Positions 1 to 64,000 of a stretch of 64,000 nt of DNA are shown piece after piece. Location of the stretch: positions 56,172,001-56,236,000 of the forward strand of contig NW_027266343.1 in assembly GCF_022045235.1 (NCBI RefSeq), in the 5' to 3' direction. The translations under genes were made by a program, and so were the position numbers. The notes under the pieces were generated by a model. The model made no database searches. It saw only the letters and a program-made list of their open reading frames with translations, and was not told the origin of the DNA. How positions within the stretch are numbered: position 1 is the first letter of the stretch; each line of letters opens with the position of its first letter. Origin of the DNA: Haliotis cracherodii (taxonomy: Eukaryota).

Positions 1-18
1 CGAGAGATATTAGGGAAA

Positions 19-89
19 TCCACTTCTTGAAACGAGGACATTAAGAGCAACCTCCTCGTGGTGAGTGCTGGGTAACACTAATCGCTCTT
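19..89 (+). ncRNA. HDV-like self-cleaving ribozyme fold at the LINE 5' end (first 2 nt of P1 missing)
   Basis: P1 CACUU 21-25/GAGUG 63-67; J1/2 hairpin 26-36; P2 AAGAGC 43-48/GCUCUU 84-89; P3 ACC 50-52/GGU 60-62; L3 UCCUCGU 53-59; GG 70-71 for P1.1; J4/2 CUAA 78-81. Confidence 0.75.
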
Positions 90-717
90 CCCCCGTGTGG
101 AACCGGGGTAGAATATTTCCACAGCCTCCCATTGCTGGTCGTATGAGGCGACTAAAATGGGCAACCTGTTTGCCGTGGGTTGCGTCCCTGTGTCAGCGGA
201 GGACGGGAGTCTGGTAGTTGAGGGCACTGGTTCCTGGAACTGTGTTCCTTTGCCCAACACACTACTTCGACCCTTACTTCGCCTAGACGGGTGGTAAGAT
301 GGGCCCGGTCTTATCAATCGGCTGGTCATGCCAGGCCCTGTGCGTAATATTGTATCTGCACACCTGTGTTGTATTATAATGTATATTTTGGTCTTGGCCA
401 TGCATACTTTGTATGATTTAACAATTTTGGATGGAATATATTGCCTAGAGTCTTACGCCAGAAGGCGGTGGCTCATGGGCCAATCTGGTGATGTTGACCT
501 CTGCATTCTGTATGTCTCCAGTTGCTTGACATGGACTGAACCTGCCTGGCACTACATCTGGTAGATAAATATAGCTATTCATTTCATATTTGCTGGAGTA
601 TAACACCCCTGTAGCCCTGGTGTTTTGCATTTTGGATATCCAATGCATTAAGACACTGTCCTTGTTGACACTCGATGGTGGGTGGGTAGAAGGGGTGCAG
701 AACCACTTTATCTCATT

Positions 718-1970
718 ATGTCAACGAAACACTCTGGTTCTAAAAGAAAACATTTAGATGCTAGCTCATCTGATGAGGAAATTGATCGCCAATTGGATTC
801 CTAGGCTCGATTAATAGTGATCGAGGCATCTAATCATGAACCCATGAAATTAAACCCATTTGCCATTTCGAAGGCTATCAATGGCTGTTGTGGTGAGGTT
901 AAAAATGTCACCCGCCTCCGTAATGGCTCCATACTTGTGGAGTGCGTACAGAGATAGCAATCTCTCAACTTGTTATCACTCAGCCAATTAGCAAATGTAG
1001 AGGTTGCTGTCTCAGCACATCGAACACTGAACTCATGTCGAGGCATCGTTCGAGACAGAGCGCGATGTCTGTCTGACATGAGTGAAGATGCAATTGTTGT
1101 AGAACAGTCCAAACAAGGAGTTACAGCCGTCAAACGATTCACGAGAAACAGGATAACAACATCATTAAAACTAACACTTATCTCTTCACATTTTCACTTT
1201 CGAGAATTCCTGATTCAATTAAAGCTGGATATTTTAATATTGGAGTGGAGGTTTATGTCCCAAACCCACTCAGATGTTACAAATGTCAAAATTTTGGACA
1301 CGGTGCCCAGACCTGCACCCGCAACCCAGTCTGTGTCCACTGCAGTGGCTCCCATGAGGGTACTCAGTGCACAGACACCATTAAATGTGCAAACTGTGAT
1401 GGTGTCCACTTGGCCTCATCCAAACTTTGTCCAAAATTTATTCTCCAATCAAAAATACTGAAAGTAAAACACACAAATAATTTCGCTTTTCGTGATGCCA
1501 AAATCTTAGTTCAAGCTCAATCACCAAGTATTCCCACAAAATCCTACTCGGCAGCTGTAACTTCCAATCCTATTGTTAAGGTTGCTACAACATCTATCGG
1601 ATGTCAGACAAACATCTCTTGGGTGGGTGATCAGCAGAAAACTGTAGATGTAACATCTCAATCATCTTCTGATGATACTATAACAGCAACATCAGCCTAA
1701 CAGACAGAGGTGCTACAATCATCACATCCTGTTCATGAAATATTGGAACCAGAATCATTGCAAAGAGACTTACATCTAACAAAAACTGAAAAAAAGAAAC
1801 TAAAGAAAACGGCGAGGGCACTCCAACACTTGGAGGTGCCTTCCTGTCTGTCCACATCTGTTAAGGTTCACAACCAATTTGAACCTTTGGCGATGGAGGT
1901 CACTCCATCGCAGACAGGCCATGGGAGTAGACCTCCCTCCAAGACAAGATCACCCACAGAACCACCATGA
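718..1970 (+). pseudogene. LINE ORF1 (gag-like nucleic-acid-binding protein), disrupted
   Basis: HRTLNSCRGIV and VEVYVPNPLRC motifs; knuckles CYKCQNFGHGAQTC, CVHCSGSHEGTQC, CANCDGVHLASSKLC. Split over several ORFs by stops and frameshifts. The stop overlaps the ORF2 start (ATGA at 1967-1970). Confidence 0.88.
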
Positions 1971-4900
1971 CGAGTTCTCATCCTATCATACAGTGGAATT
2001 GCAGAAGACTAAGGAACAATTTTGATGATTTGCAGCTATTGACTCAAGATTTTATGCCATTGGCATTTTGCCTACAGGAAACGTACTTCAAAAATACTGA
2101 TCAGCTCAACATTAGACAATACGATTCTTATCATTGTTTTTCACCTCCAGGGGCTAAGGCTACTGGAGGTTCTACAGTCTTGGTGAGGCAGGGTGTCATT
2201 CTTAGCCCTGTTCGACTGAATACCCCTCTACAAGCTATCGCTGTTCGTATCACCATGCACATTGTTTTCACCCTGTGTTCTCTTTACATTCCTCAATCTG
2301 CATCTCTTCAGCTAACCGATCTTCAGGCTCTCTATGACCAGCTTCCTAAGCCCTGTATCATAATGGGCGATATGAACGGACATAATCCACTTTGGGGTAG
2401 TGATCACACAAGCAGTAAAGGCAAACTCCTAGAAGATTTTATTTCTAACAATACTTTATGCCTTTTTAATGATAATTCTAAAACATATTTACACCTGGTA
2501 CAGGAAAATATTTTTCTCTTGATTTGTCTGTCACAGATTCCAACCTGCTAAATGAATTTGAGTGGTCAGTCCACGATGATCTCTGTGGAAGTGACCACTT
2601 TCCAACCATATTAAACCCTATTACCCCATCTGATGTCCCTCCATCATCTCGATGGAACTTTACAAAAGCCAACTGGCCTCTATATGACATTCTCTGTACA
2701 GGCAAACTAACACCCGGTCGCTTTACTGACATTCCTGATCCATTAAAATGCTTTTCTGATGAACTCAACAAAATAGCTGAAGAATGTGTTCCAAAGTCCT
2801 CTGGAATTCCACACATACGTAAACCATGGTTTACCGATGACTGCAAGCGATCTAGGAAGGTGAGGAAAAAAGCAGAGCATTATTTCCGCCGCCATCCTAT
2901 GGTCCATAATCTAAATTAATTTAAAATTTTAAACGCTAAAGCAAGACGGACATTTAAACAAAGTAAACGTCAATCTTGGCGAAACTATGTGTCAAAAATA
3001 AATTCTCGACTGCCCATGTCCAAAGTATGGAACATGATCCAAAGGATCAAAGGTAAGGGCACAAAATCTAGTATTCACCATCTTTAAAATGGGGACCAAA
3101 TACTTACTCATAAATCAGATATTGCTAACAAGCTTGGTGCAACTTTGGCTAAACACTCTTCCTCCTCTAACTATGTACCTCAATTCCAAAAGTATCAAAA
3201 ACAGTAAGAAAAGAAACCTATTAATTTTACTTCCGATAATGGGGAAGATTATAATGAACGCATGTCAAACAATCGTCTCGTTTGGTACCTGGAATCCAAT
3301 AATCTTATTACTAATATACAATGTGGTTTCCGGAAAAACAGAAGTACCATCGACAATTCGTTCGCCTAGAATCATTTGTTAAAAATGCAATAATAAATAA
3401 ACAACATGCAGTGTCTATCTTTTTCGATCTAAAAAGAGCTTATGACACTACATGGAAACACGGGATTTTAAAAGATTTACATGATTTTGGTTTGAGAGGC
3501 CGTTTGCCTAATTTTATATCACAATTTTTAACAGATAGAAAATTTCAAGTCCGAGTGGGTTCAACCCTGTCTGACCATTATAATCAGGATCAGGGTGTCC
3601 CACAAGGCAGTATTTTGTCTGTCACCATGTTTAGTATTAAAATTAATAGTTTGTCAAAGGTTTTAAGTGATTCAGTGGATGGATCACTGTTCGTGGATGA
3701 TTTTAATGCATCTTGTCGTGGTAAAAATATGCATACCATAGAGAGGCAGTTACAAATCTGTCTCAATAAAATTCATAAGTGGTCTCTCGAAAACGGGTTC
3801 AAATTTTCTATGTCTAAAACTAACTGTATACACTTCTGCAGAAAATGTAAGCCGCATAAAGACCCTGAATTATTTTTGAATGGCACCCCTATCAAAGTTG
3901 TAAAAGAGGCAAAATTCCTGGGACTCATCTTTGATAGCCATTTAACTTTCTTACCACACATTAAATCTCTTAAAGCTAAATGCCTGAAAGCACTCGATTT
4001 GTTGAAAGTTGTTTCTAATTCCAAGTTGGGAGGGGATCAGAGTACCCTCCTACACTTATACAGGTCACTGATCCGTTCCAAACTTGATTATGGCTCCATC
4101 GTCTAAGGTGGAGCCTGTAAAAGTAATTTAAAAAAACCATGATACTATCCATCACCAAGGACTGAGGCTTTGCCTTGGAGCCTTTCGCACTTCTCCTATT
4201 CCAAGTCTGTCTGTTGAGGCGGATGAGCCTTCTCTTAAACAACGCCGTCTGAAACTATCTTTACAATACATCACTAAATTATATTCCAATCAGTCAAATC
4301 CAGCCTTTAATTGCGTATTTAATCCTCTGTACGAAGATATTTACAATAAGAAAACATCTCTTGTTCCACCCCTAGGAATAAGAATTAAATCAGTCGTTTC
4401 TGCTGCGAACATTACCTTTCAGCATATAGCTCCCACCAAACTTTTTTCATCGCCTCCTTGGCAGATGGTTAGACCAACTGTAGACCTCACATTAACTAAA
4501 CTTAAAAATCTGATACAAATCCACTTATTTATAAACAAGAATACAATCAATTATGAAACAATTATGACACTTATAAATCTATATTTACAGATGGATCCAA
4601 GGATGGTGGCGCAGTTGCTAGTGCCACTGTAATTGGATCCAGGACAGTATCTTCACGATTACCCGATAATAGTTCCATATTCACAGCAGAAGCTCACGCA
4701 ATTTTAACAGCACTAAAATATATCAAGAAGAAATCCAAATATAAAGACTTCATTATTTTTTCAGATTCACTTTCGTGCCTTCAGGCTATTAAAAATATGT
4801 CATGTAAACATCCATTTTTAATTGAAATTCTTGAGTTATTTAATGATCTTGCGACTGGCCAATATGACATCGTTTTTTGTTGGTTACCAAGCCATGTTGG

Positions 4901-5370
4901 GATTGTTGGTAACACACTGGCTGATGCTGCCGCAAAAGCAGCACTCAACAAATCTGTGACACCACTTCTTTTACCATACAGTGATTATAAACCTGTCATT
5001 AGATCTTACATCAAAGATCTAATGCAGAAGAAGTGGGACACCCAAGTGGGTATTAATAAATTACATGCAATAAAAGCAAATATCAGTTATACCTACTTGG
5101 GTTGTCAGTCCAGATTTGAAGAGGTCATTTTAAGACAATGTCGTATTGGCCATTCACCTTACACTCATGAATATATTTTAAAAGGTGAGGATCCTCCATT
5201 CTGCATCCCTTGTGATGAAAGAATCACGGTCAAGCATGTCCTGCTTGACTGCATTGATTTTTCCATCACAAGGGATAACTATTTCAAGGTTAAATCTATG
5301 AAGGATCTTTTTAATACTATTAGTTCTCATTTAATTATTGTTTTTTAAAGGAAATTGTACTATTGCATAA
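1967..5370 (+). pseudogene. LINE ORF2 (AP endonuclease, reverse transcriptase, RNase H, C-terminal Cys/His motif), disrupted
   Basis: APE motifs IIQWNC, CLQET, MGDMNGH, GSDHFP. RT motifs FFDLKRAYD, GVPQGSILS, LFVDD, KFLGLIFD. RNase H motifs IFTDGS, FSDSLS, WLPSHVGIVGN. C-terminal CIPCDERITVKHVLLDC. Multiple stops and frameshifts. Confidence 0.93.
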
Positions 5371-5923
5371 ACTTTGAATGATATATTCTGTACATAATCA
5401 GTGTTTTTTTATAATTGGTTGAATAAAATTAATAACTGAGATCGTTAGTGGCTATATCCTCGAAGGGGGTTGAAGTAGTGTAAAATTATTGTCCCCCTAA
5501 GAGGGTATGTAAGACCACGTCTTTCAAAGTATATTTATTTATACCACAGTTTTAATCGTAGCATATGTGTTATTTTAATGTTTGCTAAATTTGTTAATAA
5601 TCGCCAACAGCTGAAGGGATGATGTAAATCCGGCTGGGGTCCATGCAGGTAGCAAAGTGGCTGGCGATCTATAGCTCATTTTTATCTTGTATTGTTTCGT
5701 ATGATGTTATATTTTTATTGCTAACTACTAGTTTTAGACATTATCTGTGATAAATCTAGTTTTTTTACTGTCCTTCGTCGACAGGTTTTTATTTCGTATA
5801 ATTCTGTGTATTATTAATGTACTTCTCGTCACGATATGGCTGAAATACTGCCGATGTGACGTTAAATCTTAACTCACTCACTCATTAAGCATTAAAAGAA
5901 GGTAGAGTACTGTTTTCAATGTA

Positions 5924-6020
5924 GTGAGTGAGTGTGGTGTTACGCCGCTTTTAGCAATATTCCAACAATTTTAGGGTGAAGCACATTTCTGGTGTCCCCA
6001 ACTGTGATATTGCTGGGTTT
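5924..6020. mobile_element. SINE fragments (family 1), tail piece in minus orientation plus a body piece
   Basis: 'agtgagtgagtgtggtgttacgccgcttttagcaatattcc' and 'gtgaagcacatttctggtgtccccaactgtgatattgctgg' match the SINE at 56340-56503. Confidence 0.65.
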
Positions 6021-6689
6021 TTTAAATGTTTTTTTCTAACTGGAACTTCCAACCTTCCTATAAACACCTACCAGAAGTAACATTTGATGAGTGGAGGTAG
6101 GTTCTGGTATGCAGTCAAGATAATATTATGTTCCAACATCCCCTGCCATTTCCGACGCCATTCTAGTGACCTTTCGCATTCAATGTAGGCCTAGCACTCA
6201 CAGACATGGCGACATGTCTGGTGTATCTGAATGTGCTGGATGACAGTCATCTTAGTGCGACGAGAACGCCAGCCTCAATTGTAGTTGTCGGAAATGACAA
6301 GGAACCATGAAGTAAACGGCTTTAACAATTGGACAAATCAGGCGAAGATGTGTTGTATATGACCCCTGCTTTTGTCTTGATGTGATCACAACACACAAGG
6401 CAAGATGAACAGTGGGGATTTTACATGTGGACCGTTTGTTTGGATAGGATACGCAAAGGCAAGAGCTACTGTCATAATTTTCTTATCTATTTTAATAAAT
6501 AATGATGTACACGAGGACATATTTCTGTGACAAGACGACGTGTCCAGTTATTTGTTGAGCTACAGAAGGACACAACAGGTTTTCTAAAATTTTGAAATTT
6601 CTTAATTATTTTATGAAGGAATTCACATACAACCTCAAACGTTGTGTTCATCTGTTTCATATTTAGAGCTATGCAAAAGATTCAGAGTG

Positions 6690-7110
6690 ACAAAACACTC
6701 TCCACAAGAGGGATGACTTCAACTTTCCAATAATCAACCTACCCATTATGTCGAACAATATTCCTGCAGCTCCACCCCTTTGGTGCTTATATTTCACAAC
6801 ATTTCGGGTATATTTGAGGATGTTCTTTCCACCAAGATTCCAAAGAGCGTGATACAACTCAAAAGTTTTTGGATCACGGTCACAACATTCTAAAGCCACA
6901 CCACAACCTCAAAACATTTTGTGGTGGATATGTTGAGGATAGTTCTTAATATAACCCACCAGTGACAAAAATTATGTCCGATGCATGTCCCTATATAGTT
7001 TGACCATATGTTTCCATGTTCTTGTTCAGGTGAACAAATTACTTACCTTTGCATGTGTTTGGGCGGGTCCAACCGGTGGGATAGGATACGCATTTTCGAG
7101 AACACCTTGC
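6690..7110 (+). mobile_element. Penelope-like retroelement RT 3' fragment
   Basis: Translates to KRDDFNFPIINLPIMSNNIPAAP, typical of the Penelope-like RT C-terminal region. A similar fragment lies at 55330-55840. Confidence 0.7.
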
Positions 7111-7119
7111 ATCAACGCT

Positions 7120-7209
7120 ATTCTGTGAAGCCCATTTCTGGTGTCCCCCGCCGTGATATTGCTGGAATATTGCTAAAAGCGCGTAAAACCATACTCACTC
7201 ACTCACTCA
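7120..7209 (+). mobile_element. 5'-truncated SINE (family 1) with (ACTC)n tail
   Basis: 'gtgaagcccatttctggtgtcccccgccgtgatattgctggaatattgctaaaagcgcgtaaaaccatactcactcactcactc'. Confidence 0.8.
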
Positions 7210-7909
7210 TGGCTATTCGTTAACACAAGCTCATGATACAGTCGGAATCGTAAAATCGACCATACTTGTGGCAGATATTTCTTCTGAATATGGAAAGGGT
7301 TTGTTGTCGCTTTTATTTACATAAACAGTTTGATACGGCGTGTGCTTCGTGAATACAACAAATAAGAGACAACGTTCAATTAGGTCAGCGTTCTTGTAAA
7401 CTCGGAATATACATGGGACTGTAGTTTCCTGGCGAGTCATCGTGTCTGTCTGCGACTACCATCGACTCAACATTACAAGATAATTTCATATTTTTTAATT
7501 AACTGATAATAAGTAAGTTAGGGGCGTCATGTCGATAAGGCTTCGTCATAGGTACGACTTATGCCAGTTCGCGGACATTTGGTGTAATTACATAATTACA
7601 AAACCTATATAACAACATAACAATTAATCTCATGATTCACTACTATGTTGGTTTACTGGTATTGTTTCCAAAACAGTTATCATTCTTTTACATTACTCAA
7701 AGCTGCATATTTTGTCAGTACAGCGTTTAGCAAGCATCGATGGTTACTGACCGTTACATGTCGACTTCACTGTCTCCCTTTGGTTGACTGCGGAATACAT
7801 TGCATGTTATGCGATGTGAAAACGCCAATACTGAAATAAATTCAAATGTATAATGTTTTATTGCAAAATATATTCTATGTTGATGACCCTCAAATCAGCA
7901 ATATTTAAG

Positions 7910-8130
7910 TGGGAACACGGGCCGGGTGACCCAGTCGTCCTTGTCGCTGCTATGATTGTGGGTTAGAATCCCGGTTCACCCCGATTATGTTTCTAGATGT
8001 GTCAGCACAAAACTCATGCTCGTTGAGTTACAATGTGGTAAAGGTCTGAGACCTGCTTCCCGTTGGGCTTTCCTCCCACATTAAGCTGACACGCTGATAT
8101 AACTGGAAATCTGTTCAAAGTGTCAAACCC
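7910..8130 (+). mobile_element. tRNA-derived SINE (family 2), diverged
   Basis: B-box-like 'ggttagaatccc' followed by 'ggttcaccccgattatgtttctagatgtgtcagcac'. Homologous to 23529-23780 and 63713-63930. Confidence 0.65.
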
Positions 8131-10769
8131 ATTATTGTGAATAACATTCACCGTACGCAATGTACGCAAAAAATATTTTCAATGCAAAGTCCACACGCGA
8201 TAGCCATATCCATGGCCTCCATTCAACCAATTCAAATAGTTTGGCGTTGTTCTAAGCCTCCTGGAGGAAGAATAGCTAACTTAAACAATTTGTCATTTTT
8301 ATATGAAGACAATTAGCTTCCTCTAAGGCGTTGATTGTATCACTAACGTGTTTAGGCATACAAAGACACAAATAGAAACCATGTTGACGCCTATGTGACC
8401 TATCTACCATGACACGAGTTGGTTATAAACAGATTGGTGAATAGCCGTTGGCTTGTTGAGATGACGGGCACAGAAAATCCTTGACACCAGTCAGTGCAAC
8501 TGGGTCACCATTGATGTGGAAACAATATGTACATAGACTGAGGTACAACAACAGGAAGACAAATGCCCCTGATGACGGTTGTTTTTTCTCTTTGTTGCGT
8601 GATGTGTGATTGTGTCATGAATTTCTTGCAAAACGTAAAAAGAAAGAACATGTGGTATTTTGTTTCAAGCTGATTAACTAATTATCCTTCTAAGTTAATA
8701 GAATTGTCGATGGTGCGTTTGAGGAGTTAAGGACACAGTTTCCCGTTAAAACATTCTTAAGAACACTCTGCGACGTTAAACAAAATAAAGTTACGAACAT
8801 GCAGACTTGCATCTATTTCATGCGACCTATTTTTGTCTCTTCATCTTTGGTCTCTTCATCTTTGGTCTCATCACAAGATATTTTGGTCACCTTATTCAAA
8901 ACTCTTGAGTGAACCACTGCGGTCTCCGATATAGTAACACTAGTTTACTCTCAGCGATTGCAAATTACATTTCCAAGTTTACGTTAACATGAAGCTATTT
9001 CTATTCAGGCGGAAGACCAGGGGCGCTGTCCAAGATCACACGGAAGATAATTAGCAAACAGTTTTAGGATCAATTAAATTAGGGTTGCCTAATGGTCTCA
9101 GCAAGGTCTAATTTCGATCGACCTTATTTGTTCAAATTTAGACCAACGTTTCTTTGTTTGTCCTCACTGCGTCGGCCATCACTGGACGAGGTAGTGAATT
9201 CTAAACTATACATAGATCTTATTAGGTAAAGATGAGGTTAACAGCAAGGTCCAACGCTACTGGATGGAACCACTACGATTGAGGAGTGAATACAAAGTGC
9301 ATCTTCCATTAAGGGTATACCAAAGTAGAAGTAGCACACTTCGTATTGATTATATAATTAATTGTATGGAAAGAACTCATCGAGGTTACGTATCACTTGA
9401 ACTAATGTGAAATAATTCACATCGAGTCCATACCAAGGATAATGGATGCGATGAATATATTTTGGAGGTCACACCCAACAGATTGGCAAGTTATACAACC
9501 TTTGGGTCTCCCTTGTCATCTATTTCCAATGGCTAACAACCACACAGATCTGTCCTAATGACACATGGCATTAGTCCTGCATTGATCATCATGTATGGTT
9601 TGCGATTTCCGGATACAAGTTCATGTTGAAGAAAAGTAGTTACATATTACAGACACGATTAGTATAATGTACTCGCCCACCTACTCTATAAATATTATAG
9701 TGTGGATGGATGTCTTCCGGTTGGCCTCAAACTGTTACCATTGAACAAATTACAACATAGTTCGACCGCTGTCTTCTTGTATTATTCAGCTAACATTATC
9801 CAAATGTATCCTTTTCAAATATCAATCAGAAAATATCTGAGACATGAATGGATTATTTCATTTGATGGGATTGGTCTACAAGTCACGTGACGTATTTTAA
9901 AGCAAATAGGCAATATTTCAGCCATATCCAGATTTGATCTTATGACATAACATAAAACATAGGTAGTGAAAGAATGAAAACTGTGCATTTTAAGCATGTT
10001 TCGGTTACGTCATATGATTGCGCCATGATGAAGACAACAACATGTCTGACCTTCATGAGCTTTGGCGTATAGGTTAAATTCAATGGCATCGATATCTGTC
10101 CATGATTGCATTGTAAAGCGTTCATATTCCAATGCTGTAGATCCTGAAATTAATCAGAGCCCCCGTCTGGCCTAAAATGTACCATGCGTTTAATGCGAGT
10201 AGCCCTGCCTTTGGATCCCGAAAGCCTAATCAACAAACGATTACACTTAGAATTTTAATTCCATGATATTGTATGCGGTGATAGCAGTTCGACGGAATAA
10301 CATCATTTGCTATCTTAACTTCAACTACATGTTATCAAACGTACATTAAAACACAAGCCAGACATTCCTGATGACGCAAAGTCCTAACTGTAGTCGCCCA
10401 ATGAGCTAGACTGTACCGATGTCTGGACACCAGGCAGCTTGCCAAGGGATAATTTTTACACAGTGAAATTGTCCAGAGATAATGAAAGTTCTATTATTGC
10501 TGGAAGTCTTACAATGGCTATGTCTGTAGCGCGGCACGAGTGTCACCGCATCTGTCGTCACGCTAATCGATCTAAAAAAACAGTACAGCACCTCTTTCTT
10601 ATAGATAGAGGTTTCCCTCATCTGACAATTACACTTCGGTCTAAAAATAATTAAATTCTCGTTAGAGATTACAAGTATAGAATTACCATAGTCTTTAAAA
10701 AATTGTATCATTACTGAGTCTATTCGGGTTCTGCAATGAACTCCGTGGTGGCAAGTGTCCTGTGCACAT

Positions 10770-11060
10770 CGAACAGGTCACAAATCAGGCGAATTTGGTC
10801 ACGGAGAGTAGTTAGATGACTCCTAAGTATTTCTACTGCCCCACACTGAAGCACATGCAGCACGTGTCAAGTCTCCCGTGGCAAGCGACTTTGTTCCAAA
10901 TATGTTCTTTTTACCCAGCAGTGAATGGGTACCCGGAAGGATGAGATGTTATGCGATTGTTCACCTTCTAGCGCCTCTTCTTTTGCTGTATACTCTCTGG
11001 GGAATTGAGAAAGAAACTTGAATGCACACTGATCCATTGACCGGAGAAATGATAGTGTTA
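10770..11060 (+). mobile_element. Degenerate SINE-like element with a Deu/Nin-like core
   Basis: The core motif 'acccagcagtgaatgggtacc' resembles conserved SINE central domains. Boundaries are uncertain. Confidence 0.35.
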
Positions 11061-11629
11061 GCGATTTTGGCTTGCATCAACGGTCTCAGAGTGCATTCGT
11101 GTCATACAATATATGAGTTAAACCGAGAGAGTGAATGCTATCCTATGTACTAAGATTTCAAATACAAGGAAGGTAATATGTTTGAGTTTCCGCTCATACG
11201 TTGCCAAATGATGTTTATTTTATCACAAGCAGTGGTGAACGGCAACTCGTCAAACATTCTTAATCGATACTTTCAGGATGTCGTTCGTCAACAACAGCAT
11301 TTTACCTCATGTATAAATGATTACTTTCCTTCAAACAAAGACTATTGGGTTTCAGTGAATCCGAATCAACTTTCAGTCCGCCTCATCAGGTATCCGGTTA
11401 CTAATTGCCCGTACAAACATTGAAAGCCACTCAAGTCCTGGCTTTATATCATTTGCTGTACAGGTCCGTACAAAAACACTCGGCTTAACATTATATACAA
11501 ATGTCGTATCAGTAGTGCTGTTTCAGAAATATAGTTATCGACTATATATATATATTGAATTAGAATTGTCTCTCGTATGCGATAAACCGAGTGCAGATAT
11601 TTCTGGGACGCATACGTAGTGCTGTTACT

Positions 11630-13680
11630 ATGTGGTGTGTGTGTGTAAATGTGTATGTATGTGCGTGTTTACATGTGTGTGTATATGTGTATGTATGTGC
11701 GTGTGTACATGTGTGTTTATGTGTATGTATGTGCGTCTTTACATGTGTGTTTATATGTGTATGTATGTGCGTGTGTAAATGTATATATGTGTATGTATGT
11801 GCGTGTGTACATGTGTGTATATGTGTATGTCTGTGCGTGTTTACATGTGTGTGTATATGTGTATGTATGTGCGTGTGTACATGTGTGTTTATGTGTATGC
11901 ATGTGCGTGTTTACATTTGTGTGTATATGTGTATGTATGTGCGTGTGTACATGTGTGTTTATGTGTATGTATGTGCGTGTTTACATGTGTGTTTATATGT
12001 GTATGTATGTGCGTGTGTACATGTATATATGTGTATGTGTATGTATGTGCGTGTGTACATGTGTGTATATGTGTATGTCTGTGCGTGTGTTTATGTGTAT
12101 GTATGTGCGTGTTTACATGTGTGTGTTTATATGTGTATGTATGTGCGTGTGTACATGTATATATGTGTATGTGTATGTATGTGCGTGTGTACATGTGTGT
12201 ATATGTGTATGGCTGTGCGTGTGTACATGTGTATNNNNNNNNNNNNNNNNNNNNNNNNNNNNNNNNNNNNNNNNNNNNNNNNNNNNNNNNNNNNNNNNNN
12301 NNNNNNNNNNNNNNNNNNNNNNNNNNNNNNNNNNNNNNNNNNNNNNNNNNNNNNNNNNNNNNNNNNNNNNNNNNNNNNNNNNNNNNNNNNNNNNNNNNNN
12401 NNNNNNNNNNNNNNNNNNNNNNNNNNNNNNNNNNNNNNNNNNNNNNNNNNNNNNNNNNNNNNNNNNNNNNNNNNNNNNNNNNNNNNNNNNNNNNNNNNNN
12501 NNNNNNNNNNNNNNNNNNNNNNNNNNNNNNNNNNNNNNNNNNNNNNNNNNNNNNNNNNNNNNNNNNNNNNNNNNNNNNNNNNNNNNNNNNNNNNNNNNNN
12601 NNGTGTTTATGTGTATGTATGTGCGTGTTTACATGTGTGTGTATATGTGTATGTATGTGCGTGTGTACATGTGTGTTTATGTGTATGTATGTGCGTGTTT
12701 ACATGTGTGTTTATATGTGTATGTATGTGCGTGTGTACATGTATATATGTGTATGTGTATGTATGTGCGTGTGTACATGTGTGTATATGTGTATGTCTGT
12801 GAGTGTGTTTATGTGTACGTATGTGCGTGTTTACATGTGTGTGTTTATATGTGTATGTATGTGCATGTGTACATGTATACATGTGTATGTGTGTATATGT
12901 GTATGTCTGTGCGTGTGTACATGTGTATGTATGTGCGTGTGTACATGTGTGTATATGTGTATGTCTGTGCGTGTGTACATGTGTATGTATGTGCGTGTGT
13001 ACATGTGTGTGTATATGTGTATGTATGTGCCTGTGTACATGTATGCGTGTGTATTTGTATGTATGTGCGTGTGTACATGTGTGTATATGTGTATGTCTGT
13101 GCGTGTGTTTATGTGTATGTATGTGCGTGTGTACATGTGTGTGTATATGTGTATGTATGTGCCTGTGTACATGTATGCGTGTGTATTTGTATGTATGTGC
13201 GTGTGTACATGTATGTGTTTATGTGTATGTATGTGCGTGTGTACATTTATGCGTGTGTATTTGTATGTATGTGCGTGTGTATATGTGTATGCATGTGCGT
13301 GTGTACATGTGTTTTTGTGTTTGTATATGTGTATGTATGTATGTGCGTGTGTACATGTGTGTGTATATGTGTATGTATGTGCGTGTGTACATGCATGTGT
13401 GTGTATGTGTATGAATGTGCGTGTGTATGTGTGTATGTATGTGCGTGTGTATGTGTGTATGTATGTGCGTGTGTATATGTGTATGCATGTGCGTGTGTAC
13501 ATGTGTGTTTGTGTACATGTGTGTTTGTGTGTGTGCGTGTGTACATGTGTGTGAGCGTGAACATGTGAGTGTGTATGAATGTGCATGTGTACATGTGTGT
13601 TTGTGTATTTTTGTGTGCGTGTGTACATGTGTGTGTATGTGTATGTATTTGCGTGTACATGTGCGCGCTTGTGCGTGTTT
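11630..13680. repeat. Compound TG/TA-rich micro/minisatellite with an internal assembly gap
   Basis: Recurring unit of the type 'gtgtatgtatgtgcgtgtgtacatgt', almost perfectly alternating purine/pyrimidine. N-gap 12235-12602. Confidence 0.97.
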
Positions 13681-15459
13681 GTTGGATCATTGTGAAAAGA
13701 CACATAATCTAGTAAAGGCCTCTCGCATTCAGGATATAAAATATAATACACCGATGTGTGCACACTTTATATTGAATACTGGATGTGAAGCTAATAATGT
13801 TGAATGATTAGTATAAATGTGAAATGCATTAGGCCGCTGAAGAGTATTAGCACAAGAACTCTAATACTTTTGAATACAGATATAAACCAGAATGAGAGTA
13901 CGAAACAAAATTATAGCATCGAACTGAAGCTCTTTTAAATAGAATCCGATTTCTTGAAGATAAATGGGTATTTGTGTGTAACATTGTTCACATCTGGTGT
14001 ACCTTAATGCCTTCAGGTGACTTCATGAAGCGTTGTTTGACGCATAGCTTTGTGGGACAATTCCGCCAACCATTAACCAAATTGCCTTTTTAAGAAAGGT
14101 GAGCAAATGAGAAAAGAGTGTCTTATTATTCTTGAATAAGCTTGGTCGAATTAGACGACGCTTCTCTTCGATTATTTTCAGTTAACAGCGACGTTAATTA
14201 TTGAATTGATTTTAAAAACCTCTCAAAAAAACTCACGGTAAGTCTTAAATTCGGCATCTTCGAAAAATGTCCTCGTACTTTAACTATACCAGATCAGGGC
14301 ACAACTATACTTTATGACACTACTTACGGGAGTAGAAAATATGGGTATTTGCTTAAACAACACACAAATGATCACCATAGGTTGGACATATATGGACAAT
14401 GTCTCTTGTAAATAACATCCCGGGGGAATAACAATCATGCTCCCCCTGTCCACCTCCGACATTGGTACTCACACTGAAATAGATGATCACAGTTTTTTCA
14501 CAGCTTCTTTAGCGTTGGAGAGTGTACTTTTGACCTTCATGTGCTGGCCAGCACCGTGCGAGCGAAACCAAGGACAACGCTTTAGGGGATGTAATTAATA
14601 ATGCAGCTGGTATGATTTTGTTCTTCAGTCACGTGGATATCTTCAGGATATTGATGGTAAAGTCGCAACAAATTATTTCACATAAAGACGGACGATGCTC
14701 CGCTGTCTGGTACAAATTTCTAGTTAATAGCTGGAAGCTGTAAAGTAAAGCTGCAAACCCCTTTCCATAATCTTAAGAAATCTGTGCGAAAACTGTGTTA
14801 AACTGAGACACTGTCTAAGGGATAGTCAGTAGTTGCTAGTCTGGTATCATAACATAATATTTAGGATATAATCATTGGGTTTTGTATGAATTGAATCGAA
14901 GGTGCTACATGTATGTCTTACAATTGCCAGGGGCCTAAATTAGTTCCGTCCCTAGAACCCAAGTTACAAACCCACATACAGGAGTGCTTCCGGCAATACT
15001 GCTTACTGTACCTATTTAATGTATTATTGGGAATGCAATGAGACTCTTCGGGCATCATGTGTCTAATGTGAAGCGTAGATACTGTCCCTACACTGCAAGA
15101 ATTTGATTACCTCTGGGAAATGGCAGTATATACACAATATATGGCATTTAATCTTTCCTAGTGTCATCTGCTCGCCCACATTCGTGCAGTGTAGGAATGT
15201 CGTGGAGTACCCACGTCCTGTGCTGTTACAGCCGCCCACGTTGTTTTGTGAGAAGTATTTGCAGTAGTAATTGCGTGCTAATTTGAGTGCTGAGTTTGCA
15301 GTGAAAGAGGATAAAGTAGTGTGTAATGATTGATAGGATTCATTTTGACTCAGCAGGTAACACAGGGTCTATTTATCTGAGCACTGCCATCAGGAATGAA
15401 ACCGACCCATCCCAAACCCCCACAAACACCCCAACCACCAACAGAAACACCCCACAACC

Positions 15460-15700
15460 ACACCTACACACACACGCACGCACGCAGGCACACACANNNN
15501 NNNNNNNNNNNNNNNNNNNNNNNNNNNNNNNNNNNNNNNNNNNNNNNNNNNNNNNNNNNNNNNNNNNNNNNNNNNNNNNNNNNNNNNNNNNNNNNNNNNN
15601 NNNNNNNNNNNNNNNNNNNNNNNNNNNNNNNNNNNNNNNNNNNNNNNNNNNNNNNNNNNNNNNNNNNNNNNNNNNNNNNNNNNNNNNNNNNNTACACACA
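15460..15700. repeat. (CA)n-type microsatellite flanking a gap
   Basis: 'cacacacacgcacgcacgcaggcacacaca', then Ns, then 'tacacaca'. Confidence 0.85.
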
Positions 15701-15984
15701 CCGCAATGGCTACTTAACGAGAATAATTAAAGACACCGTTTGTAAGGAAAGTGCGTACGACGAGTGTAGTAATAATATATTTATCACTGAAGTTGATATA
15801 GTATATTATCTAAATTCAACTTTGGAAATTTCCGTGAATGTCATAAGGATGGCGTAAGAATACACCAGTCTTAGATAAAAGCGATAAAATCATTTCCATA
15901 ATCATAAGAAATATCTGCTTACAGCAGAATCCATTGTACGATTCTGACTAAATCATATGTTCATGAATCACTATGAAAAAGCAA

Positions 15985-16110
15985 TAATACCAGGTGTTCG
16001 CAAAAGGTGAGTGTATCCTGTCCCACCGAGGCACCCGTCATAAACACATGCAAAGGCAATTCAATTGTTCTCCTGAAAAGAAAACGAGAACATAGGACAG
16101 CTATAATAGA
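15985..16110 (-). repeat. Dispersed repeat, probably a Penelope-like element 3' region
   Basis: 'aaaggtgagtgtatcctgtcccaccgaggcacccgtcataaacacatgcaaaggcaa' recurs at ~55345-55400 (next to a Penelope-like RT relic) and ~63188-63255. Confidence 0.6.
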
Positions 16111-17439
16111 CTGGTCTGGCCATAAAGAGGGAAAGAGGCTCGACAAATATGTTCATAATACCTGAACAAAAAATATAACCAACTTAGAAACATTCAACAG
16201 AACAATCTCGCAAGTGGGGCGAGTTCGAGACGATCGTTGGGTATTTCATTTCATACGAGTTAGCAACGGGTTTATATGTTGTGAAATTTGTTGGAATTAC
16301 CATTAGGCAACACCGATGATGGAGCACCAAAGAGTCACGACGTGTTTAATTCTTTAAGAAAGAAAATGGCCATGGGGACGAATATGGGAGTATGCAGTTA
16401 CTTATTCCCGGGTTTCGATCAAGTGTCGATCGCTATTTGATAAGATGCAACAACTCTTCATCAATTGGACACGATTCAATTTGCGAAATGTCGCAATGTG
16501 TTTTCTTTGGGAAGGTTAGCGTTATTTACTTAAGTTAAGTGCTGAAATAATCACGCTCAGGGAATCCGGCCTTTTAGTGGAGCCCCATGAGGAAATGTTA
16601 CGTATGCGCCCATACCGACAACCAAATCACACACAGGCTGTCTGATGCAGGGTTATAATTCTTGTTGAGTGTTAGCCGTGCTCTCTGATCTTCATGCCAC
16701 ATGGCCATGGGGAATCTTACATCCTAATACCCACAAACCCTCCTTCTTGTCAGGAAACGCACATCGATGTGTTTTACAACCGATCGTCCTTTCAGTTTCA
16801 GGACAATTTGTCAAAAATAAAAGCAAATTCATTTGACGTTACACCAGGACAATACACCTGTGCACAACAAACAAACAACAAATGGTATACAATCAACAAT
16901 TACATCACAAAATTAACTAGATTTACAATTCAATACAAATTACTGCACAACAATTACAATGGCTGTACGCAATAGAGTTGTAGTACACTATTCAATGGCA
17001 ATATCAAATGTAAGATATGATTGCAATGATAATGACATTCACCTATCCCTTCGATATCGACTCATAATCATTTCTTTGTTGATTGGTACCTCCAGGCTCC
17101 CATTAGACGAAGTGGCTTTGCTGTTTGTGTGTTGGGCTTTGGCACTGTCACGGAGCTGTCTTCCAATGATCAGGGGTGTCATAAAATGAGAATAAAGTAA
17201 TAAAGGAACTGTGGTAAAAGTTTCACAGGCATTTTGATAACGGCTAATTGTACTAGTTGATGACAATAAAGGATAAGATAAACACAATCAGCGCTAACAA
17301 GGATCACTGATTCATTAAATTAGCGCAGCGATACCAGCGGCTTAACTAAGCAACTGTATTACAATAATAAAATGATTAGACATAACAACACTTTGACAAA
17401 ATACCGACCAGATGCATAGACAGCCAATTAAGTTGGCTG

Positions 17440-18031
17440 CGACCAGTAACAAATTACGTACGTATAGAATGTTTAAAGATGGGTATGGATGTGAAAGTTA
17501 TGTAAGTATGTATATGCCTCGTTCTTACCGCTCTGCCTTCTCCAAATTTAGACCAGGTACTGCTCCTCTGAAGTTGGAAACAGGCAGATATACGAATATG
17601 AATGTGAATGAAAGGGTGTTTTCAGTGTAAGGAAAGTATCGAAGATGAATGTCATGTATTGCTTGATTGCCCTGTGTACGATGATTTGCGAGAAAGTTCA
17701 TACGAAAAGGTGAGTTTTATCAATCCCAACTTTCTAGAGTTATGCAATATTGATAAACTTATTGTACTTTTTAAATATTATGTATATTTTACAGCCAAAA
17801 GCTGCTTTTTAATTCTCCAACGAAAAAAAAAAAATTTATATGGCTAGTTACGGGTAGTATATTTTCATAAGCCTTTTACACCAATATATTTATGCTGTAC
17901 ATACTGTGATATATTTTAAGTCTCTCGTAACCCTTGACGGGTGGCTCGCTTTTATGTCCTTTTATATGTATTTATGTAATTATTTTTGTGAGGTGAGACT
18001 CAAATAAACAATCTGTCTGTCTGCCTGTCTG
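17440..18031 (+). mobile_element. 5'-truncated L2/CR1-group LINE (ORF2 C-terminus, 3' UTR and tail)
   Basis: KLRTYRMFK...FSKFR...PLKLETGRY...ERV(C)FQCKESIEDECHVLLDCPVYDDLR, then AATAAA and a (TCTG)n tail at ~18003-18031. Confidence 0.85.
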
Positions 18032-18803
18032 CGTCAATTAACTACAGTTTCTAATGAGTGAATAACCTCGGCTGGGTTAAATACTCACAGAGGGCGTATC
18101 CCTAAAATAAGTCACTTAGACTACAAATTAGACAATAACGTCTGATATCGACTAGTCTTAGTTGACAAAAGTTTCAGTCACTTTGACTGAACAAGGAAAT
18201 ACTAAAATTTCCAAATAACATGCAATCACAGGAATCTTGGTTATCCAGGGCCACGGATTACTAGCAAGACTGAGTATTACAAACCCTAGTAACTAAGTTT
18301 AGTTCAGTACAACCAGACTATGTCATATTCTAGATCAATCCTAGTCCCAAAAAACACTAACTGACGAAACCTGAGATACCATACATCCACTCAATACATG
18401 ATTTGAGTGCCATTGCATTAAAATGAAATGAAATAGTCGGGCCACTAAATATCTAACACGAAATGTACTGACATAGCGACCGCCGGACTTTGCCGAGCGG
18501 TGCCGGAAATAAGCCGAGGAACCGCGAAGTCACTACACCGTGACATGAGCCAATTAACACCCCGGTGACAGTGGTCAAGCTTCCAAGATTGCCAAGGCTG
18601 GATACCAGGGTGAAAAGTGATCTTCACTGGAAAGATGGTCTTGATGTAACGTAAAAGGAAATGTGAGATGAAATGTGAGATCACAGGCACGCTCCTGCTG
18701 CACTTATTTTGTCAAACTAGCTTCCAGCACTTTCCACACAGTGCTTGACATGTCCAGTGTCACTTGAACATCACAGAATATTCCACATGTTTCATTTATG
18801 CTT

Positions 18804-18960
18804 GGGGGCGGTCGGGTAGGCTAGTTGTTAAAGCGTTCGCTCGTCACGTCGAAGACCCGGGATCGATTCCCGACACGGGTACAATGTGTGAAGCCAATTT
18901 TGTGGTGTCCACCGCTGTGATATAGCTGGAATATTGCTGTGTAAAGCCATACTCACTGAC
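18804..18960 (+). mobile_element. tRNA-derived SINE (family 1), full length
   Basis: A-box-like 'taggctagttgttaaagcg' and B-box-like 'gggatcgattccc', body 'tgtgtgaagcc...ggtgtcc...gatatagctggaatattgct', tail 'atactcact'. Confidence 0.85.
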
Positions 18961-19689
18961 ATAATATGTAGTCAGGATCTAATGTAACCCTTCATCAAGT
19001 CAGATCTGAATTCCAGCTGTTCCGCCTATCGTCCACAAGGTTCACAGGACGTTCAGCCTTTTAAAGAGTATTTCAGTCAAATAACGGCACACGAATGAAA
19101 TGAGGGAGGATACATCGAATTGCCACAGACAGACAAAGGGTCTTGACATGTCATGTTAGAAATATATTCTCAAATAACCTACATAACACTTTTTTTAACT
19201 GTGACCATGCCATGACAACTACGCATTAGTAATAAATAACATCCATATGACCATATGTATTTTTATTAAATATGTTTATGCAAATGATTTAATTGGTTTG
19301 CTCAATGTACTTGTTGATTGATATAAATACTATAAACAAATAATAAGACATATAGACGCAAGGGTATTTGAAACAGTTTAATTCACGTCTCACAAAGTTC
19401 GCACGTGCAAAATCATTCAGCGTATTAATTGATTCCATTGAAGGCCGAATATCAATGCACAGAGAAACAGGATTTCGTTCATGATAAATTCATATAAAGC
19501 ATAATCTATCAAACTCCTCCCCCTATCATGTTAAGATCTTTTCACTTGGACTTGATATCTAATAAAATCTCGTTTTGAATTCTATAATTTGATGCAAGTG
19601 ACAAGCACAAGACAAAATAGAACATGTTTGTTAATTTGGTAATTATCTAACATTACTTCACGGGATATATCTCGCAAACTTGTGCATAT

Positions 19690-20175
19690 TTCACCACCAT
19701 CAATGTACTGGTTTGGTGTTTCCTATCCTTCATAATATTCCTGCTTCAGTCGCTTCAGTCTGTTTTCACATCTTGGAACACCCTCTTCCTGGTGTGCGGG
19801 GCGGTAACCCCGCAATGGTCCCTCCGTCAACAGCTTCATTTCGTCTTCTGACTTCAATGAACTGGTAGATGTTCCGGTGACGATGGGGCAACGAAAGTAT
19901 TCACAGTTGCGTGTACGTGGTCCTTGGATTGCATGGTGGTTTCCCAGTGGCAACGGGCATCATGTGTCAAAGTCAGCCCAGTTGATGACTATGTTGTCAT
20001 GGATGTTGTCTTCACTGTTGACCTCTGGGGCCTGGTCAGTGACCTTCAGTGTTCGTAACGAGGGCTTGGGGGAAGAGGGGATATGGCTGCTGCTCGCTGG
20101 GTACATTGCTGAACCTCCAAGGTCTTGTACTTTCGGGCTTGTCAGTGATTGTGAAAACCACAGCCCTTGGCTTCA
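19690..20175 (-). pseudogene. Degenerate Mutator-like (MULE) transposase fragment
   Basis: Across frameshifts the minus strand gives KGCGFH...KVQDLG...NHHAIQGPRT...HRNIYQFIEV...RLKRLKQEY. This matches the order of MULE motifs CxFH, WN...PRTNN and HPNI. Confidence 0.65.
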
Positions 20176-23100
20176 GCTTGTGTATATTTTCTCCCTGGAG
20201 TTCACTCTCGTGCCAGTGGTCGATAATATATATTTAATTATTAGATATCACGACTGGCAACATTTAGTTATGTGTACATGATGATTTCTTTTCTGAAAAG
20301 AGTTTTGACTGTAAAGTAGTTGTAAAGCACATTGGATTGATTCACTCAAGTAAAATTAAGCTGACCTTAACTGGAGAGGTTCCTTAACTAATGATGAGTG
20401 ACTCTGCATCATTGAAATATAAAACAAACATTAAAGGAACCAACTACCAGATTCACCAACTGTGTATTGAGCGCTTGGATACCGAAGCTGTTCTGGAGAT
20501 GAATGTATATAGTTTTGGATATTCCATTTTGTTATGACTGATTGTCCCTACTCCTTAATGACAATTGGCAGGTCTGATTATCAGCACATCTGAGAAATGG
20601 GAGTAAGCCCATAGTGCATATAGACTCATCAAAATTAACCTTTATGATCCAAGAATTAATGCAAATGTGTGATCTTGTACAATCACAAACGGCAGGATTC
20701 TTTGTGAAACAGCAATTTTGAGTATGTCAAACCGAAAGTATAAAATTCCAAGTCAGGTATTAGAGACACACATTTTGGGATAAGGATAATATTGTTGTTG
20801 CTTAATGTTTGTCAAATAAAATATCCCCGTTCACTTATATTTGGAATTGCTACACGTGTGTAGGTTTGTAGTAATGGGTCTCCTTGTGATGTCAGTGGGC
20901 CATTATTAACACGATCAAGCTTACCCAGTGTAACTCTGCTTCCATCAATAGACAATAGCACTGAAGAGCAGAAGCGGAAACTTTACACACAATTATCTGT
21001 CAGATGTGGGTTTCTCGCTAAAAGGTATACAAAAGATCTGAGAGATCATGGTACTTTCCTGGAACAAATATCTCGGAAAATCTGGGAATACAATATATTG
21101 AAATTGAAATTTACTCATAAAAAAGCCAGATAAACCGATGTCTGTCCTAGAGTAGTAGTCAAACGATTTGATAGATTGACAAGATAAAATGTTAGTTTCC
21201 GTATAGTCAGCGAATGGATGAATTATTTTTAAAGATGTCACTCGTAAGATACTTAAGATGCACATCGCAAATGTTACACGTGTAGAATGTCATGCAATGC
21301 CACTGGAGATACCTATACCATATACAGCAATAGCATGGCGCTAATATCTGGTATTTGTGGAACTGCTTTTATCAACGAATGCTCATAACAAGCCTGCGCC
21401 GAGAATGCAGCGAGAACAAAACACCCGAAGGATGCTTAAATGATAGTATATCTGTATAGAACGCAATATAATGTGAGTTGTGAAAAATAATACAAGAGGT
21501 ACTCTATCATATTCCATAGTTTCTTTGCCTCTATAATGTTTTAACAGAAGTAACTCTTTCATCTGGAGTCACGAAACTACGAAGCCTAAATTGCGTGTAT
21601 GTAGACATTGTACGTGAAATTACACATTGGAATCGCCGTCCTGGATAATTCACCTCATAATTCAATACCAATTTTACGGTTTAATAACTAACACGTGAAT
21701 CGTCAAGAAGTCTGCAAGTATAAAATCTTATGGTGATTGTCTTTCCATCACTGGTGGAAACAAGTCGCCGCTGGGCGTTATGATCACTCGAGTGAACGCT
21801 GTAGGCAGCCCGACATATGTTGGAGCGCAGGAGACATGTCATTACATCTTCAGCATGGCGCATAGAGGTCCATTTGGGAGTGCTTATACGACCCTGGAAA
21901 TCAGAGTCGGGAATCATTTTTAATAATGCCAACACAAATAGTGCAAGTTAAGTGTGGTGTTGATAAATCTAAGTCATATGTGAGTATGTTTGGGGTTAAA
22001 GCCGCTTGAAACAGTATTTCAGTTGTACCCAACACAAGCTAAAACCGACAAACGCAGGCGTCGGCGTCAAACCGCTCTTGTGGAAAATATCAGAAGATTC
22101 AGTGCCGTGTGTGTGTGTGTCGGGGTTAAGGGACTGCACTCTCATAGTTGTGCCCTGTTGGATTCATCACACATCATTTTTGCTTTCAGAGAACAGTATA
22201 ACAACACTGAGCATCTGGAATATTTTATGTTTGCGAAACCTGGAATTAAAAATTCACTGCTCATGGGAGCAGTTTATCAAGTCAATACTAAACATGAAAT
22301 ATTGCCATGCTAACTTAAGTATATATTGATGACATATTTTGACTATATGTTTTTATTAGAATCATTTGCTAAAAATGCATCGTTGGATGCTCCTATAAAT
22401 TTCCATACAACAGTCCTGATTTTCAAATGGACCATTACGTATTGTGTGTGTATTTTGAATGTAGTAGTTTTTATTTGTATTTGATTATTTAACATACTTT
22501 AACCTTTGAACTTCTCTTACTCGGATGGCAGGTAATAAAATGATTATGATATCTGAAACCACTGGAATAATATTATATAGCAGCAGATTTAAATGATCTG
22601 GAGTAAGAAAATATATATAGCTAATTTGGTACAATGCAAATCTGAGATCGCTCTCTTTACCATTTGAAGCCCGACGCTCCACACATCTAAATTGGAAACA
22701 CTGTAGATATATCTCCGTTATACGCTGAAAATGCATTAATCTACGCTCGTGCTATTCAGGTGACGAATGTTGAAAATTGAATTACCTGTTTATATACTGT
22801 GCGACACGTTAACAGTGATAGTTCGACATGTATTTTTGAATGCGAAGTATGTTCCTTTATGTTCCAATGTGACAAAAAATGCGACGAAAATCCGACTATA
22901 TCATGAACAGGTGTTTACAAATCACTATCAAATAGTAATAATGGCAAGTGTTCGTGAAAAGAGTGAGACAAATACATTTTTATGGTAAATGTGACTGTAA
23001 ATATATACCATTTGAAGTACGCAAAAAAGACGTAAAACGTGCCTTATTCATATTTCCAACGGGAATCCTGGTAATATAAATTGTCTACATATCAAGATAT

Positions 23101-23528
23101 AACAGAATGCAATGTTTGTACGTTCTGGAATGTAATCCGGATATAACGCAATAATCTCAGTCAATCCCCACTCGTTTTGAAGCATGACAATTGCTGCCAA
23201 TGGAGACATGTATCAACCGTGTGAAGAATTCATAATTGTGCAGGGCACAAAAACGTTGTTTAATATTTAATGCAGTTTGTAATTGGGAAGATTAACATGT
23301 ACACATCAGTTGTTCAGTTGCAAGAGTTTTCGAATTCGCTTTTGCATTTTTTGTTATTAAAGAATTTAAAGTTGTGTTTTTCATAACAACGTGTCAAACC
23401 CCTCCAGCATTCAATCGTTTTTGTCCAATGATGATAATTGTAATAATCAAACACTGCTGTTTTGAACATGAAAATGATTGAAATATATTTTTTCTCCAAT
23501 TTTGCAAGCCAAGTTAATAATTTACACA

Positions 23529-23780
23529 TGAGTGAGTGAGTTGAGTTTAACGCCGCTTTTAACAGTATTCCAGTCATATCACGGCGTGTCAGCTAAATGT
23601 GGAAGAAAAGCCCGAAGTGTTGCAGGTCTCACGAGCACGGGTTTGGTGCTGACAAACCTGGAAACATTATTGGGGCGAACCGGGATTCGAAGCCACAATC
23701 ATAGGTTTCTGGCGTGCCTAAGGGACGCAACTCTGCACAGCGGATCGCGGCGCATTAGAGGACTGGGCCACCCGTGCCCC
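23529..23780 (-). mobile_element. tRNA-derived SINE (family 2), full length, with (ACTC)n tail
   Basis: Minus strand: 'ggggcacgggtggcccagtcctctaatgcg...ggcttcgaatcccggttcgcccc...gatatgactggaatactgttaaaagcggcgttaaactcaactcactcactc'. Confidence 0.8.
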
Positions 23781-24433
23781 CAATTTACACAAGAGGACAC
23801 ATTGGTCTTGACCGATTTAGTGCATCTGGTATTATCTAAAAAGTAATTGTAGTGGAGAACGGTTACATAGAAAACGACAAACATCCCCGTGAATCGATAT
23901 TACAAGACACCATTCATTGGAATAGCTGATATCAGCCGTAACGATATCTGATAGGTCTATTGAAACTCTCATGTACGGCTTATCTTGTCCAGTAGTCGTC
24001 CCCGACACCACGTACATCTCGCAGTGCAACGTTGCAACCATAGCGAATTACAGATTTACCTCCATTTACCGTGGGGATGACTGATGGTGACGCATCTAGT
24101 AGTGGTAGTAGTAGTGGTAATAGACCCATTTACAGCCTTAGACGTTCCAGGCCAACAAACCTGATCTTGTCCCTTTTGATAAATCCAATGAAATCATTTA
24201 CATCATTGAATTTTTTGTCACCTTTGACACAAATGTGATTGACAAGATTGAGGAAATACATGGCAAATATAAAGTTGTTTCTTTCGCTATGCTTCAATTC
24301 ATAGGAAACAAATGTAAGTATTTATGTACGTGGTTGTTTCATCATGTTTGTAAGACTTAGCACAGTATCCCCATAATGATTTGAATGGTATTATTCAGTC
24401 TCTTTTGAGTGAACGTTCATGTAGGACTCACTT

Positions 24434-24971
24434 CATCTTCCCGAGTCAAGAGAGTTAATTGACTTTAAAAGTCCAGTTTCAACCCTTGCCGAACTAGGTT
24501 GGAATAACTGGGGTCGATCGTAGCGCCACCAGTGGTTTTTACCAGTTACATCCCCTTTCTCCATCTCCTATGGACCAATCAGATTCAACCTTTCGTATCA
24601 CTTGCGTTTGCTTCACACAAATTGGTGGCGCCCAGTCAGGACGATCTGATCAATAATCAGGATCTATATTGTGATGAAACGGGTCTTACATCGCGAAATG
24701 CATCAAATCACGTGAGCACCTTGATTAAAAACATGAAAAGATTTGAAAAATATCTGCTGACAACGAGTTGGCGGTGCATATGCTTTGCAAATCCTGCAAT
24801 CGACCTAAATCTGCAGTTTACGAACCGGATTTCGATTTCGTTGCGCGATTTTGATTGGACTATGCATAGACACGTTAGTCCAGCCAAAATGTAACCCCAT
24901 AATACCAGCCTAATTCGGCAAGGGTGGGAACTGGACTTACAGTCAGTTAACTCTCTTGCCTCGGGAAGATG
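24434..24971. mobile_element. Non-autonomous TIR DNA transposon (MITE), MULE-like from its 9-bp TSD
   Basis: Imperfect TIRs of ~70 bp (CATCTTCCCGAG...CTCGGGAAGATG). Perfect 9-bp direct repeat GACTCACTT at 24425-24433 and 24972-24980. Confidence 0.92.
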
Positions 24972-26512
24972 GACTCACTTTGTCGTCGTCTTGGAAGAGA
25001 TGTGAAGTTTGTATGCAGTGTCACAACAAAAATACCAGCTGTTTTAACAATGCAATACCTTTTGCAATATTGCGGAAATCTTTTTAAACGTCCCAGGCAC
25101 GCTCCCATATTTTCTTATTTTTACTATTACTAGACATAGAGCTAAACATGGGTCCATGACTAAATGACATCCTATTCATACGCCAAAATCTCCAACATCG
25201 AGTCATATTTATCCCCCATCTGGACACTAAGATTATCTCCATTAAATGTTTAGTAGAATACAGTAATGTGTTTTCAGCTCAGCTCACGCCCTCAGCGATA
25301 TGTTAGACAACCTTCAGGAGTTCATATTACGATAATGCGATCACTTACAAATACTGCAATGTCAGCACAAATTGTTTCACCGTGTAAAACTTCGCAGTGT
25401 GCCCCAATTACGTTTCTTTGTTTGTCAAAAGGCCTACACTACTTGAAGATTTCCTCCCACGTCAAGCTAACATGCCGTGCCAACAAGTATCATCAGAAAA
25501 AACGAACTGCCTTTTTTGTCAAAATAGCAAGTATTATCAATAATTCTTACAGCAGAGTATGTAACATGTGATATAAAAGCACGATTTTCGGTGCATTTTG
25601 AAAACATGTCATTTGTACATTAGGAAGATACAAGTTAAGACAGTAGCACGAGCGGCCAAACATCCAGGACTTGCCTTTTGAACTTCAATACAAATGGATA
25701 TTTGATGAAACTGTATTGCATATTTGTACAGTCATCATCAGTAAAATCAAACGTNNNNNNNNNNNNNNNNNNNNNNNNNNNNNNNNNNNNNNNNNNNNNN
25801 NNNNNNNNNNNNNNNNNNNNNNNNNNNNNNNNNNNNNNNNNNNNNNNNNNNNNNNNNNNNNNNNNNNNNNNNNNNNNNNNNNNNNNNNNNNNNNNNNNNN
25901 NNNNNNNNNNNNNNNNNNNNNNNNNNNNNNNNNNNNNNNNTTAAGCTGATGCAGAAATCTAAGCTATGTGTCGCAGTTTATGTTTCATACTGCGCAGTTA
26001 AAAAACATTGCGTGGTGAGTAACCGTTATAGGTCATCTCTGCTAGTGTCTATTGTGCTCTATAATGGTTGAAAGTTAACAAAATATCTGATTTATATCTC
26101 AAGAAATATGTGCACGTGTTTGTATCATACCTTATGTAAGTTCAGGAATATGTACATCCTTCCTTGTGGACTATTCACAACAAATGATGTTTTCCACACA
26201 ACTCAAGTTATTAACATGTCCTGCCTTCAAAGATTTTTGACTTATAATGACCCTATTCCTCGATGTGAAGACATACAGATGGAGCTTTCAAAAGCAATAT
26301 ATATTCACCCAGTCCACTTGGAACTCATGAGTTCAACCAACGTTGATGTACGCCATATTCATAATTTGTAGTTTATGTTGTACATATATGAAGTAAACAG
26401 ATGAGGGAAATAAGGATCAATGTTACACATATTTTATTGAACTACTCTTGGTTCTACATTAATGGATAGCGATAACGCTAGAGTTGTATCTTCGGCTTGT
26501 GTAAGCAGACTC

Positions 26513-26961
26513 TCAGTAGTAACCGTACCCCATACCTGAAAGAGAACACATAATACACATGTAATTAAATAGGATAAAATCAAGATGTGTTCCTTTCATT
26601 TAACGTGGGTTCAATTAAATGTTCATCTATGTTAATGGATTGACGGCTTAACTTAAGTGTAACGCCAAACATGATATTAATCAGATAACCTACCAATTCC
26701 TTTGCCAAGTCCAATTCCTCCGTACAGTCCTCCCATTCCACCATACAGTCCTCCAAATCCTCCGTACAGTCCTCCCATTCCTGCGTACAGACCTCCCATG
26801 CCTCCGTATAGACCTCCCATGCCTCCGTACAGGCTTCCTATACCATAGCCGCCATAGCCAAGGCCACCAAGGCCTCCGTACATGCCCATTCCGTAGCCAA
26901 TGGGTTTGGCGTAGGTAGCAACAGCCAGACAGGCAACAAGGACGACGATGATCTTCATCAT
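26513..26961 (-). CDS. A1: secreted Gly/Tyr/Met/Leu-rich structural protein, 96 aa; coding exons 26961-26694 and 26535-26513
   Basis: Signal peptide MMKIIVVLVACLAVATYA, then GGLYGGM repeats. GTAGGT donor and TTTCAG acceptor give C-terminus GIGMGYGYY*. AATAAA at 26438-26433. Non-coding exon 1 at ~27779-27734 with a GTGAGT donor. Confidence 0.9.
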
Positions 26962-27114
26962 TTTAAATAGCTGTCATAAAGAAATATTTTGAATTAGCGA
27001 TACATTTAAACAACCAGGTTAATGTATTTGCAAGACGGTATTTCATCCATACAACCGATTACAAAGGTATTATCAATTCAAATTATTATATATGTATTTT
27101 GTTTCTACGTTATT

Positions 27115-27355
27115 ATTTTGTTGTTGTTGTTTAACGCCGCATTCAGCAATATTCCAGCTGTATGACGGCTGTCTGTAATAATGGAGTCTGGACCCGACAA
27201 TCCGGTGATTGACATCATGAGCATCGATCCACTCAATTGGGTAACAATGACTTGCATCAAACAAGTCATCAAGGCTGACCACCCGATCCCGTTAGTCGCC
27301 TCAAGCATACTCGCCTTTTACGGCAAGTGTATTCTGCTCCGGATCGTCACGGCGG
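27115..27355 (-). mobile_element. SINE/bipartite non-autonomous element in A-gene intron 1 (also ~33920-34160, ~40725-40965, ~48075-48315)
   Basis: Minus strand 'gaggcgactaacgggatcgggtggtcag...ctggaatattgctgaatgcggcgttaaacaacaacaac'. Absent from the shorter intron 1 of A6. Confidence 0.8.
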
Positions 27356-27778
27356 ATAATGCACATATACACTATTTGAATGACTGAGAGGGTAAACATT
27401 CACGTGATTCATATATTTATAATACATGTTAATTAATCAGTAATGATATATTGGAAGTTACGCTTGAATGTTTCTTCACATGATCTCCGAATATGGAACA
27501 TTTGGCGAATATCGAAGCCAAATGTTGTACGCGTGATGGTTCAGGATGTAATAACTGAAATCCTTGTTTCAAAAATATTATGTGAACTTTGGCGAACTTT
27601 TTGTTGACGAAAAGAGAGTTGACCGTTGTAAAAAAGTTTGCCGACCTAAACTTAAATCATGGTTGATGTCACCATATGGATAAGCAAGTGATATTACTAC
27701 AACATTTACACAGTGTCAAATACAGATACTCACATTTAGGTACACAGATCGACTATTGGCAAATGCAGGAAAGTTCAG

Positions 27779-28079
27779 TGATGAGGTCACTCACCACACT
27801 CACGTATATATATATACCTGGTGTATTATGTATTACCTGTGATTGATTAGCCTTGGAATGGCTACTTCCGGGTGGGATCAATGACAAACGTCAATTAACT
27901 CTTCCTGAACAAGTAAAGGCGACATAAAATTACCAATTAACATGTGTTTTATCCTTGGGGCTTAAATGTGAGTAGTATTGGGTAACTGTACAAGGAAGAG
28001 TGGACATTGAGCCAGCGGGGTTAGACATTCCCGCAATCCCCGGCCTATATAAGAACACAGAAAAAGGCCGTAATCACCA
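27779..28079. promoter_or_regulatory. Bidirectional promoter of the A1/B1 pair
   Basis: Opposed TATA boxes at 27805-27816 and 28046-28052, each ~30 bp from an Inr-like site. Conserved blocks TGATTGAT 27840, ACTTCCGGGT 27864, CATGTGTTTTATCC 27941, TGTACAAGGAAG 27987. Confidence 0.75.
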
Positions 28080-28341
28080 GTTTCGCACAGCTCCATAGTG
28101 ACAAAGGTTAGTTGACTTGAATTCACATGATTTGTTTAAATTAATGAAGTCGAATTTGTAAATGTATTAAAATGTCAATAAACGAAGGCAAATACTGTTA
28201 ATTACATTTCTACCTCATGAAATTTCAAATCTGTTCAAAGGTTATTTGTTTTACAATAATCGTATTTCAAATAGAATCACTTGATGGTATTAATGTAACG
28301 AAATTAAGAAAGTATATATTCTTTCATGGCAGCTACTGAAA

Positions 28342-29559
28342 ATGATGAAGATTATCGTCGTCCTTGTTGCCTTTCTGGCTGTTGCTGCCTACGCTAAACC
28401 CACTGGCTACGGTATTGGCATGTACGGAGGCCTTGGAGGCCTTGGTGGCCTTGGCTATGGTGGCTATGGAATGGGAGGCCTGTATGGAGGCATGGGAGGC
28501 TTTGGCTATGGTGGCCTGGGAGGTCTGTACGGAGGTATGGGTCTTTACGGAGGCTTGGGAGGCCTGTACGGCGGCATGTATGGAGGAAAATACGGTGGCA
28601 TGTACGGAGGAATTGGACTTGGCAAAGGCATTGGTACGTTTTCACTGTAATTTAATTATGTTACCATGACATTAAGAGACATGTATGGTTGCATGAACAT
28701 TTAATAGACTTGTGTCATTTTTGCATATTGATTTGCTAATTTCAGTAACATGTAATCTGTCTGTAGGTTTGGAGATGGGAGGTGAGGTGTAGGGAGTGGG
28801 GGTGGGGGTGGGGGTGGGGGTGGGGGTGGGGGTAGGGTGGGAAGGTGGGGAGGCCTGTATGGAGGAATAGGCCTTTATCGAGACTTGGGAGGCATGCATT
28901 GAGGCATGTGTGTGTGTTGATCTGATGATAGGTAAATTGTGAGGAATGATCCCACTGTATGGTGGAAGGGGATATGTGAAGGTAAGGGTCTTTCCTGCAT
29001 ATTGATTTGCTAAATTTGAGTAACATGTACAAAGAACATGTATGGCATGCTGGGGTAGTACAGTAACCATGTCACTGACTCTGGCCAGATACAAGTAATA
29101 TTTCTCTCTTTCTAATTTCGCCACAGTTCTATTTAAATATATGCATGTTAGTGAACAATTCAGCCATATAGTGACAATCCAATCTTTCAAGGCACTGTTA
29201 TGACACATTATTGATTAAATCACAGCCATCGATGTACGTCTGTCCTACGACAAGCACGAGGTACTTATAACTGGGAACTAATTTTGACCGGGAATCACCA
29301 TCGAATCGAAGGAAAAAGAAAGAAGGACCATGAGTTTTGTATTGTTCTTTTTAAACTTGATACCATACTTCACATTACGGGAGCAATCTACAATACAGGG
29401 CTGAACCTTCCTTGCTATCAACGTAGTTCTCCCAAGGCGAGTACATGATTTGTTTTGATTAATAGTTGCAATTAACACTATTGTTGGTTAGACAATTACA
29501 TACGCATCCCTTTATTTATATAGAATGTATATTTCACTTCAGGTATGGGATACTATTGA
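28342..29559 (+). CDS. B1: secreted Gly/Tyr/Met/Leu-rich structural protein, 102 aa; coding exons 28342-28633 and 29543-29559
   Basis: Signal peptide MMKIIVVLVAFLAVAAYA, GGLYGGM repeats. GTACGT donor and CTTCAG acceptor give C-terminus GIGMGYY*. AATAAA at 29657. Non-coding exon 1 at ~28078-28106. Confidence 0.9.
28791..28854 (+). repeat. (GGGGGT)n G-quadruplex-forming tract in B-gene intron 2 (also ~35590-35657, ~42344-42388, ~49768-49807)
   Basis: Runs of five G separated by single T; copy number differs between units. Confidence 0.85.
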
Positions 29560-29994
29560 GGTTGGTGAGACGGCGCCTCAGATCTGCAACAACTTCAGCG
29601 CTGATCAAACAAACCTCTCAATGCTTCACGGAAGACAAATACTTTCTTCTCGGATCAATAAAGGACATTTCTACAATGCTTATTATTTTGTTGTTAGTTT
29701 CCGTGTTCCAATCATATAATTGTGACCCTTAATTTGCCTTTTACGCCTAATATAATCTTTTTTCTGTGGATAATCGAGAATAATTATCATCTGGCGTTGA
29801 CGTATTATATGTCACCCAAATCACTCACTGTAAGTTGGAGGCCAAATTGCATATTGTTTGTCTTGATACTGTCCAGAAGTAAAGAAATACTTACTTCCTT
29901 ACCAAGTATCATATCGACACAAATTCTGATCAACGTTTACCATAAACATGTCACCCTTTGCTGTAACGCCTCACACCAACTGAAGACCCTGGTT

Positions 29995-32410
29995 TCCATA
30001 TATGGAATCAGGCCATGGTCACGCGTTGCTATCATCATACTCTCATTTGGCTCGTTTGGAGCATGCTATGGCAATCCCCTTCTTAGCTATATTTTAGGCA
30101 TGACATGAATTCAGATTTAAAAGACTTTGTATTGTGAATATACTGCTGTTCCCAAATATACCCGAAACCAAAGCTAAACAGGATATATTTACAATTCGAA
30201 ACCCAGTTGCTTTTGCCTTTATTAGATGCCTGTAACATCATATTATAACACTTTTGTGGATAACGGGTGTCAGGCATAGAAATAATTAGCGTCAGTCCGT
30301 AACTAATACATATTGTGTAAGCATAGATAGATACATGTAATGGATATCGGCCGCACTCTCCACTAACGATTTGGTTAGGGGTAGATATCTTGACATCAAG
30401 AAAGCGCTTACACGCCAACATATGTACAGTTTCCATTTCATCATTTTGATACAACGCCTATACCTCTGATCCATAAAGCAATACTGGGGTTATTTCAATG
30501 TTAAATATTCTCGACAACAGTTCATGGCCAAATTTATCTACTTTACATTATGACTTCAAATGCAAAATACAGCTTTTTTCTTTTGCAAAACTGCATTTTC
30601 GAAGCGTCAGGGCCACGGAAGAAATTTCTAGAAAACATAACGCCTAAGAATTTGTAAAAAGATACACACTTGAGTTTAGTCTCTTTGTAAAACCATTTCC
30701 TGACAAATGCCCCCACCCCTGCCTTCTTGAACACCAAGAACGTTGTATCCAAATTAACATCTTATCAAAGATCAATGTAATATTTCTCCAAAACATTCAT
30801 TGGTTTCTGCAATCCCTCGATACTATCTGCTATAATGATAATATCATTTGCGAATAGCAAAATGAAACAAATGCGTCAGATCAAGGTACAACTGGATACC
30901 TTTCCTCAATTTGGAATAATAATTAATAAAAATGGAAAATAAAAAGGGACTTCAAACGAAACANNNNNNNNNNNNNNNNNNNNNNNNNNNNNNNNNNNNN
31001 NNNNNNNNNNNNNNNNNNNNNNNNNNNNNNNNNNNNNNNNNNNNNNNNNNNNNNNNNNNNNNNNNNNNNNNNNNNNNNNNNNNNNNNNNNNNNNNNNNNN
31101 NNNNNNNNNNNNNNNNNNNNNNNNNNNNNNNNNNNNNNNNNNNNNNNNNNNNNNNNNNNNNNNNNNNNNNNNNNNNNNNNNNNNNNNNNNNNNNNNNNNN
31201 NNNNNNNNGTTTTTGGTGTCGTATCCCATACAGGTAGACATATATCAGTCTTTGGATCTAGGCCACGGCCGTCGTCCTAGGCTATAACAGACAACCCCTG
31301 GGTATCCCCTCTGTCGCTCTCACTTGGGCGAAGAGGCATTCGTCCCTCGGCCCCATGGTATCGGCGTTTCGGTGATCCCCGGCGTGTAGTAGTGAATTCT
31401 GAATTCATCATTTTCAAGGACATAGATGTCGCCATTTATCACTAGTTTTTCATAGGAGAGATAAGTTGCCTTATCGCTTTTACATGCATCCAGCACGTGA
31501 GGGATAAGCCCCGCCCTTATCTTTCTAACTCTCTCTTCTATGCCATTAACTATTCCTCTTCTTTATCAACAAGAGTTTCCAATTTGGATATTCTTTCTTC
31601 AAATTCAACGTTTTCCGACCTCAGCTTAAAAAAATAATGATTGTATCAAACTTTCTATTAAGTTTACCAATTCCCGATCTGATAAGTTTTATCCGTTCAG
31701 TGGCATCATCCTGGTAGTGGATTAGAATCGCTGTTCCTCGAGTTAACATCGTGCTGAAGTAGACTATCTAGTTGCCTTACTCCACTCTCTCTTATTTGCC
31801 ATAAAATGTTCCTCTTCTTTATCAACAAGAGTTTTCAATTTGGATATTCTTTCTTCAAGCTCAACGTGTTCCGACTTGAACTTAAAAAAATAATGATTGT
31901 ATCAAACTTTCTTTTAAGTTTACCAATGTCAGATCTCATAAGTTTTAAACGCTCAGTGTCATCTTCCTGGTTGTGATTAGAATCGTTTTTCCTCTTGTTA
32001 ACGTCGTGCTGAAGTAGACTATACAGTTGCCTTACTTCGGGCACCCCAACTGACACTTCCCCGACCCCGCGGGCCTTGGTTTAACTTCAATTCAGAACAT
32101 ACTTGTAGGAGTCATGGTATGACGAGCTCAAATATTGTTTTCTTATTATTTGATAAACAAATGGATGTTGTTACAATTTATCATAGTTTGTTATAGGAGA
32201 AATAAGCTGCCATATATATTCGTTTTCACGTGCATCCATCACGTGAGGCATAAGCCCCGCCCTTATCTTTCGAACTATCTCTTCTATGCCATTGATTGTT
32301 CCTCTTCTTTTTCAACAAGATATTCTTTCTTCAAGCTCAACGTTTTCCGACCTCAACTTAAAAAATAATGACTGTTTAAAATTTTCTTTTACGGTTACCA
32401 TTGCCCGATC
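29995..32410 (-). mobile_element. Rearranged L2/CR1-group LINE relic in the spacer of unit 1 (RT fragment plus duplicated ORF1 pieces)
   Basis: RT-like FILLFANDIIIIADSIEGLQ, YKFLGVMFS and ACKRFLDVKISTPNQIVSGECGRYPL. ORF1-like DKATYLSYEKLVING and coiled-coil pieces repeated about three times. Confidence 0.75.
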
Positions 32411-33282
32411 TGATGTTGTGACAATTTATCTTATTAAAGGAAATGGGTACAGCGTATTGCATTATGTTGGGCAAGGTACAAGTGTACATGTTCTCCATCT
32501 TATGTGTATACGTAAACTACGTGGCGTCCTATTCGTGCAAAAAATACAAATGGATATTAGATGGAACTGTATACTTGGACAGTCATCGCTTTAAAAATGA
32601 AATGTTAATCTACAGTTAATAGCTCAACAGCATATAAAATATAATGATGATTATTTACGTGTCATATGAATAATGTTTATGTTGTATCTTTCGCCTTACC
32701 AACGATCCCTTTTTTTATCGATGAAGAAATTTGTCATAGTTTATGATTCATGCTGCGCAATTAAATTGTAGAATAAAATGACCACACATCAACCCTTACA
32801 AGTCAACTCTCGCGAATGTTTTTTGAGCTATGTATTATAGTTAAAAGAATACAGGATATCTAATATATATCTCCTTAAATATGTTTTCGTGAGTTTTTAT
32901 CAGACCACATGTAAGTTCAGGAATACGTATATCCTTCCTTGCAGATTATTCACAAAAGATGTTTTCCACACAACTCAAGTTATTAACATATCCTGCCTTC
33001 AAGGATTTCTGTGTTATAATGGCCCTATACCTCGATGTGAAGACATACAGATGGACATTTAAAAAGTAATATTAATTCACCCAGTCCACTTGGAACTCAT
33101 GAGCTCAACCAACGTTGATGTACGCCATATTCATAATTTGTAGTTTATGTTGTACATATATGAAGTAAACAGATGAGGGAAATGTGGATCAATGTTACAC
33201 ATATTTTATTGAACTACTCTTGGTTCTACATAAATGCATTGCGATAAAGCTAGAGTTGTATCTTTGGCTTGTGTAAGAAGAC

Positions 33283-33764
33283 TCAGTAGTAACCGTACCC
33301 CATACCTGAAAGAGAACACATAATACACATGTAATTAAATAGGATAAAATCAAGATGTGTTCCTTTCATTTAACGTGGGTTCAATTAAATGTTAATCTAT
33401 GTTGATGGATTGACGGCTTAACTTGAGTGTAACGCCAAACATGATATTAATCAGATAACCTACCAATTCCTTTGCCAAGTCCAATTCCTCCGTACATTCC
33501 ACCGTACAGTCCTCCCATTCCACCATACAGTCCTCCAAATCCTCCGTACAGTCCTCCCATTCCTCCGTACAGACCTCCCATGCCTCCGTACAGACCTCCC
33601 ATGCCTCCGTACAGACCTCCCATGCCTCCGTACAGGCCTCCTATACCATAGCCGCCATAGCCATGGCCACCAAGGCCTCCGTACATGCCCATTCCGTAGC
33701 CAATGGGTTTGGCGTAGGTAGCAACAGCCAGACAGGCAACAAGGACGACGATGATCTTCATCAT
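33283..33764 (-). CDS. A2: secreted Gly/Tyr/Met/Leu-rich protein, 107 aa; coding exons 33764-33464 and 33305-33283
   Basis: Same signal peptide, splice sites and GMGYGYY* end as A1. Confidence 0.9.
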
Positions 33765-34559
33765 TTTAAATAGCTGTCATAAAGAAATATTTTGAATTAG
33801 CGATACATTTAAACAACCAGGTTAATGTATTTGCAAGACGGTATTTCATCCATACAACCGATTACAAAGGTATTATCAATTCAAATTATTATATATGTAT
33901 TTTGTTTCTACGTTATTATTTTGTTGTTGTTGTTTAACGGCGCATTCAGCAATATTCCAGCTGTATGACGGCTGTCTGTAATAATGGAGTCTGGACCCGA
34001 CAATCCAGTGATTGACATCATGAGCATCGATCCACTCAATTGGGTAACGATGACATGCATCAAACAAGTCATCAAGGCTGACCACCCGATCCCGTTAGTC
34101 GCCTCAAGCATACTCGCCTTTTACGGCAAGTGTATTCTGCTCCGGATCGTCACGGCGGATAATGCACATATACACTATTTGAATGACTGAGAGGGTAAAC
34201 ATTCACGTGATTCATATATTTATAATACATGTTCATTAATCAGTAATGATATATTGGAAGTTACACTTGAATGTGTTCACATTATCTCCGAATATGGAAC
34301 ATTTGGCGAATATCGAAGCCAAATGTTGTACGCGTGATGGTTCAGGATGTAATAACTGAAATCCATGTTTCAAAAATATTTTTGTTGACGAAAAGAGAGT
34401 TGACCGTTGTAAAAAAATTTGCCGACCTAAACTTAAATCATGGTTGATGTCACCATATGGATAAGCAAGTGATATTACTACAACATTTACACAGTGTCAA
34501 ATACAGATACTCACATTTAGGTACACAGATCGACGATTTGCAAACGCAGGAAAGTTCAG

Positions 34560-34857
34560 TGATGTGGTCACTCACCACACTCACGTATATATACACCTGG
34601 TGTTATGTATTACCTGTGATTGATTAGCCTTGGAATGGCTACTTCCGGGTGGGATCAATGACAAACGTCAATTAACTCTTCCGGAACAAGTAAAGGCGAC
34701 ATAAAATTACCAATTAACATGTGTTTTATCCTTGGGGCTTAAATGTGAGTAGTATTGGGTAACTGTACAAGGAAGAGTGGACATTGAGCCAGCGGGGTTA
34801 GACATTCCCGCAATCCCCGGTTAATATAAGAACACAGAAAAAGGCCGTAATCACCAG
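34560..34857. promoter_or_regulatory. Bidirectional promoter of A2/B2
   Basis: TATATATA at 34586-34593, TAATATAAG at ~34822-34830, and the same conserved internal blocks. Confidence 0.7.
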
Positions 34858-35118
34858 TTTCGCACAGCTCCATAGTGACAAAGGTTAGTTGACTTGAATT
34901 CACATGATTTGTTTAAATTAATGAAGTCGAATTTGTAAATGTATCAAAATGTCAATAAACGAAGGCAAATACTGTTAATTACATTTCTACCTCATGAAAT
35001 TTCAAATCTGTTCAAAGGTTATTTGTTTTACAATAATCATATTTCAAATAGAATCACTTGATGGTATTAATGTAACGAAATTAAGAAAGTATATATTCTT
35101 TCATGGCAGCTACTGAAA

Positions 35119-36363
35119 ATGATGAAGATTATCGTCGTCCTTGTTGCCTTTCTGGCTGTTGCTGCCTACGCTAAACCCACTGGCTACGGTATTGGCATGT
35201 ACGGAGGCCTTGGAGGCCTTGGTGGCCTTGGCTATGGTGGCTATGGAATGGGAGGCCTGTATGGAGGCATGGGAGGCTTTGGCTATGGTGGCCTGGGAGG
35301 TCTGTACGGAGGTATGGGTCTTTACGGAGGCTTGGGAGGCCTGTACGGAGGAATGGGAGGCCTGTACGGCGGCATGTATGTAGGAAAATACGGTGGCATG
35401 TACGGAGGAATTGGACTTGGCAAAGGAATTGGTACGTTTTCACTGTAATTTAATTATGTTACCATGACATTAAGAGACATGTATGGTTGCATGAACATTT
35501 AATAGACTTGTGTCATTTTTGCATATTGATTTGCTAATTTCAGTAACATGTAATCTGTCTGTAGGTTTGGAGATGGGAGGTGAGGTGTAGGGAGTGGGGG
35601 TGGGGGTGGGGGTGGGGGTGGGGGTGGGGGTAGGGGTAGGGTGGGAAGGTGGGGAGGCCTGTATGGAGGAATAGGCCTTTATCGAGACTTGGGAGGCATG
35701 CATTGAGGCATGTGTGTGTGTTGATCTGATGATAGGTAAATTGTGAGGAATGATCCCACTGTATGGTGGAAGGGGATATGTGAAGGTAAGGGTCTTTCCT
35801 GCATATTGATTTGCTAAATTTGAGTAACATGTACAAAGAACATGTATGGCATGCTGGGGTAGTACAGTAACCATGTCACTGACTCTGGCCAGATACAAGT
35901 AATATTTCTCTCTTTCTAATTTCGCCACAGTTCTATTTAAATATATGCATGTTAGTGAACAATTCAGCCATATAGTGACAATCCAATCTTTCAAGGCACT
36001 GTTATGACACATTATTGATTAAATCACATCCATCGATGTACGTCTGTCCTACGACAAGCACGAGGTACTTATAACTGGGAACTAATTTTGACCGGGAATC
36101 ACCATCGAATCGAAGGAAAAAGAAAGAAGGACCATGAGTTTTGTATTGTTCTTTTTAAACTTGATACCATACTTCACATTACGGGAGCAATCTACAATAC
36201 AGGGCTGAACCTTCCTTGCTATCAACGTAGTTCTCCCAAGGCGAGTACATGATTTGTTTTGATTAATAGTTGCAATTAACACTATTGTTGGTTAGACAAT
36301 TACATACGCATCCCTTTATTTATATAGAATGTATATTTCACTTCAGGTATGGGATACTATTGA
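35119..36363 (+). CDS. B2: secreted Gly/Tyr/Met/Leu-rich protein, 109 aa; coding exons 35119-35431 and 36347-36363
   Basis: Same structure as B1, with one extra 21-nt repeat. Confidence 0.9.
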
Positions 36364-36799
36364 GGTTGGTGAGACGGCGCCTCAGATCTGCAACAACTTC
36401 AGCGCTGATCAAACAAACCTCTCAATGCTTCACGGAAGACAAATACTTTCTTCTCGGATCAATAAAGGACAATTCTACAATGCTTATTATTTTGTTGTTA
36501 GTTTCCGTGTTCCAATCATATAATTGTGACCCTTAATTTGCCTTTTACGCCTAATATAATCTTTTTTATGTGGATAATCGAGAATAATTATCATCTGGCG
36601 TTGACGTATTATATGTCACCCAAATCACTCACTGTAAGTTGGAGGCCAAATTGCATATTGTTTGTCTTGATACTTTCCAGAAGTAGAGAAATACTTACTT
36701 CCTTACCAAGTATCATATCGACACAAATTCTGATCAACGTTTACCATAAACATGTCACCCTTTGCTGTAACGCCTCACACCAACTGAAGACCCTGGTTT

Positions 36800-39220
36800 C
36801 CATATATGGAATCACGCGTTGCTATCATCATACTCTCATTTGGCTCGTTTGGAGCATGCTATGGCAATCCCCTTCTTAGCTATATTTTAGGCATGACATG
36901 AATTCAGATTTAAAAGACTTTGTATTGTGAATATACTGCTGTTCCCAAATATACCCGAAACCAAAGCTAAACAGGATATATTTACAATTCGAAACCCAGT
37001 TGCTTTTGCCTTTATTAGATGCCTGTAACATCATATTATAACACTTTTGTGGATAACGGGTGTCAGGCATAGAAATAATTAGCGTCAGTCCGTAACTAAT
37101 ACATATTGTGTAAGCATAGATAGATACATGTAATGGATATCGGCCGCACTCTCCACTAACGATTTGGTTAGGGGTAGATATCTTGACATCAAGAAAGCGC
37201 TTACACGCCAACATATGTACAGTTTCCATTTCATCATTTTGATACAACGCCTATACCTCTGATCCATAAAGCAATATTGGGGTTATTTCAATGTTAAATA
37301 TTCTCGACAACAGTTCATGGCCAAATTTATCTACTTTACATTATGACTTCAAATGCAAAATACAGCTTTTTTCTTTTGCAAAACTGCATTTTCGAAGCGT
37401 CAGGGCCACGGAAGAAATTTCTAGAAAACATAACGCCTAAGAATTTGTAAAAAGATACACACTTGAGTTTAGTCTCTTTGTAAAACCATTTCCTGACAAA
37501 TGCCCCCACCCCTGCCTTCTTGAACACCAAGAACGTTGTATCCAAATTAACATCTTATCAAAGATCAATGTAATATTTCTCCAAAACATTCATTGGTTTC
37601 TGCAATCCCTCGATACTATCTGCTATAATGATAATATCATTTGCGAATAGCAAAATGAAACAAATGCGTCAGATCAGGGTACAACTGGATACCTTTCCTC
37701 AATTTGGAATAATAATTAATAAAAATGGAAAATAAAAAGGGACTTCAAACGAAACANNNNNNNNNNNNNNNNNNNNNNNNNNNNNNNNNNNNNNNNNNNN
37801 NNNNNNNNNNNNNNNNNNNNNNNNNNNNNNNNNNNNNNNNNNNNNNNNNNNNNNNNNNNNNNNNNNNNNNNNNNNNNNNNNNNNNNNNNNNNNNNNNNNN
37901 NNNNNNNNNNNNNNNNNNNNNNNNNNNNNNNNNNNNNNNNNNNNNNNNNNNNNNNNNNNNNNNNNNNNNNNNNNNNNNNNNNNNNNNNNNNNNNNNNNNN
38001 NNNNNNNNNNNNNNGTTTTTGGTGTCGTATCCCATACAGGTAGACATATATCAGTCTTTGGATCTAGGCCACGGCCGTCGTCCTAGGCTATAACAGACAA
38101 CCCCTGGGTATCCCCTCTGTCGCTCTCACTTGGGCGAAGAGGCATTCGTCCCTCGGCCCCATGGTATCGGCGTTTCGGTGATCCCCGGCGTGTAGTAGTG
38201 AATTCTGAATTCATCATTTTCAAGGACATAGATGTCGCCATTTATCACTAGTTTTTCATAGGAGAGATAAGCTGCCTTATCGCTTTTACATGCATCCAGC
38301 ACGTGAGGGATAAGCCCCGCCCTTATCTTTCTAACTCTCTCTTCTATGCCATTAACTATTCCTCTTCTTTATCAACAAGAGTTTCCAATTTGGATATTCT
38401 TTCTTCAAATTCAACGTTTTCCGACCTCAGCTTAAAAAAATAATGATTGTATCAAACTTTCTATTAAGTTTACCAATTCCCGATCTGATAAGTTTTATCC
38501 GTTCAGTGGCATCATCCTGGTAGTGGATTAGAATCGCTGTTCCTCGAGTTAACATCGTGCTGAAGTAGACTATCTAGTTGCCTTACTCCACTCTCTCTTA
38601 TTTGCCATAAAATGTTCCTCTTCTTTATCAACAAGAGTTTTCAATTTGGATATTCTTTCTTCAAGCTCAACGTGTTCCGACTTGAACTTAAAAAAATAAT
38701 GATTGTATCAAACTTTCTTTTAAGTTTACCAATGTCAGATCTCATAAGTTTTAAACGCTCAGTGTCATCTTCCTGGTTGTGATTAGAATCGTTTTTCCTC
38801 TTGTTAACGTCGTGCTGAAGTAGACTATACAGTTGCCTTACTTCGGGCACCCCAACTGACACTTCCCCGACCCCGCGGGCCTTGGTTTAACTTCAATTCA
38901 GAACATACTTGTAGGAGTCATGGTATGACGAGCTCAAATATTGTTTTCTTATTATTTGATAAACAAATGGATGTTGTTACAATTTATCATAGTTTGTTAT
39001 AGGAGAAATAAGCTGCCATATATATTCGTTTTCACGTGCATCCATCACGTGAGGCATAAGCCCCGCCCTTATCTTTCGAACTATCTCTTCTATGCCATTG
39101 ATTGTTCCTCTTCTTTTTCAACAAGATATTCTTTCTTCAAGCTCAACGTTTTCCGACCTCAACTTAAAAAATAATGACTGTTTAAAATTTTCTTTTACGG
39201 TTACCATTGCCCAATCTGAT
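36800..39220 (-). mobile_element. LINE relic in the spacer of unit 2
   Basis: Near-identical copy of 29995-32410. Confidence 0.75.
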
Positions 39221-40088
39221 GTTGTGACAATTTATCTTATTAAAGGAAATGGGTACAGCGTATTGCATTATGTTGGGCAAGGTACAAGTGTACATGTTCT
39301 CCATCTTATGTGTATACGTAAACTACGTGGCGTCCTATTCGTGCAAAAAATACAAATGGATATTAGATGGAACTGTATACTTGGACAGTCATCGCTTTAA
39401 AAATGAAATGTTAATCTACAGTTAATAGCTCAACAGCATATAAAATATAATGATGATTATTTACGTGTCATATGAATAATGTTTATGTTGTATCTTTCTC
39501 CTTACCAACGATCCCTTTTTTTATCGATGAAGAAATTTGTCATAGTTTATGATTCATACTGCGCAATTAAATTGTAGAATAAAATGACCACGCATCAACC
39601 CTTACAAGTCAACTCTCGCGAATGTATTTTGAGCTATGTATTATAGTTAAAAGAATACAGGATATCTAATATATATCTCCTTAAATATGTTTTCGTGAGT
39701 TTTTATCAGACCACATGTAAGTTCAGGAATACGTATATCCTTCCTTGCAGATTATTCACAAAAGATGTTTTCCACACAACTCAAGTTATTAACATATCCT
39801 GCCTTCAAGGATTTCTGTGTTATAATGGCCCTATACCTCGATGTGAAGACATACAGATGGACATTTAAAAAGTAATATTAATTCACCCAGTCCACTTGGA
39901 ACTCATGAGCTCAACCAACGTTGATGTACGCCATATTCATAATTTGTAGTTTATGTTGTACATATATGAAGTAAACAGATGAGGGAAATGTGGATCAATG
40001 TTACACATATTTTATTGAACTACTCTTGGTTCTACATAAATGCATTGCGATAAAGCTAGAGTTGTATCTTTGGCTTGTGTAAGAAGAC

Positions 40089-40570
40089 TCAGTAGTAACC
40101 GTACCCCATACCTGAAAGAGAACACATAATACACATGTAATTAAATAGGATAAAATCAAGATGTGTTCCTTTCATTTAACGTGGGTTCAATTAAATGTTA
40201 ATCTATGTTGATGGATTGACGGCTTAACTTGAGTGTAACGCCAAACATGATATTAATCAGATAACCTACCAATTCCTTTGCCAAGTCCAATTCCTCCGTA
40301 CATTCCACCGTACAGTCCTCCCATTCCACCATACAGTCCTCCAAATCCTCCGTACAGTCCTCCCATTCCTCCGTACAGACCTCCCATGCCTCCGTACAGA
40401 CCTCCCATGCCTCCGTACAGACCTCCCATGCCTCCGTACAGGCCTCCTATACCATAGCCGCCATAGCCATGGCCACCAAGGCCTCCGTACATGCCCATTC
40501 CGTAGCCAATGGGTTTGGCGTAGGTAGCAACAGCCAGACAGGCAACAAGGACGACGATGATCTTCATCAT
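40089..40570 (-). CDS. A3: secreted Gly/Tyr/Met/Leu-rich protein, 107 aa; coding exons 40570-40270 and 40111-40089
   Basis: Protein identical to A2; splice signals conserved. Confidence 0.88.
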
Positions 40571-41384
40571 TTTAAATAGCTGTCATAAAGAAATATTTTG
40601 AATTAGCGATACATTTAAACAACCAGGTTAATGTATTTGCAAGACGGTATTTCATCCATACAACCGATTACAAAGGTATTATCAATTCAAATTATTATAT
40701 ATGTATTTTGTTTCTACGTTATTATTTTGTTGTTGTTGTTTAACGGCGCATTCAGCAATATTCCAGCTGTATGACGGCTGTCTGTAATAATGGAGTCTGG
40801 ACCCGACAATCCAGTGATTGACATCATGAGCATCGATCCACTCAATTGGGTAACGATGACATGCATCAAACAAGTCATCAAGGCTGACCACCCGATCCCG
40901 TTAGTCGCCTCAAGCATACTCGCCTTTTACGGCAAGTGTATTCTGCTCCGGATCGTCACGGCGGATAATGCACATATACACTATTTGAATGACTGAGAGG
41001 GTAAACATTCACGTGATTCATATATTTATAATACATGTTCATTAATCAGTAATGATATATTGGAAGTTACACTTGAATGTGTTCACATTATCTCCGAATA
41101 TGGAACATTTGGCGAATATCGAAGCCAAATGTTGTACGCGTGATGGTTCAGGATGTAATAACTGAAATCCATGTTTCAAAAATATTATGTGAACTTTGGC
41201 GAACTTTTTGTTGACGAAAAGAGAGTTGACCGTTGTAAAAAAATTTGCCGACCTAAACTTAAATCATGGTTGATGTCACCATATGGATAAGCAAGTGATA
41301 TTACTACAACATTTACACAGTGTCAAATACAGATACTCACATTTAGGTACACAGATTGACTATTGGCAAATGCAGGAAAGTTCA

Positions 41385-41683
41385 GTGATGAGGTCACTCA
41401 CCACACTCACGTATATATACACCTGGTGTTATGTATTACCTGTGATTGATTAGCCTTGGAATGGCTACTTCCGGGTGGGATCAATGACAAACGTCAATTA
41501 ACTCTTCCGGAACAAGTAAAGGCGACATAAAATTACCAATTAACATCTGTTTTATCCTTGGGGCTTAAATGTGAGTAGTATTGGGTAACTGTACAAGGAA
41601 GAGTGGACATTGAGCCAGCGGGGTTAGACATTCCCGCAATCCCCGGTTAATATAAGAACACAGAAAAAGGCCGTAATCACCAG
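41385..41683. promoter_or_regulatory. Bidirectional promoter of A3/B3
   Basis: TATATATA at 41412-41419, TAATATAAG at ~41648-41656, and the conserved blocks. Confidence 0.7.
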
Positions 41684-41868
41684 TTTCGCACAGCTCCATA
41701 GTGACAAAGGTTAGTTGACTTGAATTCACATGATTTGTTTAAATTAATGAAGTCGAATTTGTAAATGTATTAAAATGTCAATAAACGAAGGCAAATACTG
41801 TTAATTACATTTCTACCTCATGTAACGAAATTAAGAAAGTATATATTCTTTCATGGCAGCTACTGAAA

Positions 41869-43254
41869 ATGATGAAGATTATCGTCGTCCTTGTTGCCTT
41901 TCTGGCTGTTGCTGCCTACGCCAAACCCACTGGCTACGGTATTGGCATGTACGGAGGCCTTGGAGGCCTTGGCTATGGCGGCTATGGAATGGCGGGCCTG
42001 TATGGGGGCATGGGAGGTCTGTACGGAGGCATGGGAGGCTTTGGCTATGGTGGCCTGGGAGGTCTGTACGGAGGTATGGGTCTTTACGGAGGCTTGGGAG
42101 GCCTGTATGGAGGAATGGGAGGCCTGTACGGCGGCATGTATGGAGGAATTGGACTTGGCAAAGGAATTGGTACGTTTTCACTTTTTTCACGTTTTCACTG
42201 TAATTTAATTATGTTAACATGGCATTAAGAGACATGTATTGTTGCATGAACATTTAATAAACTTGTGTCATTTTTGCGTATTGATTTGCTAATTTCAGTA
42301 ACATATAATCTGTCTGTAGGTTTGGAGATGGGAGGTGAGGTGTAGGGGGTGGGGTGGGGGTAGGGGTAGGGTGGGTAGGTGGGGGTGGCTTGAGGTTTGT
42401 TCGCAATCTTCTACTCTCAATACATACAATGATTGCCGTTGTTGCCTGTCTGACTGTTGACTGCTACCTACGACAAACCCATTGGCTTCGGTTTGGACGT
42501 GCACAGAGGCCTTGGTGGCCTTGGCTATTTAGGCTAAGGTAAGGGAGGCCTGTATGAAGGAATAGGCCTTTATCGAGGCGTGGGAGGCATGCATTGAGGC
42601 ATGTGTGTGTGTTGATCTGATGATAGGTAAATTGTGAAGAATGAACCCACTGTATGGTGGAACGGGATATGTGAAAGTAAGGGTCTTTTCTGCATATTGA
42701 TTTGCTAAATTTGAGTAACATGTACAAAGAACATGTATGGCATGCTGGGGTAGTACAGTAACCATGTCACTGACTCTGGCCAGATACAAGTAATATTTCT
42801 CTCTTTCTAATTTCGCCACAGTTCTATTTAAATATATGCATGTTAGTGAACACTTCAGCCATATAGTGACAATCCAATCTTTCAAGGCACTGTTATGACA
42901 CATTATTGATTAAATCACATCCATCGATGTACGTCGGTCCTACGACAAGCACGAGGTACTTATAATTGGGAACTAATTTTGACCGGGAATCCCCATCGAA
43001 TCGAAGGAAAAAGAAAGAAGGACCATGAGTTTTGTATTGTTCTTTTTAAACTTGATAACATACTTCACATTACGGGAGCAATCTACAATACAGGGCTGAA
43101 CCTTCCTTGCTATCAACGTAGTTCTTCCAATGCGAGTACATGATTTGTTTTGATTAATAGTTGCAATTAACACTATTGTTGGTTAGACAATTACATACGC
43201 ATCCCTTTATTTATATAGAATGTATTTTTCACTTCAGGTATGGGATACTATTGA
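41869..43254 (+). CDS. B3: secreted Gly/Tyr/Met/Leu-rich protein, 105 aa; coding exons 41869-42169 and 43238-43254
   Basis: Signal peptide, GGLYGGM repeats, conserved splice sites, GMGYY* end. Confidence 0.9.
42429..42605 (+). pseudogene. Decayed duplicate of the main coding exon nested in B3 intron 2
   Basis: MIAVVACLTV..., then after a frameshift KPIGFGLDVHRGLGGLGYLG*GKGGLYEGIGLY..., homologous to the A/B exon 2. Confidence 0.8.
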
Positions 43255-43689
43255 GGTTGGTGAGACGGCGCCTCAGATCTGCAAGAACTTCAGCGCTGAT
43301 CAAACAAACCTCTCAATGCTTCACGGAAGACAAATACTTTCTTCTCGGATCAATAAAGGACATTTCTACAATGCTTATTATTTTGTTGTTAGTTTCCAGT
43401 GATCCAATCATATAATTGTGACCCTTAATTTGCCTTTTACGCCTATTATAATCTTTTTTATGTGGATAATCGAGAATAATTATCATCTGGCGTTGACGTA
43501 TTATATGTCACCCAAATCACTCACTGTAAGTTGGAGGCCAAATTGCATATTGTTTGTCTTGATACTTTCCAGAAGTAGAGAAATACTTACTTCCTTTCCA
43601 AGTATCATATCGACACAAATTCTGATCAACGTTTACCATAAACATGTCACCCTTTGCTGTAACGCCTCACACCAACTGAAGACCCTGGT

Positions 43690-46545
43690 TTCCATATATG
43701 GAATCAGGCCATGGTCACGCGTTGCTCTCATCATACTCTCATTTGGCTCGTTTGGAGCATGCTATGGCAATCCCCTTCTTAGCTATATTTTAGGCATGAT
43801 ATGAATTCAGATTTAAAAGACTTTGTATTGTGAATATACTGCTGTTCCCAAATATACCCGAAACCAAAGCTAAACAGGATATATTTACATTCGAAACCCA
43901 GTTGCTTTTGCCTTTATTAGATGCCTGTAACATCATATTGTAACACTTTTGTGGATAACGGGTGTCAGGCATAGAAATAATTAGCGTCAGCCCGTAACTA
44001 ATACATATTGTGTAAGCATAGATAGATACATGTAATGGATATCGGTCGCACTCTCCACTAACGATGTGGTTAGGGGTAGATATCTTGACATCAAGAAAGC
44101 GCTTACACGCCAACATATGTACAGTTTCCATTTCATCATTTTGATACAACGCCTATACCTCTGATCCATAAAGCAATATTGGGGTTATTTCAATGTTAAA
44201 TATTCTCGACAACAGTTCATGGCCAAATTTATCTACTTTACATTATGACTTCAAATGCAAAATACAGCTTTTTCTTTTGCAAAACTGCATTTTCGAAGCG
44301 TCTGGGCCACGGAAGAAATTTATAGAAAACATAACGCCTAAGAATTTGTAAAAAAGATACACACTTGAGTTTAGTCCCTTTGTAAAACCATTTCCTGACA
44401 AATGCCCCCACCCCTGCCTTCTTGAACACCAAGAACGTTGTATCCAAATTAACATCTTATCAAAGATCAATGTAATATTTCTCCAAAACATTCATTGGTT
44501 TCTGCAATCCCTCGATACTATCTGCTATAATGATAATATCAGCTGTGAATAGCAAAATGAAACAAATGCGTCAAATCAGGGTACGACTGGATACCTTTCC
44601 TCAATTTAGAGTAATAACTAATAAAAATGGAAAATAAAAAGGGACTTCAAACGAAACACTGANNNNNNNNNNNNNNNNNNNNNNNNNNNNNNNNNNNNNN
44701 NNNNNNNNNNNNNNNNNNNNNNNNNNNNNNNNNNNNNNNNNNNNNNNNNNNNNNNNNNNNNNNNNNNNNNNNNNNNNNNNNNNNNNNNNNNNNNNNNNNN
44801 NNNNNNNNNNNNNNNNNNNNNNNNNNNNNNNNNNNNNNNNNNNNNNNNNNNNNNNNNNNNNNNNNNNNNNNNNNNNNNNNNNNNNNGTTTTTGGTGTCGT
44901 ATCCCATACAGGTAGACATATATCAGTCTTTGGATCTAGGCCACGGCCGTCGTCCTAGGCTATAACAGACAACCCCTGGGTATCCCCTCTGTCGCTCTCA
45001 CTTGGGCGAAAAGGCGTTCGTCCCTCGGCCCCATGGTATCGGCGTTTCGGTGATACCCGGCGTGTAGTAGTGAATTCTGAATTCATCATTTTCAAGGACA
45101 TAGATGTCGCCATTTATCACTAGTTTTTCATAGGAGAGATAAGTTGCCTTATCACTTTTACATGCATCCAGCACGTGAGGGATAAGCCCCGCCCTTATCT
45201 TTCTAACTCTCTCTTCTATGCCATTAACTATTCCTCTTCTTTATCAACAAGAGTTTCCAATTTGGATATTCTTTCTTCAAATTCAACGTTTTCCGACCTC
45301 AGCTTAAAAAAATAATGATTGTATCAAACTTTCTATTAAGTTTACCAATTCCCGATCTGATAAGTTTTATCCGTTCAGTGGCATCATCCTGGTAGTGGAT
45401 TAGAATCGCTGTTCCTCGAGTTAACATCGTGCTGAAGTAGACTATCTAGTTGCCTTACTCCACTCTCTCTTATTTGCCATAAAATGTTCCTCTTCTTTAT
45501 CAACAAGAGTTTTCAATTTGGATATTCTTTCTTCAAGCTCAACGTGTTCCGACTTGAACTTAAAAAAATAATGATTGTATCAAACTTTCTTTTAAGTTTA
45601 CCAATGTCAGATCTCATAAGTTTTAAACGCTCAGTGTCATCTTCCTGGTTGTGATTAGAATCGTTTTTCCTCTTGTTAACGTCGTGCTGAAGTAGACTAT
45701 ACAGTTGCCTTACTTCGGGCACCCCAACTGACACTTCCCCGACCCCGCGGGCCTTGGTTTAACTTCAATTCAGAACATACTTGTAGGAGTCATGGTATGA
45801 CGAGCTCAAATATTGTTTTCTTATTATTTGATAAACAAATGGATGTTGTTACAATTTATCATAGTTTGTTATAGGAGAAATAATCTGCCATATATATTCG
45901 TTTTCACGTGCATCCATCACGTGAGGCATAAGCCCCGCCCTTATCTTTCTAACTCTCTCTTCTATGCCATTAACTATTCCTCTTCTTTATCAACAAGAGT
46001 TTCCAATTTGGATATTCTTTCTTCAAATTCAACGTTTTCCGACCTCAGCTTAAAAAAATAATGATTGTATCAAACTTTCTATTAAGTTTACCAATTCCCG
46101 ATCTGATGTGTTTGATGCGTTCAGTGTTATTTTCCTGGTAGTGGATTAGAATCGCTGTTCCTCGAGTTAACAACGTGATGAAGAAGACTATCTAGCTGTC
46201 TTACTCCACTCTCTCTTCTATGCCATAAAATGTTCCTCTTCTTTATCAACAAGAGTTTTCAATTTGGATATTCTTTCTTCAAGCTCAACGTTTTTCGACC
46301 TCAACTTAAAAAAAATAATGATTGTATCAAACTTTCTTTTAAGTTTACCAATGTCAGATCTCATAAGTTTTAAACGCTCAGTGTCATCTTCCTGGTTGTG
46401 GTTAGAATCACTGTTCCTCTTGTTAACGTCGTGCTGAAGTAGACTATGCAGTTGCCTTACTTCGGACACCCCAACTGACACTTCCCCGACCCCGCGGGCC
46501 TTGGTTTAACTTCACCTCAGAACATACTTGTAGGAGTCATGGTAT
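43690..46545 (-). mobile_element. LINE relic in the spacer of unit 3, with an extra internal duplication of ~0.55 kb
   Basis: Same RT and ORF1 pieces. An additional ORF1-fragment copy at ~45950-46545 includes the intact phrase KNVELEERISKLKTLVDKEEE. Confidence 0.75.
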
Positions 46546-47459
46546 GACGAGCTCAAATATTGTTTTCTTATTATTTGATAAACAAATGGATTTTGTGACA
46601 ATGTATCTTATTAAAGGAAATGGGTACAGCGTATTGCATTATGTTGGGCACAGTACAAGTGTACATGTTCTCCATCTTATGTGTATACGTAAACTACGTG
46701 GCGTCCTATTCGTGCAAAAAATACAAATGGATATTAGATGAAACTGTATACATGGACAGTCATCGTTTTAAAAATGAAATGTTAATCTACAGTTAATAGC
46801 TCAACAGCATAAAAGATATAATGATGATTATTTATGTGTCATATGAATAATGTTTATGTTGTATCTTTCGCCTTACCAACGATCCCTTTTTTTATCGATG
46901 AAGAAATTTGTCATAGTTTATGATTCATACTGCGCAATTAAATTGTAGAATAAAATGACCACGCATCAACCCTGACTAGTCAACTCTCGCGAATGTATTT
47001 TGAGCTATGTATTATAGTTAAAAGAATACAGGATATCTAATATATATCTCCTTAAATATGTTTTCGTGAGTTTTTATCAGACCACATGTAAGTTCAGGAA
47101 TACGTATATCCTTCCTTGCAGATTATTCACAAAAGATGTTTTCCACACAACTCAAGTTATTAACATATCCTGCCTTCAAGGATTTCTGTGTTATAATGAC
47201 CCTATACCTCGATGTGAAGACATACAGATGGACATTTAAAAAGTAATATTAATTCACCCAGTCCACTTGGAACTCATGAGCTCAACCAACGTTGATGTAC
47301 GCCATATTCATAATTTGTAGTTTATGTTGTACATGTATGAAGTAAACAGATGAGGGAAATGTGGATCAATGTTACACATATTTTATTGAACTACTCTTGG
47401 TTCTACATAAATGCATAGCAATAAAGCTAGAGTTGTATCTTCGGCTTGTGTAGGAAGAC

Positions 47460-47920
47460 TCAGTAGTAACCGTACCCCATACCTGAAAGAGAACACATAA
47501 TACACATGTAATTAAATAGGATAAAATCAAGATGTGTTCCTTTCATTTAACGTGGGTTCAATTAAATGTTAATCTATGTTGATGGATTGACGGCTTAACT
47601 TGAGTGTAACGCCAAACATGATATTAATCAGATAACCTACCAATTCCTTTGCCAAGTCCAATTCCTCCGTACTTTCCACCGTACAGTCCTCCCATTCCAC
47701 CATACAGTCCTCCAAATCCTCCGTACAGTCCTCCCATTCCTCCGTACAGACCTCCCATGCCTCCGTACAGACCTCCCATGCCTCCGTACAGGCCTCCTAT
47801 ACCATAGCCGCCATAGCCAAGGCCACCAAGGCCTCCGTACATGCCCATTCCGTAGCCAATGGGTTTGGCGTAGGTAGCAACAGCCAGACAGGCAACAAGG
47901 ACGACGATGATCTTCATCAT
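47460..47920 (-). CDS. A4: secreted Gly/Tyr/Met/Leu-rich protein, 100 aa; coding exons 47920-47641 and 47482-47460
   Basis: Same structure as A1-A3. Confidence 0.9.
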
Positions 47921-48734
47921 TTTAAATAGCTGTCATAAAGAAATATTTTGAATTAGCGATACATTTAAACAACCAGGTTAATGTATTTGCAAGACGGTAT
48001 TTCATCCATACAACCGATTACAAAGGTATTATCAATTCAAATTATTATATATGTATTTTGTTTCTACGTTATTATTTTGTTGTTGTTGTTTAACGGCGCA
48101 TTCAGCAATATTCCAGCTGTATGACGGCTGTCTGTAATAATGGAGTCTGGACCCGACAATCCAGTGATTGACATCATGAGCATCGATCCACTCAATTGGG
48201 TAACGATGACATGCATCAAACAAGTCATCAAGGCTGACCACCCGATCCCGTTAGTCGCCTCAAGCATACTCGCCTTTTACGGCAAGTGTATTCTGCTCCG
48301 GATCGTCACGGCGGATAATGCACATATACACTATTTGAATGACTGAGAGGGTAAACATTCACGTGATTCATATATTTATAATACATGTTCATTAATCAGT
48401 AATGATATATTGGAAGTTACGCTTGAATGTTTTCACATGATCTCCGAATATGGAACATTTGGCGAATATCGAAGCCAAATGTTGTACGCGTGATGGTTCA
48501 GGATGTAATAACTGAATCCATGTTTCAAAAATATTATGTGAACTTTGGCGAACTTTTTGTTGACGAAAAGAGAGTTGACCGTTGTAAAAATGTTTGCCGA
48601 CCTAAACTTAAATCATGGTTGATGTCACCATATGGATAAGCAAGTGATATTACTACAACATTTACACAGTGTCAAATACAGATACTCACATTTAGGTACA
48701 CAGATCGACGATTTGCAAACGCAGGAAAGTTCAG

Positions 48735-49032
48735 TGATGTGGTCACTCACCACACTCACGTATATATACACCTGGTGTTATGTATTACCTGTGATTGATT
48801 AGCCTTGGAATGGCTACTTCCGGGTGGGATCAATGACAAACGTCAATTAACTCTTCCGGAACAAGTAAAGGCGACATAAAATTACCAATTAACATGTGTT
48901 TTATCCTTGGGGCTTAAATGTGAGTAGTATTGGGTAACTGTACAAGGAAGAGTGGACATTGAGCCAGCGGGGTTAGACATTCCCGCAATCCCCGGCCAAT
49001 ATATGAACACAGAAAAAGGCCGTAATCACCAG
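48735..49032. promoter_or_regulatory. Bidirectional promoter of A4/B4 (B-side TATA altered)
   Basis: TATATATA at 48761-48768; the B side reads CAATATATG at ~48997-49005. Confidence 0.65.
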
Positions 49033-49293
49033 TTTCGCACAGCTCCATAGTGACAAGGGTTAGTTGACTTGAATTCACATGATTTGTTTAAATTAATGAA
49101 GTCGAATTTGTAAATGTATTAAAATGTCAATAAACGAAGGCAAATACTGTTAATTACATTTCTACCTCATGAAATTTCAAATCTGTTCAAAGGTTATTTG
49201 TTTTACAATAATCGTATCTCAAATAGAATCACTTGATGGTATTAATGTAACGAAATTAAGAAAGTATATATTCTTTCATGGCAGCTACTGAAA

Positions 49294-50673
49294 ATGATGA
49301 AGATTATCGTCGTCCTTGCTGCCTGTCTGGCTGTTGCTGCCTACGCCAAACCCACTGGCTACGGTATTGGAATGTATGGAGGCCTTGGCTATGGTGGCTA
49401 TGGAATGGGAGGCCTGTATGGAGGCATGGGAGGTCTGTACGGAGGCATGGGAGGCTTTGGCTATGGTGGCCTGGGAGGTCTGTACGGAGGTATGGGTCTT
49501 TACGGAGGCTTGGGAGGCCTGTACGGAGGAATGGGAGGCCTGTACGGCGGCATGTATGGAGGAAAATACGGTGGCATGTACGGAGGAATTGGACTTGGCA
49601 AAGGAATTGGTACGTTTTCACTGTAATTTAATTATGTTACCATGACATTAAGAGACATGTATAGTTGCATGAACATTTAATAGACTTGTGTCATTTTTGC
49701 ATATTGATTTGCTAATTTCAGTAACATGTAATCTGTCTGTAGGTTTGGAGATGGGAGGTGAGGTGTAGGGGAGTGGGGGTGGGGGTAGGGCTGGTAGGTG
49801 GGGGTGGCTTGAGGTTTGTTCGCAATCTTCTACTCTCAATACATACAATGATTACCGTTGTTGCCTGTCTGACTGTTGCTATCTACGACAAACCCATTGG
49901 CTTCGGTTTGGACGTGCACAGAGGCCTTGGGGGCCTTGGCTATTTAGGCTAAGGTAAGGGAGGCCTGTATGGAGGAATAGGTCTTTATCGAGGCGTGGGT
50001 GGCATGCATTGAGGCATGTGTGTGTGTTGATCTGATGATAGGTAAATTGTGAAGAATGATCCCACTGTATGGTGGAACGGGATATGTGAAAGTAAGGGTC
50101 TTTTCTGTATATTGATTTGCTAAATTTGAGTAACATGTACAAAGAACATGTATGGCATGCTGGGGTAGTACAGTAACCATGTCACTGACTCTGGCCAGAT
50201 ACAAGTAATATTTCTCTCTTTCTAATTTCGCCACAGTTCTATTTACATATGAGCATGTTAGTGAACACTTCAGCCATATAGTGACAATCCAATCTTTCAA
50301 GGCACTGTTATGACACATTATTGATTAAATCACATCCATCGATGTACGCCGGTCCTACGACAAACACGAGGTACTTATAATTGGGAACTAATTTTGACCG
50401 GGAATCCCCATCGAATCGAAGGAAAAAGAGAGAAGGACCATGAGTTTTGTATTGTTCTTTTTAAACTTGATAACATACTTCACATTACGGGAGCAATCTA
50501 CAATACAGGGCTGAACCTTCCTTGCTATCAACGTAGTTCTTCCAATGCGAGTACATGATTTGTTTTGATTGATAGTTGCAATTAACACTTTTGTTGGTTA
50601 GACAATTACATACGCACGCATCCCTTTATTTATATAGAATGTATTTTTCACTTCAGGTATGGGATACTATTGA
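49294..50673 (+). CDS. B4: secreted Gly/Tyr/Met/Leu-rich protein, 110 aa; coding exons 49294-49609 and 50657-50673
   Basis: Signal peptide MMKIIVVLAACLAVAAYA, repeats, conserved splice sites. Confidence 0.9.
49848..50020 (+). pseudogene. Decayed duplicate of the main coding exon nested in B4 intron 2
   Basis: MITVVACLTVAIYDKPIGFGLDVHRGLGGLGYLG* followed by degenerate GGLYGG sequence. Confidence 0.8.
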
Positions 50674-51104
50674 GGTTGGTGAGACGGCGCCTCAGATCTG
50701 CAACAGCTTCAGCGCTGATCAAACAAACCTCTCAATGCTTCACGGAAGACAAATACTTTCTTCTCGGATCAATAAAGGACATTTCTACAATGCTTATTAT
50801 TTTGTTGTTAGTTTCCAGTGATCTAATCATATAATTTTGACCCTTAATTTGCCTTTTACGCCTAATATAATCTTTTTTCTGTGGATTATCGAGAATAATT
50901 ATCATCTGGCGTTGACGTATTATATGTCACCCAAATCACTCACTGTAAGTTGGAGGCCAAATTGCATATTGTTTGTCTTGATACTGTTCAGAAGTAGAGA
51001 AATACTTACTTCCTTACCAAGTATCATATCGACACAAATTCTGATCAACGTTTACCATAAACATTTCACCCTTTGCTGTAACGCCTCACACCAATTGAAG
51101 ACCC

Positions 51105-52754
51105 TGGTTTCCATATATGGAATCAGGCCATGGTCACGCGTTGCTCTCATCATACTCTCATTTGGCCCGTTTGGAGCATGCTATGGCAATCCCCTTCTTA
51201 GCTATATTTTAGACATGACATGAATTCAGATTTAAAAGACTTTGTATTGTGAATATACTGCTGTTCCCAAATATACCCGAAACCAAAGCTAAACAGGATA
51301 TATTTACAATTCGAAACCCAGTTGCTTTTGCCTTTAATAGATGCCTGTAACATCATATTGTAACACTTTTGTGGATAACGGGTGTCAGACATAGAAATAA
51401 TTAGCGTCAGCCCGTAACTAATACATATTGTGTAAGCATAGATAGATACATGTAATGGATATCGGCCGCACTCTCCACTAACGATGTGGTTAGGGGTAGA
51501 TATCTTGACATCAAGAAAGCGCTTACACGCCAACATATGTACAGTTTCCATTTCATCATTTTGATACAACGCCTATACCTCTGATCCATAAAGCAATATT
51601 GGGGTTATTTCAATGTTAAATATTCTCGACAACAGTTCATGGCCAAATTTATCTACTTTACATTATGACTTCAAATGCAAAATACAGCTTTTTTCTTTTG
51701 CAAAACTGCATTTTCGAAGCGTCTGGGCCACGGAAGAAATTTCTAGAAAACATAACGCCTAAGAATTTGTAAAAAGATACACACTTGAGTTTAGTCCCTT
51801 TGTAAAACCATTTCCTGACAAATGCCCCCACCCCTGCCTTCTTGAACACCAAGAACGTTGTATCCAAATTAACATCTTATCAAAGATCAATGTAATATTT
51901 CTCCAAAACATTCATTGGTTTCTGCAATCCCTCGATACTATCTGCTATAATGATAATATCATTTGCGAATAGCAAAATGAAACAAATGCGTCAAATCAGG
52001 GTACAACTGGATACCTTTCCTCAATTTCGAATAATAATTAATAAAAATGGAAAATAAAAAGGGACTTCAAACGAAACACTGNNNNNNNNNNNNNNNNNNN
52101 NNNNNNNNNNNNNNNNNNNNNNNNNNNNNNNNNNNNNNNNNNNNNNNNNNNNNNNNNNNNNNNNNNNNNNNNNNNNNNNNNNNNNNNNNNNNNNNNNNNN
52201 NNNNNNNNNNNNNNNNNNNNNNNNNNNNNNNNNNNNNNNNNNNNNNNNNNNNNNNNNNNNNNGTTTTGGGTGTCGTATCCCATACAGGTAGACATATATC
52301 AGTCTTTGGATCTAGACCACGGCCGTCGTCCTAGGCTATAACAGACAACCCCTGGGTATCCCCTCTGTCGCTCTCACTTGGGCGAAAAGGCGTTCGTCCC
52401 TCGGCCCCATGGTATCGGCGTTTCGGTGATCCCCGGCATGTAGTAGTGAATTCTGAATTCATCATTTTCAAGAACATAGATGTCGCCATTTATAACTAGT
52501 TTTTCATAGGAGAGATAAGCTGCCTTATCACTTTTACATGCATCCAGCACGTGAGGGATAAGCCCCGCCCTTATCTTTCTCTCTCTTCTATGCCATTAAC
52601 TATTCCTCTTCTTTATCAACAAGAGTTTCCAATTTGGATATTCTTTCTTCAAATTCAACGTTTTCCGACCTCAGCTTAAAAAAATAATGATTGTATCAAA
52701 CTTTCTATTAAGTTTACCAATTCCCGATCTGATGAGTTTTATCCGTTCAGTGGC
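51105..52754 (-). mobile_element. LINE relic in the spacer of unit 4, cut off at 52754
   Basis: Copy of the spacer LINE that breaks at 'ccgttcagtggc' and joins directly onto promoter sequence. Confidence 0.75.
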
Positions 52755-52995
52755 TGTGATTGATTTGCCTGGGAGTGGCTACTTCCAGGTGGGTTGAATA
52801 AACATCTATCAACTCTTCCTGAACAAGTAAAGATGACATAAAATTACCAATTAACATGTGTTTTATCCTTGGGGCTTACATGTCAGTAGAATTGGGTAAG
52901 TGTACAAGGAAGTGTGGACATTGCGCCAGTGGGGTAAGACATTCCTGCAATCCCCGGCCTATAAAAGCAAACACAAAAAGGCCTTTATCACCAGT
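52755..52995 (+). promoter_or_regulatory. Promoter of B5, lacking the A-side TATA and the A gene
   Basis: TGATTGAT 52757, ACTTCCAGGT 52781, CATGTGTTTTATCC, TGTACAAGGAAGTG, canonical TATAAAA 52960-52966. Exon-1 donor GTAAGT at 53021. Confidence 0.7.
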
Positions 52996-53311
52996 TTCGC
53001 ACAGCTCCATAGTGACAACGGTAAGTTGGCTTGTATTTTCATTATTTGTTAAAAATAATAAGGTCGTATTTGTAAATGTATTGAAATGTCAAGAAACAAA
53101 GGAACCGAAAGTGATTACGACTAATTTCTGCTGACAACCATCACAATTTGTGATACATTGCACATACTGTTTGTTACATTTCCGTCTCATGAGATTGAAA
53201 TCTATCTAAACATTCCTTAATTTACAATAATCGTATTTCAAACCGAATCGCTGGAAGGCCTTTATGTAATGAGATTAAGAAGTTAAGTATTCTTTCATGG
53301 CAGCTACTAAA

Positions 53312-54383
53312 ATGATGAAGATTATCGTCGTCCTTGTTGCCTGTCTGGCTGTTGCTGCCTACGCCAATCCCACAGGCTACGGTATTGGCATGTACGGAGG
53401 CCTTGGTGGCCTTGGCTATGGCGGCTATGGTATGGGAGGCCTTTACGGAGGTATGGGAGGTCTGTACGGAGGTATGGGAGGTCTGTACGGAGGTATGGGT
53501 CTTTACGGAGGCTTGGGAGGCCTGTATGGAGGAATGGGAGGCCTGTATGGAGGAATGGGAGGCCTGTACAGCGGCATGTATGGATGAAAATACGGCGGCA
53601 TGTACGGGGGAATTGGATTTGGAAAAGGAATTGGTAAGTTTCTTGAGTACACTGTATATTGTACACCAGAATAATTGGCTATGTCATGGGCATGAACGTG
53701 TGCCTTGTTGACCAGATACCAGTGACACGCGACAGTTATATTTGATTAGTCACGACGAAAGGATCGTGTTGCAACCAGGTGAAACAAGTATTGGAGTCAC
53801 ATGTTTACATTCACACCCAGTTCTGGAATGTATTCAGATCTTGGTGTATGTAATTCTTTAAATATCTTTCCCCCATCTTCATATTGTTATAGGAATCACA
53901 TTCAGACTAGGCTCCATGTCTGCCGTTGCTGTCGTGGCAGTTATGAATGAGTTAGTGAATGTTATTGAAAATTTGACGACATTTGACGACAATCCTGTAG
54001 TTCAAGGCTTTAGCAACATTATTAATGTAGGAAGTTCGGCTGTTATCAAACATTATTGGCTAGAGCACAATAGCCCTTACGACAAACCACAGGGTACTTG
54101 CAACTTGGAAATAGTTTTTCCTGGGATAGTTCGCATCGATTCGAAAGGAAACATACAAGTACCGCGCCATTTGTATTGTTACTTTTAATCTTTGATAAAA
54201 TCCGGGCACCATACGGGATTATTCTACTATATAGGGCTGAACCGTTCTTGATATCACCGTAATTATTCCAAGTCAAGTAAACAATTTCTTTTGAATAGTA
54301 GTTGCAATTTACGACATATTGAATAAACACTCTTTTATTTATATCATATGTGTCTTTTTACTTCAGGCATTGGATACTATTGA
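53312..54383 (+). pseudogene. B5: diverged B-type gene with an in-frame nonsense codon (GGA>TGA at 53585-53587); exons 53312-53633 and 54367-54383
   Basis: Reads ...GMYG*KYGGMYGGIGFGKGIG|IGYY*. Splice sites are intact. It would be 112 aa if read through and 91 aa if truncated. Confidence 0.75.
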
Positions 54384-55329
54384 GGTTAGTGAGATGGCGT
54401 CTCTCATCTGCAACAGTGTCAGCGCAGATCAAACAACACCTCCACAATATCATGGCCAACAAATACTCACCTCTTGGATAAACAAATCACACTTCTAACA
54501 TGCTAATAATCTATTTTCTCATTAGTTTCCAGTTTTCCATTTATATAATTTACACCGCTCTTATGCCTTCTACCACCTATAGAATCTGGTTTGGCAAATA
54601 ATCGAGGCTGTTTATCCTCTGGCGTTGGCTACTCACTGTTAGCTGCAGTCTAAATTGCATGTTCTTATCAACGTGTACCATAAACATTTTACCTTTGCAA
54701 GTAAACGTCGCATCGACTAAAGACATAGTTTTGAATAGGCATGCATCAGTTAATCAAAATAAGGTCAAGGTCCAGGTCAAGGGTACATGAAAAGTGTAAA
54801 GATCACAGCAGGGAAATGGGTAATAAAAATGTTTATTAGAAACGATTTCGTAAGAGGATATTAGGAAAAAAACAGACGAAAACATTGACATAAGCAGAGT
54901 GTTGAGATATGAGTCGTGTAGATAATACATTTTAGTACATTTTCTGCAACAGGATGATAGAAATCACGGGTAAACACAAACACAATAAGGTCTTTGAGTA
55001 AATAAAAGCGACAAAACCCTTTGCAAATATATATATATATATATAAAAGCAAAGTCGCCAAAAGCAGAGTCGATTGTACGATTCGGATTATATCATGATC
55101 ATGTAATTTATTAGGAATCACTATCAAATAGTGATCATACCAGGTATCAATTTTTTAAGTTCTGTTAATTTACCAATTTATGGCATGTATTCTGTGAAGT
55201 ATACAACTGCTTGACGGGGCACCCTAATTACGATGAAAACCCAGTACGTTGCATATGCTACCACAAACCCCTTTCCATAATATCGACTATATCATGAGCA
55301 TGTATTATGAATCACCATTACACTGGGAT

Positions 55330-55840
55330 GATACCAGGTTTTCGCGAAAAGGTGAGCGTATCAGTGGCACCCGTCACAAACACATGCAAAGGCAAGTCAA
55401 TTTTTCACCTGGAAACAACATAGTGACTTATGGTACACGTCAAAATAGGGAATCGGACATCATTTTGTCACCGATGCGTCGAAATTTGAAAATGTCCTAA
55501 TCATCCCCACTATAAAACGTTTCGAAAGCTTTTCTGGGGTATTGAATGGTGTAACCTTGATCAAACAACTTCTGAGCAAGAATTGTATGACACTCTTTGA
55601 AATCTTGATGGGGAAAGCATTCTCGATTGTACCTCAAAAGTTGTGAAATAAAGACACCAAGGGCTGGCGCTGTAGGAATATTGCTCTAAATGAATGGAAT
55701 GTTGACTATTGTAAAGTTGACGTCATTCCTCTCACAGGACTCCTTTTTTCTAGTTCATGTAGGTAAATCTGTGGAAAGGGAATTAACTATTTTATTGTAA
55801 TTGAACGATATCAGATCATCGATAAAACGAAACTTCAGTT
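55330..55840 (-). mobile_element. Penelope-like retroelement RT fragment
   Basis: Minus strand gives FRFIDDLISFN and FTIVNIPFI*SNIPTAPALGVFISQLLRY. Confidence 0.75.
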
Positions 55841-56339
55841 ACATTTTGCAATCAAAATGCCGTTTTCTCATTATTTGATAAACAAATGGATCGTATGTCA
55901 TGACAATTGATCATATCAGGGGTAAAGTATGTAGAACGTACATCATATTGGGGACTGTGCAAGAGTACATATTCTTCATATAATATCCATACGTAAAATA
56001 CATGGCTGTGGATTTTTCAAACATATTTTGTTGTCAAAAGACAAATGGATTGAACACAAGTTTACATGGAGGTCATATATATGTTTCATATAGGTACAAT
56101 GTGTTAGCTTGCGACGACATTCGTACAATGTTTGACCCTCTCTGTGTGAAGATTCATATTCCATTAAACCCACACGAAGTGATGAACAGTTCTTATACAT
56201 TTTAGATCACTTTTGTATTCCATGAACACCCTTCTTGTTTACACTGACAGTCATACAACGTCCGACTGGATGGCGAAATAAAATAAGTGACATGAGGATA
56301 CTTATGCTCAAATCCATCTTTTGCATTTTGGTTCCATTA

Positions 56340-56503
56340 GTGAGTGAGTGAGTATGGTTTTACGCCGCTTTTAGCAATATTCCAGCAATATCACGGCGGG
56401 GGACACCAAAAATGGGCTTCACACATTACTCATGTCGGGAATAGAACCCGGGTCTTCGGCGTGACGAGCGAACGCTTTAACCACTAGGCTACCCGACCGT
56501 CCC
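56340..56503 (-). mobile_element. tRNA-derived SINE (family 1), full length with TSD
   Basis: Head 'gggacggtcgggtagcctagtggttaaagcgttcgctcgtcacgccgaagacccgggttctattccc' and (ACTC)n tail. TSD TTTGGTTCCA(T/A)TA at 56327-56339 and 56504-56516. Confidence 0.92.
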
Positions 56504-57667
56504 TTTGGTTCCAATAAATAGATTCAAATACCATCACCATAAATGCGAAAGATTTGTTAAGAACTACCACAGTAAGTTAGTCACCGTGACATCGCGTTGT
56601 GATCCATTTACATCAAATACAGGACGTCACACTGGCCTACAAAAGAAACGCTAAAGGTATATTTTTTCATGAACCTGGGGCGATTACAAGTATTAGTCAT
56701 TACTGATCAATTGACCGATCATTAAAAGGTGATTAAGATTAGGGGGTCTTTATAATCAGAGACAACTCTTCTGTATGTGTTTGTGCTTCACAGGAATGCG
56801 CAAGTAAGCTGTTTTCTAATACGAAAGTCATAAATCGTGTCAATGCGACACAACAAAATTGTTATAGCAATTAACACATATCTTTGAAAGAGATAGTTAT
56901 TAATAATTACTCATATATTCTTTTGGAAAATAGAATGGAGGATACATAATGCGATATGAATATGTAATTGTTTTGTGTTTGATTGTTGAATACACAATAA
57001 TTCACCTAAGTTGGTGATGTCCAAGAGGCCGATAGAGGCTCCTGTTCACTTCCCACTATAGACTGTGTGATGAGGCGGGGACAGTTTTTAGAGGGCAGTC
57101 ACATTGTAGTTTCTGAATCTTAGTTTTAACTTTCTGTTTCATTATCTGCTCTGTTATTGCCTGTTGACAACTGTGATAAGTGTAAGTGTACCTGTGCGAT
57201 CTTTGAACCTCTCAGAAGCTGACATTTAGCTCAGGTCAGTTAACATCCTCTTTTGGTTTGTGTACACGGTGTGTTGGTGAATGAAGAATTGAACCATTAG
57301 TGTCTGCGTGGGGGCAACGACAAGGACAATGTTAACGCAATAATGTAAGATAGATCGAAAAGTAGAAGTATCATGGAAATGATTTCAAACATCAAAATAC
57401 ATCCTTTTGAGATTTACAATCCAACATGGGAGCTGATTACAGGAATTTGTTCATTCATTAGGACAACAACTCCATTTCAGATTCTGCCGGATTAATATAA
57501 AAGCGCATGGCTGTTAAAAGAGGGTGGTTCCAAAGGACATGCAGGTTGTTAAGAGAAGCTATATATTGAAACTAATCAAGCTAATTTATGAAAACAAGTA
57601 TAAGCAAAACTTATATAGCGAGGGTCTTCATGGAATCACATCAAGCAACACATGAAACAATGGTCAA

Positions 57668-57727
57668 AAATAATAATAATGATAATAAAAATAAATAAAT
57701 AAAAATAATAATAATAATAATAATAAT
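57668..57727. repeat. (TAA)n microsatellite
   Basis: Imperfect AAT trinucleotide run. Confidence 0.85.
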
Positions 57728-58952
57728 TTATGCATTTGTATAGCGCAGCTCTGTTCGCTAATACACCTTGAAACTATTGAAATCAGTCAGTATCAGTCAT
57801 ACAGCCCCCTAAAACGAAATATTCGAATACAATAACAACATATTTCGAAAACAAAGCAAAGGAGACTTACACATAAATATTCAGGATATCATCGATACGA
57901 TTCTAAGCTTTGCAGCTAAAATGGAAGTTCAATCAGGGTATATTATAGTTGGAACTGAAGAAATCTATCACTAAATCAACATACATTTCCAAATTATTGA
58001 GAAACTGCTCATGTTATACCACTGCAGCTATTTAAAAAAGGGATCTATCCCATCTAGGAATCTACAGACTCATCTGTTTGGTTTCTAGTGTTCGGAATAT
58101 GAGAACATTATGGATTTCAGTTCGGAATCGGATTAATAAAATTGAACTGATACAACAGTACCAAATATCTCCAAAGCAATCAAACTGACAAACAAACCAT
58201 TTGAAGTATTTTGTAGAATATCAAATGAATTTGACAGTCTTTGGCTAGTTGATCTCATTAATAAATAAGAATTCTATGCAAAACACGGTAAAGTCGCTTA
58301 TCACACTTCATTTGCTTATCACACTTCAGAAACCCCCTGTGACGTCATCTATTGTTTTCGATGGTTGAGGTTATCGGTCACGGAGTCACTACATATAGAA
58401 GCAAACGTTTTTGAAGTCATGCTTTCAAAATATCCGAAATTATTATGTGGAATATGTAATAAAATATATTTGTTTTTTGTTCATGTCAATTTATTATAAG
58501 CTGTATGACAAATTGTGTAACTCTGAAGGATGTCTGACCATATCGCTTTAATTCGTTTCAACAAAATCACTAAATGAGAGTCACAGCTTCAAGATGTGAT
58601 GGGATAAATGTCTAACATATATTACATAGCCGACATCCACATTTACTTTTGGTGATTTTTCCATTCACATTTCACTAATAATTCTTGTCATGAAGTGCAT
58701 TGTGAATCGACGGATTAAGAAAAACGTTCTGAAATTGTGTAAAGCATTACACTCATACGCTCCACTGTCGGTGTCAAGATCAGACTAACAATAATCCACA
58801 TCATCTGGATCCTGTGTAACTTATATTAATATATCTGTTTAAATTATATAATAAAATTGACAAGAATACGTTTAACAGGTATTTTATTACAATCGTAGAT
58901 CATACATCAGTGTATATATAATACAGGGAGCTGTTCATTGAAGGCACGACTC

Positions 58953-59625
58953 TCAATAGTGACCGTATCCCATGCCTAAAAGAGACAACAAAATACACAA
59001 TTATAAGATAACAACGCACTTGAGAAAAATACTTCTGCCTAAGGAGTTCCCCCAAAACACAAATTGTTTAATAAAAGTCTGACAGAAGCCGTTATTTAGA
59101 AGCCGACATTGCATGTATTGTGAGAAGAAAATAATGTGTCGCTAATCGCACCCTCCCTTCGCAACCCCTTCACAAATGTTACATGTTACTAGAATCAGCA
59201 AAATCAATATGCCAAAATCACAAACGTGACTTCCCTTTTCGAATTTCTGATGTCCATGCAATCACACTGGTCTCCCATTGCAATTGGATCAGTCTCATAA
59301 TATACACAGACAACTTACCAATTCCTTTGCCGAGTCCAATTCCTCCGTACATGCCACCGTACAGTCCTCCCATTCCTCCGTACAGGCCTCCCAAGCCTCC
59401 GTAAAGACCCATACCTCCATACAGACCTCCCATGCCTCCGTACAGACCTCCCATGCCTCCGTACAGGCCTCCAATGCCACCATACAGGCCTCCCATACCT
59501 AAGCCGCCATAGCCACCATAGCCAAGGCCACCAAGGCCTCCGTACATGCCAATACCGTAGCCAATGGGTTTGGCGTAGGCAGAAACAGCCAGACAGGCAA
59601 TAAGGACGACGATAATCTTCATCAT
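58953..59625 (-). CDS. A6: diverged A-type secreted Gly/Tyr/Met/Leu-rich protein, 109 aa; coding exons 59625-59319 and 58975-58953
   Basis: Signal peptide MMKIIVVLIACLAVSAYA. GTAAGT donor and TTTAG acceptor give GMGYGHY*. AATAAA at 58888-58883. Exon-1 donor GTGAGT at 60020-60015. TATATAAA at 60100-60093. Confidence 0.9.
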
Positions 59626-60064
59626 TCTCAGTAGCTGTCAATAAAAACGAAATAGGTTTTGCGATAGAAATAGACTTGCTGCATGTTGTAATTGAATTTG
59701 AAAAATAATGTTAAACGTGGATGTACACCTTAAACATGTATTACCAAAGTGATGTTCCGTGTAGTTGATAATTTAGAATGTAAGAAATAAAACAAAAATG
59801 TTTTATCATTTACTATGAACTCTTAGCTGGTGTAAAGATTAAGGTTAAACATAAAGAGTTATTCTATTAAACGATTTAAGAAATAGATAGGGTGGATCGA
59901 CGAATCAGTTATTGATTGGGTAAAACGGTTGGTCCTCACAGGTGAAATATTTACGAGGGATGCGGAGACCAAGTAGCCTATAATGGCAGACTAATTAGTG
60001 TTATTCACGTTGGTACTCACAGTTAGGTGTACGGAGTGACTAGGTTGTCAATGCAGAGAAGTTC

Positions 60065-60345
60065 AGTGAAGTTTACGCTCTTAACATTCACGTTTATATA
60101 CGCGGCGTGTTATGTGTAGCCTGTGATTGATTTGCCTGGGAATGGCTACTTCCGGGTGAGATCAAGGGCACACACCAATTAACACACCCTGAACATGAAC
60201 GGGTGACATAACATCACCGATGAGCATGTGTTTTATCCATATGCTTAGGGCTTAAATGTGAGAAGTATTGGATAACTGTACAAGGAAGTGTGGAAAGTGT
60301 ACCAGTGGGGACGTCCCCACAACCCCCGGCCAGAATAAACACATT
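60065..60345. promoter_or_regulatory. Bidirectional-type promoter of A6 with a degenerate B-side TATA
   Basis: TGATTGAT 60124, ACTTCCGGGT 60148, CATGTGTTTTATCC 60225, TGTACAAGGAAGTG 60277. The B-side TATA position reads 'ggccagaataaac'. Confidence 0.7.
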
Positions 60346-60727
60346 ATAGAAGTCTAACGCCATATTAATGATCAACCTGAAAGTCGCCAAGATGATGGGA
60401 CTTGAATTTGTACCATTTTGTTAAAACAAAACAAATGTAAACGTAGTTCTAACTGAAGCAGTACACCATAGGCAGGTTAAGAGATGATTTACCACGTTTA
60501 ACAATTTGTTCACATTTTGAAACTACCAACTACGCCTTTGAGCCAGATAATAGAAATACAAAACATTAATAACACGGTCTATTTAAGGAGGAATCCTACC
60601 GACTTTAAAACCTGCATATCATCGTCAAATGAAAACAAAATTTATGTTGTTTGCTCACGAATGGCTCTACAAAACGATTACTAGATATTGGAAGTCTATT
60701 GCTATCAAATATAAAAAGAAATCGTTC

Positions 60728-60910
60728 CGGAGGAATGGGACTTATGTTCGGAGGCATGGGAGGTATGTAAGTCGGCATAGGAGGTCTATATAGAGGCATA
60801 TAATTATGTACATATGCATATGGGTATGTACAGATGCATGAGAAATATATACAAAACATGGGAGGTATGTGCATAGGGATGTTGGGTCCGTATAGAGGCA
60901 TGGGAGGCTT
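60728..60910 (+). pseudogene. Remnant of B6, the partner of A6
   Basis: Degenerate repeat sequence GGMGLMFGGMGGM*VGIGGLYRGI*...RGMGGL at the position expected for a B gene. No signal-peptide sequence is recognisable. Confidence 0.7.
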
Positions 60911-60914
60911 GATC

Positions 60915-61293
60915 AGAAACTGACCAGACCAAGTATTACTCAACCCTTCTGACGCATAAGTGTTGCTTAGACTGTCATAGAAACTGGCCAGGTCAAGTGT
61001 ATCTCCACCCTGCTCACGAGTAAGTATTCTATAGAATGGCATAGAAACTGACCAGGTCAAGTGTAACTTCACCCTGCTCACGTGTAAGTGTTCTTTAGAC
61101 TGTTATAGAAACTGACCAGGTCAAGTGTACCGTCACCCTGCTCATGTGTAAGTGTTCTATATGCTAACATAGAAAGTGACCAGGTCAAGTATAACTTCAC
61201 CCTTCTCACGTGTAAGTGTTCTATAGACTGACATTGAAACTGACCAAGTCAAGTGTAACTTCACCCTTCTCAGGCGTAAGGGGTCTATAGAAA
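60915..61293. repeat. 64-bp minisatellite, ~6 copies
   Basis: Units start at 60915, 60979, 61043, 61107, 61171 and 61235; consensus of the type 'agaaactgaccaggtcaagtgtaacttcaccctgctcacgtgtaagtgttctatagactgtcat'. Confidence 0.9.
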
Positions 61294-62184
61294 CACAGCA
61301 GTGTACACACACCGAGCCGACATAAATTAATCTGCCTATTCGTACATCTACCACGTCACCTACAGACATTGCATGGTATCACAGAGCACACTGACTACCT
61401 ATGTGGAGGTCAAATATATCAACATTTGCATAACAGAGACACATTACAGGAAATAATTCCAAAGATCAACATGTAATACAACTACAAATACTGTTGTATA
61501 CAACTACTTTCTTCACCTGACAAACAACGTCACAACCTTTAGAATTAAAGATAAGTCAGTATCATGCATATTTAAGAGGTCTGTGCATTTAAGCTAAGAA
61601 GACCTAGCAGGAAGCTGACATTAATAGTGCTTTACTCTGATCCCGGACGAAACCGTTACATTCTGTCTGATTCCTGATTACAATACATAATCTGCTCTCT
61701 CACAGCATCGGCTGACGAATATCGTCCACCACGATGACATTTTCGAATTGAACAGTTGGCCATTGGAATGGATACAAGTTATTCTACTTTGTGCTTATAA
61801 CTGTGGCATGTCAAAATCAAAGTATACATTTTGGCGTTTTCCAATACCATGCACTGAAATGAATTATTATTTACAATTAGACCCTCAAGATGGTACCGTA
61901 CTAATGAGTTTATGGTGTCCTGTTTTAATTTAATTTTCCACTTTTTTAAATGTACGATAAACTCATTACTACGGTTCCAGTAACGATATTTAGAACCACA
62001 GAGATATAATCCAACCTATTTCTTTTTTAAATGTAAGCCTTACTGATTGGTATGCATTGGTGTACAATAAGTATCAAAGGAAGAGGTTCTTGTCATCAAG
62101 AATCTGGAGATAAATTCTGAATCTCAAAGTAAGTGCACTCTATGGAATCTGTTGTTGAATGTACACCAGATCTTAGTTGTAACG

Positions 62185-62480
62185 GTGAAAGTGGGGTTTA
62201 ACGTCGCGTCCAAGATTATTGCACTTATATAGCGACGTGGATGTACGTGTGTGTGTTTGTGTGGCTGCTTGTTTTACTAGTCCGGACTGATGCCGATTTT
62301 TAGTGCTGGCTCACCGAGTACCATACCGCAGTTTAACATGAATACCCCACTCAAACACAGTATACTGCCTCCGAGCCGACCAGTCCTTGTTTTAGCCCCT
62401 TAATGCCAAGCGCCAGACAAGTACCATCTTTCAACGTCTTTTGGTATGACGCGGCCGGGGATCGAACCCACGGTGGCGGT
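62185..62480 (-). mobile_element. SINE, another tRNA-derived family
   Basis: B-box GGGTTCGATCCCC on the minus strand ('ggtatgacgcggccggggatcgaaccc'), with a tail-like 'tttaacgtc' at the other end. Confidence 0.6.
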
Positions 62481-62532
62481 CTAGATGTAACGGCATGTGG
62501 GTGAAGTACAATGCAATCTTTTTCGAGCTAAA

Positions 62533-62557
62533 TGGGGGGGGGGGGGGGGGGGGGGGG
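62533..62557. repeat. Poly-G run (25 nt)
   Basis: Homopolymer visible in the sequence. Confidence 0.9.
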
Positions 62558-62947
62558 TATGTATATGACTGTAAATAGAATAAAGAACCAAAATATCAGT
62601 GCTCTCTGTATATATTCATATATATGTGTCTGGCGATGGGAACCGTCAAAATAATGTGAATGTTTGGGTTTGACAGAAAGCGTTCAACATGCATTGAATA
62701 ATAGTGTCAAAATCTCAAACAGGGCACTCGGTTATGTCAACGTAAGTCTCTCTTTATGCATATTTTAGTTTATGACGGGGGTAATAATCACATTTAGATA
62801 ATATGAAGTGCAACAAAATGGTCCTATGCATTCTATGCAAAGTGCTAAGACTGTCGGATACGGACATGGACGTTTCTTATGTCTTGTGAGTTCTCTTCAC
62901 CAAAAAAATATTTCTTTGATGCACCGTGCCTGGCTCTTACTGTACTG

Positions 62948-63016
62948 TACGCCGTGATATAACTGGAATACTGTTAAAAGCGGCGTTAAACCCAACTCAC
63001 TCACTCACGCACTCAC
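62948..63016 (+). mobile_element. SINE 3' tail fragment (family 2)
   Basis: 'acgccgtgatataactggaatactgttaaaagcggcgttaaacccaactcactcactcac'. Confidence 0.75.
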
Positions 63017-63712
63017 TACTGTACTGTAAATTCAGATGATTTATCCAGTACCTTGTACCGTGACTGCAACTGATGTACACTCATTAAATGTTTAAAATAC
63101 CTGAGATCAGATGTACAAAAACATCAACATCCATATGCAACACCAGCTACGTCACATTTCAATCATATATGTTATATCAGTGCGCGTAAAGGTAAGCGTA
63201 TCCTGACCCATCTGTGGCACCCGTAACAAACACAGGCAAAGGCAAGTCAATTGTTCAACAGAAAAAAATATGGGAACATATGGTACAAGTCAAAATAGGA
63301 AATTGCATCGAACATTATTTTTGTTATCGATGCATCCAATTCGTCCTTTTTTCAGTGTCCAGCATTCATGTTTTGTTGTATTCACTGCTCAATTATTCGT
63401 GCAAGTTCCTGTGAAAAGGGTAAACACGACATCGCAATATAACATGCATGAGACAATCATGTTATAAGGGATTTAAAAAGTGATTTGACGAGACGAGGCA
63501 ATACGTTAAAATAGGTGGCAACTGAGCACATTTATCCGTCTTGTAAAGCACATTATCACAGACCCTGTCATCTGTGATACATAGGGACAAGACCTAGATT
63601 ATCTGTGTTCAATGTTATATAAAGTAATGTAATTCCTAATTGAGAAAACTCGTTGCACAGACTTGATTATCACATATCGTTTCATTGTTATAAACGTCCC
63701 CCTAATAAAACG

Positions 63713-63930
63713 GAGGCACGGATTGGCACGGTCGTCTAAGGCGCCAGAATGCGGTAGTGGTTCGAATCCTGGTTCGCCCTGATTATGTTTCTAGGTTTGT
63801 CAGCATCATAACCGAATTCGTGGGCTTCACCAAAGTGGTTTATTGTCAGATATCTGCATCACTTCGGGTTTCCTCACACACTAAGTTGATAAAACTTGAA
63901 TACTGTTCGAAATGGTGTTAAACCCAATCC
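63713..63930 (+). mobile_element. tRNA-derived SINE (family 2), diverged
   Basis: 'ggttcgaatcctggttcgccctgattatgtttctaggtttgtcagc' is homologous to 23529-23780 and 7910-8130. Confidence 0.7.
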
Positions 63931-64000
63931 CCACTAAATAGATAATGAAGTCAACACGTATATCACAGAATAAGCGGTAATAGGAGCAAAGATATGAACG

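What the first reader, a model, noticed from the sequence alone, without database searches (positions are those of the whole stretch)
26430..60910. Chorion-locus-like array of head-to-head gene pairs encoding secreted GGLYGGM-repeat proteins in a probable mollusc
Seen in sequence: six units arranged [A1- B1+][A2- B2+][A3- B3+][A4- B4+][lost B5+][A6- psiB6+]. Each gene has a non-coding exon 1, a signal-peptide plus repeat exon and a tiny terminal exon. Each pair shares ~300 bp between predicted start sites. Established knowledge: silkmoth chorion A/B genes are tandem divergent pairs on short shared promoters and encode Gly/Tyr-rich (GYGGL-type) structural proteins. Inference: this is an independently evolved dosage-amplified, co-expressed system for a molluscan extracellular structure such as periostracum/shell matrix, operculum, radula or egg coat. 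Unlike chorion A/B, the two partners are close paralogs, so the pair probably arose by an inverted duplication before tandem amplification.
Basis: partly seen in the sequence, partly recalled or inferred. Interest (0 to 1): 0.88.

Follow-up and report, generated by a model that had tools for sequence, protein, structure and literature searches.

The report
Abalone glycine-rich gene-pair tandem array
A black abalone chromosome carries a real, expressed tandem array of back-to-back gene pairs for small secreted glycine/tyrosine/leucine/methionine-rich proteins. It is the one head-to-head cluster of an abalone-only family of more than 100 genes whose described relative is made at the shell-forming mantle edge, so it is a variation on a known theme.

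Summary
Window 26.3-60.9 kb holds four 6.8-7.4 kb units, 97.8-99.7% identical. Each has a minus-strand gene (A) and a plus-strand gene (B) head to head. Older copies follow: B5 (now with an in-frame TGA), A6 and a decayed psiB6. Each gene has a predicted non-coding exon 1, an exon 2 (signal peptide plus GGLYGGM-type repeats) and a phase-1 micro-exon (GMGYGYY* or GMGYY*). Transcript contigs from public runs confirm both exon 2/3 junctions and very strong exon-restricted coverage. No RNA contig lies in the 322 bp between the genes.

The genome is Haliotis cracherodii. The locus is not a lone chorion-like invention. The same family has at least 102 copies here, mostly in four head-to-tail arrays of 15-30 genes on three scaffolds, and it was detected only in Haliotis. 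Its closest described relative is Has-tsfgr1, a shell-field and mantle-edge glycine-rich protein. NCBI auto-names members "shematrin-like" or "ctenidin-like".

What is special here is the compact divergent pair. A keeps the family promoter and B has a locus-specific one. The 208-bp core between them is better conserved than the flanks beside it. A shell or periostracum structural role is inferred, not shown. This is a new member of a known kind, of moderate interest.

The parts
26303..33074 (.). Unit 1 of the tandem array (A1 + shared promoter + B1 + spacer)
   Evidence: Self-BLAST unit boundaries. 99.0-99.7% identical to unit 2.
33075..39880 (.). Unit 2 (A2/B2)
39881..47251 (.). Unit 3 (A3/B3). 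It is longer because of a 747-bp spacer duplication and a longer exon-2-like relic in B intron 2. It also has a 70-bp deletion in B3 intron 1.
47252..52754 (.). Unit 4 (A4/B4). Its spacer is cut short at 52754, where the sequence jumps into the promoter of B5, so the A5 gene is deleted.
   Evidence: 31209-31704 aligns to 52263-52754, then 27837-28188 aligns to 52754-53102
26694..26970 (-). A1 exon 2: 9 nt of 5'UTR, ATG at 26961, signal peptide, then Gly/Tyr/Leu/Met heptad repeats ending GLGKGI-G (phase 1)
   Evidence: ORF. Donor and acceptor. Intron 26536-26693 confirmed by a contig joint in run X2.
26415..26535 (-). A1 terminal exon: coding 26513-26535 (GMGYGYY*), then the 3'UTR with AATAAA near 26438
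   Evidence: An RNA-run contig covers 26445-26536. The H. rubra protein XP_046565582 ends with the same tail.
27734..27786 (-). A1 predicted non-coding exon 1, with donor aaat|gtgagta
   Evidence: The TATA box, exon and donor are conserved with the head-to-tail array genes. Unspliced RNA-run contigs cross the donor and stop at 27763. The start site itself is a prediction.
27805..28053 (.). Shared divergent promoter. It holds the A TATA box (27805-27816, minus strand), a conserved 208-bp core (27838-28045) and the B TATA box (28046-28053, plus strand).
   Evidence: The core is 83-90% identical to the old copies B5 and A6/psiB6, against 64-69% (A6/psiB6) or no real alignment (B5) in the A-side zones and 46% (A6/psiB6) on the B TATA/exon 1 side; only B5's B side keeps 87%. 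No or almost no RNA-run depth lies in 27764-28085.
28076..28106 (+). B1 predicted non-coding exon 1, with donor aaag|gttagt
   Evidence: The TATA box lies 30 nt upstream. One low-depth RNA-run contig starts at 28086 and runs into intron 1. This promoter, exon 1 and intron 1 occur only at this locus in the genome. Prediction only.
28333..28633 (+). B1 exon 2 (ATG at 28342)
   Evidence: Exon-restricted depth of 1e5 in the RNA-like runs.
29543..29680 (+). B1 terminal exon: coding 29543-29559 (GMGYY*), then the 3'UTR with AATAAA at 29657
   Evidence: Loose ends at 28636 continue with the micro-exon letters (one row, 9 reads, run X1). The 3'UTR depth is 800-29,000 in X1-X3.
33283..33773 (-). A2 coding exons (exon 2 33464-33773, micro-exon 33283-33305)
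35110..36363 (+). B2 coding exons (exon 2 35110-35431, micro-exon 36347-36363)
40089..40579 (-). A3 coding exons (exon 2 40270-40579, micro-exon 40089-40111). The exon-2 product is identical to that of A2.
41860..43254 (+). B3 coding exons (exon 2 41860-42169, micro-exon 43238-43254)
47460..47929 (-). A4 coding exons (exon 2 47641-47929, micro-exon 47460-47482)
49285..50673 (+). B4 coding exons (exon 2 49285-49609, micro-exon 50657-50673). Its TATA box carries two substitutions (AATATATG).
52754..54383 (+). B5, an older and diverged copy without an A partner. The promoter core is kept. Exon 2 is 53312-53633 with an in-frame TGA at 53585-53587. The micro-exon at 54367-54383 reads GIGYY*. No AATAAA lies nearby. 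Probably a pseudogene.
58953..59634 (-). A6, an older copy that looks intact. Exon 2 is 59319-59634. The micro-exon at 58953-58975 reads GMGYGHY*. AATAAA lies 87 nt after the micro-exon start.
60014..60900 (+). A6/psiB6 intergenic core (60014-60331) and a decayed Gly-rich relic of B6 with no ATG or signal peptide (about 60.7-60.9 kb)
30964..31208 (.). N run in the spacer of unit 1. Homologous N runs lie at 37757-38014, 44663-44886 and 52082-52262.
   Evidence: All sit at the same unit position, outside every gene model. Not filled.

Best explanation
Shown. This is a recently amplified tandem array in Haliotis cracherodii. Each 6.8-kb unit carries two divergently transcribed, three-exon paralogs, A and B. 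Each encodes a roughly 95-110-residue precursor: a 18-residue signal peptide, a mature chain of 51-54% Gly, 14-16% Tyr, 11-14% Leu and 8-10% Met with no acidic residues, built of GGLYGGM-type heptads, and a Tyr-tipped tail added by a phase-1 micro-exon. Both gene types are spliced as modelled and are present in transcript assemblies. The array belongs to a Haliotis-restricted family of at least 102 genes that otherwise lie in head-to-tail arrays.

Inferred history. An inverted duplication of a family member placed B back to back with A. A kept the family's promoter: a conserved ETS-like/PBX-like block, the TATA box, exon 1 and its donor. B acquired its own TATA box and first exon about 290 bp away. 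The 208-bp core between them is conserved and probably acts as a shared bidirectional control region. The pair was then multiplied by unequal crossing-over, which raises dosage.

Inferred function. By analogy with the relative Has-tsfgr1, the proteins are secreted by shell-field or mantle-edge cells. There they are likely to form an insoluble framework, possibly cross-linked through tyrosine, in periostracum or outer shell layers.
For: Array and gene models.

Splicing and expression. A contig joint skips 26533-26690 (cut +3), GT..AG on the minus strand. Loose ends at 28636 spell the B micro-exon. Exon-2 word depth is 1e5-6e5 against 10-270 in introns. A- and B-specific 3' ends both occur in runs X2 and X3; only the B type occurs in X1. 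These 3'UTRs found no match in loci sampled from the other clusters.

Species. The length of scaffold C1 equals that of the contig carrying NCBI XP_071095146 from H. cracherodii.

Family size and layout: (a 20-nt signal-peptide motif occurs 102 times, and 0 times in the control). Every sampled locus that holds a complete gene has the same exon 2 plus micro-exon design.

Homologs were found only in Haliotis, in both a word-indexed search and an exhaustive HMMER search.

Promoters. The A promoter is homologous to the array promoters (score 49 against 16 +/- 2 for shuffles). The B promoter is locus-specific. The core is conserved at 83-90%. A and B separate on the tree.

Functional analogy. Has-tsfgr1 has a 17-residue signal peptide, more than 52% Gly, Gly/Leu/Tyr repeats and a C-terminal Tyr. 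[quoted passage not shown]
Against: - No tissue or strand information is available for the runs. They are only guessed to be RNA, and contigs cannot show starts or ends.
- Exon 1 of both genes and both start sites are predictions.
- Exon-2 depth is family-wide, because contigs were laid at 90% likeness or more.
- A-type 3' ends are absent from run X1, so strict co-expression is not shown.
- The protein family does not appear in the text of the two abalone shell proteome papers I searched. With only 1-3 Lys and no Arg it would, however, give almost no tryptic peptides.
- The link to Has-tsfgr1 rests on the paper's description, not on an alignment.
- Four N runs prevent proof that the four units are contiguous.
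Confidence: 0.6

Rival explanations
1. The genes and the array are as described, but the product builds a different secreted structure: radular or jaw matrix, larval operculum, or pedal/adhesive or mucus scaffold rather than shell or periostracum.
For: No tissue data were obtained (run descriptions are coded). The GGLYGG motif is otherwise known from the Gly-rich modules of squid sucker ring-teeth proteins, a non-mineralised hard tissue. The family does not appear in the text of the two abalone shell proteome papers searched.
Against: The only characterised relative by description, Has-tsfgr1, is restricted to the shell field and mantle edge. The proteomic silence is explained by the near absence of tryptic sites.
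Confidence: 0.2
2. The proteins are glycine/tyrosine-rich antimicrobial or mucosal-defence peptides, like nematode NLP-29/31, spider ctenidins and acanthoscurrins. Such peptides are also encoded by small clustered genes.
For: NCBI auto-names members 'ctenidin-1-like' and 'neuropeptide-like protein 31'. The products are small, secreted, Cys-free and weakly cationic. Gly-rich mucus peptides are reported in a land snail (titles only).
Against: Net charge is only about +1 to +3 over 80-90 residues, with no Arg. The names come from compositional similarity, and no alignment-based homolog was found outside Haliotis. More than 100 near-identical copies and a Tyr-tipped tail fit a bulk material better than an effector (inference).
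Confidence: 0.08
3. The head-to-head arrangement is an accident of an inverted duplication. A and B are driven by two independent promoters and need not be co-regulated, so the resemblance to chorion is only geometric.
For: The A and B promoters, first exons and UTRs are not alike. Run X1 shows B-type but no A-type 3' ends. About 90% of the family works in head-to-tail arrays without a partner.
Against: The 208-bp core between the two TATA boxes is the best-conserved non-coding stretch when young and old copies are compared (83-90%). Both transcripts are present in runs X2 and X3. Contigs show presence, not absence.
Confidence: 0.25
4. The number of near-identical units is inflated by the assembly, either through haplotype copies or through scaffolding across the N runs. 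The real locus would then have one or two young pairs plus the old copies.
For: Each young unit is bounded by an N run at the same position. Units differ by only 0.3-2.2%, which overlaps plausible heterozygosity.
Against: Four distinct unit sequences with different repeat numbers (A of 94, 105, 105 and 98 residues; B of 102, 109, 119 and 110) cannot come from two haplotypes of one pair. The stretch after the last N run holds spacer, B5, A6 and psiB6 together. The N runs vary in length (181-258) and begin and end at homologous bases, as masking would. Other arrays of the family show no N in the 7-10 kb pieces sampled.
Confidence: 0.1

Closest known systems
[quoted passage not shown]
   Same: Same genus. 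About 100-115 residues, a 17-residue signal peptide, more than 50% Gly with Leu/Tyr repeats, and a C-terminus ending in Tyr. No relatives were recognisable outside the lineage. In this genome the C18 cluster fits its description: a 17-residue signal peptide, 15 residues before the repeats, and GGYGLGL motifs. That cluster matches the window protein at E = 2e-7.
   Different: The window genes use GGLYGGM heptads with 8-10% Met and end in GMGY(GY)Y, not GYKGY. The genomic organisation of Has-tsfgr1 was not described. I could not align the published sequence because it is held only as a figure, so family membership is inferred.
Shematrin / KRMP families of pearl oysters (Yano et al. 2006; tandem clusters in the Pinctada fucata genome, PMC4759782)
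   Same: Lineage-restricted, secreted, Gly-rich repeat proteins with a C-terminal Tyr. They are encoded by tandemly duplicated genes and expressed at the mantle edge. NCBI auto-names H. cracherodii members 'shematrin-like protein 2'.
   Different: No sequence homology was detectable. The basic RKKKY-type C-terminal motif is absent. The Pinctada paper reports five shematrin genes on two scaffolds, against at least 102 copies here. No divergent-pair unit is mentioned for shematrins in the passages I read.
Silkmoth chorion A/B gene pairs
   Same: Tandem repeats of divergently transcribed pairs separated by about 300 bp of shared 5' flank. The products are Gly/Tyr-rich secreted structural proteins. 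The chorion facts come from established knowledge and were not re-checked here.
   Different: A and B here are close paralogs (78% DNA identity in exon 2) rather than two branches of a superfamily. There is no protein homology and no Pfam hit. Most of the abalone family is not paired. Developmental co-regulation has not been demonstrated.
Suckerins (squid sucker ring-teeth proteins), Gly/Tyr/Leu-rich modules
   Same: The GGLYGG/GLYGGYG-type motif. A suckerin octapeptide of this kind self-assembles into beta-sheet gels (PMC9999432). Both are Cys-free, load-bearing protein designs.
   Different: Suckerins alternate these modules with Ala/His-rich beta-sheet modules, which are absent here. They are cephalopod proteins of several hundred residues. 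Homology is neither shown nor likely.
Mammalian high-glycine/tyrosine keratin-associated protein (KRTAP) clusters and nematode nlp-29 cluster
   Same: Many small Gly/Tyr-rich genes in tandem clusters, used for bulk production (own knowledge, not tested).
   Different: Different lineages and structures. Those genes are single-exon or differently built, and there is no sequence relationship.

Membership tests
Haliotis tsfgr1-like glycine-rich family (operational: the >=102-copy family of this genome) | Conserved signal peptide M(M)K(I/V)..LVACLAVA..A followed by (K/E)P.GYG/GLYG | tested here: met
   The 20-nt motif that encodes it occurs 102 times in the genome and 0 times in the control.
Haliotis tsfgr1-like glycine-rich family (operational: the >=102-copy family of this genome) | Exon 2 ends in G(L/F)GKG(I) in phase 1 and is followed by a micro-exon that ends in Tyr-stop | tested here: met
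   Junctions are confirmed in transcript contigs and by the H. rubra and H. asinina RefSeq protein tails.
Haliotis tsfgr1-like glycine-rich family (operational: the >=102-copy family of this genome) | Family promoter block + TATA + about 55-nt non-coding exon 1 with donor AA(A/C)T|GT(G/A)AGTA | tested here: met
   Met for the A genes. Not met for the B genes, whose promoter is locus-specific.
Has-tsfgr1 (published protein) | Direct sequence similarity to DW986319 | not testable with these tools
   The sequence is printed only in a figure, so only the verbal description could be compared.
Has-tsfgr1 (published protein) | Expression at the shell field edge and the anterior outer mantle fold | not testable with these tools
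   Run tissues are coded. The only reads call is used.
Shematrin (Pinctada) | Detectable sequence homology to shematrins | tested here: not met
   A word-indexed search and an exhaustive HMMER search returned only Haliotis proteins plus unrelated low-complexity hits. Low complexity limits sensitivity.
Shematrin (Pinctada) | Basic C-terminal motif (R/K)KKY ending in Tyr | tested here: not met
   The tails are GMGYGYY or GMGYY: the Tyr end is present, the basic residues are absent.
Silkmoth chorion locus architecture | Divergent pairs on a shared 5' flank of about 300 bp, repeated in tandem | tested here: met
   The start sites are predicted, not mapped.
Silkmoth chorion locus architecture | The partners belong to two distinct families (A and B), and the proteins carry the chorion central domain | tested here: not met
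   The partners are 78% identical in exon 2. There is no Pfam match at all.
Silkmoth chorion locus architecture | Coordinated expression of the two partners | tested here: inconclusive
   Both 3' ends are present in runs X2 and X3. Only the B type is seen in X1. Contigs cannot quantify.
Suckerin | Alternation of Ala/His-rich modules with Gly/Tyr/Leu-rich modules | tested here: not met
   The mature chains have 0-1 Ala and 0-1 His. Only the Gly-rich motif is shared.

The most novel reading that the evidence does not exclude
Abalones run a gene family of more than 100 copies in several arrays for a methionine-bearing, suckerin-like GGLYGGM heptad polymer. In one array they have convergently evolved a chorion-style unit. 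There the ancestral promoter's enhancer core is shared, in both directions, with a partner gene that built a new TATA box and first exon. Two tail variants (GYGYY and GYY) would then be co-secreted in fixed proportion to make a two-component, tyrosine-cross-linked material of the shell's outer organic layer.
Probability: 0.15. Interest if true: 0.65.

Novelty: new member of a known kind. Interest (0 to 1): 0.4.

Why it matters
The locus gives a clean gene model and a genome-wide map (at least 102 copies in five arrays) for a family that public annotation handles badly. Some RefSeq models fuse two or three neighbouring copies and carry names borrowed from spiders, nematodes and oysters.

It identifies a very abundant, almost trypsin-proof protein class that shell proteomics would miss. 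It also offers a compact natural bidirectional promoter (about 250 bp, with a conserved 208-bp core) that could be tested for mantle-specific expression.

For biomaterials work, it is a gastropod protein made almost entirely of the self-assembling GLYGG-type motif known from squid ring teeth, with methionine added.

It is not a new principle. Tandem amplification of lineage-specific Gly-rich matrix genes and divergent pair arrays are both known.

Tried and rejected
I therefore could not inspect the H. rubra and H. asinina loci to see whether the head-to-head pair is conserved.
- BLASTP between the window protein and the C18 (tsfgr1-like) protein gave nothing because of composition masking. The link rests on the HMMER match.
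- Pfam gave no family for the protein or for the spacer ORFs.
- The ESM Atlas gave only a weak look-alike (0.76, arthropod cuticle protein), treated as compositional.
- A homology search with the C18 exon gave only unrelated low-complexity hits.
- Literature searches for the motifs GLYGGM, GMGGLY and GLGKGIG found no paper. GGLYGG was found only in squid ring-teeth work and other unrelated papers.
- Searches for ctenidin, shematrin or glycine-rich with abalone found no description of these arrays.
- The abalone shell proteome papers do not mention the family in the text I searched.
- The H. asinina mantle EST table lists DW986319 only as a novel secreted EST.
- Linkage to tyrosinase genes was rejected: the tyrosinase cluster is on another scaffold.
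- An origin of the B promoter from the family promoter or from a transposon was tested. There is no significant alignment to the family promoter, apart from a 12-nt copy of the ancestral donor motif (1 of 300 shuffles reached its score). There are no copies elsewhere in the genome.
- The spliced (joined) protein was never assembled or searched.
- I did not fold the protein (low complexity, no informative alignment) and did not run complex prediction (no binding claim is made).
- The N runs were not filled or looked up.

Full report
**1. Observation**

A six-frame scan finds ten ORFs that begin MMKIIVVL and continue with GGLYGGM-type repeats. Repeat finding and self-BLAST show four units of 6772, 6806 and 7371 bp plus a truncated 5.5-kb unit. 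Their substitution identity is 97.8-99.7%. More diverged copies follow:
- B5, 78-88% identical, without an A partner. The sequence jumps from the spacer into the promoter at 52754.
- A6, and a decayed relic psiB6.

**2. Gene models**

Every exon 2 is preceded by a polypyrimidine-AG acceptor 9 nt before the ATG. Every exon 2 ends GLGKGI-G|GT in phase 1.
- A genes: a micro-exon lies 158 nt downstream and reads GMGYGYY-stop. The pattern matches 5 times against 0.00 expected.
- B genes: a micro-exon lies 909-1067 nt downstream and reads GMGYY-stop, with AATAAA 114 nt further on.

I laid contigs of four public runs on 26300-29900. Three of the runs behave as RNA:
- Summed word depth is 1e5-6e5 on exon 2 and 800-29,000 on the 3' exons, against 10-270 in introns. 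The fourth run is flat, like DNA.
- One contig joint skips exactly the A intron, with GT..AG on the minus strand.
- Loose ends at 28636 continue with the letters of the B micro-exon.

The RefSeq protein of H. rubra (XP_046565582) ends with the spliced A-type tail.

Exon-2 depth cannot be assigned to this locus, because contigs were laid at 90% likeness or more and the family is large. The A and B 3'UTRs, however, found no match in loci sampled from the other clusters, or in each other. Both A and B are therefore expressed in runs X2 and X3, and B in X1.

**3. First exons and the shared promoter**

The A upstream region aligns with the upstream regions of distant family members (local score 49 against 16 +/- 2 for shuffles). 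The aligned part consists of:
- a block of the form CCGGAAGT-GCCA...AATCAATCAC;
- a TATA run (27805-27816 on the minus strand);
- about 55 nt of exon, and a conserved donor AAAT|GTGAGTA at 27734/27733.

B has its own TATAAG box at 28046-28053 and a donor at 28106/28107. This promoter, first exon and first intron occur nowhere else in the genome except at B1-B5 and psiB6, and they do not align with the family promoter. The predicted start sites are about 290 bp apart.

In the RNA-like runs, unspliced low-depth contigs cross the A donor and stop at 27763. One contig starts at 28086 and runs into B intron 1. The bins between show no or almost no depth, while the DNA-like run covers that stretch. 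Contigs cannot prove starts, so this is supportive only.

Aligning the intergenic region of young units with the old copies shows a conserved core. Positions 27838-28045 are 90% (B5) and 83% (A6/psiB6) identical to unit 1. The A exon 1 and A TATA zones are 69% and 64% identical in A6/psiB6, and mostly missing in B5. The B TATA and exon 1 zone of psiB6 is 46% identical. This pattern is what a shared regulatory module would leave.

**4. N runs**

The four N runs inside the finding start and end at homologous bases of the spacer in all four units. They lie about 1.3 kb beyond the B poly(A) signal. No exon or intron of any model touches them.

Their unequal lengths (245, 258, 224 and 181) and their homologous edges would fit masking as well as a sequence-dependent assembly break. 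I cannot tell which, and I did not try to fill them.

Without them, contiguity of the four young units rests on scaffolding. Two points argue that the array is real:
- Four different unit sequences, with different repeat numbers, cannot be two haplotypes of one pair.
- The last stretch holds spacer, B5, A6 and psiB6 together.

**5. Whose genome, and how big is the family**

Earlier notes of this scan call the genome an abalone. The exhaustive protein search returned XP_071095146 of Haliotis cracherodii. Its contig length of 89,134,964 equals that of scaffold C1 of this assembly, and its sequence matches the C1 copies.

Searching the whole genome with exon 2 gave 86 and 137 matches. A 20-nt motif from the signal-peptide coding region occurs 102 times and 0 times in the control. 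The copies lie as follows:

| Location | Copies | Strand | Period |
|---|---|---|---|
| C80:51.27-51.39 Mb | 29 | all plus | about 3.99 kb |
| C2:36.71-36.84 Mb | about 30 | all plus | 4.24 kb |
| C1:76.40-76.46 Mb | 15 | 14 plus, 1 minus at the edge | 4.2 kb |
| C1:77.47-77.54 Mb | 16 | all minus | 3.6 kb |
| The window | 10 | 5 minus, 5 plus | 6.8-7.4 kb units |
| C18 cluster, degraded inverted pair at C80:51.03 Mb, singletons | few | mixed | - |

Every sampled locus that holds a complete gene has the same exon 2 plus Tyr-ending micro-exon design. The window is the only array of compact head-to-head pairs.

Outside Haliotis (H. cracherodii, H. rubra, H. asinina) neither search found a credible relative. 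RefSeq models on C1 fuse two or three neighbouring copies. The family is named variously shematrin-like, spidroin-like, ctenidin-like, glycine-rich protein-like and neuropeptide-like protein 31.

**6. History**

A and B resemble each other only in exon 2, about 75 bp of intron 1 and the micro-exon, at 78% identity.

On a tree built from the 5' part (90 nt upstream plus 102 nt of coding sequence), the window genes form a group apart from the head-to-tail subfamily, with 100/100 support. A1-4 plus A6 separate from B1-5 in 98% of bootstrap trees, although that branch itself is weak at 77/62.

The conserved core is present in the old A6/psiB6 pair and at B5. Together this supports the following order:
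1. An inverted duplication.
2. Early duplications of the pair.
3. Loss of A5 and decay of B6.
4. A recent fourfold amplification.

A 12-nt exact copy of the ancestral exon-1 donor motif lies in B orientation at 27962-27973, 73 nt upstream of the B TATA box. Only 1 of 300 shuffles reached its alignment score, and it is largely conserved in the old copies. It may be a relic of B's original first exon. This is a lead, not a finding.

**7. What the product is likely to do**

The exon-2 part of the mature chain has 51-54% Gly, 14-16% Tyr, 11-14% Leu and 8-10% Met. It has 1-2 Lys in that part, no Asp, Glu, Arg or Cys, and at most one Ser or Thr. The DNA repeat period is 21 bp. No Pfam family matches.

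The best described relative is Has-tsfgr1 of H. asinina (PMC2034539). Its features are:
- 114 residues with a 17-residue signal peptide;
- more than 52% Gly, in Gly/Leu/Tyr repeats;
- a tail that ends in Tyr;
- expression at the growing edge of the trochophore shell field, along the veliger mantle edge and at the anterior edge of the juvenile outer mantle fold, with down-regulation in larger animals.

The C18 cluster of this genome fits that description and matches the window protein at E = 2e-7.

I infer a secreted framework protein of the outer organic or prismatic part of the shell or of the periostracum. Tyrosine would allow oxidative cross-linking. Tyrosinase and peroxidase are abundant in abalone shell matrix according to PMC6003135. 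The GLYGG-type motif is known to self-assemble in squid ring-teeth peptides.

This functional step is inference. Radula, jaw, operculum and mucus, or an antimicrobial role, are not excluded. The family does not appear in the text of the two shell proteome papers I searched, and it would yield almost no tryptic peptides.

**8. Comparison with the known, and verdict**

Tandem duplication of lineage-specific Gly-rich matrix genes is established for pearl-oyster shematrins (PMC4759782). Divergent pair arrays are classic for silkmoth chorion (own knowledge).

This locus shares the chorion geometry but fails the tests of chorion membership that could be decided here: the partners are not two distinct families and there is no chorion domain. 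It fails shematrin membership on sequence and on the basic tail. I file it as a new member of a known kind.

The genuinely new points are:
- the scale of the family (at least 102 copies);
- the single array that turned into pairs with a conserved bidirectional core;
- correct gene models.

I found no paper that describes these arrays, within the limits of the searchable library.

**9. Limits**

- One reads call only, on contigs, with coded organisms and no tissue information.
All searches used exon 2 by reference.

Noticed in passing
G000 C80:51.27-51.39 Mb, C2:36.71-36.84 Mb, C1:76.40-76.46 Mb, C1:77.47-77.54 Mb (loci L011-L039): Four large head-to-tail arrays (15-30 copies each, periods 3.6-4.2 kb) of sister subfamilies of the same Gly/Tyr/Leu/Met protein. 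Many copies have identical exon-2 products. Together with the window there are at least 102 copies.
   Followed up: partly
G000 C1:77.47-77.54 Mb; proteins P0004, P0009, P0010: RefSeq models of H. cracherodii ('shematrin-like protein 2', 'spidroin-1-like') are chimeras that read through two or three neighbouring tandem copies. The family needs re-annotation.
   Followed up: partly
window 27026-27388 (and the same place in units 2-4): A very high-copy repeat lies inside A intron 1, probably SINE-like. Summed word depth reaches 1.6 million in the DNA-like run and 1e5 in the RNA-like runs, with hundreds of loose ends at its borders.
   Followed up: no
window 28790-28900, longer in units 3 and 4 (42439-42606, 49858-50002): B intron 2 holds a (GGGGGT)n run followed by a decayed exon-2-like stretch that still translates to GGLYGGIGLY. 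It is a relic of a partial internal duplication of exon 2.
   Followed up: partly
window 27962-27973: A 12-nt exact copy of the family's exon-1 donor motif (TAAAT|GTGAGTA) lies in B orientation, 73 nt upstream of the B TATA box. It is largely conserved in the old copies. It may be a relic of B's original first exon.
   Followed up: partly
window 31434-32414 (and homologous spacer parts; one extra 747-bp copy block in unit 3): A satellite of about 256 bp, 3-4 copies at 78-88% identity, lies in each spacer just after the N run. Beside it are an ORF fragment at 30083-30454 (minus strand) and another at 31320-31496 (minus strand). Neither has a Pfam match, and they may be degraded retroelement pieces.
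   Followed up: partly
window 970-5350: A LINE with endonuclease, reverse transcriptase and a weak RNase H match (Pfam) lies at the left end of the window.
   Followed up: partly
window 11573-13760: About 2 kb of 8-12-nt microsatellite with extreme GC skew (+0.56) and long artefactual ORFs. An N run (12235-12602) lies inside it.
   Followed up: no
L033 (G000 C80:51,027,258-51,030,236): A second head-to-head pair of family members (subfamily 2). The ATGs are 2.3 kb apart, and both copies carry damaging substitutions. It is probably a dead inverted duplicate, which shows that inverted duplication happened more than once in this family.
   Followed up: partly
G000 C78:7.547-7.625 Mb: A tandem cluster of at least 12 tyrosinase-domain genes, all on the minus strand. 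It is not linked to any of the Gly-rich arrays.
   Followed up: no

Follow-up and report, generated by a model that had tools for sequence, protein, structure and literature searches.

The interval 26513–29559 of the 64-kb stretch of Haliotis cracherodii DNA analysed here (the window) contains two real, spliced genes, A and B. They belong to a large abalone family whose constant design is a conserved tail ending in Tyr, carried on the last exon, and not a Met-containing heptad. We consider it probable, on balance, that, in larvae and early juveniles, A and B provide the bulk precursor of the organic layer deposited where the shell edge is growing, which is likely to be hardened by oxidative cross-linking of Tyr, with the terminal Tyr as the likely preferred linking site.

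Gene structure and splicing of the tail

Gene A lies on the minus strand. From our reading of the sequence, a TATA box (~27816–27805) and a non-coding exon 1 (~27785–27734, donor GTGAGT) are predicted at 27734–27816. In exon 2 (26694–26970), 9 nt of untranslated sequence precede an ATG at 26961, a predicted signal peptide of 18 residues and a Gly/Tyr/Leu/Met body ending at a phase-1 donor. Intron 2 (26536–26693; 158 nt, GT..AG) is followed by the last exon (26433–26535), made up of 23 coding nt (26535–26513, giving MGYGYY and the stop codon), a 3′-UTR and an AATAAA at 26438–26433. Gene B lies on the plus strand, with a TATA box at 28046 and a predicted non-coding exon 1 at ~28075–28106 (donor GTTAGT), the two spanning 28046–28106 and read in the same manner. 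Its exon 2 (28333–28633) likewise has 9 nt of untranslated sequence, an ATG at 28342, a predicted signal peptide, a Gly-rich body and a phase-1 donor, and intron 2 (28634–29542; 909 nt, GT..AG) leads to a last exon (29543–29662) with 17 coding nt (29543–29559, giving MGYY and the stop codon), a 3′-UTR and an AATAAA at 29657. As read, the two TATA boxes stand head to head, ~230 bp apart, and positions 26513 and 29559 are the final bases of the stop codons of genes A and B, respectively.

Splicing was checked by comparing contigs from four of 18 sequencing runs, presumed to be RNA from related organisms, with positions 26200–29800. Exon 2 of gene A was covered by contigs in all four runs, and the 158-nt intron was skipped exactly, with CT..AC ends, in contigs of two of them, X1 (depth 2683) and X5; one X1 contig, of depth 60, crosses the same intron unspliced. 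The B-type last exon was joined to the end of exon 2 in four contigs of run X3. Spliced, tail-bearing contigs in X1, X5 and X3 thus bear out the proposal that the Tyr tail is spliced on, with retention of intron 2 not the rule. Gene models of H. rubra and H. asinina finish in the same tails as A and B, and MGYGYY recurs in the H. rubra model P0001.

A six-frame scan of the window found ten A/B-type genes. Eight of them form four A/B pairs that recur with a unit of ~6.8 kb; the other two are a diverged A and a broken B. Besides the first pair, there is a second divergent pair at 33283–36363 (ATG at 33764, minus, and 35119, plus), a third at 40089–43254 (40570, minus; 41869, plus) and a fourth at 47460–50673 (47920, minus; 49294, plus), in each of which both genes are intact. 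The diverged A copy (58953–59625, minus) is also intact, with an intron of 343 nt and the tail MGYGHY, which brings the intact models to nine of the ten. The remaining B-like copy (53312–54384, plus) is likely a pseudogene, with an in-frame TGA at 53585–53587 ahead of the tail; its last exon is retained at 54368 and, if read through, the copy would give GFGKGI and then IGYY.

The initial annotation had held that every copy ends in GLGKGIG followed by the tail exon, which fails for the copy at 53312, where the TGA lies upstream of the tail. In the nine intact copies, the last exon is preceded by a phase-1 GT donor after GKGI, and its coding part, stop codon included, is 23 nt in A-type genes (MGYGYY, in one copy MGYGHY) and 17 nt in B-type genes (MGYY), just as had been described. 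The description of this segment as a micro-exon, however, has to be given up: an AATAAA lies 87–114 nt into the exon in all nine intact copies, so the terminal exon is ~110–135 nt long, and the tail is encoded by an ordinary last exon with its 3′-UTR.

The A and B chains and their genome-wide family

The products of genes A and B are predicted, from their signal-like N-termini, to be secreted. With cleavage assumed after residue 18 and the signal peptide judged by eye, the mature chains of the nine intact copies are 78–92 residues long and contain 50–53% Gly, 15–17% Tyr, 10–13% Leu and 8–10% Met; they have no Asp, Glu, Cys or Arg, two to three Lys, one Pro, at most one Ala and one His, and no Trp, with a net charge of +2 to +3 and a pI of ~9. 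These values agree with the earlier account of half-Gly chains of ~80–90 residues that have few Lys and neither acidic residues nor Cys. The chains are also silk-like in the sense of SilkSlider, whose class is described as secreted proteins with at least 25% Gly in an 80-residue window (PMC4944945), given that the signal peptide was recognized by eye and that the gene at 26961 falls two residues short of such a window.

The repeat itself proved less regular than the same account had proposed. The chains are not built from GGLYGGM, which occurs in only two to six exact copies. These account for 18–47% of a mature chain, with 18% in one of genes A and B and 25% in the other, and gene B lacks the clear lag-7 periodicity of A. 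The regular Met holds within A/B, where 44 of 51 occurrences of GGLYGG are followed by Met, but not across the family, where the corresponding counts are 64 of 184 in subfamily C and 0 of 47 in subfamily D; the mature chains of subfamilies E and I contain no Met, compared with 9% in A. The weight placed on a Met heptad is not supported: other subfamilies have lost both the Met and the heptad, and no exact GGLYGGM occurs in the homologue from H. asinina, which contains 5% Met.

Pattern and paralogue searches of the genome brought the family to no fewer than 114 loci, which fall into nine subfamilies: 10 of type A/B, 63 C, 30 D, 5 E, 1 F, 2 G, 1 H and 2 I; open frames were read for part of these loci (27 C and 7 D), and some loci are broken. 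Gene A alone as query gave 93 matches. Most loci lie in tandem arrays with a spacing of ~4 kb: 29 of the C loci at 51.27–51.40 Mb of contig C80 and 30 at 36.71–36.84 Mb of contig C2, with four scattered, the 30 D loci on C1 and the five E loci on C18. Since the copies differ and H. asinina has consecutive family models of its own on one contig, it is unlikely that the arrays are an artefact of assembly.

The subfamilies are related beyond their repeats. Non-repetitive 5′ DNA is homologous across A–G (z 4.5–27) and weakly so to H and I (z 2–6), and in all nine subfamilies a YAG stands just ahead of the ATG, a signal-like peptide is followed by K/E-P and a body of 40–63% Gly, and a phase-1 intron near the end leads to a last exon encoding a tail of two to seven residues that ends in Tyr. 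The signal peptide, with cleavage placed by alignment, would be 17 residues in D, E, F and G and 18 in A, B and C. The repeats, by contrast, differ in period (3, 3.5 or 4) among subfamilies: heptads in A and C, a nonamer in D, triplet-based units in E and H, a 4-mer in F and an 11-mer in I. The tails read MGYGYY, MGYY, IGYY, IGYGYY, HY, YY, YGYY, MY, RY and GY; subfamily E, whose mature chain is 58% Gly, ends in GHY or RHY, one I gene ends in RRY, and the exceptions are two diverged C copies that terminate in YW. The Tyr and stop codons of the tail exon vary synonymously between subfamilies. Acceptors were also ranked by an ad hoc score that takes no account of the peptide, in 14 genes with hand-picked donors and including non-independent paralogues. 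The acceptor for a short tail with terminal Tyr came top in 10 of these genes and at ranks 2, 2, 2 and 4 in the rest; among other strong acceptors, 5 of 83 gave a Tyr-ending tail, and these five may themselves cover the four lower-ranked genes.

At the shell edge, the chains could also act with no covalent cross-linking at all, by forming a coacervate or an amphipathic surface film in which the first mineral would be templated or confined. Their near lack of charge and their 15–17% Tyr would suit such a film, as would the reports that squid beak proteins coacervate through Tyr–Tyr stacking and that suckerins assemble without covalent links (PMC11931252), and the elastomeric or template role suggested by Jackson et al. 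for an abalone protein, Has-tsfgr1 (PMC2034539). A/B, however, have neither a His switch (none or one His) nor an Ala/His β-module, and a strictly terminal Tyr on its own exon in nine subfamilies is a better fit to a site-specific reaction or recognition than to bulk stacking; we regard this explanation as very improbable.

Protein searches point to a family of abalones. The RefSeq models of H. rubra (XP_046565582.1, ‘ctenidin-1-like’) and H. asinina (XP_067657837-849, ‘glycine-rich protein-like’) share a signal peptide and tails with A/B and are true homologues, their names being automatic only. A profile search of 1.84 billion proteins gave 265 matches, of which the best 150 were listed. Homologues with the A/B signal peptide and tail came from Haliotis wherever an organism was named, and among the proteins whose sequences were retrieved, the signal or tail motif occurred outside Haliotis entries only in P0016 and in an 81-residue fragment, P0008. 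P0016 consists of three family genes fused in one model, and annotation has missed or fused family genes. Twelve other matches that were inspected resembled the family by repeat period only. A subfamily E query returned no abalone protein among its 22 matches, Pfam assigned no family to any of seven proteins, and the best ESM Atlas score, 0.80, was to arthropod cuticle-like clusters, which we treat as leads only. The literature searched, mainly open-access papers, contained no account of the family, of the number of its copies or of the structure of its genes, and no paper found there gives the family another role.

The automatic names raise the question of whether the genes encode Gly-rich antimicrobial or immune effectors. 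Besides ‘ctenidin-1-like’ they include ‘neuropeptide-like protein 31’, and the products are small, signal-bearing, mildly basic (pI 8.2–9.4) and multi-copy, and are on in some runs only. In addition, the residues other than Gly would line up along one side of a helix in A, C, G and I, and structure prediction from the A sequence by itself gave a helix (pLDDT 71.7, pTM 0.45). The helix is absent, however, from subfamily D, whose model is unstructured (pLDDT 40.1); we have set it aside as the fold of A and keep it as a lead only, because any mixture of three- and four-residue Gly units yields a period of 3.5, and D has a period of 3. A prediction of a four-copy complex of the H. rubra homologue gave no answer (score 0.02). 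Furthermore, A/B carry two to three Lys and no Arg per 80–90 residues, whereas armadillidins are described as Arg-rich with pI values of 11.4–12.1 (PMC7017220), and neighbouring array copies are near-identical rather than diversified. Identity with a typical Gly-rich antimicrobial peptide of the armadillidin or ctenidin type was rejected on charge and pI (+2 to +3 and ~9). The automatic names reflect composition, because no protein identified as non-abalone among those retrieved has the signal or tail, and we consider an antimicrobial role improbable.

Has-tsfgr1 and other Gly/Tyr-rich proteins

The closest described protein is Has-tsfgr1 (DW986319), which we compared by its published description only. 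It is described as 114 residues long, with over 52% Gly: a 17-residue signal and 15 further residues precede 11 Gly-rich units, most of which read GGYGLGL, and GYKGY forms the tail (PMC2034539). The sum 17 + 15 + 11 × 7 + 5 = 114 implies a heptad polymer. Like A/B, it comes from an abalone and has a short leader after the signal, Gly/Leu/Tyr repeats, ~52% Gly and a K-G tail ending in Tyr. It differs in that GGYGLGL is absent from A/B, in its tail, and in being described as a single gene, in an account that mentions no Met, gene structure or copy number. We think it fairly likely that Has-tsfgr1 belongs to the same superfamily. Has-GRBP and Has-CL10Contig2 were also considered, but the repeats described for them led us to discard both as relatives.

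Within H. cracherodii, the Has-tsfgr1 motif had seven matches in the genome, compared with one for the control, and six of the seven lie in subfamily E, which was first identified through this motif and has a 17-residue signal and one or two GGYGLGL copies per gene. Orthology of E to Has-tsfgr1 is nevertheless unproven: neither the doubled motif nor the motif combined with the GYKGY tail had a match in the genome, and E ends in GHY or RHY. A K-G...Y ending is the pattern of the family. The E exons have a spliced end in X1 and a summed contig depth of 10^4–10^5 in X1 and X2 and below 100 in X5; run X16 did not cover them and was not counted as evidence. The depth of A/B follows the same pattern across runs, and a dispersed repeat was equally deep in all four. 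Summed contig depth is a coarse measure of expression, here from three to four runs per comparison that carry no label of tissue or stage, but the co-occurrence of A/B and E is informative, because X1 and X2 had been found with gene A and not with E.

Has-tsfgr1 is reported to be expressed along the margin of the shell field as it expands in trochophores, at the veliger mantle edge and in the outer mantle fold of 1–2-mm juveniles, and to be lost in larger animals; Jackson et al. also noted that its terminal Tyr is common to shematrins and possibly functional (PMC2034539). By analogy with this likely relative, the shell edge is the likely site of expression of A/B. An expression pattern of this kind and the Tyr-ending last exon in nine subfamilies lend support to the earlier suggestion of a secreted structural protein in which the terminal Tyr is important.

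Several other systems resemble A/B, with differences in each case. Shematrins and KRMPs of Pinctada are described as secreted, multigene, Gly/Tyr-rich mantle proteins that end in Tyr (PMC3896809, PMC4897951), but shematrins have a basic C-terminal signature (of the RKKKY, RRKKY or RRRKY type; PMC3896809) where A/B tails are uncharged, and KRMPs have a Lys/Trp domain after the signal where A/B have no Trp and two to three Lys. Identity with either was rejected for want of the basic tail and the Lys/Trp domain, and no sequence homology to them was found in protein searches. Lstag-sfc-6, -7 and -8 of Lymnaea, as described, are likewise basic, secreted and rich in Gly, Tyr and Leu, with Tyr flanked by Gly, and are proposed substrates of a periostracal peroxidase (PMC6007483); they are, however, Asn-rich, no homology to the family was detected, and that they are cross-linked is likewise only proposed. 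Suckerins and squid beak HBPs share GGLY and GGY motifs and ~15% Tyr in the available description (PMC11931252), but A/B are far smaller and lack both the Pro-flanked, Ala/His-rich M1 module and the GHGXY repeats. Suckerin identity was rejected, as there is no M1 β-module alternating with a Gly/Tyr M2. We conclude that A/B likely work like mantle-edge Gly/Tyr proteins.

Clusters of small Gly/Tyr-rich structural genes are also familiar from silkmoth chorion, where head-to-head pairs sit on a short shared promoter, and from the high-glycine-tyrosine keratin-associated proteins of hair. The likeness to A/B is one of analogy only, A/B having neither the conserved central domain of chorion proteins nor Cys.

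A probable role in the early shell

In the mechanism that we propose, the chains would be secreted in bulk at the shell edge; the Gly/Tyr/Leu chains, with a flexible, uncharged backbone, would self-associate through Tyr, Leu and Met, and would then be fixed by oxidative coupling of Tyr by a peroxidase or tyrosinase. Gene amplification may be a way to make much protein quickly. This proposal is modelled on Lymnaea, where the basic Gly/Tyr/Leu proteins sfc-6 to -8 are produced next to a peroxidase in the periostracal groove and have been put forward as substrates for dityrosine formation (PMC6007483), and on the dityrosine that suckerin GGLY modules are reported to form with peroxidase in vitro (PMC11931252).

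The family motifs were absent from the peptides and sequences in 27 supplementary files of the adult H. laevigata shell proteome, for which shells were washed with hypochlorite or sand-blasted and digested with trypsin only (PMC6003135). This absence fits a larval or periostracal site, and also a site outside the shell. The chains might accordingly be precursors of some other tough material with the same Tyr chemistry, such as the larval operculum, radula membrane, egg coat, settlement adhesive or mucus: the sequence features and the amplification would suit any bulk extracellular material, proteins of squid sucker rings and beaks are reported to have GGLY and GGY motifs as well (PMC11931252), and the subfamilies, which differ in repeat period, may serve different organs. 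The sole described likely relative is, however, restricted to shell-forming cells in the published account, and E, the candidate counterpart of Has-tsfgr1, tracks A/B across runs; we therefore think another material unlikely, and retain the early shell layer as the preferred explanation.

A bolder proposal, which we make only tentatively, is that the superfamily as a whole might be the bulk polymer, hitherto missing, that makes up the first organic layer of the abalone shell. Its more than 100 copies would then allow a few shell-field cells to deposit the layer within hours, Gly repeats of period 3, 3.5 and 4 would be interchangeable, and the terminal Tyr on its own exon would serve as a dedicated cross-linking or docking end.

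Proteins of the gastropod larval shell skin and periostracum are poorly known, in part because shells are bleached before proteomics and such chains offer few trypsin sites. With a family whose members can be counted and whose tail peptides can be predicted, the question can be put to a direct test. As a minimal natural Gly/Tyr polymer, the family may be of use to materials work, and the automatic antimicrobial names on its members are misleading. Mantle-edge Gly/Tyr proteins are a kind already known; the scale of this family and its likely connection with the larval shell add interest, because a single expression result from 2007, that for Has-tsfgr1, is now likely tied to a gene system of more than 100 loci.

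Paired layout of the A and B genes

Putative TATA boxes of genes A and B, as read from the sequence, lie head to head with about 230 bp between them (window 27805-28053), and the arrangement recurs in four units of about 6.8 kb within the window. This promoter layout is like that of the silkmoth chorion gene pairs. The C and D arrays, in the stretches that we read, consist mostly of single-gene, head-to-tail units.

Repeats and decayed copies in the window

Intron 1 of gene A contains a dispersed SINE-like repeat (window 27124-27330), which was very highly abundant in every sequencing run compared there, the runs being presumed to be RNA. The window also holds a long, GT-rich satellite (11640-13663) and a 64-bp minisatellite of 5.9 copies (60915-61291). 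A fifth B-like copy carries an in-frame TGA (53585-53587) and an altered AATAAA, with its last exon still there, and a degenerate plus-strand sequence at 60700-60900, still Gly-rich, is likely to be the dead B partner of the A copy that it adjoins, at 59625.

Other proteins and genomic loci

The 346-residue database protein P0016 is three D-type genes joined into one by gene prediction. Separately, the H. laevigata shell data (PMC6003135, supplementary file 11) include a small secreted Gly/Tyr protein family distinct from this one, comp87110, with the C-terminal end GKGYYG.

Elsewhere in the H. cracherodii genome (G000), diverged C copies form a head-to-head pair at C80:51.03 Mb (L003:5235-5594 and 7920-8372), with a YW end and Asp, Cys and Arg substitutions. 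A 201-residue Gly/Leu/Cys/Glu-repeat open frame on the minus strand at C80:47.57 Mb (L054:5336-5938), in which no signal peptide was seen, may be a satellite. The frameshifted tandem satellites between the E genes (C18:9201600-9216400 and 9226700-9227200; L030-L032) are derived from the E coding repeat.
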